The notes: generated by a model not told the origin, from the letters alone. Positions 1 to 64,000 are shown, numbered from the stretch's first letter. The stretch is 64,000 bases of DNA from a virus (IMGVR_UViG_3300029908_000019:5585-69584), one strand, 5' to 3'. A program made the numbers and translations.

Positions 1-159
1 AGAGTAACCTTTACCAATGGAGCTACATATGAGACTTCAGGAGCTTCCCAGGCTGATTATGATTCATTCTTAGCGTCTAAGAGTAAGGGAATTCACTTCA
101 ATAAAAATCTTAAGAGAGCTTTTGAATTTAAGAAAATAGAGAAGAAGGGAGATTTATGA
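1..159 (+). CDS. KTSC-domain protein (5' truncated by window edge)
   Basis: Frame 1 reads RVTFTNGATYETSGASQADYDSFLASKSKGIHFNKNLK, matching the KTSC pattern (V.F.NG..Y.......Y..F.AS.SKG..FN); stop TGA at 157-159. Confidence 0.7.
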   Translation, partial: RVTFTNGATYETSGASQADYDSFLASKSKGIHFNKNLKRAFEFKKIEKKGDL

Positions 160-439
160 GAAATTTTTTTAGAATTGCAAGCCTATTTGTACTCGGATCA
201 ACCCTAGCTTACAGAGGAATTACTTGGCATCAGCCTTCTTTCTATGTTATTATTGTTGCTGTCATAGTTTATGGTGTGTCCTGGTTTCAAGACTAAATAA
301 AAAGGAGGTATAACATGGAAAATCAAGTGCTGTTGCTGTTAGTGAGTAGTGTGCTGCTGCTTACCGTTGCATTAGTTCAGATTCGTAAGTTGAACCTCGT
401 TGCTCGTGCTCGTCGTCTGCACACACGACTGCCTAAGTA

Positions 440-591
440 ATGGACAGGGATCAATGCAGAGGTTGTGGTCATTACCATTTCTTTTCCAAAGAGAAAACTC
501 TTGCATTGATATAGTTTGTGGATGTAATAGAAGAACGTTTATTCCGTTAGATAATTTAGAATATTTAGAGTGGTTTGTTAGGAAGGAGTAA
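440..591 (+). pseudogene. Frameshifted DNLEYLE-tag zinc-finger family member
   Basis: ATG440 gives MDRDQCRGCGHYH then a stop; another frame continues FQRENSCIDIVCGCNRRTFIPLDNLEYLEW; shift near the T/C run at about 478-487. Confidence 0.55.
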
Positions 592-594
592 ATT

Positions 595-1236
595 ATGAAG
601 AGAGTTTTGAACAGTGGTTCCATAAATCTTTTGGGAATTTTAGGCACAGAAGAGAATATTTTTGAGTATATTTCCTCTTCACCTGATCTTAATACTCTTA
701 CACAAGATGAGTCTTTAGACCTAGTTTATTCTAAATACAACGGATATCATTTCTCCCAGATTGTATTTAAGTTCCAAGTGAAAGCCCCTATCTTAATCCT
801 ACAATCCCTTCAAAAATCTCGTTTAGGCACCTTAGAGTCGTTTCCCATACAGGACACCTCAGAAGTGTATTTACCCCCTAGTTTCTATAGATACGGCTCA
901 ACAGAGGGCTTCCTAGCAGCATCCTCCAAAGAGTGTAATGATCTAAATACAAAGTATAGTAATTTTTACCGAAATGTGCTAAACTTCTATCAGAACCTAT
1001 TAAAATCTGGAGTGTGTCAAGAACAAGCTGATTTGGTTCTACCCCTTGGTTTGTTTGTTACATTCAACTGGGTAGTGAATGCCCAGGATGTTATTAAATT
1101 TATAGAAAAGAATTATAATGAATCACCAGAATTAAGTGGTTATTGTTCAACATTCGTGCTATACTTAGAAGACACAATGCCTATTATTTCTGATTGGTTG
1201 AAGAGAACAAAATGGCAAAATTACAAGCTAATTTAA
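595..1236 (+). CDS. ThyX-like (FAD-dependent thymidylate synthase fold) protein with degenerate active site
   Basis: ThyX-like segments FKFQVKAPI and YQNLLKSGVCQEQADLVLPLG..VTF.W.VNA, but the RHRx7S signature is replaced by QKSR. Confidence 0.65.
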   Translation: MKRVLNSGSINLLGILGTEENIFEYISSSPDLNTLTQDESLDLVYSKYNGYHFSQIVFKFQVKAPILILQSLQKSRLGTLESFPIQDTSEVYLPPSFYRYGSTEGFLAASSKECNDLNTKYSNFYRNVLNFYQNLLKSGVCQEQADLVLPLGLFVTFNWVVNAQDVIKFIEKNYNESPELSGYCSTFVLYLEDTMPIISDWLKRTKWQNYKLI

Positions 1237-1387
1237 TTTGTACGTTGGTCATTTATATAAAGACCACGGTATTTTTAAAGCTGATTCCTATGGAGATTCA
1301 TTGAAAAAAGCTTGCATCTGTAATGAATTCAAATTAGACAACATCAAATATCTAGAAGAGTGTTACGAGGATTCTCAACGTGCTTAG
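1212..1387 (+). pseudogene. Frameshifted DNLEYLE-tag zinc-finger family member
   Basis: MAKLQANLICT, then tt ggt cat (likely tgt ggt cat lacking 1 nt), continuing GHLYKDHG...CICNEFKLDNIKYLEE in another frame. Confidence 0.55.
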
Positions 1388-1679
1388 ACTTATTGGAATC
1401 ATTTGTGCAACGATAGCTATAACCTTTGATTTCCTTAGCTATTATAAACAAATCCATAAAACTCTTAAAGCTAAACACTCTAATCAGGTATCCTCTTCGT
1501 CCTATTTATTTAAGATAGCGAAGATATTATTTAATTTGATTAACTTAGCAATTTTCAGTAACTTTGTAGGCTGCTTTATGGAAGGAATGGCATTGATTAT
1601 TTGTATTATTGCTCTTATGATCATTTGCCATTTCAAGCCTCGTGGCTGGCACCTAATTGATTTTAAAATGGGAAAATAA
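1380..1679 (+). CDS. PQ-loop/SemiSWEET-like small membrane protein
   Basis: Three hydrophobic helices; YYKQIHKTLKAKHSNQVS resembles the PQ-loop pattern (PQI.K..K.K...VS). Confidence 0.55.
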   Translation: MLRLIGIICATIAITFDFLSYYKQIHKTLKAKHSNQVSSSSYLFKIAKILFNLINLAIFSNFVGCFMEGMALIICIIALMIICHFKPRGWHLIDFKMGK

Positions 1680-1680
1680 G

Positions 1681-1869
1681 ATGATTTGTAGATGTGGCTA
1701 TCACTTGCAAGAACACTGTGCAGGAACGATAGATCCAAAGATTTATTATAAAGATTTCGACTGGAGTTATGTTTCAGATGGCACACAGTGGGATGAGAAT
1801 TGCAAGTGTCTTAAGTTTAGGCCAGACAATATTAGATTTTTAGAGATGAAAGCTAATGAGCTTCAATAA
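1681..1869 (+). CDS. Small Cys/His protein, DNLEYLE-tag family
   Basis: CRCGYH..EHC...CKCLKFRPDNIRFLE. Confidence 0.75.
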   Translation: MICRCGYHLQEHCAGTIDPKIYYKDFDWSYVSDGTQWDENCKCLKFRPDNIRFLEMKANELQ

Positions 1870-2092
1870 TATAATTCCATGGGATACTTATAAATCACAA
1901 ACTCCTTGTAAAGTGTGTGGGCATAAGTGGTCGCACCATAGAGATGAGGTAGGCTGTTTAGGAGTATTTAAGAAAGAGGAAGATCCAAAATCATTTTGGC
2001 TTGGCACCTGCAAAAGCACTTGTAAGAAGTACTGTGAAACTAATTTAGAATACCTTGAGTATAAATATGAGCAAGAACAGAATAAAAAATAA
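1856..2092 (+). CDS. Small Cys/His protein, DNLEYLE-tag family
   Basis: CKVCGHKWSHH...CKSTCKKYCETNLEYLEYKYE. Confidence 0.8.
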   Translation: MSFNNIIPWDTYKSQTPCKVCGHKWSHHRDEVGCLGVFKKEEDPKSFWLGTCKSTCKKYCETNLEYLEYKYEQEQNKK

Positions 2093-2288
2093 AAGTTTAA
2101 TTTGTCAATGTGGGCATAGTGAAGACAGCCATGCAGATTTAATATCCTATAAGACTGAGTATTGTAGTGAGTGTTGGAACAAGAGATGGTGGAAAAAGTA
2201 TAAAAATTTAGATTTTGATGATTTACCTTTTGAATTATGTACTAATTTTAAAGAAGATAGCATTAAGTTTCTTGAGAGTTTAATATAA
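2055..2288 (+). CDS. Small Cys/His protein, DNLEYLE-tag family
   Basis: CQCGHSEDSH...CSEC...CTNFKEDSIKFLESLI. Confidence 0.75.
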   Translation: MSINMSKNRIKNKSLICQCGHSEDSHADLISYKTEYCSECWNKRWWKKYKNLDFDDLPFELCTNFKEDSIKFLESLI

Positions 2289-2704
2289 TGGCTATATCAA
2301 AAAATTTTACTTTTAACTCTCCCATTGTTGGGATTGACTCGATTACAAAAGGATCATTTATAATCAGGTATGCTTAGAATATTTTCTCTTATAACTATGA
2401 CGACGAAAAAGAACCTCAATTAGCCAGAGGAGAATTTGCTATAGAAAGTAAGATTAAGTCTGTAGATAATGCACTCTTTGTTCTTGCAAAAAAAGAACCC
2501 CTAAGACTTCAAGGACTTATTGGGGCAGTTAATTTTGGTGGGGAGAAGAGATTTATTAAAATAAGATCTATACATAATTATACTATAGATCCAGATTACA
2601 GTGAGACTGAGGCAATTATACTTTCCGTTACATTTGAGATATTGGATAATATTGAGTATTTAGAGAATCTAATTGATTACCGGGATTGGAATTTACTACA
2701 ATGA
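2288..2704 (+). pseudogene. 138-codon ORF with one in-frame TAG, ending in a DNIEYLE tag
   Basis: ATG2288 and TGA2704 overlap the neighbouring stop and start; single in-frame TAG at 2375-2377; C-terminus EILDNIEYLENL. Confidence 0.55.
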
Positions 2705-2883
2705 AGGATACTTGTAGAACTTGTCGATGCCACATATCTTGGCATGTGTCTAATGGTAAATGTTGCTATTATAATAATCTACTGTTTAGGGATTCTGTTG
2801 TAGATGCAGCCTGGGATGGTTGCATGAAATATGCTCCTTCAGATAATTTGGAATACTTGGAGAGTTTAGTTGATGAAAAATAA
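2701..2883 (+). CDS. Small Cys/His protein, DNLEYLE-tag family
   Basis: CRTCRCHISWH...CMKYAPSDNLEYLESLVDEK. Confidence 0.8.
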   Translation: MKDTCRTCRCHISWHVSNGKCCYYNNLLFRDSVVDAAWDGCMKYAPSDNLEYLESLVDEK

Positions 2884-3049
2884 TAGACCATGTGAATGTG
2901 GATGCAGCTTTGAAGAGCATAAAGCTATAGTATTGGAATCAGGATTAATTTGTAGTCTTTACTGTATGAATTGTGATAAGCACCAGGAATGGTGCTATAA
3001 TTATCGTCCTATTAAAAACATAGAATATTTGGAATGGTTAAGCAAATGA
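2873..3049 (+). CDS. Small Cys/His protein, DNLEYLE-tag family (not in ORF track)
   Basis: MKNNRPCECGCSFEEH...CMNC...CYNYRPIKNIEYLEWLSK. Confidence 0.7.
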   Translation: MKNNRPCECGCSFEEHKAIVLESGLICSLYCMNCDKHQEWCYNYRPIKNIEYLEWLSK

Positions 3050-3165
3050 TTTGTATATTATGTAAGCATGATAAGACAGAACATGAGTCAACAAAAGTTT
3101 TTCGTGAAGATTGGGCAGAGCATATTTTTATGGATAGCCTACAATATTTGGAATCTCTAGTATGA
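3046..3165 (+). CDS. Minimal 39-aa DNLEYLE-tag family member
   Basis: MICILCKHDKTEH...MDSLQYLESLV; ATGA overlaps at both ends. Confidence 0.6.
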   Translation: MICILCKHDKTEHESTKVFREDWAEHIFMDSLQYLESLV

Positions 3166-3614
3166 TTCTCCCAGTACGATTATATATTGATCCTATTTTA
3201 TCTAGACCTACATTGTCAGTATCAGACTTTACAGGGCTGGATAGTGTTGCAAAGAGTTTCATTGAGACTATGGAGGCCTTTAAAGGTGTAGGTTTAGCCG
3301 CCCCACAAGTTGGCCTAGGTTTAAATATGGCAGCTCTTTCTTTGAATAATAAAACAGATAAAATTGTAGTTGCAAATATTATAAATATATGTTATGATAA
3401 AGAGAGGGGAATGCAGACAGAACTAGAAGGATGTCTCTCATGCCCAGGCGTTTCAATTAAAATGAAAAGATATTTAGAAGTGGAATTTGATTACCAAACA
3501 ATTTATGGGGAAAAGAAACATTTAAAGCTTGAAGGATTTAATGCACGGATTTTTCAGCATGAAGCAGATCATTTGGTTGGAAAAATGATAATTAATAATT
3601 TGGGGAAATTTTAA
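3162..3614 (+). CDS. def: Peptide deformylase
   Basis: All three PDF motifs: GVGLAAPQVG, EGCLS, QHEADHL. Confidence 0.95.
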   Translation: MILPVRLYIDPILSRPTLSVSDFTGLDSVAKSFIETMEAFKGVGLAAPQVGLGLNMAALSLNNKTDKIVVANIINICYDKERGMQTELEGCLSCPGVSIKMKRYLEVEFDYQTIYGEKKHLKLEGFNARIFQHEADHLVGKMIINNLGKF

Positions 3615-3615
3615 A

Positions 3616-4086
3616 ATGAAAGCAGAGTTAGAACAACAATTAAATAAAGATTTTCCCCATGTATTTTATAGAGAGGCTAATGGGCGAGATCCATTTTCCA
3701 TATTTTATTTTGAAGTGGGGGATGGCTGGGAGCCATTGATAAGAAAAACAGCAGAGAAACTTGAACCTCTATTTGTTAAACAAATTGCTGAAGACCCTGA
3801 AGGTTTTAAATTTGGATATTATAGGACAAGTCAGATCAAAGAAAAATATGGAATTTTAAGATGGTATCTTTCTGGCGGTACTGATGAGATGTATGAAATT
3901 GTAAGTAAAGCAGAACATGAATCTTCTGAGGTTTGTGAACAGTGTGGTGCTCCTGGCAAATTCAGAGGATTTGGGACAGGTTGGTTTTATACAGCTTGCA
4001 TAGAGCATTGTAAGGAAGAAGATAAAGATAATTTAGAATTGCTAGAATTGCTAGAATATCTAGCAGATAAGGAGAAAAGAAAATGA
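3616..4086 (+). CDS. Phage protein (GDGW...QIKEKYG.LR.Y, CEQCG) with C-terminal DNLE tag
   Basis: Recognisable phage hypothetical pattern; ends DNLELLELLEYLADK with a 9-nt duplication inside the tag. Confidence 0.7.
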   Translation: MKAELEQQLNKDFPHVFYREANGRDPFSIFYFEVGDGWEPLIRKTAEKLEPLFVKQIAEDPEGFKFGYYRTSQIKEKYGILRWYLSGGTDEMYEIVSKAEHESSEVCEQCGAPGKFRGFGTGWFYTACIEHCKEEDKDNLELLELLEYLADKEKRK

Positions 4087-4538
4087 AGAAACTACTTGGA
4101 AAGGTATTATGGAGATTCAGCAATCTCATTATAAAGATTGGTGATAGTATTAATGGATTGGGTCGTTTAATTCGGGAGTTGGCATTAAGGCTTGAATTTC
4201 CTTTAGAGAGTATTGATGTAGTTTCAGATACGGATCTATTCCCCCATTCCTTTGCTACATTTAAAGAAGGTATGGAAAGTAGAAACTATTTTACAAGACA
4301 TGATGCAGCAGCTAAACTTGTGGGTTGGTATTTGCATCAAGACGGGCATCCCGTAATAGCTGATATGATTAAAGCAGCAAGAGTATTATTGGAAGATTCA
4401 AAAGCTACTGAGGGTGATGTATCTTATTTAGTTGGGGCATGGAGGGATCAAGCATCAGCTAAGACACAAGAAGAAAGGGAAGTTGGGGAAGAACGTGAGA
4501 ATAAGATTTATAATGATGTATTTAAATCGGAAGTTTAA
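4083..4538 (+). CDS. Hypothetical protein
   Basis: 151-aa ORF, ATGA overlap with the upstream gene, AGGAG RBS. Confidence 0.6.
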   Translation: MKKLLGKVLWRFSNLIIKIGDSINGLGRLIRELALRLEFPLESIDVVSDTDLFPHSFATFKEGMESRNYFTRHDAAAKLVGWYLHQDGHPVIADMIKAARVLLEDSKATEGDVSYLVGAWRDQASAKTQEEREVGEERENKIYNDVFKSEV

Positions 4539-4559
4539 AATAAACTAAGGAGAAATAAT

Positions 4560-4742
4560 ATGGCAAAAGGACGCAGAACAATTGACCCAGCAGTGAAGGC
4601 AGCGGTATTGGCAGCAGCACAGGTTGAAGGAGCAAAGCTTCCTGAGATCGCACTAGCGAATGGAGTCTCGCTTCCTTCGATCTACAATTGGCTGAAGGCA
4701 GCAAAGGTAGTTGAAGTAGCCCCAGAAATCCCTGCAGCGTGA
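4560..4742 (+). CDS. Small helix-turn-helix DNA-binding protein
   Basis: LPEIALANGVSLPSIYNWLK HTH motif; AAGGAG RBS. Confidence 0.7.
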   Translation: MAKGRRTIDPAVKAAVLAAAQVEGAKLPEIALANGVSLPSIYNWLKAAKVVEVAPEIPAA

Positions 4743-4932
4743 TCTATAAGAGGTCCTTTGGCTCGTGGTGGCAGAGGGAGGTATAAATGAATTGCCCATG
4801 TTGTCAGCATTTCTTGGTATTTGATGGGTTCTTATGGAAGCATCCTCGTGGTAAGAAGTGTAATTGGTTATATGAAACCCCTATTGGCCTATTAAAGTGC
4901 CAATGTGACTATGAAAATAAAGGAGAATAAAA

Positions 4933-5277
4933 GTGCTAGATAAGACCGTGTATGGACTTGCACAACAATTAAAAGGTGAGATCAATCAGATCGTTCAGTT
5001 TATTCAGAATCTGCAGCAAGCAATTAGATTAGATAGTACTGGCAAAGAGATTCGTCTACTGGGACTTCAGCAACTCCTGATTAAGAAAGGTATTATCACA
5101 GAAGCGGAAATGACTGAGCAGACAGGTGAAGTGATTAAGCAGATGCAGAAAGAAGCAGAAGAGCAAGCAGCTAAAGCAAAGGCACCAGAGATTGTTCCAG
5201 CCACACCAGAGCAGACAGCACAGGTTGAAGCTACAAAGACAGAAGAAGTAACACCAGTAGTTCCACCACAGGCTTAA
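4933..5277 (+). CDS. Hypothetical coiled-coil protein
   Basis: GTG start after AAGGAG; LQQLLIKKGIITEAE segment. Confidence 0.6.
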   Translation: MLDKTVYGLAQQLKGEINQIVQFIQNLQQAIRLDSTGKEIRLLGLQQLLIKKGIITEAEMTEQTGEVIKQMQKEAEEQAAKAKAPEIVPATPEQTAQVEATKTEEVTPVVPPQA

Positions 5278-5419
5278 TATGAATTGGTTAATGCTTACAG
5301 GAATGGTTCTTTTAACAATTGGTATTGCAAAGAAATTGGGACTTATTCTTGGTGGAATTGTTTTAATAGCCCTTGCAATTCTTATCGACTTGTGGTAAAC
5401 TGGATATAGGAATAATTGA

Positions 5420-5584
5420 ATGCGTATGGATGGTGAAGCAATTTGTATTTGTAGATGTTTAAAAGAAAGACATTCATATCATATAGATTATTGTCATGAT
5501 TGTACCTGTAGAAAGTTTAAGTGGGATAATTTGGATTATTTAGAAGCTAAATCTGAACTTGAAGATAATGAAGATAGGACTTAA
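5420..5584 (+). CDS. Small Cys/His protein, DNLEYLE-tag family (not in ORF track)
   Basis: CICRCLKERH...CHDCTCRKFKWDNLDYLE. Confidence 0.7.
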   Translation: MRMDGEAICICRCLKERHSYHIDYCHDCTCRKFKWDNLDYLEAKSELEDNEDRT

Positions 5585-5595
5585 AGGAGATAGAT

Positions 5596-6312
5596 ATGGG
5601 TGAATATTTGCAGAGAGATGCAACTGATCCAAACTTTGTACCAAGTGGTGGTGGCATGAATGCTGAACAAGCTAAAGCTTTTGCAGCCCTAGCTGGGGTA
5701 ACAGCTGCAGCCAAGGTAGTTGATACTAGAACAGCAATGGCACAGCTTATTGCAGACCAAACAGGCAAGTCAGTAGAGGAAGTATTAGCATTTATGGGAC
5801 CTGCCGCAAAGTCTGCTCAAGCAGCTGCGCCTAAGCCAGTTCTTCAACCTCTTCCAGAAGTAAAAGTAGTTCCCCTGCCAGTAGTAGAAGAGGAGTCCGT
5901 AGTTACCGACGAAGAAGCTAAAGCCTTAGCTCCCATTAAACCCGTCAAAGAAGTTCCAGCAGATGGATTCGTTGTAACAGAGATCGTTGACGTAGAAGAT
6001 GCTTCCCAGGCTGAACTTGATCAAGCATTCCCAGAGGAAGATGAGAATGACTGGTCAGGAAAAATTCGTGAGGGGTCTAAGGTAAAAGTTGTATATTGCA
6101 ATCCCTCGTCTAAGATAAAATGGCAGGGAAAGGTAGGAAAAGTGGTTCGTGTAATTGGAAATGAAAAAGCAAAAGTATACGAGGTGGAATTTAAAGGGCA
6201 GAAGATTCAGAAAGTACGATTGAATAAGAAAACAGGAAAGCTTGAACGTGGATATGAAAATAAAAAATTAGTTACAACATTTGACCAAGAAGATATTGAA
6301 CTATACAGCTAA
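5596..6312 (+). CDS. Hypothetical protein with C-terminal SH3/KOW-like domain
   Basis: AAGGAG RBS; EGSKVKVV...GKVGKVVRV...YEVEF. Confidence 0.6.
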   Translation: MGEYLQRDATDPNFVPSGGGMNAEQAKAFAALAGVTAAAKVVDTRTAMAQLIADQTGKSVEEVLAFMGPAAKSAQAAAPKPVLQPLPEVKVVPLPVVEEESVVTDEEAKALAPIKPVKEVPADGFVVTEIVDVEDASQAELDQAFPEEDENDWSGKIREGSKVKVVYCNPSSKIKWQGKVGKVVRVIGNEKAKVYEVEFKGQKIQKVRLNKKTGKLERGYENKKLVTTFDQEDIELYS

Positions 6313-6500
6313 TGAGAATGGTTAAAACTAATGGCTGTAGAACTTGTAAGCATAGGCATTATTGGGTATTGAGTTCTTTTGCTATCGCTGATTGTTCTCA
6401 TCCTGATTGCAAATGTAAAGCAGCAGATTGGACTTCAGCGGATAATCTAGAGTATTTAGAGTATCTCAGTGACAAGAAAAGGAGTTTAAAGAATGATTGA
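6312..6500 (+). CDS. Small Cys/His protein, DNLEYLE-tag family
   Basis: CRTCKHRH...CSHPDCKC...ADNLEYLEYLSDK. Confidence 0.8.
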   Translation: MRMVKTNGCRTCKHRHYWVLSSFAIADCSHPDCKCKAADWTSADNLEYLEYLSDKKRSLKND

Positions 6501-6840
6501 AATTTATGAATCCAAAATGGAAGAATGGGGAACTTGCTTTCCACCCTCTTTATGTTGGGCTACAGAAATTAAGCCAGATAAAGACGGTAGATATGGTAAT
6601 TGGGAAGAGGCTCCGTTTGTCAGGCAACAGATGTATGCTCAATTTTTAGGGTGGGCTTAATATGAAATATAAAATTAAAGTTTACTTTACTGATGGACGC
6701 TTTGAGTTACATGCAGCAGATAGTTTTATAACAACAAATGGGATTTTGCAATTGTTTACTTTTGATGATATGGGAGTTACTAAGAAAATATTAATTCGTA
6801 ATTTATCTGAAATTGGAAAAATTACTTCTGAGGTTCTATA

Positions 6841-7260
6841 ATGAAAAGAATTCATCGTTATAACTTGTTATCACTATTTGGTGACATGAAACCTAAAAAT
6901 TATTTTATAGCCTTGCAGCTTGCTACGCTCCACTTTGCTAACCCACTAAATAAATCTTCCATATGGGGAAGTGAAAGGCTACCCAAGAATGCTTACATGA
7001 GTACTGTTATTGAAACGATGTTGAAACGATTATTGGAAGATGAATTAATTAAGATGGTAGAGACAGAAGCTATTAAACAGTCTAAAACAAAGGATACTTA
7101 TCTTATCTCTTTACGTGAGTATGATTTACAATTGACAGAACGTGGCAGAGAATGCCTAGGCATGGAGCAAATCGCTCGTGATGGTGACTACTCTTTCTAT
7201 AAAAAATATGATGGGTCATTAGATAGTGCAAAACAGATTAATCCAGGTCTATTCAAATAA
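6841..7260 (+). CDS. Putative winged-helix protein
   Basis: LKRLLEDELI...LQLTERGR wHTH-like pattern. Confidence 0.5.
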   Translation: MKRIHRYNLLSLFGDMKPKNYFIALQLATLHFANPLNKSSIWGSERLPKNAYMSTVIETMLKRLLEDELIKMVETEAIKQSKTKDTYLISLREYDLQLTERGRECLGMEQIARDGDYSFYKKYDGSLDSAKQINPGLFK

Positions 7261-7991
7261 TGTATAGCAAGATACTCTTAGCCGTTGATTCCAAAGTAGT
7301 GGTTTGGTGTGCTGGTTGCACTATACAAGATCATAGTAACTTGTTACATCTCACTGATAGGGCAGTTCATATTCTTAATAATCTAGAATATTTGGAATGG
7401 TGCTATGAGAAAAGTAATGGATGATCTAGATTGCTGCAGAACTTGTGGCCATTTTTATGGGTATCATTTCAATACGGGAATGACTATTAGAGGGCATGAA
7501 TTTGCCGATGGTCAATGTGATCCTTTTACTGATTGGGGCTGCAACTGTAAAGATTTTATTCCTGAAGATAATCTTTTATATTTGGAATGGGTAAATGAAA
7601 AACGATTGGCTTTGTAAGTGTAAACATAGTAAACAGGATCATCTCAATAGAGATTACGAACAGGATGGAATAATATTGTTTCGTAGTTGTGATCATGATA
7701 GAGGAGCAATTTTCAAAGGGATGTGCCATTGTGGATGGTATTGTCCTATGTCTAATCTAGAATATTTGGAGTGGGAAATTAAAGATGAGAAAACTGTATT
7801 ATAGTTCTTGCAGGAATTGTAGATGTTTACATTATTATGGTGATGAAAATTCAGTTATTCCTGAGCGTTGTTACTGCCCAACATTGTATAGAGATTCTGC
7901 TGTGCCATTTCCTAGATGCTTTAATTATGAACCGTCTGACAACATAGAATATTTAGAATTTCTAGTTGAAAAGGAGTCTCCATCCAAATGA
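7260..7991 (+). CDS. Four overlapping DNLEYLE-tag family genes (7260-7424, 7405-7617, 7595-7804, 7785-7991)
   Basis: C-termini NNLEYLEWCYE, EDNLLYLEWV, MSNLEYLEWE, SDNIEYLEFL, each preceded by Cys/His clusters. Confidence 0.75.
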
Positions 7992-8275
7992 ATAAAAAAC
8001 TTTTATTTCTAATCCTTCTACCCTCCCTAGCTTTTGCCAATCCCAAATCTATCCACTATTCTGCTCTTGGTGATTACCTAGTTAATGAATCTGGAAATAG
8101 AACACACATTACAGGTCATCCTTGGATGGTATGCTACCAAGGTAATTATATCCTTAAAGGATGGTTTGAAGGTGCTAAAGGAGCAACAATCTTTTTGCAA
8201 ACAGATGGTGGAAACTCCCATATTATAGATAAACCAGTATGTGATGTATTTGATTCAAAGGAGAAACACAATTGA
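7988..8275 (+). CDS. Secreted hypothetical protein
   Basis: Signal peptide MNKKLLFLILLPSLAFA. Confidence 0.6.
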   Translation: MNKKLLFLILLPSLAFANPKSIHYSALGDYLVNESGNRTHITGHPWMVCYQGNYILKGWFEGAKGATIFLQTDGGNSHIIDKPVCDVFDSKEKHN

Positions 8276-8536
8276 ACTATGATCCGATAGCGAGATGCAT
8301 GATGTGTAATGGTTCTACTATACAGATAGATGAGCACACCTATCAATGCGTGGAATGTAACTACATTAATCATAGAGGTTAATTTTTGAAGAAATACAAG
8401 AGCAGATGTAGGCATTGTAATTGGCCTTGGATTCCTGATAATAGACATGTTAATCAGGATACATTAGCAATTGAAGATTGTTTACCAGACAACAATATAG
8501 AATATTTAGAATGGCTTGTTGAAAAGGAGAATATAA

Positions 8537-9166
8537 ATGAAACCCCAGGACGATGAACAAGAGCCAACACCACAATTTGATCCATTCGATCAGTTTGCCT
8601 TTGAGAGCTATGAAGCTTTGTTGCAAGAAAGAACTATTTTATTTAATGGGGATGTTAAGTCTAATGCCATTGAGCATATTGTCCTCCCATTGATAACAAT
8701 GTCACAGAGAAGCAGCAAACCGATTAAACTCCTGATCCATTCTAGTGGAGGGGATGTAGAAGCGGGGCAAGCGGTTTGTGACGCGATTTTGACAAGTAGA
8801 GCACCTGTTATTGCCATTGCCCTTGGAAAAGCAATGAGTGCCGCTTTTGATATCTTTCTATCTGCTGATAAGAGAATTGTCTATCCCAATACAGTACTTA
8901 TGTGCCATTCAGGAAGCACAGCTTTAGCTCCACAGACGTTGCCACAAGTAAATACAGAAGCTCATCTTCACGAAGTCCTTTTTAAACGTTGGGCTTCCTT
9001 CTACGCTTCTCGTACTAAGGTGAGTGAGAAGGAATGGATGAAGCTTCTTGAAACTGGACTTAATAAATACTATTTACCAGAAGAGAGTGTTGAGCTTGGA
9101 ATTGCCCATGAAATTATAAAGATTCCAAAAAAGAGTTCTAAGTTTTCTTATAAGATTGAATTTTAA
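8537..9166 (+). CDS. clpP: ClpP-like protease proteolytic subunit
   Basis: ERTILFNGDV, IHSSGGDV, catalytic Ser in GKAMSAA, His in LMCHS, Y.PEESVELGIAH. Confidence 0.85.
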   Translation: MKPQDDEQEPTPQFDPFDQFAFESYEALLQERTILFNGDVKSNAIEHIVLPLITMSQRSSKPIKLLIHSSGGDVEAGQAVCDAILTSRAPVIAIALGKAMSAAFDIFLSADKRIVYPNTVLMCHSGSTALAPQTLPQVNTEAHLHEVLFKRWASFYASRTKVSEKEWMKLLETGLNKYYLPEESVELGIAHEIIKIPKKSSKFSYKIEF

Positions 9167-10370
9167 TGAAAACCTTTGTAGAAGATTTCGCAAATAGACA
9201 ACCATATGACTATTTTCCAGATAATTATAACATATGGCATATTGGGTTTGAAAATACAATAGAAAAAGGAATTAAATATCTTTTACAACATCTAGATAAG
9301 AAAGGTCATATTATTGTAGGAGATCCTGAACTTATTTCTCAGGTTTGGTGTACAGATGTTGACAATATTCCAGAAATAGATTACATTATTTTATTTCAAT
9401 CCCTACCAAAATTAGAATATTTAGAATACAAATATCAGGAAGAAAAATGATACCATCCATGACAATAGCACCAGATGGCACTCTTGTAGGTCCTTCTCGA
9501 AGAGAAGTACTTAGTAGCAAGGGTATTTGCTACACATGTCAAATGAAGCATTTACCGTATTGTAATGATGAATATGTTGGATGTCGGATTTGCACATGTG
9601 GTAAAGAATGGCATCCGATGGATGGTCCTTGTAGGATAGGTCCAGAAACAGAATTTATAACTATGAATTGTTACTGTAAGGGTTATATACCATTAGATAA
9701 TATTCAATATCTAGAATGGATGGTAGATAAGAATGTCTGAGATTCCTTGCTTTTGTAATCATTTAGACAGAGATCATTATAAAATTGTTGGAGCCCCAAG
9801 ATGGTGCGAGCAGTGTTTTTATAGATATGGTCAAAATGCAACATGGCAGCATGAATATAAACAAGATAATTTGAAATGGTTAGAGCAACAGGTAGATAAG
9901 AATGTTTAAATGTTCCTGTAGTCATAAAATAACAGCGCATGTTCAAAGTGAATGCAAATGTCCAACTTGTGTCAAAGTACGCTTTGACTGTTGGGAGTGT
10001 TCTTGTATGCTTTATGATGGTCCTTATAATAATATAGAGTATTTAGAACAGCAAGCAGATAAGGTAGATAACAATCCTAGTAGATAATAAAAGTATAATA
10101 AAAAACAATAGTATTAGGAGTTCTACGTTCTAATTATAATTTGATATGAAAAAGAAAAAGAGTATAGCTGAAAAAATAGGCAGAGAACTTCTGTGTTGGG
10201 GTAAAACAGCTTGTATCTGTTTTCATTCTGAAGATGCCCATATATGTTCCGGTTGTGATGGATTAGCAGGTCCTAATTTGGATATTGATTGCCAATGTAC
10301 TGAGTACCATCCCAAAGATAATTTATTATTTTTGGAGTCTAAATTTACGAGGTCTAGACGTGGACGATAA
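9166..10370 (+). CDS. Five DNLEYLE-tag family genes (9166-9450, 9447-9740, 9733-9909, 9902-10087, 10146-10370)
   Basis: C-termini PKLEYLEYKY, LDNIQYLEWM, QDNLKWLEQQ, YNNIEYLEQQ, KDNLLFLES. Confidence 0.75.
10062..10127 (+). promoter_or_regulatory. Conserved ~60-bp element, copy 1 (putative late promoter)
   Basis: 60 nt identical to 31848-31907; contains TATAAT and ends AATAGTATTAGGAGT. Confidence 0.6.
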
Positions 10371-10546
10371 AGAAATCAAAATAAGAAAGAAATGGCCCAG
10401 TGATATGGACCCAGATTCCAAAATTCACAAAGTTAAAACTGATTATTCTCGTAAGGATAATAAGAGAGCTATTCAAGACGCTCTTGAAGAGATGGAAGAA
10501 GATTTTGAGTAACAAATTTAATTAAGATACCCCAAGGAGATACACT

Positions 10547-13006
10547 ATGAGTTTTTTAGATGACATGCTAAACCCCAAGATTAAAAAAGAAGCTATGGAT
10601 TCAGTTGGGAAAGATGCTAAAGAAACATTTGAACGCAAAGTGATTGCTCATGATTGGATCAAAAGCATTTCCGAATTAGACCCGGTTGCGATTGAAACTG
10701 AGTATCAGGAAAAGCTTGCTGCAGAAGCAAAGCTGCTTGGTAAAGAAGCTGTTCTTCTTCCCTACGATGAATTTGCAGCCATATTGCTTCACGATTATAA
10801 AATCAATCCCGCTGATGTGGGTATAGATAGTCCAGCTGATATGCCTTTGGATGAAACTCCTATGGAATTAGTAGATCGTCTAGCTGAGAAGTATGGGCTG
10901 GATAAGATTGCTAAGAAAGCTGCCTATGAGGAACATGAAACTCCCAAAGAAACAGTTAAGAAAGATTGGGAGAGGGATGTTAAAATCCTCTCAGACTTTG
11001 CTCTCGCTGAAATGCTTGCAGAAGCACGAGGCCATAAGGCTCAGAATACAAGTGAAATGTTTTATGAATTGAAAGAGAAGGCAAAAGCAGAAGTTGCTTC
11101 TTCACGAGAGAAGGCAGAGAAAGCTTTGCTAGACACTATCCCTGAGAATACTCAATTAGATTGGAAGAAAGCATTTGAACGTTTCTCCAAAGAAGCCACT
11201 CCAGAGCAACCTAAAGAGAAAGATCTATATCAACCAATAGTTCCAGAGAAAGAAGTTAAATTTGATGCTCCTTCTGAAAGTAAGATTAAGATGCCTACTA
11301 AAGAAGAAATGATTCCAGCAGGTAATGGCCGTGAAGAGGATGAACGTAAGGAAGTAACGAAAGAGGTTGTTCCAGCTATTAAAGAAGCTTCCCAGAAAGT
11401 AGCAGACAAAGTAACAGATTCCCCTGCAGATGATAAAGGAAATCTCGCTATGCCAGAAGGTAAGAAATCCGCTGGTGATAAGCCAGTTGAATCAGTTGAA
11501 GAGTCTACTCTTCTTTCATCTCCTAAAGAAATTGGGGATAAAGATGATCAAGCTATGGAAGGTAATTCTCCAGAGAAAGGGGATAAGGCTAAAGATATTG
11601 AATCAGTTAATAAAGAAGCTGCTGTAACTCCATCAGGACTTAAGGATAAATTAGTGGAGATGGGTTATTCAGAAGATTCAGCTAATGCAATTGCAAGCCA
11701 ATGGCAATCAGGTAATAGAATTGGTACTGAGCCAAAGACAAAGCAAGATGTCGAGAAAGCTCTTGCAGAACTATCTAAGACAGCAGAAGCATATCGGCCT
11801 AAAACTGGTGAGCCTTGTTCTTGTAAGCCAGGTATGGCACGTGATAATTGTCCTGCATGTGAAGGTACTGGGCAGAAGGTAGACTTTAAAAAAATTCGTG
11901 AAATGCCTCTTGAGGAAAAGAAAGCTGATGGTCCTAGTGCTACTGATAATTGCCCAGTTTGTGGATCTGAGGGTCAAGATCTATTCAATGGAGAAAAAGA
12001 TCATCTAGCATGTCAAGCTTGTGGAATTACTTATGGAGAAGCAGAACCACAGATTAAAGCACAAGCATCTAAAGCAGATGTCCTAAAGATTATGAAGAAA
12101 GCAGAAGTAGAATCCCCTTGGAAAGTTATTAAAGATGAAGCGGGAAATGAAGTAATTGCACGAGTTGGTATTGCAGATAAAAATATTAAAGAGAGCGAAG
12201 AAGAGAATAAAGATTTAGTTAAGTCTGCTTCTCTTAAAACAGTCGCTGATCATACTCATGCACCTGCACCTAAAGATGAAAAGCTTCCTGTCGAAAAAGA
12301 GATTGAGGATGAAGAAAAACCTGAAGAAAAGCCAGAAGCTAAACCCGCAGCAGCTGCTCCTGCTCCTGCTTTAGCTCCTGTTGCTCCCGTTACTCCCGCT
12401 GTTGCCGTTCCAGCTGCCCCTTCAGCATCTGCTTCAACTGGTGGAGATACAACCTCTCCTACGAGAACTAATACAGAAACTGGTGGATCAAGTCCAGGTG
12501 GAGCTTCAACTGGTGGCGTTGGTAGTGGAATTGGTGGAGCTGGTACTGGTGGTGCTGCAACTGGTGGGGCATCAACTGGTGGTGCAGGTACAGTAACAGT
12601 TAACGTTTCTGGTGGTAGTGGAACTAATGAAGATGGTGGCAAATCTGCCCCAGTCACTATTAATATAAGTAACGTTGGTGGAAATACAGACGCAGGTAAT
12701 GTTGCTAGTGGTGATGGACCCGGTAGTTCTGGCACAGGTGGTACAGGGGATGGATCTGGTGGCGGTGGCGGTGGTGCAGCTCCTGATGAACCAAGAAATT
12801 TTAGTACCTCTAGTAAAGATGAGAAGAAAGATGAATCCGATCCCTCTATGTTTTCAAAGGATATTTCTGAAGCAGGGGATACAGATTCTGCTGTAAAACC
12901 AGAAGAAAAACCAGAAGAAAAACCAGAAGAAAAACCAGAAGAAAAAGAATCTATTCTAAAACCACTTAATTCTGCAGCTGCTTGGATAAGAGATTTACTA
13001 CAGTAA
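10547..13006 (+). CDS. Large acidic K-x-A-punctuated protein (putative internal head/scaffold-like protein)
   Basis: 819 aa; KKEA, KKAA, SKEA, NKEAA, SKTA, KKAD and KSAS motifs, zinc ribbons, Gly-rich and KPEE tracts; one segment is similar to the protease-scaffold. Confidence 0.6.
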   Translation: MSFLDDMLNPKIKKEAMDSVGKDAKETFERKVIAHDWIKSISELDPVAIETEYQEKLAAEAKLLGKEAVLLPYDEFAAILLHDYKINPADVGIDSPADMPLDETPMELVDRLAEKYGLDKIAKKAAYEEHETPKETVKKDWERDVKILSDFALAEMLAEARGHKAQNTSEMFYELKEKAKAEVASSREKAEKALLDTIPENTQLDWKKAFERFSKEATPEQPKEKDLYQPIVPEKEVKFDAPSESKIKMPTKEEMIPAGNGREEDERKEVTKEVVPAIKEASQKVADKVTDSPADDKGNLAMPEGKKSAGDKPVESVEESTLLSSPKEIGDKDDQAMEGNSPEKGDKAKDIESVNKEAAVTPSGLKDKLVEMGYSEDSANAIASQWQSGNRIGTEPKTKQDVEKALAELSKTAEAYRPKTGEPCSCKPGMARDNCPACEGTGQKVDFKKIREMPLEEKKADGPSATDNCPVCGSEGQDLFNGEKDHLACQACGITYGEAEPQIKAQASKADVLKIMKKAEVESPWKVIKDEAGNEVIARVGIADKNIKESEEENKDLVKSASLKTVADHTHAPAPKDEKLPVEKEIEDEEKPEEKPEAKPAAAAPAPALAPVAPVTPAVAVPAAPSASASTGGDTTSPTRTNTETGGSSPGGASTGGVGSGIGGAGTGGAATGGASTGGAGTVTVNVSGGSGTNEDGGKSAPVTINISNVGGNTDAGNVASGDGPGSSGTGGTGDGSGGGGGGAAPDEPRNFSTSSKDEKKDESDPSMFSKDISEAGDTDSAVKPEEKPEEKPEEKPEEKESILKPLNSAAAWIRDLLQ
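12895..12945 (+). repeat. 12-nt tandem repeat encoding KPEE x4
   Basis: AAACCAGAAGAA repeated in frame. Confidence 0.85.
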
Positions 13007-13442
13007 TCGATAAGACTGTTGTTAGGAAGAGCATCCCCATGGAGGTTCCTGCAATGGCTTTTAAAGATAAAAATAAAGTTTTAGTTACACCAGGTGATAT
13101 TGTAAAAAAAGGTACTTCTAAGTATGAAGTAAAGTTTATTGAGTCTTACCCCACTGCTACAGTGGTTATTGCTGAGAATATAAAAACACATAAAGTTGAA
13201 ACCTTTCTCTTAAAAGACGTGGAGAAGATATAAATATGCAAGACCGTACTGGATATAAACTCAATATCGGAACGATTGTCAGGGTATTCAATGAACCGAG
13301 TATCCCTGATTCCGATACTTGGGTTTTTCACGATTTTATAGAGATGGGTGTACATACATATTATTTCTTCAGAAACTGTTTTACTAATGAAATTCGAATT
13401 TTTGACCCAAAGAATATAGAAAGAATTTAAAAGGATAATAAC

Positions 13443-15275
13443 ATGCTAGAACGATTTGCAGGGCTTCGCTCACAAATAACTCTTCTAAAAGAGAAGCTAA
13501 AGAAGCATAATCCTACTAAGAATCCAAAGGTCTATAAAGAGATCTTGGATGCTTTGGAAGCTGCTGAGAAACGTTATAGTGCTGAAAAAGCAAAGCGTTT
13601 AGAGAAGCAGAAGGCCAAGGAAGAAGTAGCAAAAGAAGCTGCTCCTAAAGTGGAAGATGGTACTGTCTCCATGCCTAAGAAAGAATTTGTGGATGAACAT
13701 GAGAAGCTTGTGAAAGAGCTTGAGCCCATGGTGGAAGAGCACAAAGAACAAGGTGCTGAGCTTAAAGAAGTTAAAGAATCTGCTGCTCATACTTGTCATT
13801 GGTGTGGGGGAGTAGAATTCCCTACCCAGCAAGCCTATCAAAACCATGTTAAAGAAATGCACCCAGGTAAACAACCAATTCTTCCCCCAGAGAAACCTCC
13901 TGTTAATGAATATAAACCAATGGACTATCAGCACAAGAAAGATATTGTTAAAGATGTAGAACATAAACTTGGCCCAGCTATTATTAGTGAGAAAGAAGAT
14001 AGTGCCGAATTGCATAAAACGGGTCTGCATATTGATGACATAGTAGAACCAGTACGTGGGACAAAAGGTTCAGTAGGTATTGTATTGCGTGAACCCAATG
14101 TTAATGGAGATCCCCTTGTCTATATTAAATGGATTGAGGGACCAAAATTACAGGATGAAATAGGGGGCTACTATCCTTCTGATGTCCGTAGAATTGAAGC
14201 ACCAGTTGAGGAGAAAGTAGCAGAAGGAAATCCTCCACCTCCAGATACAAGTGTTATTCCTGAAACAGATCATTGTGCAAAATGTGCAGATCATCAATCT
14301 AAAGAAGCGGATTTGAAATCTAATTATGATGCATTGCTTAAAGATTTGAAAGATGAGCGAGAAGCACATTACAACCAGGGGAATCATCCATGGGTAGCAA
14401 GGCTTGACCAGAAGATTAAAGAACTTGAAGAAAAGATTCAAGAGAAATTTGGTAATGAGAAAACCTCTTCTGCAGCATGTGATATGTGCAAAGGTCCAGT
14501 TTGTGAACGATGCAAACAATGCCATAAGTGTGTTCAGATAAATGGATCAATGAAGAAAGAGTGTGGGGCTCAGAATGCAGAACAGCTCACAATTTTAGAT
14601 CATTTGCCTCCCAGAGCGAATAAGACTATGGATGAAGGTGGAAAAGATGGAGTGGATGAATTTCAGGACCTTTGGGCAGGACCAGCTGGGACAGAGAAGG
14701 AATCATCTCTAAAAATTAATGTTTTCAACAAACAATGGTCTGCAACTCCTGTATCTAAAGAGGGAAAGCTAGGCTATGATATTAGTGATGAGAGTGGTAA
14801 GAAAGTGCTTCATTTATCACCTCTTAATGGTAAAGAGATGAATGCAGAACATCTCAAATGGGCAGCAGAACGAGAAATCACAAAGGGCTACAAGAAAGCC
14901 ACTCTAACTGAGGATGTCGCTTTCATGAAGAAAGGCTCCAAGGTATGGGTTATTTCAAATGATGGCAAGAAGATCAAATTTGCCAATCTAGAGGCTGGTA
15001 TTAGAGGATATGTAGCAAGCTCCAAGATTCAATTAGAGGCCCTAGAATCGCAAGCAGTACAGTTTAATGGGCAATCCTGTAAGGTTTTAGGACAAACTGC
15101 TACTGAGACTTTAATAGATAGTCCAACAGAAGGCCCAGTGTGGGTTAGTTCTAGTGAATTGTTATCTACTAATCAACCTGTTTCTACTCCAGAAGCTTAT
15201 CCCATTGAAGATCAAGATATTGAGTCTTCTAAGGTATTTTTACTTTCAAAATCTGCAGGAGAGATTGTAAAATGA
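13443..15275 (+). CDS. Large modular K-x-A-punctuated protein
   Basis: 610 aa; C2H2 finger, SH3-like module, KEAA/KESA/KEAD/KKAT junctions. Confidence 0.6.
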   Translation: MLERFAGLRSQITLLKEKLKKHNPTKNPKVYKEILDALEAAEKRYSAEKAKRLEKQKAKEEVAKEAAPKVEDGTVSMPKKEFVDEHEKLVKELEPMVEEHKEQGAELKEVKESAAHTCHWCGGVEFPTQQAYQNHVKEMHPGKQPILPPEKPPVNEYKPMDYQHKKDIVKDVEHKLGPAIISEKEDSAELHKTGLHIDDIVEPVRGTKGSVGIVLREPNVNGDPLVYIKWIEGPKLQDEIGGYYPSDVRRIEAPVEEKVAEGNPPPPDTSVIPETDHCAKCADHQSKEADLKSNYDALLKDLKDEREAHYNQGNHPWVARLDQKIKELEEKIQEKFGNEKTSSAACDMCKGPVCERCKQCHKCVQINGSMKKECGAQNAEQLTILDHLPPRANKTMDEGGKDGVDEFQDLWAGPAGTEKESSLKINVFNKQWSATPVSKEGKLGYDISDESGKKVLHLSPLNGKEMNAEHLKWAAEREITKGYKKATLTEDVAFMKKGSKVWVISNDGKKIKFANLEAGIRGYVASSKIQLEALESQAVQFNGQSCKVLGQTATETLIDSPTEGPVWVSSSELLSTNQPVSTPEAYPIEDQDIESSKVFLLSKSAGEIVK

Positions 15276-16141
15276 AAGCAAAAGTAAAAACAGAAGAGAT
15301 TCTAAATAAAACTTTTAATTTCTTAAAAGTTACAGAATATGTTGGAAAGGATAAGTCAGGGCATCGTTGTTTTAAATGCCTATGTCTTAATTGTGGATCT
15401 TTTACAGAATTTAGAATTGATCATTTACTTGATGGTAGAAATAAATCTTGCGGCTGTATAAGAGCAAAAGGTCAATGGCAGAAAGAAAATCATACTACCC
15501 ATGGATTTCCAACAAATCCAGATAAGAATAAAAGGCTATTTTATAAGATTTGGCAAGGTATTAAGCAACGTTGCTATAATCCTAAAGCAACAGGATATAA
15601 ACATTATGGTGGAAAAAGCATTATAATGGCTCAAAGATGGTTGGAATCTTTTGAGAATTTTAGAGATGACTTATTTGAATCTTATTTGAAGCATGTCGAA
15701 GAGTTTGGTAGGGATAACACATCTTTGGATCGTATTAGTAATGACGGGAACTATGAACCTGGAAATGTTAGATGGGCTACTGAGTTAGAACAGAAAAGAA
15801 ATACAAGCATGTACCCAATATCTATTGATATCAATCAGCATAATCTTTGGAGAGATAAACTGCATCTAAGATTAAATACAGGAATAAAATATAATAGGAA
15901 TACAATTTTATTTTATGAGTCATTTGGTCTTCCTGTCTCCGAATTAAAAAATTATATTCAATCTTTATGGACTGAAGGCATGTCTTGGGATAACTATGGA
16001 AATGGTCTAGGCAAATGGAATTTTGATTGTAAGAAGTCTTGCCATACATTCGATTTATCAAAAGAAGCTGATAGAAAAGCTTGTTTTTACTATACAAATC
16101 TACAACCCCTATGGGTTTACGATAATAGCAGAAAGCACTGA
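15272..16141 (+). CDS. HNH-type homing endonuclease
   Basis: C.C..CG...KSCGC, IWQGIKQRCYNP, SLDRISNDGNYEPGNVRWAT; C-terminal MSWDNYG...YYTNLQPLW domain. Confidence 0.8.
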   Translation: MKAKVKTEEILNKTFNFLKVTEYVGKDKSGHRCFKCLCLNCGSFTEFRIDHLLDGRNKSCGCIRAKGQWQKENHTTHGFPTNPDKNKRLFYKIWQGIKQRCYNPKATGYKHYGGKSIIMAQRWLESFENFRDDLFESYLKHVEEFGRDNTSLDRISNDGNYEPGNVRWATELEQKRNTSMYPISIDINQHNLWRDKLHLRLNTGIKYNRNTILFYESFGLPVSELKNYIQSLWTEGMSWDNYGNGLGKWNFDCKKSCHTFDLSKEADRKACFYYTNLQPLWVYDNSRKH

Positions 16142-16150
16142 GGTTATTTT

Positions 16151-18403
16151 ATGAATTTAAAAATTGGTAGTAGAATTTATGATGAACAAACCAAATCTTT
16201 TGGAAAGGTTTCTTCTATTAATAAAGATTCTTTTATTGTAGAATGGGCTGACTGTAAGACAAAGCATCCTGTTACTACTATTTTAAAAGAGGCATCTAAA
16301 GATTGCCCAGATTGCCCTGGAACCTTTGTAGGTAAAGAGAATGAGACTTGTCCTACATGTGGTAGATTTAGTGTTAAAGAAGCTCTTAAGACAGCTCTCC
16401 CTTCAACAATTCCCAATCAACGAGGATACTTAGATAATCCACAGCCTGTTAAAGCTTCCTCTGATAGAACAGTTTATTGTGATGTTTGCGGAGAACCTTT
16501 GACAGATAACCCAGAAGATCATAAGCATTTAGATGTTTATGCTAAGACCAATAAGGATGCTGCTAAACATTGCGCTATTTGCGGTACAGAATATAATACT
16601 TTTCAAGAGTATCAGCAACATCAAAAAGAAAAACATGCACACCCTAAACCTGCAGTTTGCCCAGAATGTGGAAAGCATTGTGAAACAGTATCTGAAGTGG
16701 GAAGACATAGAGAGATAGAACATAAGGTAACAGCCTCTGTTGAAAAGAAAGCCGAGGTAATTGATGCTGAGGAATTAGATTTATATGCTAATAATACTAG
16801 TGAATTATATGGAGATAAACTGGAAATTATAGATACAATAAAGAAGATGCTTAAAAACAATACCTATGATAGACGTACAATGCTTTCTATGTGGGAAGAT
16901 TGGTTTGGCAAAGCTGCTCAAAGATATGCAAAAGAATTTTCGGGAAGTAATATTTCTCCAGAAGCCATCATGCAAGCTGCCAGAGAGATTGAACCGTATG
17001 AATTAGAACGAGTAAAGAGTGGGGAGTATGCTTCAGAAGTGGAACAAGATATTTCAAAACTTCCTGTAATGGATGTTGAACAGGCTAAAGATGACTTATT
17101 AAATCAATTAGCTAAAGAGACTGATCCAGAAAGGAAGAAATCTTTGGAGCAGAAATATAAACGATTGTCAATGGCTAGTTTGAATGTTACAGCACATATT
17201 CGACATGAAGATGGGAAATGGGTAATTTATTCTCATGATTATAAGAAGAAGCTTGGAACATATGATACGAAAGAATCAGCCACGAAAAGACTTCGTGAAA
17301 TTGAGTATTTTAAATCTCATAAAGGTTCAGTAAGACCTTTCAGTAAAAAGACTGCAGCTGAAGTAATGGTTGACCCGTATGCTAGTTTGACAAATCATAT
17401 AACTGAAATGAGACAGAGAATGTCTGATGTACAAACTCGATTAGAAACTACACCACTCCCTAAGCAAGCAGGAGTAGATGAAGAAGATTCTTCAGAATTA
17501 AGTACTGAGGAAGTTTTTTCTGATATCGCTATGGGATTAGATCTCCTCGAAGTAAAACTTAAAGATGAACCAGAATCAGAAGAGCTTCACAATAGCTTAG
17601 AGGAACTTGAGAATTTGTTATGGGAAACTGAGCAAAAGGCTGGTATTACTCCTAAACTTTCTGAAGAGGAACGTGAAGAGCCAGAGCATAAAGATATTGT
17701 AGAAGAAGTAGAAAAAGAATCCTCTGAGAAAGGTGGGAAACCTTCCAGTTTAGTTCATAAAGAAAATAAGGATGAACTTACTAGGGAAGAATTAGAAGAT
17801 GAATCAGTAGAAAAAGAAGCTTCTAGTACATTATGTAAAAATTGTAAGCATACTAAAACTTCTCATTGGGATGATAAAATCTGTTCTGCAAATAGGTGTA
17901 CTTGCAAAAAATATGAAAAAGAAGTAGAAAAAGAAGTAGAAAAAGAAGCAGCATTACCTACAGCAATTACTCCAACATTAAGCTCTCCAGCACCTGCAGC
18001 TAATGCAACTCCTGCAGTTACACCAGATGATAAGAAGACCTCTTGCGCTCTTTGTGGTGGTATGACCTTTAATAGTTTTGATGAATATCAGCAACATATG
18101 GAATATACTCATGCTGGTGATACAATGCCAACTACTCCTTCACAGAAGAAACTTCCCACTACTGCAGCACAACAAGTAACAGATGAAACAATTGAAGAAG
18201 GAACGGGTACACCTCCAGCAGCTCCTGTTGCCACACCTGCACCAGCTATTAAGAATGTTCAACCAACAGATGACGACAATTTGGAAGACCCAACAGTTAA
18301 ACCTTCCAGTCCTCCTGCCCCAGGACAAATTTGGCAATGGGATGCTGCGAATAAAAAATATGTCTCGATGCCCGACCCAGCTAATCCAGGGCACACCATC
18401 TAA
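16151..18403 (+). CDS. Large modular K-x-A-punctuated protein with multiple zinc fingers
   Basis: 750 aa; KEAS, KTAL, KKAE, KTAA, KQAG and KEAA junctions separate small modules such as HIRHEDGKWVIYS...LGTYDTKESA.KRLREIEYFK. Confidence 0.6.
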   Translation: MNLKIGSRIYDEQTKSFGKVSSINKDSFIVEWADCKTKHPVTTILKEASKDCPDCPGTFVGKENETCPTCGRFSVKEALKTALPSTIPNQRGYLDNPQPVKASSDRTVYCDVCGEPLTDNPEDHKHLDVYAKTNKDAAKHCAICGTEYNTFQEYQQHQKEKHAHPKPAVCPECGKHCETVSEVGRHREIEHKVTASVEKKAEVIDAEELDLYANNTSELYGDKLEIIDTIKKMLKNNTYDRRTMLSMWEDWFGKAAQRYAKEFSGSNISPEAIMQAAREIEPYELERVKSGEYASEVEQDISKLPVMDVEQAKDDLLNQLAKETDPERKKSLEQKYKRLSMASLNVTAHIRHEDGKWVIYSHDYKKKLGTYDTKESATKRLREIEYFKSHKGSVRPFSKKTAAEVMVDPYASLTNHITEMRQRMSDVQTRLETTPLPKQAGVDEEDSSELSTEEVFSDIAMGLDLLEVKLKDEPESEELHNSLEELENLLWETEQKAGITPKLSEEEREEPEHKDIVEEVEKESSEKGGKPSSLVHKENKDELTREELEDESVEKEASSTLCKNCKHTKTSHWDDKICSANRCTCKKYEKEVEKEVEKEAALPTAITPTLSSPAPAANATPAVTPDDKKTSCALCGGMTFNSFDEYQQHMEYTHAGDTMPTTPSQKKLPTTAAQQVTDETIEEGTGTPPAAPVATPAPAIKNVQPTDDDNLEDPTVKPSSPPAPGQIWQWDAANKKYVSMPDPANPGHTI

Positions 18404-18565
18404 TGCTATTCCTCTTAATTAATCTCATAGGCACCCAACCATATTGCACGATTGATTTGCAAACTAAACAGATTGAATGCAATTATGAAAGCTTAGATGT
18501 CTGTGAGGGATATAGAGCTTCAAATGAACGATGTATAGAAAATCCAAATTTTAAAAGGTAATATA

Positions 18566-21500
18566 ATGAAATTTTCTAAGAAAGAAATTAAAGCTGCTGA
18601 CTGGGATAGTGCAATTTGCCCTACTTGTGGTGAGCGTGGTACTACCAATCTTTCTCCTGAAGAACAGAAAGCAAAGGGATGGGAATGTGCTGACTGTGCA
18701 AATAAAAGATTTAATGAATTAGAAAATACAGAAGAAATTGAAGAAGTTCCTCCCGTCCGAAATCCCCCCGTTCAAAATCCCTTTGTACAAAATTCTCTTC
18801 CAGAAGATCCTGGATCAAAAGAAATATCTAAATATGATAATGAATATATCTTTTTGGTTCGCCTAGTAAAACTTCTTGGTAAAGAAGCCCCTGAAGCTCT
18901 TCCTGAGATTAAGAAACTTTCCCTTGAACATCCTTTCAAAACTATTACAGATATTGAGTATCTTACTACTCAGATATGGAATCTTGCTGTCACCAAGTAT
19001 CAGATTCCACGAGAATGGCTTATTAAGAGTTTACCTGAGAAGAAAGGTAGTTTGAATAAGAAAGCTAATTCTGATAATTGTTCTGTGTGTGGTTTAGTAA
19101 TGTCACAGCGAGATGTGGATAATGGGGAAGATACTTGTGAAGATTGTTTAAAGAACCATAAAAAAGCAGATCTATGGCCAGCTCAAGAGGAAGCATCTGA
19201 GGGAACTTGCACACAGGCTCCTGGACAGATAGCCTACAATCCTGATCAAGAGAAAGATACCTCAGTAAGTGGCCCTAATCCTCAAGATGTAGCGAATGAA
19301 GATGCTTTATGGGATACAGTAGTCAAGGAATTCTTTACAGCTCACAAGAGATGGTCTGAAGTGGTTAAAACTATTCAACAAGCACATCCTGAAGTTACCA
19401 ATTCAGTAATTTTGTCACTTAAAGATCGAGTGAGAAAATCTCTTGACAATCAGATGGGGATAACTTCTTCTAGAAATAATGGTCACGGTCAAGTTCCCAG
19501 GAGTGAGGCTAAATTTAGAGTGAAACTCTTTGATGGAAGAGGCGTTCAATATTTTCCTAATGAAGAATTAGCCAATAAATATTATGAAATAGCATTAGAA
19601 GAAGATAAAGATCCCTCTAAACCAGAACCATTTACATATAAGAAACAAGCAAAACATCATCTCAATATGGATCAAGTAATTAAGATATTGGATTCTAAAG
19701 AAAATAAAATAGATCATGTAGATTTTACTGATAATACCTTAGAACTATTAGATCACACTATTCTTACCTTTGATGAGGCCACAACGAAGGCTATGGAAAT
19801 CGACAAAGAAAGTGTATTCTCAGGGGCAGAGTTCAGTACAGATGATGTTGGAGTTAATCCATCAATGGATGGTGGTCCATTTTCGAGTCCAGCCGACAGC
19901 GGGGCTACAGACCAAGTGCAGCCCTTTCCAAACACTAATTGGGTCCCCGCTGATGATGAGAATAAAGATGAACAGCCTTATTCAAATATAGCCTCTAATT
20001 TAAATAGACCATTTAGTAAGAAAGCCTATCACACTAATATTCTCTCTTGGGCTATGCATGATCCTCAAATTATTCAACATTTTAAAGATAGAGATTTAGA
20101 TATCAAAGATATTAAGAAGTATCTCCCGTATTTGAATATTAAATATTGGGATAAATCTTCCCCAGTTCCTACTAAAACAGGTGAAACTACTGTGGGACAA
20201 CTTGAATCAGAGAATCCTAGTTACAAGCTTGGCCAATCCATAAGAGCTTATTTTTATCCTCCAACAGGAGAAATTTTTATAAATCCTGCTCTTTCCTTAG
20301 AAGAGGTTCGTGGTACTTTAACGCATGAAATTGAACATGCTCTTCAGGATTCTGAGGGGATTCTTCCACATCATAATGAGTGGGAAAGTACTCCCTATGA
20401 TATCCGAACACATGAATGGGGTGCAGAACTCCCCGTTATTAGAAATTTAAAGAATAAAGGTTATTCTCTTGAGCAAGTTTATCAATATGAGGTTGACAAA
20501 ACCAATCAAGATCATAAAGATTTGGTTCCAATGACAATTGAGGATATGTCAGAAGGATCAAAAAATAAGTATGAACAGCTTTACGAGTTGGCTGATGAAG
20601 TAGAGCCAGCTTCTGTTGTTAGTAATTTGAATAAGAAAGCTAATCCTTCTACTCGTTATTGGATAGCTCCAGATGGAAAAGAATTTCCTGTTTCTGGTAT
20701 TCATCCTGTTTGGATTTCAGATAATGCAGCTATTCTTAAGAAGTATGGTATCGAGGTAAAGGGTAAAGCAACCTATGAGATCCATAAAGAAATGCTTGAT
20801 ACAGGTTGGTCACGAATTTCTAATGAGCGACGAAAGGATAGCAATGCATTTCAGATTGAGGTAGGTAATTTAGGAGCTATCCCCCCTTATGTAGATGATT
20901 TTATTGCCAAAAATTATACTCAGGGAGAAACTGTTTTGATTGGAGATGGAGTAAATAAAGGAGTTTTTGTTCAAGATCCATTCCCCTCAATTCAAAAAGC
21001 GGTTAATAAAGCTTTAAGGAATCCAGTTAATGCTTCTAAAAAGCAAGCTGCCATTAGTGGTCAGATTGTTAGAGATATCTTGGAAGTGATTGAATCTTCA
21101 GGAGGAATTACCTATAATATGCAGCAAGGTAATTTAGCTGGAACTCCAAATTATTCCGTTTCCGTGTATCCAGAAAGAGAAAAAATCGTTGATGGTGTTG
21201 CTGATTTTGATGATATTGAGAACTATATTGAGGCAAATGAAGATTTGTTAAGCCAATCAAGTAATTCCTTTGGCGTATGGAGCAATAATGGTCAGGTGTA
21301 TTATGATGTTGTAGTGACAATTCCTGACAGGGAAGAGGCACTTAAATTAGCACGAGATAACAATCAGTTAGCTATATGGGACTTAAAGAATTCTCAAGAG
21401 ATTCCTACTGGGGTGGTAAGAGCTTTTAGTAAGAATGATATTGTCAAGAAAGCTGAAATCCTAGAAATTAGTCTTCCTTATGTTGAGGGTCGTTCCCTTC

Positions 21501-21955
21501 CTGTTATTGTGAATCCTACTTATGGTGAAGCAATGGGGGCATTAAAGAGAACTGAGCATGGGCTTCGATATTTAGTAGATGATGACGATAATACATTTGT
21601 TTGGCCTTCTTGGAATGCTACACACGATGAAGTAGCTGAAAAATTGCGTGAGGATGGGTACAGGATATCTAATACGGATTCTGCTGGTATGCTAGATTCC
21701 GAAGTAGCTATTCAATATGTTATTGGTTCTTTAAACAAAAAAGCTAAGGAATCATTGCTTCCACAAGCACAGATGGATGAAATCGCTGCTAAATATAGCC
21801 CCATAATGAATATTGCATTAGCAGATTATGCAGATGCTGTCCGTAGAGGCCATGCAAAAGATAGAGCACTTTCCTATGCGGTGCAACAAGTATCCAACCT
21901 GGGTAAAGTTTCTGAAAAAGATCTTATCGAATGTGCCAATACTTATTTGGTTTGA
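18566..21955 (+). CDS. Polyvalent head-cargo-like protein with zincin (HExxH) and other modules
   Basis: 1129 aa; TLTHEIEHALQ metallopeptidase motif; modules delimited by LNKKA/KKQA. Confidence 0.65.
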   Translation: MKFSKKEIKAADWDSAICPTCGERGTTNLSPEEQKAKGWECADCANKRFNELENTEEIEEVPPVRNPPVQNPFVQNSLPEDPGSKEISKYDNEYIFLVRLVKLLGKEAPEALPEIKKLSLEHPFKTITDIEYLTTQIWNLAVTKYQIPREWLIKSLPEKKGSLNKKANSDNCSVCGLVMSQRDVDNGEDTCEDCLKNHKKADLWPAQEEASEGTCTQAPGQIAYNPDQEKDTSVSGPNPQDVANEDALWDTVVKEFFTAHKRWSEVVKTIQQAHPEVTNSVILSLKDRVRKSLDNQMGITSSRNNGHGQVPRSEAKFRVKLFDGRGVQYFPNEELANKYYEIALEEDKDPSKPEPFTYKKQAKHHLNMDQVIKILDSKENKIDHVDFTDNTLELLDHTILTFDEATTKAMEIDKESVFSGAEFSTDDVGVNPSMDGGPFSSPADSGATDQVQPFPNTNWVPADDENKDEQPYSNIASNLNRPFSKKAYHTNILSWAMHDPQIIQHFKDRDLDIKDIKKYLPYLNIKYWDKSSPVPTKTGETTVGQLESENPSYKLGQSIRAYFYPPTGEIFINPALSLEEVRGTLTHEIEHALQDSEGILPHHNEWESTPYDIRTHEWGAELPVIRNLKNKGYSLEQVYQYEVDKTNQDHKDLVPMTIEDMSEGSKNKYEQLYELADEVEPASVVSNLNKKANPSTRYWIAPDGKEFPVSGIHPVWISDNAAILKKYGIEVKGKATYEIHKEMLDTGWSRISNERRKDSNAFQIEVGNLGAIPPYVDDFIAKNYTQGETVLIGDGVNKGVFVQDPFPSIQKAVNKALRNPVNASKKQAAISGQIVRDILEVIESSGGITYNMQQGNLAGTPNYSVSVYPEREKIVDGVADFDDIENYIEANEDLLSQSSNSFGVWSNNGQVYYDVVVTIPDREEALKLARDNNQLAIWDLKNSQEIPTGVVRAFSKNDIVKKAEILEISLPYVEGRSLPVIVNPTYGEAMGALKRTEHGLRYLVDDDDNTFVWPSWNATHDEVAEKLREDGYRISNTDSAGMLDSEVAIQYVIGSLNKKAKESLLPQAQMDEIAAKYSPIMNIALADYADAVRRGHAKDRALSYAVQQVSNLGKVSEKDLIECANTYLV

Positions 21956-21967
21956 TTTATTTACTAG

Positions 21968-21996
21968 TTGACAAGAACAGATAAATGTGTTATACT
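21968..21996 (+). promoter_or_regulatory. Sigma70-type promoter
   Basis: TTGACA-17 nt-TATACT upstream of the M50 peptidase gene. Confidence 0.8.
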
Positions 21997-22018
21997 GTAA
22001 GAGAAGAAAAGGAGTGAC

Positions 22019-22762
22019 ATGCTAAATATTTTAATAGCAATTCTAGCTCTTGGTGTATTGATTGGTATTCATGAATTGTCGCATATGTTCACTGCCAAAG
22101 CTTTTGGTGTTAAGGTTTTAAAGTTTTCCTTTGGCTTTGGTACACGACTTCTTCATAGACAGATTGGTGAAACCTCTTATGAATTAAGACTTCTCCCATT
22201 AGGGGGATATGTACAATTCAAAGGAGAGAACCCAGAGATTAAAGAAGATGGTGGTTTCTTTTCTTTGGTATGGTATAAGCGAGTTCTCGTTGCATTGGCA
22301 GGTCCAACAGCCAATCTCATTTTAGGATTTTTGATTATCTGGGTTCTCTTTCTTCTGAAAGATTATCCAATCATAGAAGCCATTAGGCGAACATTTTCCA
22401 TCTCATCTATGGTAGTCGTTGGGACTATTAAATACATGGGTGGATTTTTTGTTGCCAAGTCCCATGTCTCTGATATGTCTGGTCCTATTGCTATTACGAG
22501 AGTGATGGCATCGTCGTTAAAAGAAAATTTATTTCAGTTCTTTTTTATTCTGTCAGTTATTTCTTTAAGTTTAGGATTATTTAATTTTATTCCACTCCCG
22601 GCTCTCGACGGTGGCCATGCACTTTTGTACACCATAGAAGGATTACGAAAGAAACCATTTACAACCAGGGTCTATGAAATTTGGGGCTACATTGGATTCT
22701 TCCTTTTAGCAATGTTAATGGTTCTCGTAGTGTATTTGGATATTTCTAAGTTGCTTCATTAA
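22019..22762 (+). CDS. Site-2 (M50, RseP-like) intramembrane metalloprotease without PDZ
   Basis: IHELSH, FSFGFG, LPLGGYV, AGPTAN and NFIPLPALDGG motifs. Confidence 0.9.
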   Translation: MLNILIAILALGVLIGIHELSHMFTAKAFGVKVLKFSFGFGTRLLHRQIGETSYELRLLPLGGYVQFKGENPEIKEDGGFFSLVWYKRVLVALAGPTANLILGFLIIWVLFLLKDYPIIEAIRRTFSISSMVVVGTIKYMGGFFVAKSHVSDMSGPIAITRVMASSLKENLFQFFFILSVISLSLGLFNFIPLPALDGGHALLYTIEGLRKKPFTTRVYEIWGYIGFFLLAMLMVLVVYLDISKLLH

Positions 22763-22780
22763 GAAAAGAAAGGAGTTCTA

Positions 22781-23470
22781 ATGGGAAATCCAGCTGAAAA
22801 GATTGATCAGACCCTTCTTCGTCCCGATTCAATTTTTGGAGATTACACAGTGGCGGTGAGAAGTTGCGTTCAAAAATCGTTCAAAACCATTTGCATTAAT
22901 CCTTTTTTTGTTCCATTGGTAAGTAATCTTTTAAAGAATCATCCAACATGCCCAACGGTCATCACTTCCGTTGTAAGTTTCCCATTCGGTTTGGATGAGA
23001 TCGAATCTAAGTGTGATGAAGCGAGGCATGTATTAGAACATGGGGCAAAAGAAATTGATCTCGTCGCTAATTTGTCTGCAATCAAGTCACATGATTTTAA
23101 ACGATTCCAGGACGAGATACATGCAGTACGAGAAGAAACACAATCTTATATTTTAAAAGTCATACTTGAGGTTGGAGTTCTCCAAGACGATGAAATTAAA
23201 TGGGCCACAGATTGCTTGGTAAGAGAAAATGTAGATTTTGCAAAAACGAGTACGGGCATCAATTGCAAATTGGAACCAGCTAAAACTGCCTATTATGTTA
23301 AACTTCTTAAGGATCATTTGGTAGGATCTGGTGTACTTGTAAAAGCAAGTGGAGGAATAAAAACTTTAAAAGATTTCGATCTAATGATTAGCGCAGGTGC
23401 TGATAGAATAGGAACGTCAAGCGGTGTAGAGATTGTTAATGAATATTATGAAAGAGGAGATAAGGTATGA
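22781..23470 (+). CDS. deoC: Deoxyribose-phosphate aldolase
   Basis: IDQTLL, SFPFG, GAKEIDLV, LKVILE, FAKTSTG, VKASGGI, GADRIGTS. Confidence 0.93.
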   Translation: MGNPAEKIDQTLLRPDSIFGDYTVAVRSCVQKSFKTICINPFFVPLVSNLLKNHPTCPTVITSVVSFPFGLDEIESKCDEARHVLEHGAKEIDLVANLSAIKSHDFKRFQDEIHAVREETQSYILKVILEVGVLQDDEIKWATDCLVRENVDFAKTSTGINCKLEPAKTAYYVKLLKDHLVGSGVLVKASGGIKTLKDFDLMISAGADRIGTSSGVEIVNEYYERGDKV

Positions 23471-23844
23471 ATAATCTTGAAAATGCTGAATTTGGTATCG
23501 TGAATAATGGTGATCAGGCTGAATTAGTCCCTGTTATATTAAAGGATCATAGTAAAGATCCAGTAATTGTACCTGAAGTTAAGGTAGAGGCTCCAGTTAT
23601 TGAGAAGAAAAAGCGTGGAAGACCTAAGAAAGTTGTTACAGAAGAAGTAAAACCTCTCAAAGAGTGGTATTGCTCTACGTGCCGCGAAAATATCTCTGAT
23701 AAAAATGTTATGCGTATTGGGGCTGGGGACAATGGCCGTTGCGCGGTCTTCTGTCCTCAGTGTACACGCTCGTTTGGTTTTGAAGATCAGGAATTACATG
23801 ATCGAGTTGCTAAGTTAGTACGGGATAATCCCACTGGTAAATAA
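23467..23844 (+). CDS. AT-hook-like plus zinc-ribbon protein
   Basis: KKRGRPKK followed by CSTC...CPQC. Confidence 0.55.
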   Translation: MNNLENAEFGIVNNGDQAELVPVILKDHSKDPVIVPEVKVEAPVIEKKKRGRPKKVVTEEVKPLKEWYCSTCRENISDKNVMRIGAGDNGRCAVFCPQCTRSFGFEDQELHDRVAKLVRDNPTGK

Positions 23845-24243
23845 TGAAACAGATTTGTAAGCATTGCCATGAGGTTTTAAGAGGCCAAAAAGGACCTATG
23901 TGGAAGTCTACCAGGATGAGTCGTGAAGGCTACTTTTATGTTTGTCCCGATATTCCAGATGGTGATCATGCCCCAATGTCCAATCTAGAGTATTTAGAAT
24001 ATAAATATGAAGAAGAAAAACAAAGTATCTAATTTCCCATGTGTTTGTGGTCATGGTAGAAGACTACATAGTTCAGCCCCCCTTTATATTGATGGGGAAT
24101 GGTGCGATGGAAGGAATAAAAAAGTTAGATCTGATTTAACAAAGGCAACATATTTTAAATATGGCTTATGTGATTGCGAGAATTATAGACCAGATAATAT
24201 TAAGTTTTTAGAGCAAAGGGCCAGAAAAGAGGATAAAAAATGA
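23844..24243 (+). CDS. Two DNLEYLE-tag family genes (23844-24032, 24007-24243)
   Basis: C-termini MSNLEYLEYKYE and RPDNIKFLEQ. Confidence 0.75.
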
Positions 24244-24483
24244 CAACTATTTCTGAGGGTAAAAAAGTGCTAAAACTTACAGAAAAAAGATACCTCTGCC
24301 CCATTTGTAATCGTAATAGCGAATTTGAGATTGTTGCTGTGCATGAAGGTTCTCAATACTATCTTTTTGAACGTTGCCCGAAGTGCAAGAAGCACGTTGA
24401 GGACATTCGTCCTTGTCCTTATAGATTGGCCGCTGAACATCTGCCAGCCAAAGAAACAAACTAATTAGTAGTTCTATAAATCT

Positions 24484-27400
24484 ATGAAAAAAATTTCCTC
24501 ATTATTGGATTATAGCTTTCCCGGTTTGCCAGTTGATATGTGGCAAGCTGATGGTATTCTATTCCCCTATTTAAAAGATTTTATTTTAAGACTCTTAAAC
24601 AGTTGTTATGAAAATTATCAGTTAAAGAATCCAGAATTATGGGTTAAAGATGTCACAATTATTGGGTCAACTACAACGACTAAATATATAAAAACCTCAG
24701 ATGTGGATGTGCACGTCATAGTTGATTTAGATCAATTTATTAATACAAATATGCCCAATGCCTCTAAAGAAGAAGCCTTAGAGAAACTTGATCAAACTCG
24801 TAAGGAATTTGATAGGGCTAAGATAATTCTTCCCCTAACTGAAAGACCCGCAGAGTTTTTCTTTGAATCAGATTTAAATCCATCAAATACCGAGTTGGTT
24901 GGTAGGTATTCCCTTCTTCAAGATAAATGGGTAAAAGCTCCAATCTATTTTGCCCAAGATGATGATTTTGAGGAATCTCGCAAAAATGCTGTAGAAGGGG
25001 CTAAAGAACTTGCCAATGAGTTAGATGCTTCCTTTGGGGAGATAGGCCGTCAGATTCAAAGGATTGACGAGTTAAAAGAGGTTCTACAGGCTTGGCCAGA
25101 AGAAAAAAGGCAACTTTACTATGATAAAATAGAGAAAAAACTAGATATTATTGAAGAAGAGATTGAAAAATCAGTACAAATTAAGCAGGATCTTGTTGAT
25201 GAAAGGCATGAAAAACAGGATGCCCTATCAGATAATGAAATAAAATTTAAATTTTTGTCTAGGTTCCATTATTTTGCTACCCTACAGTATCTTAAATCTG
25301 TATTAGAACAAACTGGAGGAGAAGTGTCGACAACTGAACTTCCTTTGATTGAGAAGATTATTAGTGAGGGGGCATTGCAATCTGACTTTGATTCTTGGTT
25401 TGCTGGATCTAAAGTAGTAGATAGCAATGGTAAACCCCTCCTCTGTCACCATGAAACTAATGTGAATTTTAAGAAAGTAAATCCTAAGAAAACAACTATG
25501 GGAATTTTCTGGTTCACCACAGATAGAGGTTCTATTGATCGTGGTGAGACAGGTGCTGCAGGTCATGGGATGGTCAAAGATTTCTATGTCTCTATGAAGA
25601 ATCCTGCTGGTTGGGAAGAGTATGAGAAGCTTCTACTTGTGCAGCTTAAATCACAAGGATATGATGGGGCACTCCTTCCAAAGGGTGATGGAACCTATGA
25701 TGGATTTGTGTTTGATAATAGTCAGATTTGGTGGGTTACTCCAAAGAAAACTTCCTCATTAAATAAGCAAGCAGATGTTGTAGAAATTTCTACAACATAT
25801 AGCCGTGGAGAATTTCCAGTTTTAATTGATCCAACAGAAGATGAAGAATTAGAACTGATTAAAAAATCTGAATATGACGAATTACGCTATTTAGAGGGGG
25901 CCAACGGTAATAGGTATGTTTGGGATGCCTATCGTAGCACTCATGCTGAAGTTGCAAGGGAGTTACATTATCGCGGATTTGATGTTGATGAAAATTCCGT
26001 TAGGGGCACCCTTTCTGAAGATAGGGGATTGACATGGCCAGAAGAAGAAGAAGTAGAAGCAGTCTCTTCGTTAAAACAAGCTTTCCTAAAAGAAGCCTTT
26101 GAAGAGCCTAAAGAAGCTGAAACTGATATCTGTATCGATCTGGACAAAACAATCGCACAGGATGCCACTTTCCCTGCCATTGGTGAGCCTATAGAAGGAG
26201 CTAAGGAATCATTAGCTAAATTGCAGGAGATGGGTTATAACATTGTCATATACTCCTGTAGAGCAGACTCAGAAGACGGACTTGAGTTTGTTCGTGAGTG
26301 GCTTGATAAGCATGAAATTCCTTATGATTCTATTTTTGAAGGGGAAAAGCCCTTCTCTAAATATTTTATTGATGACAAGGCTATTCACTTTGATTCTTGG
26401 AAAAATGTATTAAAGCAGGTTGAGAAATCTGATAAGACAGCTTCTTTGCATATTGTAGCTATGGATGCTTATTATCATGGTGGATCAGGTGCTTCTGTTA
26501 GACAGATGGCTAAAGATGGCTATGTAATGGCTCCTTTGGAAACAGGTAAAGCCCATCAATCCCCATTAGCTGGGCGAGCCTATCTTACTAAAGATTTAGG
26601 CTATGCCCTTATTTATGCTCTTGGTGCAGATATGGTAGGATATCAGGGAGCAGATGCAAATTATGGTTCTGGTGATGCAGAAGGTGGAATTGTTCTTGTT
26701 GCCCCTAATGAAGATGCTCTAATTCCTGATGAAGATTGGTTGGGGGAACAGCTTACTTCAGGTTATATGGGAGATTCAAATCCTACTTATGAGAAATTGC
26801 AACATCAGCAAGCATTAGCTCCAGTGTTTAATAATCTTAAGAAGCATAATCCAAGAGATTCAAGGCTTTATGAAATGGCTTATCAATCTATGCTAGGTAA
26901 GATGGCCATTAGAATTTTAATGAAATATGATCCCACTTATCTTAAAGAGTTAGCTAAAGAATCTCATAGCATGTCACATGAAGGTAATTTGAAAGTGCTA
27001 CAAGCTTGGGTATTTGATAAAGTAAGAGACAATCCTAAATTGAAAAAGGATGGATCTAACTTCTTTCAGATAGCTCAAGAGATACCTGTTACTAAAACTG
27101 CTTCATTAAAACAGGCAGCATTAGCTACAAAATATTGGCTTGATCCCCAAGGTAGAGCATTTGTATTAGATCGTAAGGAATCTCATCCCTCTTGGATAAT
27201 GGAGAATTTGGCTGAACTTTCTAGAAATTATGGTATTGATGTATCATCTAAGTATACACAAAAAATAGCTAATGAAATGTTTCAGCAAGGATGGGTAAGA
27301 GTAACATCTGGACAGGAAACTTCTGACAGTTCAGATTTTGCCATTGAGGTAGCTGATATTACAAATATACCTCCTTATATTGATAATTTTATAGCTCAGA

Positions 27401-29412
27401 AATATTCTGGTAGTAATGGAATTGAGGTATCTGATTTAAAGAATGATTATGTCAAGGTGGATGACCCATTTCCATACATTCAGGATCAAGTTAACAAATC
27501 TTTAAGACAACCTATGCAAGCTTCTAGATCCTTTTCAAAGAAAGAAATTGAATCAGCTTATAATCCCTATAGTGATCCTAAGCTTAAAGAGGGTCCTGCT
27601 TATGCTGTTTATATTGGGGCACAAGAAGTTCCTGGAAGGGAACCCGTTAAACTTTATAATATTTTTGGGGAATCTCCAAGGTTTGGATCTACTGTGTCTG
27701 AACAAACTTTAAAAGAATTAAATATTCCAATAAAACAGGAGAAACAAGCTTCAGTTGTAGAGGCTTACCTACTTGGCCCTAATGGGGAAATTATTCCTGT
27801 AGAAGATTACATGGATCACACAGATGCTGCTTTTAAGAAATTGGGTAAATCCCTGGAAGATCTTTTGAAAGAAGGTTGGGCAACACTTCGAGCCATGGGT
27901 AGCAACTTGGCTTTCTTTAAAGTAGAATCATTACAGAATGTTCCTCCAGCAATTGATAATTATTTAGCAAGTCATAAATTTAATAAAATTGAAGTTGGTT
28001 CGTATTATGGAGCCTTACTATCTAAACCCCCAGAAGTTAGCTATGAGGATGCTATTGAACAAGGTATTCAGAAGGCTATAAATAAAAAAATGGTTGAAAT
28101 GCAAATGAGTAACATGCCTAAGACAGCTGAACAAAAATCAGATAATATTGAATATGCTTGTGTCATGGCTGATATTCCTAAAGAGATTTCTCAAGAGATA
28201 GTGGAATGGGGAGTAAGACAGATAAATGACTCCGATCTATATACTGAAAATAATCTGGGCAGGGAATTGGACAGCCATATAACTATTAAGTATGGAATCA
28301 TTTCAGATGATGTAAAACAAGTAGAGAAACTATTTAAAGGTATAAAACAATTTAAAGCAACTCTGGGAGACGTAAAGCACTTTTCTCCAGAGGGGCGAGA
28401 GTTTGACGTTCTGACTGTTTCAGTAGAGAGCAAAGATTTATCTGATATGAACGGGAAGATTACTAAAGAGCTTAAGTGTGCTACGGGGCTCCCCTCTGAT
28501 GAATATCATCCTCATATCACGATTGCTTATATTAAGAAGGGAAAATGTAAGGATCTCTATGGGAATAAAGAGTTTGTAGGTAAAGAGATTACAATTGATA
28601 GTGTAGAGTTCTCTCCCGTAGAAGGGGATAAAACTACAATTGAATTAGGTAATAAGAAAGAAGCAGCCTATCGTGGTAATATGGATTGTTGGCTTGCTCC
28701 TGATGGAAAAGAATATAGTGTCACAAGATCTCATACAGCATGGGTAGTAGATGAAGCCAACCTACTCAAACAACAATATGGTCTTATATTACCCGCTGAA
28801 GGATCTCCTGAAGATGATAATTTGATTGCTTGGTTGTTGTCTAAAGGATGGGTAAGAGTATCAGGTGTATTACCTACAGAATTAGATTTGTTGATTCAGG
28901 ATATTAATAATATTCCACAAGTAGCAGAACAATTTGTTTGGAAATATAAACCTGAAATGGTTATTGTAGAAGATTTACAAGGTAATGATACTTCATTTGA
29001 TAGGGAAGAATATTCTAAGGGGATGATGAAGAAAGCTTCTGGTAATAACTTCTTACCCAGTTTAGTACAGGCACCAAATAATGAATGGCAGTTCCAGCAT
29101 GGTGGAGATGATCAGGAAATTCCAGTAGACCCTGATAGTCAATCTGATCAAGAAACACTTTATGAGCCATGTACTACTGGGAAACCCCGTTCAGCTGACT
29201 GTTGGAGGCAATTTCTGAGCATCTTTAAACAGCCTTTGAGTAAAAAAGAGAATATGACCATAGAGGCTGGTGAAGCTGAAGAATGGGATAGTCATTACGG
29301 AGATATCTGGCATGTGGGGGATAAGGTTAAGGATAAGATAACAGGCAAGATTGGTATAATTAAGTCTATAAATGGTACTGAAGTAGAATTAGAGGAAGTT
29401 GGTCATGACTAA
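24484..29412 (+). CDS. Polyvalent protein: Pol-beta NTase, ART-like x2, HAD phosphatase, 2H phosphoesterase and repeated novel modules
   Basis: IIGS...SDVDVHV; FDSWFAGSKVVD.NGKPL; ICIDLDKTI...IDDKA; YYHGGS...AYLT; HITI x2. Confidence 0.75.
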   Translation: MKKISSLLDYSFPGLPVDMWQADGILFPYLKDFILRLLNSCYENYQLKNPELWVKDVTIIGSTTTTKYIKTSDVDVHVIVDLDQFINTNMPNASKEEALEKLDQTRKEFDRAKIILPLTERPAEFFFESDLNPSNTELVGRYSLLQDKWVKAPIYFAQDDDFEESRKNAVEGAKELANELDASFGEIGRQIQRIDELKEVLQAWPEEKRQLYYDKIEKKLDIIEEEIEKSVQIKQDLVDERHEKQDALSDNEIKFKFLSRFHYFATLQYLKSVLEQTGGEVSTTELPLIEKIISEGALQSDFDSWFAGSKVVDSNGKPLLCHHETNVNFKKVNPKKTTMGIFWFTTDRGSIDRGETGAAGHGMVKDFYVSMKNPAGWEEYEKLLLVQLKSQGYDGALLPKGDGTYDGFVFDNSQIWWVTPKKTSSLNKQADVVEISTTYSRGEFPVLIDPTEDEELELIKKSEYDELRYLEGANGNRYVWDAYRSTHAEVARELHYRGFDVDENSVRGTLSEDRGLTWPEEEEVEAVSSLKQAFLKEAFEEPKEAETDICIDLDKTIAQDATFPAIGEPIEGAKESLAKLQEMGYNIVIYSCRADSEDGLEFVREWLDKHEIPYDSIFEGEKPFSKYFIDDKAIHFDSWKNVLKQVEKSDKTASLHIVAMDAYYHGGSGASVRQMAKDGYVMAPLETGKAHQSPLAGRAYLTKDLGYALIYALGADMVGYQGADANYGSGDAEGGIVLVAPNEDALIPDEDWLGEQLTSGYMGDSNPTYEKLQHQQALAPVFNNLKKHNPRDSRLYEMAYQSMLGKMAIRILMKYDPTYLKELAKESHSMSHEGNLKVLQAWVFDKVRDNPKLKKDGSNFFQIAQEIPVTKTASLKQAALATKYWLDPQGRAFVLDRKESHPSWIMENLAELSRNYGIDVSSKYTQKIANEMFQQGWVRVTSGQETSDSSDFAIEVADITNIPPYIDNFIAQKYSGSNGIEVSDLKNDYVKVDDPFPYIQDQVNKSLRQPMQASRSFSKKEIESAYNPYSDPKLKEGPAYAVYIGAQEVPGREPVKLYNIFGESPRFGSTVSEQTLKELNIPIKQEKQASVVEAYLLGPNGEIIPVEDYMDHTDAAFKKLGKSLEDLLKEGWATLRAMGSNLAFFKVESLQNVPPAIDNYLASHKFNKIEVGSYYGALLSKPPEVSYEDAIEQGIQKAINKKMVEMQMSNMPKTAEQKSDNIEYACVMADIPKEISQEIVEWGVRQINDSDLYTENNLGRELDSHITIKYGIISDDVKQVEKLFKGIKQFKATLGDVKHFSPEGREFDVLTVSVESKDLSDMNGKITKELKCATGLPSDEYHPHITIAYIKKGKCKDLYGNKEFVGKEITIDSVEFSPVEGDKTTIELGNKKEAAYRGNMDCWLAPDGKEYSVTRSHTAWVVDEANLLKQQYGLILPAEGSPEDDNLIAWLLSKGWVRVSGVLPTELDLLIQDINNIPQVAEQFVWKYKPEMVIVEDLQGNDTSFDREEYSKGMMKKASGNNFLPSLVQAPNNEWQFQHGGDDQEIPVDPDSQSDQETLYEPCTTGKPRSADCWRQFLSIFKQPLSKKENMTIEAGEAEEWDSHYGDIWHVGDKVKDKITGKIGIIKSINGTEVELEEVGHD

Positions 29413-30166
29413 GATAGGTATTTATCGTATTCTTTGTTTAGTTAATGACAAAGGATATATTGGGCAATCAACTCATTTAAGAAAGAGAAAAGGAGCCCAT
29501 TTTTTAGCCTTAAAGAAGAATATTCATATTAATGGGCATCTTCAAAGAGCTTTTAATAAATATGGTAAAAATAATTTTAAATTTGAAATTTTAGAGGAAT
29601 GCTCTATTGAAAAATTGGACGAAAGAGAGAAGTATTATATTTCTCTGTATGATACTATCAATGAAGATAAAGGTTATAATATTCGTCCTGAAACAACTAC
29701 AAATTTAGGTTTTCATCATTCTGAAGAAACAAAACAAAAAATGAGAGAGCTTTTAACTGGTAGAATAGTTCCTGAAGAAGAAAAGAAAGCTATGAGTGAG
29801 GGTAGAAAGAAATTGTTTGCTAGTGGGTATAAGCCCCCCTATAAACCAATGGGTCCTATTGTTAAAGCAAAATTTGATGCTTTTAGAGAAGCAAGAAAGA
29901 AACCATTAATTGAGAAAATTTGTACTTGCGGATGTGGTGGAACCTTTTTTGTTAAAGTATATAATTCTCAAAGACAATATGTTAATAAAGAGCATTGGCT
30001 TAGAGTATCTGGTGTAGCAAAAGAAGAACGAATATGCTTATGCGGTTGTGGAATAACTTTTATGGCTAGAATAACTTCTAAGAAAAGATTTTTAAATAAG
30101 GAACATGGGTATAAAAGCACTAAGCATAAAAATAATAATGGGAATATAAGGCATTTAAATGTCTAA
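29399..30166 (+). CDS. GIY-YIG homing endonuclease with NUMOD3-like repeats
   Basis: IGIYRI...GYIGQS, KGYNI, HHSEETKQKMRE. Confidence 0.88.
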   Translation: MVMTKIGIYRILCLVNDKGYIGQSTHLRKRKGAHFLALKKNIHINGHLQRAFNKYGKNNFKFEILEECSIEKLDEREKYYISLYDTINEDKGYNIRPETTTNLGFHHSEETKQKMRELLTGRIVPEEEKKAMSEGRKKLFASGYKPPYKPMGPIVKAKFDAFREARKKPLIEKICTCGCGGTFFVKVYNSQRQYVNKEHWLRVSGVAKEERICLCGCGITFMARITSKKRFLNKEHGYKSTKHKNNNGNIRHLNV

Positions 30167-31844
30167 TACATGGAAGACAACAGTTAATGATATTGTGCAG
30201 GTAGATCAATCCACTTTTGATTTTCCAAGAAATACAACATGGCTAAACACAACTTACCAGGACCAGGAGCCGAGTAAGCCCCTTCCTGTAACGTATTCCC
30301 CAGAATCTAATGAAGATAATTTAGATCAAAATTCTCCAGGTGGTTATCCCCGTAGATTTATGGGTAAGCCTAAAGGTGAATGGAGTAGTACAGATGGTGA
30401 GATTATTCCAGCACTTGAGAATATGCTTAAGAATAAAAAGGCTTCTTTAGAATTTCCTTTAGCAGGTAGTGTTGTAGATGGTAGAACTGTTGGACAAGGA
30501 GTTCCAAATCAATCTTCAATTGGAGCTAGTTTGGATGATTACACTATTCTAAAAGGAATTAGAGAAGTTCCTTTTTCAGCATTCACACAGATGCCAGCAC
30601 TATCTTATTATTCTACTGATGAAGAAAAAAGGACAAAAGAACTTGCAGAGCAGATTAAACAGACTGGAGAAATAACACCATTAATTATTGCTGTTGACAA
30701 TCAAGGCCCATATATTTTAGAAGGTGGTCATAGATTTGATGCTCTTAGAGAACTTGGAGCTAATTCATTTCCCGCTATGGTAGTATTGGATAATGAATCT
30801 TTGAATAGAGAAGCAGCTATTAATAGTTTAACAAGGGAGATAACGGCATCAAATCAGGATGGTGGTTGGATAAATCCTAGTGGCAAATATGTTGAAACAA
30901 AGGATCATTTTGGCTATGTATCGGCTCATCCAGAAGTCTTTGGACTTCCGGGAATAGCTGAGATAACAACTAAGTTCGAAAGAGATTCAGCTGCAGTAAG
31001 AGCCTTTGGTCTTATATTAGACAAAGGCTGGATTAGAGTCCGAGTATGGGGTGATGCAATAATGGTTCAGTCAAACACTCTTTCAAATGCTAAAGCTCAC
31101 GCTGAAGAGTTTATTTATAATAATTTGAATGCTACTAAGAGGATTAGAATTGAAACAGATAATGAGCAAGCATATACTTGTACTACAGATGAGTTTAAAC
31201 AAGATGGATGGAATGCATTCTTAAAACAACCAGTAATGGCTAAGCAAGCAGCAACTCTTCCTCCTCAACAATATATTCCAGAGAATCTAAATGCTCAAAC
31301 AGCTATTATGACGGATGATGGGTCTATTTATTGGAGTGATGAGCCTCGCATGATTCATGTTCAATTTATTAGGCAATTAGGTATTCCTGTGGAACGTATT
31401 GTTAGTGGAGGCAGGATTGTAGATGGAGATTATCATGATTTAGGTCCTCGCTCTGATACTATGCGATATGTAGAACAGATGCTTGCTAAGAAGAGAGTTG
31501 AAGAAAGGTATAATTTAAAGAGGCAAGCAGGTTCTCAAAGTGCCTCAGTTCCAGACTATTTATGTGATGAATGGAAGACAGAACAGATTAATAATGACAC
31601 AGATGAAGAGCCTTATGTAAACCATGATCAAAGGGATTATCCATACGGAATGCACGATTCACCCGAAAATACAGATTCGGGCATAGGTTGGAATAAAGAT
31701 GAGACCCGTTCCGTTTGCCTGTTGGATCAGCTTCAAAATCCCTCGGAGAGAAATTTTCCTCCAGGTATGATGGATTACGAAGTTATTAATTATTATAATT
31801 CAGCACCGATGTCTGATGCTTTAGAAGCTACAAACCCAGATTAG
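30159..31844 (+). CDS. Modular K-x-A-punctuated protein with ParB/Srx-like domain
   Basis: LAEQIKQTGEITPLII...ILEGGHRFDAL; KKAS, KQAA and RQAG junctions. Confidence 0.65.
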   Translation: MSNTWKTTVNDIVQVDQSTFDFPRNTTWLNTTYQDQEPSKPLPVTYSPESNEDNLDQNSPGGYPRRFMGKPKGEWSSTDGEIIPALENMLKNKKASLEFPLAGSVVDGRTVGQGVPNQSSIGASLDDYTILKGIREVPFSAFTQMPALSYYSTDEEKRTKELAEQIKQTGEITPLIIAVDNQGPYILEGGHRFDALRELGANSFPAMVVLDNESLNREAAINSLTREITASNQDGGWINPSGKYVETKDHFGYVSAHPEVFGLPGIAEITTKFERDSAAVRAFGLILDKGWIRVRVWGDAIMVQSNTLSNAKAHAEEFIYNNLNATKRIRIETDNEQAYTCTTDEFKQDGWNAFLKQPVMAKQAATLPPQQYIPENLNAQTAIMTDDGSIYWSDEPRMIHVQFIRQLGIPVERIVSGGRIVDGDYHDLGPRSDTMRYVEQMLAKKRVEERYNLKRQAGSQSASVPDYLCDEWKTEQINNDTDEEPYVNHDQRDYPYGMHDSPENTDSGIGWNKDETRSVCLLDQLQNPSERNFPPGMMDYEVINYYNSAPMSDALEATNPD

Positions 31845-31847
31845 CAT

Positions 31848-31913
31848 AGGTAGATAACAATCCTAGTAGATAATAAAAGTATAATAAAAAACAATAGTAT
31901 TAGGAGTCCTACG
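31848..31913 (+). promoter_or_regulatory. Conserved ~60-bp intergenic element, copy 2
   Basis: 60 nt identical to 10062-10121. Confidence 0.6.
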
Positions 31914-31937
31914 CTCCCACTAAAATTTTGCCCAAAA

Positions 31938-33395
31938 ATGCCCTTTAAAAGGAATACTCCCATGACAAATAACAATTTTAATGCTTATATAAATGATCTG
32001 ATTAAAACCGCAGATCTATTAAAAGAGGTGGCACCTAATATGACCCTTAATACTAAGAATGTTAATGTTGATCCAGAAAAAGAAATTGAGTCTAAAATTG
32101 TTGAGGCACTAAATGCAGAATCAGAACATTCTGATACTGTAGTAGCCTCTTTGGATTCTTTTAAACTTACTGATAATGGGAATGATTATCTAGTTTCCCA
32201 TCCAGCATTTCAAGATGCTATTATGGGTAAAGTAGCTAAGCTAGAGTATAGCAAATCTCCAAATAAAGCAGAACTTCTTAAAACAGTTCTATCAGATAGT
32301 ATTGCTCGTACAGCATCATTTAATACCACACTCTCTTTCACTGGTGAATTTAAGGAACCAGTAGTTGAGAAACAAGCAGCTGTTCATGAGCACCAATATC
32401 AAAAAGGTAAATCAGGTTCAGTTGAAGTGTGTCCTTGTGGAAAGTTTAAATTTACTGAAGAGCATCTTGAAAAAAATCCACCAATTACTGAAATAAAAGC
32501 TGAAGAATCTTGGCTTGGTGATTTAGATGAAACTGAAATAGAGATTCCTGCAGATTATCCAGTGCAACCTTTGGATGAAGATCAAGAAGCAGGGGATAGA
32601 GCTACATGTGGAACTTGTGGTCTTAGTTGGGATGATGCAGTGATTACTGGCATGACTCCTGCACCTTCTGCTCGTTGCCCATTTGAGGCATTTCATAATA
32701 GTGATTCTCAACATATTGCAATAAAAGAAAATATGCCACGAGCTTCTATGACAGATCATTTGGCTCAATCTATTCAGGCTGAAGAGCAGGTCATCACTGC
32801 AGCTAATGATAAAGTAAAAGATATGGCAGTGAATGCTTTAGTGAGTATGCTTAAGGCCCAAGGATATGGAACGGCTAAGATTGCTGAAGTATCAATGAGT
32901 GGCAATAAAGTTGACACCATGATTACTCTCGACGATGCAGGAACTATTAAGGCAGTTAGTATTCCAGTTGAGATTAAAGCCAATCAAGTAGTACTACCCA
33001 AGAAGGCATTGGTCGCTGAGCTTATTTCTAAAGGTTTGGATCTGAATGCAAAACTTTCTGAAGAATTTGGTAAGCAAGTTCTTGAACGAATTGCTGCAGC
33101 AGATGAGAAGGCTGAATTTGAAAAGGCTGAAGCAGAATCTATTATAAATGAGAAAGTTGCAAGTTTAGAAAAAGTTGCTGGAGACGAACCGAAGACCCAG
33201 TTCGAGGGAACTAATGAAACCGTTTTTATGAACAAGCACCTCATTCCAAATGGATTAGATCTAGAGACTGGAGACGTTGTACACGTAGATGGAGTTTCAT
33301 ACAAACTAGTTTCTAAGTCTAAAGACCAACTATCTAAGGGCGAAGGGGATGCTTCGACTTGGATCTTTGAAAAAGTTACTCCTGTTGTAAAGTAA
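31938..33395 (+). CDS. K-x-A-punctuated putative virion protein
   Basis: 485 aa; KTAD, RTAS, KQAA and KVAS motifs; lies downstream of the repeated element. Confidence 0.55.
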   Translation: MPFKRNTPMTNNNFNAYINDLIKTADLLKEVAPNMTLNTKNVNVDPEKEIESKIVEALNAESEHSDTVVASLDSFKLTDNGNDYLVSHPAFQDAIMGKVAKLEYSKSPNKAELLKTVLSDSIARTASFNTTLSFTGEFKEPVVEKQAAVHEHQYQKGKSGSVEVCPCGKFKFTEEHLEKNPPITEIKAEESWLGDLDETEIEIPADYPVQPLDEDQEAGDRATCGTCGLSWDDAVITGMTPAPSARCPFEAFHNSDSQHIAIKENMPRASMTDHLAQSIQAEEQVITAANDKVKDMAVNALVSMLKAQGYGTAKIAEVSMSGNKVDTMITLDDAGTIKAVSIPVEIKANQVVLPKKALVAELISKGLDLNAKLSEEFGKQVLERIAAADEKAEFEKAEAESIINEKVASLEKVAGDEPKTQFEGTNETVFMNKHLIPNGLDLETGDVVHVDGVSYKLVSKSKDQLSKGEGDASTWIFEKVTPVVK

Positions 33396-33417
33396 ATAAT
33401 AAAAGAAAAGGACAGGT

Positions 33418-34479
33418 ATGAGTAAAGTATTTTGGAATTCTAAAGATTTGGTTGGAGAAGAATTTAATAGATTATTAATTATAAAATTTTTATATATTAA
33501 AAAGAGTAAAAGATATTGGCTTTGTGAATGCTCTTGTGGTAGTGGCAAAAGAGTTAAAGCTGATACATATACTTTAGTATTAGGAAATATTGCATCGTGT
33601 GGTAAATGCCCTGATAGAAAAGCACATAATTTTGTTGATCTGACTGGAAAAAGTTTTAATAGACTAATTGTGACTAAGTATCTTAAAAGAAATGAATTTG
33701 GTCAATCCTTATGGGAATGCTTGTGTAGTTGTGGAAATAAGAATCCAGTAATTGCTTGTACTCAGTATCTTGTTAGTGGTCATACTAAATCTTGTGGTTG
33801 TTATAAAATTGAAAAATTTATAGATAGATCAACTACCCACGGTCTTTCAAAAATAGATGATTATCATCTTTGGTCTACAATGATACAACGTTGTACTAAT
33901 CCTAATTGTACTGAATATTTTAGATATGGTGGACGAGGTATTACTGTTTGTGAACGTTGGCAGGGAGAAGATGGCTTTATTCATTTCTTTGAGGATATGG
34001 GTCCTAGACCAAGTAGAAAATATTCTATAAATCGTATTGATAATGATTTACTAGTTGATAGTTATTCCAAAGCTAACTGTGAATGGGTAACAAAATCAAC
34101 TCAAACCAGAAATACTAGGGTTTCAGCCAAAACAGAAAATTATGATGAGCATTTAAAATGGAAAGGGTATTATACACAAACTCTTTCTCATTTTTTAGCA
34201 AGTGAAAAAGATAGTCCATTATTTAAAAGATTATTCGGTATTACACTTCCTGAATTTAAAGCATATATTGAATCTTTGTGGCTACCAGATATGACTTGGG
34301 AAAATAGAGGTATAAATAAAAAAGGTGTAAAGGTTTGGCAGCTTGATCATATAGTTGGTTGTAATAATTTTGATTTATCTAAAGAAGAAGATAGAAAGAA
34401 ATGTAATTATTATACAAATTTTCAACCCAAATGGTGGGAAGATCACGCAAAGAAAAGTAAATTTTTAGTTAATGCCTAG
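33418..34479 (+). CDS. HNH-type homing endonuclease, paralog of 15272-16141
   Basis: Two W.C.CSCG repeats, MIQRCTNP, SINRIDND, and a C-terminal WQLDHI...FDLSKEEDRKKC.YYTNFQP. Confidence 0.8.
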   Translation: MSKVFWNSKDLVGEEFNRLLIIKFLYIKKSKRYWLCECSCGSGKRVKADTYTLVLGNIASCGKCPDRKAHNFVDLTGKSFNRLIVTKYLKRNEFGQSLWECLCSCGNKNPVIACTQYLVSGHTKSCGCYKIEKFIDRSTTHGLSKIDDYHLWSTMIQRCTNPNCTEYFRYGGRGITVCERWQGEDGFIHFFEDMGPRPSRKYSINRIDNDLLVDSYSKANCEWVTKSTQTRNTRVSAKTENYDEHLKWKGYYTQTLSHFLASEKDSPLFKRLFGITLPEFKAYIESLWLPDMTWENRGINKKGVKVWQLDHIVGCNNFDLSKEEDRKKCNYYTNFQPKWWEDHAKKSKFLVNA

Positions 34480-34488
34480 GAGATATAC

Positions 34489-37400
34489 ATGAATTTCTTT
34501 AAAGAAGTAATTGCATCTTTATTAAAACAATCAGATGATGGATCTACCCATTCTTCTTTTAAGGTTTGTGATCCAACTGCCGTAGGTTCTTCTCCTGTTA
34601 GGGAATTAGTGTTAGATGTTGTTTCTCTTGGTGATGAATCAAGAAATTCAATTGTTACTCTGGCATGGAAAGATTCTGCCGAAAAGATTTTAGAAAAAAC
34701 AACTTCTTCTGAAGAAGCCAGCCACGAAGCACAACTTTTAGCCACTGACTTAGCACAGCTTGTTAAACTCACCGATGAAAATAAATATGACGAAGCTAAA
34801 GAAGTAATGAAAAATATGCTTAAGACATATAACCAGGATTCTAGTACTCCCGTTGCCACAAATATGCCTGTGCTTAATAACACACAAGCTGAATTAGATA
34901 TTGATGCAAACCTGTGGAAGCAAGCTGCTCAAGTAAAAGTGCAGAATGTTTTCCCAAGTGGAACTATTCAGAATTTAACTTTTGAAAACCAAGAAGACCT
35001 TAATGCATACATGGGAAAACAGAATAAAGCAGAAGGCAATGTTCCACTATGGGAACAAGAGGGTAAGGGAAAGTCACCTGAGTCTAAGGATACCCTCGTT
35101 CCAAGTTCACTTTCCTACGAAGATGTGGAGAAACAGAAAGAGGAAGAACACGAAAGTTTAAAGGATCATATGGATGAGACAATTAAGAAAGAGCTTGAAT
35201 CGGCACTCCAGGAAAAAGCTGCCTCTGTATTTGGTCCAGAGCAAGTTGAACTAGTTAAAGTGCTTAGAAAGAATGGGCGCAATTGGGACGAGATCACCAA
35301 AATGCTAACGAAAGATTTTCATTATGATAAAGACGCTACCACTATATTTGTAGATCAACAGAGACAGGCAGCAGGTGATGAAGGAATAGAGATTAAGAAA
35401 GAAGAGATTGATCCTCTTCGCCCCCCAAAGGACCTTGTGACCGATGAGACTCATGATAAATTACTCGAAGATCTTAAGAAATCCAAAGAGCCAGTAGAAG
35501 AAACTAAAGAAATTGAAAAAGTTGATGAAACCCCTATTGTAGAGGAATCAGCTCTGGATGAGAAATGCCCTTCTTGTGGACATACAAAGCCTGTTAAAGG
35601 TGAATGTCCATCTTGTAAGAGATGCGATTGTGAGCAGGGTCATGTAGAATCATCTAAGAAATCTATTTGCCCTGAATGCGATGGGGAAGGGGATGTCCCA
35701 GCAGTTCGTGGAGGTCGTGTAACAGTTATACCATGCCCTTCTTGTAGTGGAGATAAACATATTGAACATGTTCCTAAAGAGCTAGAATCAGCTATTGAAG
35801 AAATTAGTAGGGCTGATAATTCAGATATTAGAAAGGTTGCTACAGTTATTCCTGCTCCTGTTGCTAAAGAGATCAAGGAAGAAATTGTAAATAGCATGTA
35901 TCGTATGAATGCTCCAGGAGCTAAGTTTTATCGATTTAGTTTAGATGGGGATAAGATTCATCGTGGTGAATTTAATAGTGATGAAGAGTTTGGTCCTTAT
36001 CAGTTTATCTATGATATGGAACAGGGAATTTTTACAGAAAATCCTAATTATAAACCTACTGCCTATGCTTCCTTAAAACGAGCAGCTTCTTACATGAATA
36101 TCTCTGAAACAGATTCTATTGAGAAGACAGCTGCAGATGATCTCAACCCCTTACAAGAGCCAATTCGTGAAGAACCCACTATGGAAACTCCTGAACAGGA
36201 TAAAGTTCCATTTGGTAAAGATCCTTCTCATAGATTGCCAAAGCCAGAAAGTTGGGTTATCGTTGGAGCAGATCTTAAAGGTGAAATGCCAGCATTTCGT
36301 GGTAAATTTGTCAGTGAAGAGACAGAGAGTGATGGCACAAAATGGGGTATTGTAGATAAAGATGGAGAACTATTAAAAGTTGAAATGCACCGTATTACCC
36401 CAGAAACAGAGGGTGCCCAAACTGCTGATCCGATAGCCACTCCTGAGATTGAGAAGCCTCAAGAAGCTGAAGTACCTGTTACACCTTCTCTAGATAGTTT
36501 GCATAGTGCTAGTAGTTTGAAAGAAGAAGCAGCTACACATACTAAATGTATAAAATGTGATAAATCTCTTCCAGTATCCGATATGGTTAGTAATGAACAT
36601 GGTGCTGGTTATTTGTGCAAAGAACATGCTGCTGAATGGAATAAGGATGCTTCCCTTAAGGAATTAAAGAAGGTTGCTGAAAAATGTGAAGTTTGTAGTC
36701 GTCCAATGAACGATAAAAATCCTGATTCTAAAAAAGGAGTTTGTCAAGACTGCAAGGAAGATAAAGAATCTTCCCAAGATGACTTACTCTCTATTAAAGC
36801 TGAAGCAGAACAACTTTTGAAAGATGTAGAAGGTATGAGTAAAACCTCCTATCTATTTATTAAAAAGGGTCTAGAGAAACATGCTAATGATTCAGCCTTT
36901 GAAGGCAATGGATGGTGTAGAGTATGGGTTCAGGAAGATGAAATTGCAGTAGATCCTAAATATCAAGAAGCTTTAAAATTACCAGATGAAGGTGCTCGTA
37001 TTGTTGCATTAAAAGAGATTGCATTAAATTTGGCGCATGAATCACTTAGGCTTGCAGATAGTGCAGGGGCTAAGGTTGGAGTACAATCTTGGTTTGAATC
37101 TTTGCAGCCTTCTGATCATGATAGGATTGATTGGGTTGCTTTGGCTAGTCCTGTAAATGAAGAGGAAGAGGATGCTAAATTTGAACAAGGCATGGCTGAT
37201 AAATATGGTCCAGATGCTGCTATTCCACCACAGGCTAAATCTTCTCTAAAATCCAAGATAGAAAAGAAAGCTGTTAAAGTTGAATTTGTTGAGGAAGAAG
37301 GAACACAAGGCTCTTTAGAGAGTTTAACAAAATTCCTCAACTCTAAGTTTAGAAATCAAGAACAAATGGAGATGCAATTAGAATCCCTAGCTACTGAGTG

Positions 37401-38313
37401 GGCTATGGCTAATGGTTATACTATGAGTTGGGCAGATTCTGAAAGCTCTGATGGTGGAGCACTTCGTTTCACGAAGAATTCTACCCATGTTAGCCCAGAT
37501 TGGAAACCCAAACAAGCTTCCTTAAAATTAAAAGCATCTGATTTTGAAAAAGGAATTTCTCAGAATAAGACTTCTTTCCTTTGTGGGCATTGTGGATTGA
37601 ATAAATCTGAAGATGGGAAAAAACCTTATCTAAATAAGGATGTCTGTAAGGATTGTGCAGCAAAGATTTGGCACAAGGATGATATGGGTAAACTTCCCGA
37701 ACCAGAGAATATACAGAATAAGACAGCAGATGAACCAACAATAGAGCCTAAGACCCAGTTTAAAGATTATAAGATTACACCTAAATATACCCCTAAAGAA
37801 GAAGCTCAACCAGTAAATTTAGAGCTAGATCAGGTTCTAAGTAAAATGGATGCCTTAGAACAGAATCTAGGGGCCTTGGATGGGGCTAAGAAAGAGATTC
37901 AGGCTAAACTCCAGGAGGAAATGAAGAAGATTGATCAAGCTGGAGAAAGAGTTCAAATGGAAGAGGAACTTCAAGCTTCCATTGAGAAAGCTTCAGTCCT
38001 GATCCAAGCAACCTCCTCAAAGGTAGTTCAATGGAGAGATAAACTTCTGACTGTAAAAAATGAAGAAGTCCAGTATGTTCCCAAGCTTACACAAAAAGAA
38101 CTTTTGGAAAAAATCTATGCCAAGTTTGAAAAGGCAGAGGCTTTCGTTACCTCCGTATTAAATGGCATGTTGAGCCAAGCAAAGACAGTGACGGAGAAGA
38201 CGCTTATCCGTTGGCCAAATAAGAAATCCTCTCTTAATAAAGAAGCTTCAGTCATTGATCAATGGAATGATGAACTATTAGCTGCCCTTAAAGAATTATC
38301 TAGCCCTTTATAA
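34489..38313 (+). CDS. Very large K-x-A-punctuated putative internal head protein
   Basis: 1274 aa; KQAA, KVAT, KRAA, KTAA, KHAN, KKAV, KQAS, KTAD and KEAS motifs; several zinc ribbons; C-terminal coiled coil. Confidence 0.6.
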   Translation: MNFFKEVIASLLKQSDDGSTHSSFKVCDPTAVGSSPVRELVLDVVSLGDESRNSIVTLAWKDSAEKILEKTTSSEEASHEAQLLATDLAQLVKLTDENKYDEAKEVMKNMLKTYNQDSSTPVATNMPVLNNTQAELDIDANLWKQAAQVKVQNVFPSGTIQNLTFENQEDLNAYMGKQNKAEGNVPLWEQEGKGKSPESKDTLVPSSLSYEDVEKQKEEEHESLKDHMDETIKKELESALQEKAASVFGPEQVELVKVLRKNGRNWDEITKMLTKDFHYDKDATTIFVDQQRQAAGDEGIEIKKEEIDPLRPPKDLVTDETHDKLLEDLKKSKEPVEETKEIEKVDETPIVEESALDEKCPSCGHTKPVKGECPSCKRCDCEQGHVESSKKSICPECDGEGDVPAVRGGRVTVIPCPSCSGDKHIEHVPKELESAIEEISRADNSDIRKVATVIPAPVAKEIKEEIVNSMYRMNAPGAKFYRFSLDGDKIHRGEFNSDEEFGPYQFIYDMEQGIFTENPNYKPTAYASLKRAASYMNISETDSIEKTAADDLNPLQEPIREEPTMETPEQDKVPFGKDPSHRLPKPESWVIVGADLKGEMPAFRGKFVSEETESDGTKWGIVDKDGELLKVEMHRITPETEGAQTADPIATPEIEKPQEAEVPVTPSLDSLHSASSLKEEAATHTKCIKCDKSLPVSDMVSNEHGAGYLCKEHAAEWNKDASLKELKKVAEKCEVCSRPMNDKNPDSKKGVCQDCKEDKESSQDDLLSIKAEAEQLLKDVEGMSKTSYLFIKKGLEKHANDSAFEGNGWCRVWVQEDEIAVDPKYQEALKLPDEGARIVALKEIALNLAHESLRLADSAGAKVGVQSWFESLQPSDHDRIDWVALASPVNEEEEDAKFEQGMADKYGPDAAIPPQAKSSLKSKIEKKAVKVEFVEEEGTQGSLESLTKFLNSKFRNQEQMEMQLESLATEWAMANGYTMSWADSESSDGGALRFTKNSTHVSPDWKPKQASLKLKASDFEKGISQNKTSFLCGHCGLNKSEDGKKPYLNKDVCKDCAAKIWHKDDMGKLPEPENIQNKTADEPTIEPKTQFKDYKITPKYTPKEEAQPVNLELDQVLSKMDALEQNLGALDGAKKEIQAKLQEEMKKIDQAGERVQMEEELQASIEKASVLIQATSSKVVQWRDKLLTVKNEEVQYVPKLTQKELLEKIYAKFEKAEAFVTSVLNGMLSQAKTVTEKTLIRWPNKKSSLNKEASVIDQWNDELLAALKELSSPL

Positions 38314-38322
38314 GGAATTAAT

Positions 38323-38574
38323 ATGGAATTACTAGCAGATCTAATTACGAATCCGCGCCTGTGGTCCATAATTACCCCCGCAGGATTAGTTACAGCTATC
38401 TTGGGATATGCTCTTTATAAAATGTTTGTTAAGTATGATAGACTCCAGAATCTTCGCATTGAAGACATTAAGAAATTTAATGATGAATACCAAACCTTGA
38501 CAAAAGATGTTAATCAGACTTTAGATACACTTTTGAAAGTTATTGGTAATAGAAATGGGAATGGTGGAAAATAA
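38323..38574 (+). CDS. Single-TM coiled-coil protein (holin-like)
   Basis: N-terminal hydrophobic helix followed by a short coiled coil. Confidence 0.4.
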   Translation: MELLADLITNPRLWSIITPAGLVTAILGYALYKMFVKYDRLQNLRIEDIKKFNDEYQTLTKDVNQTLDTLLKVIGNRNGNGGK

Positions 38575-39076
38575 CATGAGTATTAATAAACAACAAAAGA
38601 TTGATTTTGAGATTAAAAAAATACATACAGAAGTGAAAAGAGCTAGTCATATCCTTAGAAAAAGAATTCAGGATATTCAGACGGAGCTTTCCGAATGGGA
38701 CAATGTGGGTGGCTACGATGAGGACGGAAACAACCTTTTGCAATAATGATAAAGAGCATGAATTTGCTGAAATTTATAGTCTTCTTGTTGGCTCCACTTC
38801 TGAAATTGGGGCTTACTGGAAGATATTTAAATGCTCTTCCTGTGGGGATTTAAGACTGTTAACCAATAAAAAATAAAGACTAAAAAGGATACCATGTTAG
38901 AAATTAAATGTTCTACGTGTGGTCATTTGAAAGTTTTTCATCATAAAGCTAATTCAGAATGTTCCAAAGAAGAGAAGTATGGGTGTCATTTTACAATAAA
39001 GACAGACAAAAAAGAATATATTGAATGTGAGTGCAGGGAATCATACTCAAAAGATTAGTAAAGAGGTAAGAAGAAT

Positions 39077-48811: not shown

Positions 48812-49448
48812 GGCCATTCATATTTGCCGCTTGAATAAAGAGGCTGCAAGAGAAGATTTATCTTTGCCAGTCTTAGATGGTTTACTTAGAGACGGATATA
48901 CTAATGTCATCTGGAAAGCAGATCGGGCAGAGTGTTTTCGTTGTAGGGATTTAAATAGACAGCAATGGACGTTACAAGATTTTTTGAATTCAACTACTCA
49001 CTCAGCACCTATAGCGTCCCATGGGCATCCAAATGATCTTTGTACAGTTGTTGTATCAGGAGATGGTTTACCAGATATAGAGGTTGATTATAATGGGCAT
49101 ACTGATGAAAGCATTGCTCCTGTAGTTAGGACTCCTAGAGTAGTAAAACCAAAGGTAAAGACATTAGCTCCTGGGCCCCAACCCAAAGTAGTAGAAAAAC
49201 CAGTGGTCCCAGAAACTAAGGTAAAATATATTCCTAAAGATGTGCATAAACAGATGAAAGACCCCTTTGAAAAACAGAAGTTAAGCCCACAGGAGTATGA
49301 GGATTGGTTAGCGGATTTAGAAAAAGAACAAGTTGAAGAATCTATACCAGTTCAACCAACAGATGAGGAAAAAGAAGATTGGTTAAAAGATCTCGAAAGA
49401 GAAACAAGTCTTAGAATTCCTCAGTGGATAAGAGGCGTTATAAAATAA
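48774..49448 (+). CDS. MuF-like head morphogenesis protein
   Basis: W......CFRC..LN...HGHPNDLCT resembles the MuF C..C...HPNCRC motif; lies between portal and protease. Confidence 0.6.
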   Translation: MNMENWIKNLAIKAIHICRLNKEAAREDLSLPVLDGLLRDGYTNVIWKADRAECFRCRDLNRQQWTLQDFLNSTTHSAPIASHGHPNDLCTVVVSGDGLPDIEVDYNGHTDESIAPVVRTPRVVKPKVKTLAPGPQPKVVEKPVVPETKVKYIPKDVHKQMKDPFEKQKLSPQEYEDWLADLEKEQVEESIPVQPTDEEKEDWLKDLERETSLRIPQWIRGVIK

Positions 49449-49449
49449 A

Positions 49450-50616
49450 ATGAAGTGGCAAAAGAAATATGAACTTTATATACAGTTTATTAAACCAGAG
49501 TATTTAGCAGGTTTAAGTGTTTCTGATTGCCTAGAAAAATTTGATATTTCATATCCTACGTTGCTCCAATATTTGAAAGAAGATGGTCTTACTAGAGATG
49601 CTTTTGAAACTTTATGTGTAAAATATAAGACTACATCTCAAGAAGTTATTAGTTATTATTTAGCAGGAAATTCTTTAAAAGATTGCGCTAAAAAATTTGG
49701 AATACATGAAGTTACCCTATCCTTAAATTTTAAAAAGAAGGGTATTCCTGTAAGAACTTTAGCTGAAGCTAATAAGTTAAGCGGTAAAGATCGTAAAGGT
49801 CAACCAGCTTGGAATAAGGGTTCTTGGAAAGATAAAGTATCAGAAGATGAACTAGTTTCTTATTACCAAGAAGGGCATACGCTTAAAGAATGTCGTGAGA
49901 AATTTAAAATTGACACAATAAGTATACGGGATGCTATGGAACAACATGGTATTCTTAGAACTAAAAGTACTGCTAGATTGCTTAGTTTAAAAGAACATCC
50001 AGAATACCAAGAGAAACTAGTTGAAAGTTTAAAGAAAAGTGCTCGTTCAGGACCCGATAATCACTTCTTTGGCAAACCTGGATATTGGGCTGGGAAGCAT
50101 ATTCCAAAAGAAGTTTCTGATAAAGGTAAACAAACTAGGTTAGAGAGATTTGGGGCTTACTTTTCAGATGAATCTATTGAATCAATTAGGAAAAATTTAA
50201 TTGGTGTAAGTGCAGGAGAAAAGAATTGGAACTTTGGTAAATCTCCTGTGTCTAGTTTTAAGAGATTTATTTATAAAGATATAAAATTAGATAGTAGTTA
50301 CGAATATGAATTTGTTAAGTATCTAGATAGCAAGAATATACCTTGGACTAGAAATTATAAAAGAATTAATTTAGAAGACGAACAAGGTAAATTTACTTAT
50401 GTACCTGATTTTATTGTGAATGGTGAAATTGTTGAGACTAAAGGATGGTTTTCACCACGAGCAGTTAGAGTAATGAAAGCTCTTTTGAAAGCAGAAATTA
50501 AGGTTAAATATTTTGATGTAGTAGAGCTTAAGAAGCTTGGGCTTCCCATAGCTGGTAGTAATGGCAAAAGTTTTGGCATTAGAGATTGGTATCCATACTT
50601 TGGGTTTAATTGTTAG
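49450..50616 (+). CDS. Putative homing endonuclease (HTH/NUMOD repeats plus PD-(D/E)XK domain)
   Basis: PAWNKG, GPDNHFFGK, SSYE, YVPDF...VETKGW. Confidence 0.75.
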   Translation: MKWQKKYELYIQFIKPEYLAGLSVSDCLEKFDISYPTLLQYLKEDGLTRDAFETLCVKYKTTSQEVISYYLAGNSLKDCAKKFGIHEVTLSLNFKKKGIPVRTLAEANKLSGKDRKGQPAWNKGSWKDKVSEDELVSYYQEGHTLKECREKFKIDTISIRDAMEQHGILRTKSTARLLSLKEHPEYQEKLVESLKKSARSGPDNHFFGKPGYWAGKHIPKEVSDKGKQTRLERFGAYFSDESIESIRKNLIGVSAGEKNWNFGKSPVSSFKRFIYKDIKLDSSYEYEFVKYLDSKNIPWTRNYKRINLEDEQGKFTYVPDFIVNGEIVETKGWFSPRAVRVMKALLKAEIKVKYFDVVELKKLGLPIAGSNGKSFGIRDWYPYFGFNC

Positions 50617-50628
50617 GAGAATTTGTCT

Positions 50629-53600
50629 ATGAGTCTTTATAAAATTGGTTCTATTGTTAATATTACTAAGAGAGCCTATGTAGCTACTGAGGCTTTGTCT
50701 GATCAGAAAGTGGATTTTAAAGTTACGGATATTATTGAACAAAAAAATCCAGAGTTTTTGTATTACACAGCAAAAGCCATTAGCAGTCTTGAGCCTAATT
50801 TTAATCTAAATGGAAATTTCGACGGATTCCCCAAATCTGAACTTAAGAAAGCTTATAAGACTTTCGAAGGTAGGGGCATCTTTTTAAATCATGATAGTGA
50901 CTCTCCAATTAAATCTGTGGGAAGAATTTTATCTGCCGAATATATGGAAGATGAAAAAACAGGTGCTGCATGGATAGAAATTTTAGGACGCATTGACCGC
51001 GTTTTACATCCCGAAATTGCAAGAAAAATCGAGGTTGGGGATTACACTGACACTTCGATGGGTTGCTCAGTAGATGAGTCGGTTTGCTCTGTGTGTGCAA
51101 AAATTTTGCACTCAGATGCTGATGAACGTTGTCAGCACCTTGGGGTTTCATTGGGAAAACGATTTGCAGCAGAAGTTGATATGCCTGAATATGGAATTGT
51201 TAAAGGTCAAGAGATTGTTGCAGGAAGCATAAATCGTGGAATTGTCTTTAATGAGGACAGTTTAGTTAATGTGCCAGCTGATGCTACTGCAAAAATTCGT
51301 ACAATTTTGAATAACATGAAACATCGTTTTACTAAAACTGCAAGTCTTACTTCTGATGAGAAATTAGATTTTGTCAAACAATTCGAAAATTTATTATCTA
51401 AAGTAGATTCAGATATGGCCATAAAATTAAAAGCAGAGTTCTGTGGCATTTGTCCACCAGCACCTATTAAGGAGTCCTCTATGTCCGAAACGAATTTGCC
51501 TAATGAAGAAACAAAGAAGATTCTAAATAAAATTTCAGCTTACGAAATGGGGTTACTTGAATCCTATGTCGCTCATAAGACCAAGAAAGCTAATGAGATT
51601 GTTAATAAAGAAGTGGTTGCAGATGCCACTAAGAAAGAAGAAACATTCCTTTCTAAAATTGTTGCTAAAGTGAAAGATAGTTTTGCTGCTCAGCTATTGG
51701 AGAAGAAAATTGAAACAGTAGCTAAAGAAGAAATTGAGAAGGAAGCTATGAAATGCCCTAAATGCAAACGTCCTATCAAAGAGAATACTGATGGTGATGA
51801 GAAGTATTGTCAGGGGCATTCTGATTCACGTTTTGCTTCTCTTTCAGCCAAATTCAATGAAGATAAAAATAATGTATTAGCCTCCACATGGGAAGTGTAT
51901 GAAGGTAATAAGCTTGTTCTAGATGCTTCTCTTAAAGATATTTGGGATAAAAAATTTGAAACACTATCCTTTGCTGATCAGAAATGGGCAACCAGCGAAG
52001 CATATGGCTTAGAAGCTATTGCTCGCTATCAGAAAGAAGGGCTTGAAAAATTAGCTGAAGATTGGGATGTAAGCCATAAATTAAGCAAGACAGCTAAAGG
52101 TCCAGAACTAGGTCCTGATGGCTCCTATGCAAAACCTTCTACTGGTACAGATAATAAGAAACACAATTATCCTACGACACCTAAATTCACAGATTCTAAA
52201 CCAGGAGCAAATTCAAAAGGTCCAGCAGCCCCTAAGCCAGCAGCAGTTAAGACTGAGACAAAACTTGATATGCCTGGTCAGGAGAAGGGTCAGACAGGCC
52301 CAGCAGCTCCTAAAGCCAAAGAAGTAAAAACAGATTATGCGGAACCAAAGGCAGAAGCAGAAGGTAAGGAAGTTAAAACCACTCCTAAGAATCCAGAAGA
52401 GAAAAAAATGGGGAAATCAGAGAAAGAAGTAAAAACAGATTATAAAACTGTTGGCGAAGAGGCTAAAAAAGCAGAGGAAGAGGGTAAAGAGAAGAAAGAA
52501 GATAAAAAGGCTTCTCTTATTAGTTGGGCTTCCCTTACACCTAAAGCACAAAATTTTATTAAAACAGCAGCAAAGAGTTATATTGCCAGTGGAATGAAAA
52601 ATGCTGAAGCCGTGGCGAAAGCTCACGGTGAATTTGCAGCCCAGGAGAAAGATATGAAAAAGCAAGCAGCTGATAAGCCCGTAGAGAGTGTTGAAGGATC
52701 TACTCTTCCAGAAGGTACAAAAGAGATGGGAGATAAACCTGAAGAAGCCGTAAAAGGCACAACTCTTCCAGGCGGTGCAGCTCCAGCTTCTGCTCCTGAG
52801 ATAAGTGCTCAAGGTGACACGGAACATAAAACGACAGATTTAACTAAGAAACCCGAAGAAGCTGTAAAGGGTACAACCACTCCAGCAGATCATATTTCTA
52901 ATACTGAGAAGAGCGAAGAATCAGTAGATGGAACTACTTTCCCAGCAGATAAAAAAGAAGTTGGCGATAAAGCCGACTCCGCGGTAAAACAAGCTGCTAA
53001 ATCTGAAAACTCTGCTCCAATTGAAGCAGTTCAAGATAAACCAGCACTTTCTAACAAAACCGTAGGTGATAAAGCAGCGCAATCTTCCCAAGGTGATACA
53101 GAGCCAAAGGGATCTGCTCCTGAGAATTCTAGTAATGAGTCTGTAAAGAAATCTGCTGCAACTGAGATGCCTATGCCAGAAGATAAACCAGCTATTGAAG
53201 AAGATGTTAAGGTTGATGAAAAACCAGCACTTCTCCCAGAGGCCCCAAAGCCAGAAGCAGCACCAGCAGCTGAAGTTTCAGCATTTGATAAAACAGAGAA
53301 ACTAGATATTGGCACCGGATATTCCGCTCATAAGGATCATGAATCCAAGGAAATTATCATTGAGAAAGATGGCAAGGAAGTTAAACGTCTTCCAGATGGA
53401 TTTGGTGCAGAAGTAGCCGTTGTTCTTCCTCTATTGAAAGCCGTTCTTGGTCTTCCCGCAGAAGAGGCAAAACCAGAAGTTCCTGGAATGGCTGCTCCAA
53501 TGGAAGAGAAGAAAGAGGAAGTTCCAGCAGTTGAGGAACATCCAGCACTTCAAGAAGCACATGAAGATGAACTAGGAATTAAAGAGTCAGCTCTAAAAGT

Positions 53601-54048
53601 CAGAGAAACTGCACTTCTAGCTAAAGAAGCAACCCTTAAGGCTAAAGAAGAAACTTTAAAGAAAGAAGCTGCAGCAAAGAAATTTGCAGAAGTGTTGAAA
53701 GCTCGTTCTGAACGCTGCCATAAAATCGTAGCTGCCATGGTTGAAAAAAATACGCTTGAAATGGACAAAGAAGTTTATGCTTCTGAACTTCAGCAAGGCA
53801 CTTATCTTCTAGATGCACAGAAGAAAGCTTTTGAACATGCCATTACAGCAAAGCATAAAGAATTCTTAGCAATGACGGATGAGGCATTACTCGCTGCAGA
53901 AAAAGTTATTGCTGATCTCAAACCATCTGTTACAAAGAAAGCCAGTAATATTTTCGTTTCTCCTTCATATGGAGAGCAGATGTCCGAAGATGAAGAGATT
54001 GCAAAGATTTTCCGAACAATGGGAAATTCTAAACAGCATCCTCAATAA
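50629..54048 (+). CDS. Prohead protease fused to a scaffold domain
   Basis: NGNFDGFPKSEL...IFLNH...VGRI...TSMGC protease domain, then a long low-complexity/coiled-coil region; directly upstream of capsid genes; ATG50629 follows AGGAG. Confidence 0.8.
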   Translation: MSLYKIGSIVNITKRAYVATEALSDQKVDFKVTDIIEQKNPEFLYYTAKAISSLEPNFNLNGNFDGFPKSELKKAYKTFEGRGIFLNHDSDSPIKSVGRILSAEYMEDEKTGAAWIEILGRIDRVLHPEIARKIEVGDYTDTSMGCSVDESVCSVCAKILHSDADERCQHLGVSLGKRFAAEVDMPEYGIVKGQEIVAGSINRGIVFNEDSLVNVPADATAKIRTILNNMKHRFTKTASLTSDEKLDFVKQFENLLSKVDSDMAIKLKAEFCGICPPAPIKESSMSETNLPNEETKKILNKISAYEMGLLESYVAHKTKKANEIVNKEVVADATKKEETFLSKIVAKVKDSFAAQLLEKKIETVAKEEIEKEAMKCPKCKRPIKENTDGDEKYCQGHSDSRFASLSAKFNEDKNNVLASTWEVYEGNKLVLDASLKDIWDKKFETLSFADQKWATSEAYGLEAIARYQKEGLEKLAEDWDVSHKLSKTAKGPELGPDGSYAKPSTGTDNKKHNYPTTPKFTDSKPGANSKGPAAPKPAAVKTETKLDMPGQEKGQTGPAAPKAKEVKTDYAEPKAEAEGKEVKTTPKNPEEKKMGKSEKEVKTDYKTVGEEAKKAEEEGKEKKEDKKASLISWASLTPKAQNFIKTAAKSYIASGMKNAEAVAKAHGEFAAQEKDMKKQAADKPVESVEGSTLPEGTKEMGDKPEEAVKGTTLPGGAAPASAPEISAQGDTEHKTTDLTKKPEEAVKGTTTPADHISNTEKSEESVDGTTFPADKKEVGDKADSAVKQAAKSENSAPIEAVQDKPALSNKTVGDKAAQSSQGDTEPKGSAPENSSNESVKKSAATEMPMPEDKPAIEEDVKVDEKPALLPEAPKPEAAPAAEVSAFDKTEKLDIGTGYSAHKDHESKEIIIEKDGKEVKRLPDGFGAEVAVVLPLLKAVLGLPAEEAKPEVPGMAAPMEEKKEEVPAVEEHPALQEAHEDELGIKESALKVRETALLAKEATLKAKEETLKKEAAAKKFAEVLKARSERCHKIVAAMVEKNTLEMDKEVYASELQQGTYLLDAQKKAFEHAITAKHKEFLAMTDEALLAAEKVIADLKPSVTKKASNIFVSPSYGEQMSEDEEIAKIFRTMGNSKQHPQ

Positions 54049-54250
54049 AATTTGTTATAAGACATGCGCGTGTAACAAATTATTCTATATCGTGGGAACG
54101 TTAGAATAATCAAGTTTAAGTTATAAAGATTCGTTAAAAAGATAAAAATAAAAGATTTCCCATAACTAAGTGGGCCTTTAAATAAGCAACCTACCGAGAT
54201 AAGAGTAGATCAGATTGCCAGGATGAAAATAAAATAATAAGGAGTCTCAA

Positions 54251-54724
54251 ATGGCTATTCGACAAATTAAAGAAGTTAACCGATCTATCGGTTATCCAGT
54301 AGCATCTGGGAATATTGTAGGTGGAAACCTACTTGAGATCAATGCATCGGCTCAGGTTCTTCCATGGCTTCATACACGAACCGCAGGGCAACCTCTAGGT
54401 CTCGCAATTGAATCCAACGTATTTTTCCCACTTCAGCCAGCAAATGGTGAAGTAGCAGGGCAGGGTTTCGACTATACCAACTTCAATCGTGGCGGTCTCG
54501 AATCCGTGTATCTAGACGGTGGAGATTTCGTCCTTTATAATGATGGTCGTGGTTATCCCTATGATGCAACCGCAACGTATGCAGTCAACATGCCAGTTTA
54601 TGCCTCTGCTGCAACCGATGGTCTTATCACATCTGATGCAACAAGCACAGTTATTGTTGGTTATGTTGTTGGCTTCGATGTTGCCGTAGCACCAACCCAG
54701 CTCGAAATCAAATCAATTATCTAA
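54251..54724 (+). CDS. Capsid decoration/cement protein
   Basis: 157-aa beta-rich protein between scaffold and MCP; strong RBS; highly-expressed codon usage. Confidence 0.65.
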   Translation: MAIRQIKEVNRSIGYPVASGNIVGGNLLEINASAQVLPWLHTRTAGQPLGLAIESNVFFPLQPANGEVAGQGFDYTNFNRGGLESVYLDGGDFVLYNDGRGYPYDATATYAVNMPVYASAATDGLITSDATSTVIVGYVVGFDVAVAPTQLEIKSII

Positions 54725-54794
54725 TTAATTAGGTATAGATCTAGTTGTAAACAAGATTGGCCGCAAGGTTGACTTGTATTTAAAGGAGAACAAT

Positions 54795-55748
54795 ATGAAC
54801 GAAATTAACAAAGAAGCCTCCTTGGAAGTACTCTCAAGCCAAGAAGTTGAAGCAAAGCTTTCTCGCTTGATGCAGTCTCCCGGTGGGCTACAGAAAATTG
54901 CACAACAGATGCTCTCGCCCCTAAAGCGCGAACTTCTATACGAGGGTCGTATTCGTCAGCTATTCCAGACATACAAACTAGCACTCGGTGAGGAAGCAGT
55001 ATTCGATGCAGATGTTGATGTCCCAGCAGCAAGCATCTCAGTCGAAGGTCTTCCCGCACAGCTTGAAGTTCTAGCAGATCGTATTCGCGTTGAAACGTCC
55101 CCTATTTCAACTCGTCCAATGATCCGTTGGAATGAATCCAACTTCCGCAAGTACGATGTTCTTAATCGTACCCAGGAACGTGCAAAAGCTTCAATCATGC
55201 TACAGGAAGATACTCGTGGATATAATCTGATCAATTTCGCCTCTGGCTTAACGAATCAGACACCCGCAGCATCTCTTGCTGGTACGACTGCTGCAACAAA
55301 CAACCCCTCAGTAATCCCCAACGGCGCAGCTGGACTCTCAATGTATACTTTGGCCACAGCCATTGTAACTCTAAGCTCTAAGCTTCTAGTTGCAAGCAAA
55401 CTATACATTAACCCACTTACCCGTCGTGATCTATTGCTCTTCAATAATGCTTCTAGTGGTAATGGTGGCCTTGGTATTTTCGCCCCCAACTTCCAGGACA
55501 CAGCATTGAAAGCTGGTCGCGTAGGTGGAATCATGGGTGTTGATGTTCTAGAATCAGTCGTTGTTCCAACCACAGCCTGTTTCGTTCTAGCTCCCGCTGA
55601 TTATCTTGGCGTTCTAGCTATTCGTACAGACCTCTCAGTTGAAACTATGAAAGATGTAAATAAGATGGCCGATGTTTTCGCTATATGGGAAGATGTTGGA
55701 TTTTTGTGTCGCTATGCAAAGGGCATCGTGAAGGTAACACTTCCATAA
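54795..55748 (+). CDS. Major capsid protein (HK97-like)
   Basis: Synteny and size (~317 aa); VGGIMGVDVLESVVVP P-domain motif; ATG54795 follows AAGGAG; followed by a hairpin. Confidence 0.85.
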   Translation: MNEINKEASLEVLSSQEVEAKLSRLMQSPGGLQKIAQQMLSPLKRELLYEGRIRQLFQTYKLALGEEAVFDADVDVPAASISVEGLPAQLEVLADRIRVETSPISTRPMIRWNESNFRKYDVLNRTQERAKASIMLQEDTRGYNLINFASGLTNQTPAASLAGTTAATNNPSVIPNGAAGLSMYTLATAIVTLSSKLLVASKLYINPLTRRDLLLFNNASSGNGGLGIFAPNFQDTALKAGRVGGIMGVDVLESVVVPTTACFVLAPADYLGVLAIRTDLSVETMKDVNKMADVFAIWEDVGFLCRYAKGIVKVTLP

Positions 55749-55804
55749 TGTATTGATTTTTAGATACATTTTTGCCTACATCTTAAAAAGATGTTGATAT
55801 ATAG

Positions 55805-55827
55805 GAGGGGTTAGAAATAACCCCTCT
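55805..55827 (+). terminator. Hairpin after MCP
   Basis: GAGGGGTTA-GAAA-TAACCCCTC. Confidence 0.65.
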
Positions 55828-55846
55828 TAGTATATTAATAAAAGAC

Positions 55847-55875
55847 TTGCAAAATAGATAAAGATATGATATACT
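55847..55875 (+). promoter_or_regulatory. Sigma70-type promoter (probably leaderless transcript)
   Basis: TTGCAA-17 nt-TG.TATACT; ATG55882 is 7 nt after the -10 box, no SD. Confidence 0.65.
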
Positions 55876-55881
55876 TAATAT

Positions 55882-57312
55882 ATGAAAAGTAAAGTATCAG
55901 TTTCACGAGAAGAACTTTTAACTAAATCTTTTGGTAACTTGAATGTTGTAGATCAGGATTTACCAGATTTTGTTTCTCCCCATACAGTTAGACAGAAATT
56001 ATTGGTTAAATGTACTTGTGGGGGAACTTCATATATTAGTCCATCAGATTTGTTTTATGGTAAACGCTCCTCTTGTGGACATTGCAACGATAAACCTAGG
56101 GATTGGTGGCTTGCTCAGAAGTTTGGAGAACTTACTATTATAGATAAGAATCTTCCTGAATTTTTAGCTACTAAGTCTCAAAAGGCAGTTTTAACAGAAT
56201 GCTCTTGTGGACAAACCAAATTAATTAGAGTTCAATCTTTAACTTTAGGTAAATCAAAATCTTGTAGACGCTGCAATGCTCAACCGAAAGAATATTTTAT
56301 TAATCAGACTTTTGGAAAGTTAACAATTATAGATCAAAATTTGCCTGAGATGGTAACTCCTAGTCAGCATTTGAAAGTTCTAACACGTTGTTCTTGCAAA
56401 GATGCTACTGAGAAATATATTCAATTGAGCGATATTACATTAGGTAAGGCTACTTCTTGCGGGTGTTCTCAGCTTTTTCCAGGGTCAGTTTCTGAAGCAT
56501 CAAGACAAGTTTATACTGAACTTTTAACATTTTTTCCTGATGCTCAATTTAGTGTAAGAACATTACTTTCTGGGAAAGAAATTGATATCTATATTCCAAG
56601 TAAAAAATTAGCTTTTGAGTATAGTGGTCTTATTTGGCATTCATCTAAATTTTTGACAGAAAATCGTGATTTTGAGAAATATAAACAGCTTAAAGAATTA
56701 GGAATTCGATATTTGAATGTTTATTCAGATGAATGGCAAAAACATAAAGATATTTTTTTAAATTTACTTGTGGGTGTTACCACAGATGAGGCTGTTAAGC
56801 GTATTTATAATTTTGATATTATAGAAGTGGATCAAAAAGAGTTTCAAGTTCACCATAATAAGTTTCATTATTTATCGGGAAGGGAAGTAAATGCTTCTCT
56901 CTATCTATTAGCTAAATATGAAGACCAAATAATTGGTGGTTGGTCTTTTAAGAAATCAGATGAAACTATTGTAGATTGGACCAGGGCATTCTGGGATCAT
57001 AATTTTAAGGCATGGAATCCTCATGAGAAAGCTTTAAAATATGCGATATATAAACTTAATTGTGAAACTGTAATTACTTTCTCTGATAATCGTTTATTTG
57101 ATGGAAGTATGTATGAGAAACTTGGTTTTAAAAAAGTAACTGAACTAAGACCTGATTATGAGTATACTAATGGTTTTATTCGCAAACACAAATTTAATTT
57201 TAGGGTCAAAGCAGGAATAGATGAGAAGTTAGAAGCTGCTAAAAAGGGATTTTTTAGAATCTACGATTGTGGTAAAGTTAAATGGGAGTTTAAGAAAGTC
57301 CTTGACAAGTAG
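55882..57312 (+). CDS. Putative homing endonuclease (Cys repeats, PD-(D/E)XK, C-terminal GNAT-like domain)
   Basis: Three C.CG...SC repeats; EIDIYIP...AFEYSGLIWHS; TFSDNR...G.MYEKLGF; RIYDCG. Confidence 0.75.
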   Translation: MKSKVSVSREELLTKSFGNLNVVDQDLPDFVSPHTVRQKLLVKCTCGGTSYISPSDLFYGKRSSCGHCNDKPRDWWLAQKFGELTIIDKNLPEFLATKSQKAVLTECSCGQTKLIRVQSLTLGKSKSCRRCNAQPKEYFINQTFGKLTIIDQNLPEMVTPSQHLKVLTRCSCKDATEKYIQLSDITLGKATSCGCSQLFPGSVSEASRQVYTELLTFFPDAQFSVRTLLSGKEIDIYIPSKKLAFEYSGLIWHSSKFLTENRDFEKYKQLKELGIRYLNVYSDEWQKHKDIFLNLLVGVTTDEAVKRIYNFDIIEVDQKEFQVHHNKFHYLSGREVNASLYLLAKYEDQIIGGWSFKKSDETIVDWTRAFWDHNFKAWNPHEKALKYAIYKLNCETVITFSDNRLFDGSMYEKLGFKKVTELRPDYEYTNGFIRKHKFNFRVKAGIDEKLEAAKKGFFRIYDCGKVKWEFKKVLDK

Positions 57313-57330
57313 ATAAAAATCTTATATACT
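57302..57330 (+). promoter_or_regulatory. Sigma70-type promoter for the tRNA region
   Basis: TTGACA-17 nt-TATACT; ATG at 57337. Confidence 0.8.
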
Positions 57331-57336
57331 TATTAT

Positions 57337-57495
57337 ATGGATAATATACTTTCAAAACAGATGGAAGATAGAGATAACCATATTCAATGTATTGAATGTG
57401 GTTGGGGTTTTACAAAGACTGAGATAGCTGTTATTGGTGAAGATAGAGCAATGCAACTCGTTATTGCTCATGTTAAAGAATTACAACACGGATGA
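57337..57495 (+). CDS. 52-aa C2H2-like zinc-finger protein
   Basis: CIECG...HVKELQH; apparently leaderless from the promoter at 57302. Confidence 0.5.
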   Translation: MDNILSKQMEDRDNHIQCIECGWGFTKTEIAVIGEDRAMQLVIAHVKELQHG

Positions 57496-57510
57496 TAAAG
57501 TTTGTTTAGT

Positions 57511-57584
57511 GGGCTTGTAGCTCAATTTGGGGGAGCAGGTCCTTTGCAAGGACAAGGTTGCAGGTTCAATTCCTGTCGAGTCCA
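57511..57584 (+). tRNA. tRNA-Ala (TGC)
   Basis: Acceptor GGGCTTG/CGAGTCC with G3:U70; anticodon loop TTTGCAA; T arm GCAGGTTCAATTCCTGT; CCA not encoded. Confidence 0.9.
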
Positions 57585-57600
57585 CTAAGCAAATTAAAGA

Positions 57601-57675
57601 TTTGAGGTAGCTCAATGGTGGAGCAGGAAACTGTTAACTCTCAGGTTGCAAGTTCGAGTCTTGCCCTCAAAGCCA
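57601..57675 (+). tRNA. tRNA-Asn (GTT) with mispaired anticodon stem
   Basis: Acceptor TTTGAGG/CCTCAAA-G-CCA; loop CTGTTAA; T arm GCAAGTTCGAGTCTTGC. Confidence 0.8.
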
Positions 57676-57689
57676 ATTTATAATTTATT

Positions 57690-58005
57690 CCCCCTATTAT
57701 TCGTAATAGGGCTCAGGGCTGCAAAGCTCTTGCATAAGCCCTCTAGCTGATCACTAGAGGCACAATTTGGGTGAACCACTAAGATAGGTATAGGTGACGT
57801 GGATGGTCCTAATCAGACCGTAATGATATTGTCAGGGTGATACCTGCATATGCCTACCAATCCCAATTAATTTGTAGTATGGCAGTTGAAGTCCTGTAAG
57901 GCTACAAAGATGGAAATAGGAAGTGTGCAATAAAGTCCTTATAGGACCTCTGCACGAATTTCGTATTCGCACCTAAACGCCTCGAATTGAAGTACTAACC
58001 GAGTT
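57690..58005 (+). ncRNA. Structured non-coding region (several hairpins, one tRNA-like element)
   Basis: CCCTATTA-TTCG-TAATAGGG, GGGCT-GCAA-AGCTC, CCTCTAG/CTAGAGG, TTTGTAGT/GCTACAAA, GTGCA/TGCAC; no ORF called. Confidence 0.45.
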
Positions 58006-58050
58006 ATTAGATAAGAATATGTAAAAATATGACGAAATAAGGAGAAACAT

Positions 58051-58980
58051 ATGGTAGACAATATTTATATTACAAAAGGTAATATCACAGAATCAGTTGT
58101 TCCTGATTATAAAGCCCCAAAAATTACTAGCGTTCATGAAGTTCTTGTTAAGCTTGGTAATGCACATCTCCTATCAGCTTCCACTTATGCTGTTCTAGGT
58201 GATACAGCTGTAACAAATACAGGTAGTACTGTACTTAATGGAGATTTAGGTATTGCCCCAGGTAGCACAATTACTGGTTTTCCTCCAGGAACTTACACTG
58301 GTGTTCTTCATCAGGGTGATGCAGCTGCATTGCAAGCTCATGCTGATGCAACAGCAGCCGCAATAGCCTTGAAAGCACTTACTCCTACTACAGATATCTC
58401 TTTAACAGATCTAGGTGGAGCAATCCTTACACCAGGTAACTATCATGCTTCCTCAACAGGAACATGGTCAGCTGGTCCATTGACATTAAATGGAGCAGGT
58501 CAGTATGTATTTACTTTTGGTACTGCCCTTACAATGCCAGCAAATGCAACAGTTGTTCTAACGAATGGTGCAACAGCAGATAATGTATTCTTCGTTACTG
58601 GTTCAGCATTTACATTTGGAGCAGATTGTACTGTTAATGGAACAATTCTAGCTGGTACTTCCATTACCTTTGCCTCTAATAGTGTATTGAATGGTAGAGC
58701 ATTGACTTATGGGCCAGCTGGTACAACAGTAACATTCCCAAGTGCTGCCACTGTGAATGTTCCAGTTAATGCATCGGCTTCCTTTAGCTACCAGATCGTT
58801 GCCATTAATTCACCCACGTCATTTTATGCAACGTATCTGCCATGGGATCTAGTTATTAATCAGAGTACTGGATTAATTTCGGGAACGATCTTCCCCAACA
58901 GTGTTGGAGAATTTCGTATTCCATTACAAGCAGCTAATGATGCTGGTGTTGGAACGATGATTCTGACTATACTTATCTAA
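58051..58980 (+). CDS. DUF3494 ice-binding-like domain plus putative Ig (He_PIG-like) domain protein
   Basis: YAVLG..AVTNTG.TVLNGDLGIAPG.TITGFPPG and VVLTNGATADNVFF (DUF3494); FSYQI...LP..L.IN.STGLISGT (Ig). Confidence 0.85.
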   Translation: MVDNIYITKGNITESVVPDYKAPKITSVHEVLVKLGNAHLLSASTYAVLGDTAVTNTGSTVLNGDLGIAPGSTITGFPPGTYTGVLHQGDAAALQAHADATAAAIALKALTPTTDISLTDLGGAILTPGNYHASSTGTWSAGPLTLNGAGQYVFTFGTALTMPANATVVLTNGATADNVFFVTGSAFTFGADCTVNGTILAGTSITFASNSVLNGRALTYGPAGTTVTFPSAATVNVPVNASASFSYQIVAINSPTSFYATYLPWDLVINQSTGLISGTIFPNSVGEFRIPLQAANDAGVGTMILTILI

Positions 58981-59000
58981 GTAAGTTAAAAGCTATACTA

Positions 59001-59030
59001 GACAGGATCTGATTAAAATCAGGTCCTGTT
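59001..59030 (+). terminator. Hairpin between the IBP and fibre-like genes
   Basis: ACAGGATCTGATT-AA-AATCAGGTCCTGT inverted repeat. Confidence 0.55.
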
Positions 59031-59067
59031 GTGCATAGTTTTATAAAATATTTAAGGAGTCTTAAAA

Positions 59068-60360
59068 ATGGCTATAATTATTCGGACTGTACAAAATATT
59101 TCTACTTCTCATACAAATATTACTCTGCCAGTTCCTGGCTATGATAGTTCAAAATTCCCCGTTGTAATTATCTATGGCACTACTGTAGATTTATTTACCG
59201 TTATGTCTGGAGATCAGCTAGAGGCTATTCAGACAACATTGAATGAGTATGTTTCTGCAGGGCAGCTAGACATTATAGCTACAGTTGATACAACAACATT
59301 TAATCCTGTTGGTGGTGGTGGTTCAAGTGGCGTTAGTTCGGTTAACAGTATAACAGGTGCTGTTACATTAGCAGCAGGTTCCAATGTAACTATTACTCCT
59401 TCAGGCAGCACATTAACAATCGCTTCAAGTGGTGGTAGTGGCATAACAGCTTTAACAGGAGATGTTACTGCAAGTGGTTCAGGCTCAGTTGCCGCCACAG
59501 TAGTTTCAGCTGGTAGTGGCACTGGTGCTTTTTCCGCTGGAGCCCTAACCATTGCTTCTATTAAAGGAAGTGCAAATCCACTTATTATTACGTCTGCTTC
59601 AGATGCCATTAACGCTATTGAATTTCAAGATATAGAAGGTAATCCTATTCTTCACATTAATACATTAAATAGGCGGGTCGGCATTAATACAACGACGCCA
59701 TCTCAGCCGCTAGAAGTGGACGGTAACGTAGCCATTGATGGGCAGCTTGCTATGGGGTCTGCAGCACCATCAGGAGCATGTTTAATTGACATGATTAACC
59801 CCTATACTGGTCTCGGGTTGACAGTTCTCACCGACGCTCAGATGGCAGCCGTGACTCCCAACCGTATGGGAAATATTCTTTGGAACAGTACCGCGAATGC
59901 GCTGTACGCGAATAATGGAACGACCTGGGCGGCAGTCGGCGGCGGCGGCTCTTCTACACCGAATACGGCGCAGGGTACGCTGACCTCAGCCGTTACCACG
60001 TCCTCTACCTCATTTGTCTCTACAGGGTTGACGGTTACGCTGGCGGCGAGTACAGCCACATCTCCGCTTTTAATCATGGTATCTTCGGCAGCGCAAACCT
60101 TTGGTGCAGATAGCGGGTATTTTACCATCTTCCGAGACGATACCACAAATATTGCCTCTCCTGCAGTATCTCTGCAAAAGACGGCGTGTAATTCCCTCGT
60201 TCCCATGGCGTTCCAGACTCTATATACTCCGGGCGATACCGCATCGCACACATATACCGTGTATATGGAAAGCATGAAGGGTGACGTTCTCCAATTTGGT
60301 GCGACGGGTTATTTGGGGGAAGTACAATGCCGGATTACGGTAGTTGACTTATCGGCCTGA
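59068..60360 (+). CDS. Fibre/appendage-like virion protein
   Basis: GVSSVN..TGAVTL and ITALTGDVT repeats, RVGINTTTPSQPLEV.G motif, beta-rich C-terminal tip. Confidence 0.65.
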   Translation: MAIIIRTVQNISTSHTNITLPVPGYDSSKFPVVIIYGTTVDLFTVMSGDQLEAIQTTLNEYVSAGQLDIIATVDTTTFNPVGGGGSSGVSSVNSITGAVTLAAGSNVTITPSGSTLTIASSGGSGITALTGDVTASGSGSVAATVVSAGSGTGAFSAGALTIASIKGSANPLIITSASDAINAIEFQDIEGNPILHINTLNRRVGINTTTPSQPLEVDGNVAIDGQLAMGSAAPSGACLIDMINPYTGLGLTVLTDAQMAAVTPNRMGNILWNSTANALYANNGTTWAAVGGGGSSTPNTAQGTLTSAVTTSSTSFVSTGLTVTLAASTATSPLLIMVSSAAQTFGADSGYFTIFRDDTTNIASPAVSLQKTACNSLVPMAFQTLYTPGDTASHTYTVYMESMKGDVLQFGATGYLGEVQCRITVVDLSA

Positions 60361-60383
60361 GCCCCACTCTTCGGAGTTGGGGC
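60361..60383 (+). terminator. GC-rich UUCG hairpin between the fibre and SGNH genes
   Basis: GCCCCACTC-TTCG-GAGTTGGGGC; no U-tract, so termination role is uncertain. Confidence 0.45.
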
Positions 60384-60395
60384 ACCCCGAAAAAT

Positions 60396-60980
60396 GTGAG
60401 TCAGCCTCTTTTCTTTTTAGGCGATAGTATTACATATGGGTACGGTTTAGTATCTGTGCAACCCCCGTCCATCCAAGCGGGTTTATTGCTTAACGATACA
60501 CCGACAAACGGTGGAGTAAATGGAGCAAGCACAGCGTCGTGGGCCGAGAACCACGAGGGTACGCCTCTCTATAATTTATTAGAGAGTATCGCACACGGTA
60601 CACATTATGAGACTGTGTTGATAATGCTCGGGACAAATGACGCAAATATTGACGGAACAAACGCCACAGACTATCAGGCTAATCTACAAACAATTATCAC
60701 CGCGCTAGTCGGAGCTGGAATAAATAAGATTGTACTCAATCAGCCACCGTATCTGAAGACGGAAAGTCTTGTCGGAGCAAACACAACGCTAGAGACTTAC
60801 AACGCTGCCCTGGCGAATCTCGTCACTGCTAACCCTGGTGTAGTGTTTCTAGGTGACATGACAGCGTACAGCGTATTTGCTGCAAACGCTGCAACCTACT
60901 ATCAAGCAGATGGTGTTCATCCAAATGATATTGGTGCTACTGCCTTAGCTGGACTTTGGGAAGTAGCGTATCCATTTTAA
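60396..60980 (+). CDS. SGNH/GDSL esterase
   Basis: FLGDSIT, NGGVNG, MLGTND and DGVHPN blocks. Confidence 0.92.
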   Translation: MSQPLFFLGDSITYGYGLVSVQPPSIQAGLLLNDTPTNGGVNGASTASWAENHEGTPLYNLLESIAHGTHYETVLIMLGTNDANIDGTNATDYQANLQTIITALVGAGINKIVLNQPPYLKTESLVGANTTLETYNAALANLVTANPGVVFLGDMTAYSVFAANAATYYQADGVHPNDIGATALAGLWEVAYPF

Positions 60981-61007
60981 TTTAAATAAAAGAAAAGAAG
61001 GATAAGA

Positions 61008-61565
61008 ATGAGATTACAGGTAAAGATGAAGAATGCTAAAGAGTGTCGAATAGAATTGCCTTTTCCTGATCTATCCGTTAAATATAATAATGGCTATGCT
61101 CCCTCCTTAAAAGTAAAAGAGGGAGATGAAATACCTTTGGATGTTCTCGATCCTGAAGATGTTAGAAAAAGTTTAAAAGTGGGTAGCTTAAAAGGTTATT
61201 TAGAGAATGGGTGGATTGAGGAAATTTTAGAAGAACCAAAGGCAGAAGATAAAATAATTTTAAGTAAAACAAACTCTATAAATGAACTTGATATAAAAGT
61301 TGAACAAAAACAACTAGATGTTCCTACCACAACAATTTTACCAGAAGTAGCAAAAGTAGATAGTATAAAAATGGTTGAAAATAAACAAATTACAGATTTA
61401 AACAAAGTATTTTCCTATGAAGATTTTTGTAAACTCGATCATTTTTTAAAAATAAGATTTATAAAAGAAAGTCAAAATATTGATCTACTTAAAGATATTC
61501 TTGGTAAAACCACATCGAATCAGTTCAAGAATAACATTGAACTCCGACTTTCCCAAATAAAATAG
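61008..61565 (+). CDS. Hypothetical protein
   Basis: 185-aa ORF in the structural region. Confidence 0.55.
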   Translation: MRLQVKMKNAKECRIELPFPDLSVKYNNGYAPSLKVKEGDEIPLDVLDPEDVRKSLKVGSLKGYLENGWIEEILEEPKAEDKIILSKTNSINELDIKVEQKQLDVPTTTILPEVAKVDSIKMVENKQITDLNKVFSYEDFCKLDHFLKIRFIKESQNIDLLKDILGKTTSNQFKNNIELRLSQIK

Positions 61566-61781
61566 AATAAAATTTTTTGTCTCAGTTTATTAGTATTGGC
61601 GGTCATTATAGTATTTTCCACTATTTAGGGCACTAATATTTTATGAGATAATTGCAATCTCTGATAGTACATCGGGAACGCAGAAGTAAAAAAAAATCGC
61701 CCTATCATATGTTTTAGGGATCTATGGAAAAGCACATAGTTATAATCTCAGCTAACGACGTTGTGTTAGACTTGTTTATGC

Positions 61782-62927
61782 ATGGAGTCTTTTTGTATGA
61801 CTAGACCAGATCCTCAATATGGAGTACAGCTATCTGTAGCTGATATTCCATTAGAACTTCCCATTTATCCTATCTACGGTGTTACACCGTCTGATAAGTA
61901 TATTCCCATTCAAGTAAATGAGGATGGGCAGCTCTCTATTGGCAATGTCACTATTACTGGCCCTGTAACAGTTAATGATGTAGTTATTAAAGGTGTTGAT
62001 CCTGATAATGGCAACACATCAGAAGATGTTTCTGTTGTAAATTGGGGTATACATGGGTATGCTTTAAGAACAAGCATTTTCTATCAAGGTAATGCCCTTT
62101 TAGTTAATCCTGATGGTAGTATAAATATAAATCCGACTGAAGTACTCCCTGTTCAGATTGATCATAATACAGATAGTGTTGCCATTTATGGTACTGATGG
62201 AACTTCGAATACATTTATAAAAACAGATGCAAGTGGAAATTTAGTAACAGATATTCAAGATTCTACTGGAAATCCTCTTACTTCTTCAAGTGGTTCTTTA
62301 AATGTCCATGTTACAAATGGTCTAAGTACTGGTGCAGTTGACGAAAGTGCCTTTATCTATGGAACATCAATTGAACAGCCAGTCGGTGGAGTCTACCAGG
62401 ATACAAGTCCTACATTAGCTGCTGGTGAAACGGGAGCAGTAAGACTTACTGAATATAGAGCATTTCATGTAAATCTTAGAGATTCCAATGGTGTTGAAGT
62501 AAATCCAGCAACTGAAGCTACTTCAACTTCCATTTTGTCTGCTTTAGGTAATTTTAATTTTAGTGGTGGTTCTCTTGTAGTTACAACCAGCGGAGTTGTT
62601 GGCATCCCTATAAATAAATATGCAGAAAATACAACTGTCCCTCCTGGTATTTTAACTGTTATTTTAAGTTATACAGTTCCCGCTGGAAAAACTTTAAGTA
62701 TTACGGGAGCTTATGGTTGGGGTTGCTACAATGGTGAGTATTTGATTCAAGTTGATGGAATAACCGTAGGTGGTGGATGGACTTCAGCAGCAGATATAAA
62801 TTTTCATGTTAATTATCAAGATGCACCTATTCCAGCTACAGCAGGACAAGTTGTTACAATTTGTGTTACAATGTATAGTAATCATACAGAAGATTTTAAA
62901 GCTAATTTACTTGGAACTTTAAATTAA
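61782..62927 (+). CDS. Putative virion structural protein
   Basis: Beta-rich Gly/Thr protein with VNPDGSIN, TDASGNL and YTVPAGKTL motifs typical of phage virion proteins. Confidence 0.55.
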   Translation: MESFCMTRPDPQYGVQLSVADIPLELPIYPIYGVTPSDKYIPIQVNEDGQLSIGNVTITGPVTVNDVVIKGVDPDNGNTSEDVSVVNWGIHGYALRTSIFYQGNALLVNPDGSININPTEVLPVQIDHNTDSVAIYGTDGTSNTFIKTDASGNLVTDIQDSTGNPLTSSSGSLNVHVTNGLSTGAVDESAFIYGTSIEQPVGGVYQDTSPTLAAGETGAVRLTEYRAFHVNLRDSNGVEVNPATEATSTSILSALGNFNFSGGSLVVTTSGVVGIPINKYAENTTVPPGILTVILSYTVPAGKTLSITGAYGWGCYNGEYLIQVDGITVGGGWTSAADINFHVNYQDAPIPATAGQVVTICVTMYSNHTEDFKANLLGTLN

Positions 62928-62949
62928 ATTCAGTAAAAGGAGAATTACC

Positions 62950-63150
62950 ATGTCAGACTTAGGACCTAGCCAAGATTTGAATCGAAAGAGATTGCAGGTG
63001 CATGTCACAGAAATGAAACTTCAGTTAGAGAGATTTGATCTTCGCAAAATGGAAGTAGCAGATGAATTGCGAAAAATTGAAGAGAATATTGCAGCTGCTA
63101 TGCTAGATATTAGTAAGACTCAGGAATCTATTGATAAACTTGGGAAATAA
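62950..63150 (+). CDS. Small coiled-coil protein
   Basis: AAGGAG RBS; heptad pattern. Confidence 0.55.
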   Translation: MSDLGPSQDLNRKRLQVHVTEMKLQLERFDLRKMEVADELRKIEENIAAAMLDISKTQESIDKLGK

Positions 63151-63156
63151 GAGTTT

Positions 63157-63630
63157 ATGAAGGGTCTAACTGTGCAAACAAAGAAATGTAGCAAATGTGG
63201 AGAAGTTAAACCGCTAGATCAATTCTATAAACGTAAGGAAGGAATCTTAGGTGTAAGATCGGATTGTAAAAAATGTGGTGCCTTGCGTGGTAAGGAATGG
63301 CAACGAAAAAATCCTCAACAAGATAAGAAGCAACGTAAAGATTGGAGAGATAAAAATTTAGATAAAATTAAGAATAATGCTCTCCAGTGGAATTATGGAA
63401 TTTCAATTGAGGAGTATAATAATCTTCTTAAAATTCAAGAAAATAAATGCATTATTTGTAAACGCCATAAAGATGACTTAACCAAGTCTTTATGTGTAGA
63501 TCATGATCATGCAACAGGTAGAGTTAGAGGATTGTTGTGTGATGATTGCAATAATGCTTTAGGAAGATTTAAAGATTCAATAGAGAATTTAAAACAAGCA
63601 ATTAATTATTTGCAAGGAGAACTACTATGA
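63157..63630 (+). CDS. Endonuclease VII-type homing endonuclease
   Basis: YGISIEEY...Q..KCIIC...VDHDHATGRVRGLLCDDCN..LG. Confidence 0.9.
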   Translation: MKGLTVQTKKCSKCGEVKPLDQFYKRKEGILGVRSDCKKCGALRGKEWQRKNPQQDKKQRKDWRDKNLDKIKNNALQWNYGISIEEYNNLLKIQENKCIICKRHKDDLTKSLCVDHDHATGRVRGLLCDDCNNALGRFKDSIENLKQAINYLQGELL

Positions 63631-64000
63631 GTGATTTCGACGCACAATTGCCGATTCGCACTACAGCAGCAGAATCAACAGTATCAGTAGCAAATGCATC
63701 ACAAGTTACAATCAATCCTGCAGAGGATTATGCACAAGGATCTACTACATCAGGAGAAAATGGTGTTCTAGATCAAGGTGCTGTCACAACTGCTGCACCT
63801 ACTTATATTGCAGGAACTACAAATCCTCTATCGTTGGACACTGCTGGAAATTTACGTGTAACATTCGCTGGGGCTTCTGAGCAAAATGTTAACTTGAACC
63901 AAGTTGGTGGTGCAGCTATTGCACTTGGGCAAACAACAATGTCTGCCTCAATTCCAGTTACCATTGCTTCTAACCAATCCACTCTAAATATAAATGAAGC
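63627..64000 (+). CDS. Putative virion structural protein (3' truncated by window edge)
   Basis: ATG63627 after AAGGAG; MSDFDAQLPIR...LSLDTAGNLRV...GQTTMSASIPV. Confidence 0.6.
   Translation, partial: MSDFDAQLPIRTTAAESTVSVANASQVTINPAEDYAQGSTTSGENGVLDQGAVTTAAPTYIAGTTNPLSLDTAGNLRVTFAGASEQNVNLNQVGGAAIALGQTTMSASIPVTIASNQSTLNINE

Follow-up and report, generated by a model that had tools for sequence, protein, structure and literature searches.

The prohead protease of T4 recognises the motif L/I-X-E. Passages of PMC9026906 and PMC10052503 describe how this enzyme and its counterparts in phiKZ and SPN3US process many proteins inside the head by cutting at a short motif that often follows a short N-terminal targeting peptide, with the Glu-ending motifs S/A-X-E in phiKZ and A-X-E in SPN3US; the substrates include the capsid-targeted internal proteins and Alt of T4 and the inner-body and ejection proteins of phiKZ and SPN3US. 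The herpesvirus enzyme cuts after Ala, at a release site (YLQA-T) and a maturation site (VQA-S), as given in the relevant part of PMC4498786. Polyvalent proteins have been predicted to be packaged and injected, and were likened to the polyproteins of RNA viruses (Iyer, Burroughs, Anand, de Souza and Aravind 2017; PMC5512222). Passages of that paper propose that embedded peptidases, mainly of the zincin type, release them, and mention assemblin-like domains only as rare C-terminal fusions; a search of the article text found no inter-domain cleavage motif.

Here we describe a window of 64,000 nucleotides, covering part of the ~190-kb genome of an uncultured tailed phage. Our preferred reading, to which we give a probability of roughly two in three, is that large proteins encoded beside the head genes are cargo polyproteins, which would be co-assembled into the prohead, diced at their junctions by an assemblin-fold protease, and delivered as separate products with the DNA. 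We infer cleavage, the scissile bond, packaging and injection from the comparisons below, packaging of the cargo proteins being suggested by the position of their genes and by the published polyvalent-protein prediction.

Eight large putative cargo genes adjoin the head module

The eight cargo ORFs (~21.8 kb, 7,270 aa) are late genes at positions 10547-38313, directly 5′ of the terminase (39077-42450), portal, protease and major capsid protein (MCP) genes, all on the + strand. An earlier sequence-only reading had listed eight large ORFs of 819, 610, 750, 1129, 1642, 561, 485 and 1274 aa and had quoted a set of motif strings; all eight ORFs were found, as was every string in the ORF translations. 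We refer to the products in map order as A to H. Polyprotein A (819 aa, 10547..13006, +) opens with a short N-terminal peptide running to KIKKEA, a site kept in relatives as ISKEA, LNKEA or KIEIEA, and continues with more junction-like sites; in several of the cargo proteins a site likewise falls 10-25 residues in from the N-terminal end. Protein B (610 aa, 13443..15275, +) has few good sites and no match to the matrix described below, and in relatives it makes up the 5′ portion of a single ORF shared with polyprotein C (750 aa, 16151..18403, +): a 1178-aa ORF in the relative G001 spans B residues 1-596 and then modules of C. Polyprotein C contains zinc-ribbon modules, with sites that include TILKEA|S and RPFSKKTA|A, where the bar marks the candidate scissile bond.

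Polyprotein D (1129 aa, 18566..21955, +) combines a zincin (DUF6782) module with one copy of module X, a repeated domain of unknown type (residues 693-828), and one of module Y (residues 964-1057), and has junctions at K165-A167, K199-A201, K360-A362, K485-A487, K690-A692, K826-A828, K961-A963 and K1058-A1060. Polyprotein E (1642 aa, 24484..29412, +) contains, in order, a Pol-beta NTase, an ART-PolyVal domain, module Y, a HAD-like phosphatase, an unknown module, module X, a small module, an X-like module, a 2H phosphoesterase, a further module X and a small C-terminal domain. Its junctions lie at A430, A533, A653, A873/A878, A1089, A1215, A1394 and A1518, and the fourth of these is a tandem site, K871-T-A-S-L-K-Q-A878 (27094..27117, +; TKTASLKQA|A), placed 5′ of module X. 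Polyprotein F (561 aa, 30159..31844, +) has ParB_N-like and X-like modules and is joined to E in relatives; protein G (485 aa, 31938..33395, +) has a weaker motif content, with two matrix matches; and polyprotein H (1274 aa, 34489..38313, +) has sites that include KKSSLNKEA|S, 21 aa from its C-terminus.

Pfam searches support several of these assignments, with NTP_transf_2 (24.8 bits, cut-off 21), ART-PolyVal (35.0, cut-off 31.2) and 2_5_RNA_ligase2 (36.2, cut-off 27) in E and the DUF6782 zincin (30.0, cut-off 27) in D; the NT5C/HAD match in E is below threshold, and ParB_N in F (23.5) is under its cut-off of 26.3. Several unrelated effector or enzymatic domains on one polypeptide are a feature that the cargo shares with polyvalent proteins. 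They further resemble polyvalent proteins in that the unrelated domains in one chain are of conflict type, in the location of their genes beside the portal-terminase head module, and in the presence of the signature Pfam family ART-PolyVal, which is accompanied by NTase, 2H, ParB-like and zincin domains. The cargo of phage G and of the cluster C mycobacteriophages is not homologous, and none of 24 matching phage records covers at least 80% of the 1642-aa E.

An extended motif is concentrated in the cargo and the head proteins

The cargo proteins had been described as strings of modules punctuated by K-x-A. Taken bare, K-x-A is in modest excess, with 87 occurrences in the eight ORFs together where 54.5 would be expected (~1.6 times composition; z per protein 0.3 to 2.9), but an extended form of it occurs far above chance. 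A scan of all 3- and 4-residue gapped patterns over the 7,270 aa of cargo, made with no preselection, ranked cysteine patterns highest, and the top non-cysteine patterns were parts of the motif: L.K.A (19 vs ~3.7-3.8 expected; p 1.7e-8 among about 48,000 patterns), K.A.L (17 vs 3.72) and SLN..A (6 vs 0.12; p 4.6e-9 among about 1.6 million patterns), with K.ASL found 7 times against 0.27 expected. Identical patterns head the enrichment lists when the cargo of four relatives is scanned. The recognition element extends beyond K-x-A, spanning ~7-9 residues of the form [A/S]-S-L-(N)-K-x-A-[S/A/N/D], with the variants FSKK..A and ASL[KRH][IV]xA, and most cargo junctions read K-K-A, K-Q-A or K-T-A. 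Lys is replaceable and Ala is the steadier residue; since some lineages substitute the Lys (KLNVEAS, ASLHVTA), the recognition rule is only partly defined.

The comparison with non-structural proteins that the sequence-only reading had proposed gave an excess that was limited to the cargo and the head proteins. Within the window (observed/expected), cargo has SL.?K.A at 8/0.5 and FSKK at 4/0.1, and the head proteins have L.K.A at 7/1.8, K.ASL at 4/0.1, SL.?K.A at 1/0.3 and FSKK at 0/0.1; the corresponding values for the other proteins (10,203 aa) are 6/3.0, 0/0.3, 3/0.4 and 0/0.2. G001 is a complete 192-kb genome, and its other proteins, 51,843 aa in total, show no excess of L.K.A (23/20.5), K.A.L (15/19.9), K.ASL (2/1.1) or FSKK (0/0.7), in contrast to 15/3.9, 16/3.5, 3/0.2 and 6/0.1 for the same patterns in its cargo. 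An independent matrix, trained solely on 79 post-protease sites from the proteases of other phages, found 22 sites in the window cargo at a score of at least 8 (4.0 expected) and 7 at a score of at least 12 (0.3 expected), compared with 3 (1.9) and 0 (0.2) in the other window proteins; the other proteins of G001 also have a small excess at the lower threshold, 20 vs 13.8.

Junctions coincide with module borders

The proposed test of whether the motif tracks module boundaries was also run, and paralogue borders, the ends of high-scoring pairs (HSPs), alignment and predicted linkers all agree with it. Three paralogous module pairs start or stop at motif sites. Module X, for which 23 copies are listed, has an Ala-ending junction a few residues before its W-I/V-x-P core in all 20 copies whose N-terminal part was matched, in the form K/R/H-x-A or as a longer ASL..xA or ..ITA. 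When the window was compared with the cargo of relatives, 73 of 184 HSP ends fell within 8 aa of a K.A and 111 lay away from any site, against a random-site expectation of 31.3 ± 8.2 (maximum 72 in 1000); after clustering, 31 of 88 ends were near K.A (15.9 ± 3.1 at random). An alignment of 31 proteins shows the junction K and A conserved at 0.7-1.0 and their neighbours at 0.1-0.5, with row occupancy jumping at the sites, and A692, K826 and A828 of D are nearly invariant in it.

These three residues belong to the two junctions that flank module X in D. K690-K-A692 (20633..20641, +; SNLNKKA|NPSTRYWIAP) lies immediately 5′ of the module, in a segment with pLDDT<50 (residues 679-691), and K826-Q-A828 (21041..21049, +; NASKKQA|AISG) closes it within another (residues 820-828). 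Across the AlphaFold model of D, which is of middling quality (mean pLDDT 65.7), 9 of 11 K.A sites fall inside linkers with pLDDT<50 that make up 385 of the 1129 residues; composition predicts 2.2, and 9 was reached in 1 of 2000 shuffles. One of the low-confidence stretches, 952-1019, takes in part of a genuine module for which the alignment has only about three rows.

Modules relocate among different polyproteins between the window and its relatives, and stand-alone homologues in other phages match single modules of E (residues 538-655 and 1211-1394). This mobility, together with the stand-alone genes, fits units that function separately.

The motif marks the prohead protease, its scaffold and other head proteins

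The sequence-only reading had placed the motif after the protease domain, and TKTAS indeed occupies residues 237-241 of the ORF at 50623-54048. The prohead protease domain (aa 1-240, 50623..51342, +), assigned by PHROG, alignment, AlphaFold and Foldseek, ends at the release-like K238-T-A240|S and is fused to a scaffold-like C-terminal extension of ~900 aa (51343..54048, +) with internal sites, including a maturation-like VTKKA1107|S located 34 aa from the scaffold C-terminus and followed by a conserved tail (IF..MG). The MCP gene begins ~700 bases downstream. The AlphaFold model of the protease domain (mean pLDDT 85.8, core at least 93) aligned in VIA-align with T4 gp21 (5jbl_A, Z 10.9, rmsd 2.6 Å over 127 residues) with pseudorabies pUL26N (4v08_A, Z 10.5) and with 1at3_A (Z 9.3), unrelated MCE-domain entries appearing from Z 6.6, and Foldseek matched KSHV 2pbk_A (E 5e-4). 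As modelled, the phage protease shares the fold of T4 gp21 and the herpesvirus assemblins. The candidate catalytic residues, read from an alignment of 38 protease sequences, are H90, which never varies, and S145, which is kept in at least 90%.

The protease-scaffold family is large, with 2,132 clusters at 50% identity matching at E≤0.001. Of 138 family representatives, 89 have K.A directly behind the protease domain, compared with 28% of control windows, at an offset that peaks at 15-16 (47 of 89). Position -2 is L, M or I in 69 of these 89, the middle residue is K in 17, T in 16, V in 14, I in 12, A in 11 and E in 3, and Ser is the commonest residue after the Ala (29 of 89). Among 113 long representatives, 49 have their final K.A ending 25-46 aa short of the C-terminus. 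Family-wide conservation of K-x-A-S at these two places strengthens the proposal that a prohead protease cuts at K-x-A, and makes it likely that the specificity of this protease differs from the Glu-ending motifs of T4 and phiKZ; the element is longer than was proposed, and its Lys can be replaced.

T4 gp21, phiKZ gp175 and SPN3US gp245 resemble this protease in fold and in having cargo sites that are often near the N-terminus. However, their sites mostly strip propeptides from single proteins, whereas those in this phage lie between many effector modules of a single chain, in the manner of a true polyprotein, and no conserved Glu precedes the candidate cut here, the conserved residues being Lys and Ala. 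The herpesvirus UL26 precursor offers another parallel: the fold is the same, an N-terminal protease runs into the scaffold, and an Ala followed by Ser or Thr recurs at two conserved sites, one behind the protease domain and one ~30-45 residues from the C-terminus. By analogy with the herpesvirus assemblins, the phage enzyme would most likely cut behind the Ala; the phage motif differs from Y-L-Q-A and V-Q-A in having Lys two residues, and a hydrophobic residue four residues, before the Ala. To our knowledge, herpesviruses have no polyvalent cargo.

The nearest cultured relatives are phage G gp27 for the MCP (29.5% identity), and Myrna gp97 (30.9%) and Bxz1 gp95 (32.3%), both from cluster C mycobacteriophages, for the protease. 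K-x-A after the protease domain is also present in Bacillus phage G (LEKVAS) and Bxz1 (NNKTAG), and K-x-A occurs near the N-terminus of the phage G portal (MAKQAAS). A literature search that did not include the 2020 phage G structure paper found no published cleavage sites for phage G, Bxz1 or Myrna.

The motif had further been noted near the N-termini of the MCP, the portal and a protein labelled MuF. In the MCP (54774..55748, +; PHROG), INKEAS is at residues 11-16 of the listed ORF, with the top matrix score of 16.9; counted from the likely true start at ATG 54795, cutting at INKEA|S (A15 of the listed ORF) would trim ~8 residues. The match of phage G gp27 begins at query residue 20, the phage G MCP being without the short N-terminal extension, and 12 of 55 related MCP loci have KLNV[ET]AS in place of INKEA[SA]. 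Portal exon 1 (43103..43300, +) contains EKTASLAKEA|T, with K32-A34 and K38-A40. A group I intron follows this exon, at 43266-43464. The small head-module protein (48774..49448, +) contains CRLNKEA|A at residues 18-25, so that the quoted LNKEAA is found at residues 20-25; the MuF label is a likeness by eye only, as Pfam and PHROG searches with this ORF gave no family.

A proposed processing scheme and its alternatives

Since the motif between the modules also occurs where a capsid-maturation protease would usually cut, the cargo is probably diced inside the capsid into many separate injected products. In the scheme we propose, the cargo polyproteins would join the prohead during assembly, and the prohead serine protease, fused to its scaffold, would cut the junctions, most likely after Ala. 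The same protease would trim the N-termini of the capsid protein, portal and small head protein, free itself from the scaffold and clip the scaffold C-terminal tail, leaving in the head several dozen separate small proteins that would go in with the DNA. The earlier interpretation is partly supported, in its enrichment, its boundary tracking and its link to the protease, and its K-x-A rule needed refining. A bolder generalisation, to which we give a little less than even odds, is that the very large protease-scaffold clade works as herpesviruses do, its release and maturation sites being cut behind the Ala of hydrophobic-x-K-x-A|S, and that at least this lineage has extended the rule to a genuine polyprotein strategy in a dsDNA phage, in which ~22 kb of genes would yield beads-on-a-string precursors that enter the prohead and are cut there into several dozen independent anti-host effectors, with modules freely shuffled at the junctions. 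If true, the motif would serve as a parsing rule to find new effector domains in thousands of uncultured phages.

The strongest competitor, which we consider improbable, is that the motif stays uncut and acts as a conserved linker, a hinge or a docking element for scaffold, portal or DNA, the proteins remaining intact. The N4 virion RNA polymerase, in the account given in PMC5512222, is a packaged protein of polyvalent type that is known to stay whole, and a docking peptide would also require the flexible linkers in which the motif is found. However, the motif sits at classical trimming places of head proteins, namely the short extension at the MCP N-terminus, the boundary behind the protease domain and a point ~34 aa before the scaffold C-terminus; these positions parallel the herpesvirus release and maturation sites, and the modules switch polyproteins and exist as stand-alone genes in other phages.

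It is less probable still that the junctions are cleavage sites for another protease, such as a host enzyme, a trypsin-like serine protease or an embedded peptidase like the zincin. A gene for a trypsin-like protease (47166-47816) does lie in the head/cargo region, four relatives (G001, G002, G004 and G005) have this gene and all carry the motif, and a trypsin-type S1 pocket would suit the conserved Lys. By eye, however, all four orthologues and the window copy have signal or lipobox-like N-terminal peptides, which point to export from the cytoplasm. The motif stands directly behind the prohead protease domain in the 89 of 138 family members and is also present in gp19 of phage G (LEKVAS, LLKIAS). 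For phage G, the protease list in passages of a 2025 paper (PMC12484599) has ClpP, ClpX, a head maturation protease, a CAAX-family membrane protease and a spore protease, with no trypsin-like enzyme among them. Embedded metallopeptidases were proposed to process polyvalent proteins in the Peptidases section of Iyer et al. 2017 (PMC5512222), but the zincin is dispensable across the relatives of this phage, with no match in the complete G001 genome or in the examined parts of G002-G005, and the junction motif ties the cargo instead to a separate prohead protease. In the lineages where Lys is replaced the Ala is retained, which also speaks against a cutter other than the prohead protease. An M50-like membrane protease is likewise a poor candidate, as among these sequences of the relatives its gene is found only in G004 and is not conserved with the motif.

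It is very improbable that the pattern is a by-product of composition, of repeated duplication of modules and adjoining linkers or of a recombination signal in the DNA, and class counts, codon usage and the matrix largely refute this reading. Lys and Ala are abundant in the proteins, there are many duplicates of module X and modules are shuffled, but composition-keeping shuffles of each protein fail to give the observed counts, the motif borders unrelated modules and unrelated head proteins, and the matrix built from other phages' proteases recovers the cargo sites. The K, A, S and L codons at the sites vary like background (AAA:AAG 29:16 at sites vs 577:305), and selection therefore acts on the protein.

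The head module and its relatives

The window covers bases 5585–69584 of a 69,584-base IMG/VR record with an estimated completeness of 36%; its GC content is about 0.36, all of its large ORFs lie on the plus strand, and its 3′ half is a head module. Encoded there, on the plus strand, are a terminase large subunit with inteins (39077–42450), a portal with a LAGLIDADG intein (43576–46290; Pfam LAGLIDADG_3 at residues 273–326 of the ORF), a protease with a long scaffold-like fusion (50623–54048; phrog_18299, 'head maturation protease', 1.7e-11) and the major capsid protein (MCP; 54774–55748; phrog_2522, 1e-33). Among cultured phages, Bacillus phage G has the closest MCP (gp27, 29.5% identity), and IMG/VR holds 56 MCP-related loci at 50–96% MCP identity. 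Complete relatives with terminal repeats include G001 (192 kb), G002 (193 kb) and G003 (210 kb). The last of these, the most distant complete relative (L080–L082), encodes the protease, portal and MCP. The 1129-aa cargo protein found zero matches in the whole G003 record, and this phage might offer a natural comparison without polyproteins.

An extended junction motif in cargo and head proteins

The eight cargo ORFs (10547–38313, plus strand) have the sizes given in the sequence-only reading, 819, 610, 750, 1129, 1642, 561, 485 and 1274 aa, and contain every string quoted there. The K-x-A motif that it saw joining their modules stood in part: the bare form is weakly enriched, with 87 occurrences against 54.5 expected from per-protein shuffles (z 0.3–2.9), whereas a longer form is strongly enriched. 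We enumerated every gapped pattern with three or four fixed residues across the 7,270 cargo residues, with no prior choice. After the cysteine patterns of zinc ribbons, the top of the list was occupied by L.K.A (19 versus 3.72 expected, p 1.7e-8), K.A.L (17 versus 3.72), SLN..A (6 versus 0.12, p 4.6e-9), K.ASL (7 versus 0.27), LNK.A and S.NK.A. Because these patterns exceed K-x-A, the true element is longer, roughly [A/S]-S-L-(N)-K-x-A-[S/A/N/D], with FSKK(..)A as a variant and ASL[KRH][IV]xA as another in relatives. In G001, G002 and two further relatives, G004 and G005, identical patterns rank first among those of the cargo ORFs. Fitted to the residues flanking all 87 K.A occurrences, a two-component mixture model overfitted and failed to tell true sites from background.

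Both tests proposed in the sequence-only reading, of enrichment relative to other proteins and of agreement with domain boundaries, came out in favor of the motif, which is specific to cargo and head proteins and tracks module borders. As observed counts over those expected from shuffles, the window cargo gave L.K.A 19/3.8, K.A.L 17/4.0, SL.?K.A 8/0.5, K.ASL 7/0.3 and FSKK 4/0.1, and the head proteins gave 7/1.8, 6/1.6, 1/0.3, 4/0.1 and 0/0.1 for the same patterns, versus 6/3.0, 1/3.2, 3/0.4, 0/0.3 and 0/0.2 in the other window ORFs (10,203 aa). G001 cargo showed L.K.A 15/3.9, K.A.L 16/3.5, K.AS 11/3.7, K.ASL 3/0.2 and FSKK 6/0.1, and the other proteins of that complete genome (51,843 aa) were at expectation (23/20.5, 15/19.9, 15/13.3, 2/1.1 and 0/0.7, respectively). 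Against circularity, the training set of an independent weight matrix was confined to 79 sites positioned after the protease domain in protease-scaffold proteins of other phages. At scores of at least 8, 10 and 12, this matrix found 22 versus 4.0 expected, 11 versus 1.9 and 7 versus 0.3 sites in window cargo, 7/2.3, 4/0.7 and 3/0.2 in head proteins, and 3/1.9, 1/0.7 and 0/0.2 in other window proteins; the N-terminal site of the MCP scored 16.9. The matrix gave 20/3.9 and 13/1.3 for G001 cargo and a slight excess, 20/13.8 and 10/5.7, for other G001 proteins. Site richness is uneven among the eight ORFs, since the 610-aa protein (ORF 13443) has zero matrix matches and the 485-aa protein (ORF 31938) has two.

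An origin of the motif in a DNA-level recombination signal is made unlikely by codon usage, which at 45 sites matches the background (AAA:AAG 29:16 versus 577:305; GCT:GCA:GCC 26:13:6 versus 356:277:97); the serine and leucine codons at junction sites are variable.

The motif lies at module borders

Five lines of evidence place the motif at module borders. Among paralogous segments, residues 672–825, 961–1051 and 699–794 of the 1129-aa protein match residues 860–1015, 428–518 and 1403–1497 of the 1642-aa protein, and the second alignment starts at the motif lysine in both. Module X, a repeated cargo domain present in the window at 20642–21049, 27118–27528 and 28666–29028 (plus strand), was found by its HMM in 23 copies across the window and four relatives (five genomes). 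In the 20 rows with a matched N-terminal part, an Ala-ending junction (K/R/H-x-A, a longer ASL..xA or ..ITA) stands just before the core, and the C-terminal tails lead into ASL, SLxK or FSKK. When window cargo was compared with that of relatives, 73 of 184 internal HSP ends fell within 8 aa of a K.A (random sites, 31.3 ± 8.2; maximum 72 in 1000 trials), or 31 of 88 once ends were clustered (random, 15.9 ± 3.1; maximum 26), with 111 of the 184 away from any K.A site.

When 31 homologues of the 1129-aa protein are aligned, A692, K826 and A828 belong to the near-invariant columns; at junctions, conservation is 0.7–0.9 for the lysine and 0.8–1.0 for the alanine, versus 0.1–0.5 for their neighbors. 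Row occupancy shifts sharply at the same positions; for example, K690 marks a rise from 11 to 29 rows, and immediately ahead of K1058 the number climbs from 2 to 30. Stand-alone genes for single modules in other phages match residues 538–655 and 1211–1394 of the 1642-aa protein, intervals bounded by sites A545/A653 and A1215/A1394.

The AlphaFold2 model of the 1129-aa protein, built from the 31-row alignment (mean pLDDT 65.7), consists of confident domains split by low-confidence segments. Nine of its 11 K.A sites lie in segments with pLDDT below 50, which make up 385 of the 1129 residues; composition-matched shuffles placed 2.2 ± 1.4 sites there and reached nine in 1 of 2000 trials. The confident regions hold two sites versus 3.8 expected, K106 and K927, both within helices and lacking the extended context. 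Short pLDDT dips at 679–691, 820–828 and 1054–1062 coincide with three junctions, and the low stretch at 952–1019, where only about three alignment rows are present, takes in part of a real module. The whole 1129-residue model had zero Foldseek matches at E ≤ 0.001.

The prohead protease and its candidate sites

At E ≤ 0.001, residues 1–259 of the protease hit 2,132 cluster representatives; in most, the protease forms the N-terminal part of a chain of 700–1500 aa. A 38-sequence alignment shows no variation at N63, N65, D67 and H90 and conservation of 90% or more at S145, C155, C158 and C170. Searched by sequence, the domain had zero matches in the PDB. Its AlphaFold model (mean pLDDT 85.8, core at least 93, with a dip at 234–238 just ahead of the TKTAS site) has the KSHV protease 2pbk_A as its best Foldseek match (E 5.3e-4), with further herpesvirus proteases and T4 gp21 ranking next. 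VIA-align gave Z 10.9 with T4 gp21 (5jbl_A; rmsd 2.6 Å over 127 residues), 10.5 with pseudorabies pUL26N and 9.3 with the HSV-2 protease, where unrelated folds score from Z 6.6 down. That phage and herpesvirus capsid proteases have a fold in common is already known; cleavage after alanine at herpesvirus-type release and maturation sites, if true, would add a functional likeness.

Directly past the protease domain, a 27-residue segment contains K.A in 89 of 138 representatives, versus 28% of control segments from the same proteins. The lysine is 15–16 residues past the anchor in 47 of these 89, L, M or I stands two before it in 69, and the alanine is followed by S in 29, by A in 11 and by V in 10. 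A second position is near the C terminus, where the last K.A ends 25–46 residues before the end in 49 of 113 long representatives. The surrounding sequence resembles ..R-[MI]-K-K-[TV]-A-[SA].. and leads into a conserved tail that reads W..LPWS or IF..MG. The counterpart in the window, VTKKA|SNIF, lies 34 residues short of the protein's end. An N-terminal site is also present in the protease (ITKRA in the window; LKTAA or TKTAA in relatives). In phage G and Bxz1, K-x-A follows the protease domains and occurs in neighboring head proteins; the proteins concerned are gp19 and gp14 of phage G and gp95, gp94 and gp97 of Bxz1. The herpesvirus precursor has the same layout of protease, release site, scaffold, maturation site and capsid-binding tail, and passages of PMC4498786 describe for pseudorabies virus the two sites YLQA-T and VQA-S and a maturation cut that takes off 37 residues.

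We infer that cleavage would fall after the alanine, by analogy with the herpesvirus-like precursor layout and because the conserved residues are on the N-terminal side of the alanine, module cores start a few residues past it, and it is kept where the lysine is lost. The N-terminal site of the MCP, among 55 loci, reads KLNV[ET]AS in 12, INKEA[SA] in 13 and VTKTAS in 4. The phage G MCP match begins at query residue 20 of the listed ORF, and a cut after A15 would remove a short extension that the phage G MCP lacks. Translation probably begins, as it does in relatives, at the ATG at 54795, so this extension would be about eight residues long.

Other proteases

A trypsin-like serine protease with a lipoprotein-like signal peptide (47166–47816, plus strand; Pfam Trypsin_2, 2.7e-21) has conserved counterparts in the head/cargo region of G001, G002, G004 and G005 and could be proposed to cut the junctions, but every copy opens with a basic-hydrophobic segment ending, by eye, in a lipobox-like cysteine or an AxA-like site, which points to export and makes it only a minor rival. 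The zincin module embedded in the cargo (residues 488–692 of the 1129-aa protein) and the M50-like protease are out as junction proteases, not being conserved with the motif: by tblastn the zincin has no match in the whole G001 genome or the fetched parts of G002–G005, and G004 alone has a match to the M50-like gene (22019). ClpP, a processive degrader, is no candidate for site-specific cuts.

Comparison with known systems

The original observation is confirmed and sharpened, and cargo polyproteins cut by the prohead protease are the best available reading, to which sequence statistics, comparative positions and predicted structures together lend a probability of about two in three. Trimming of many internal proteins by prohead proteases is established in T4, phiKZ, 201phi2-1 and SPN3US, with motifs that end in Glu, and T4 has N-terminal capsid-targeting peptides (passages of PMC9026906 and PMC10052503). 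The window phage, in contrast to T4, phiKZ and SPN3US, would follow a Lys/Ala rule. Polyvalent proteins are likewise an established class, for which passages of PMC5512222 propose release by embedded peptidases, with RNA-virus polyproteins as the analogy. Within a limited set of the literature, a search for a Lys/Ala prohead-protease motif or for processing of polyvalent proteins by the prohead protease returned only the Glu-motif work on T4, phiKZ and SPN3US and Iyer et al. 2017. What appears new is the defined motif at the junctions between modules, the connection of that motif with a separate assemblin-fold protease, the Lys/Ala rule in place of Glu, and the conservation of herpes-like release and maturation sites over a very large phage protease family.

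Should the junctions prove to be cleavage sites, polyvalent proteins would owe their processing to the capsid maturation protease and not to peptidases embedded in them, and cargo release would be tied to head maturation. The motif would then delimit several dozen effector modules, many of them, such as module X, lacking a known family, and give a simple rule for mining anti-defense proteins from uncultured large phages. Foreign proteins could also be brought into phage heads and freed there by means of a defined junction, as with the T4 capsid-targeting sequence. This reading is directly testable and would supply a parsing rule for effector discovery.

Cargo modules and gene arrangement

With the cargo cut at junctions and each fragment scanned, matches were obtained to NTP_transf_2 (24.8 bits, cut-off 21), ART-PolyVal (35.0, cut-off 31.2), 2_5_RNA_ligase2 (36.2, cut-off 27, beside a weak Acb1 match at 21.3, cut-off 27) and the DUF6782 zincin (30.0, cut-off 27); ParB_N (23.5, cut-off 26.3) and a HAD/NT5C-like match were under their cut-offs. 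These domain types are those described for polyvalent proteins in passages of PMC5512222. PHROGs assigned no function to the cargo proteins. Module X, about 135 aa with a W-I/V-x-P-x-G core and a predicted pLDDT above 90, has no Pfam family; its ESM Atlas scores of just 0.86–0.88, with none at or above 0.9, are under the usual level of recognition and serve as leads only. A role as carrier or packaging domain is possible.

Modules are shuffled among relatives, a 1611-aa ORF of G004 joining pieces of the 1642-, 561- and 1129-aa proteins. Mobile endonuclease genes seem to have broken up the polyprotein genes of the window, since flanking cargo genes (610- and 750-aa; 1642- and 561-aa) each form a single ORF in G001 and G004. 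Endonuclease-like ORFs lie among the cargo genes on the plus strand at 15272–16141 and 29399–30166 (GIY-YIG-like by eye), with a similar ORF at 33418–34479. Also among these genes, 22019–23470 (plus strand) encodes an M50/site-2-protease-like membrane protein and a deoxyribose-phosphate-aldolase-like protein, both labeled by eye.

Terminase is not expected inside proheads; a junction-like VASLSKAAT stands at its N terminus (ORF 39077–41191, residues 16–24), with NLSKAA or TLNKAA there in relatives. Its gene is split into two overlapping ORFs with Hint/intein regions (Pfam Intein_splicing, PT-HINT), and the intein appears interrupted at the ORF break, as the second ORF (41182 onward) starts with the C-terminal intein splicing block. 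The portal gene contains a group I intron (43266–43464, plus strand; Rfam RF00028, 60.8 bits, gathering score 50) that separates exon 1 (ORF 43103–43300) from the remainder, open from 43471. Between head and tail genes stand two tRNA genes (57511–57584 and 57601–57672, plus strand; Rfam RF00005, 57.1 and 55.1 bits).
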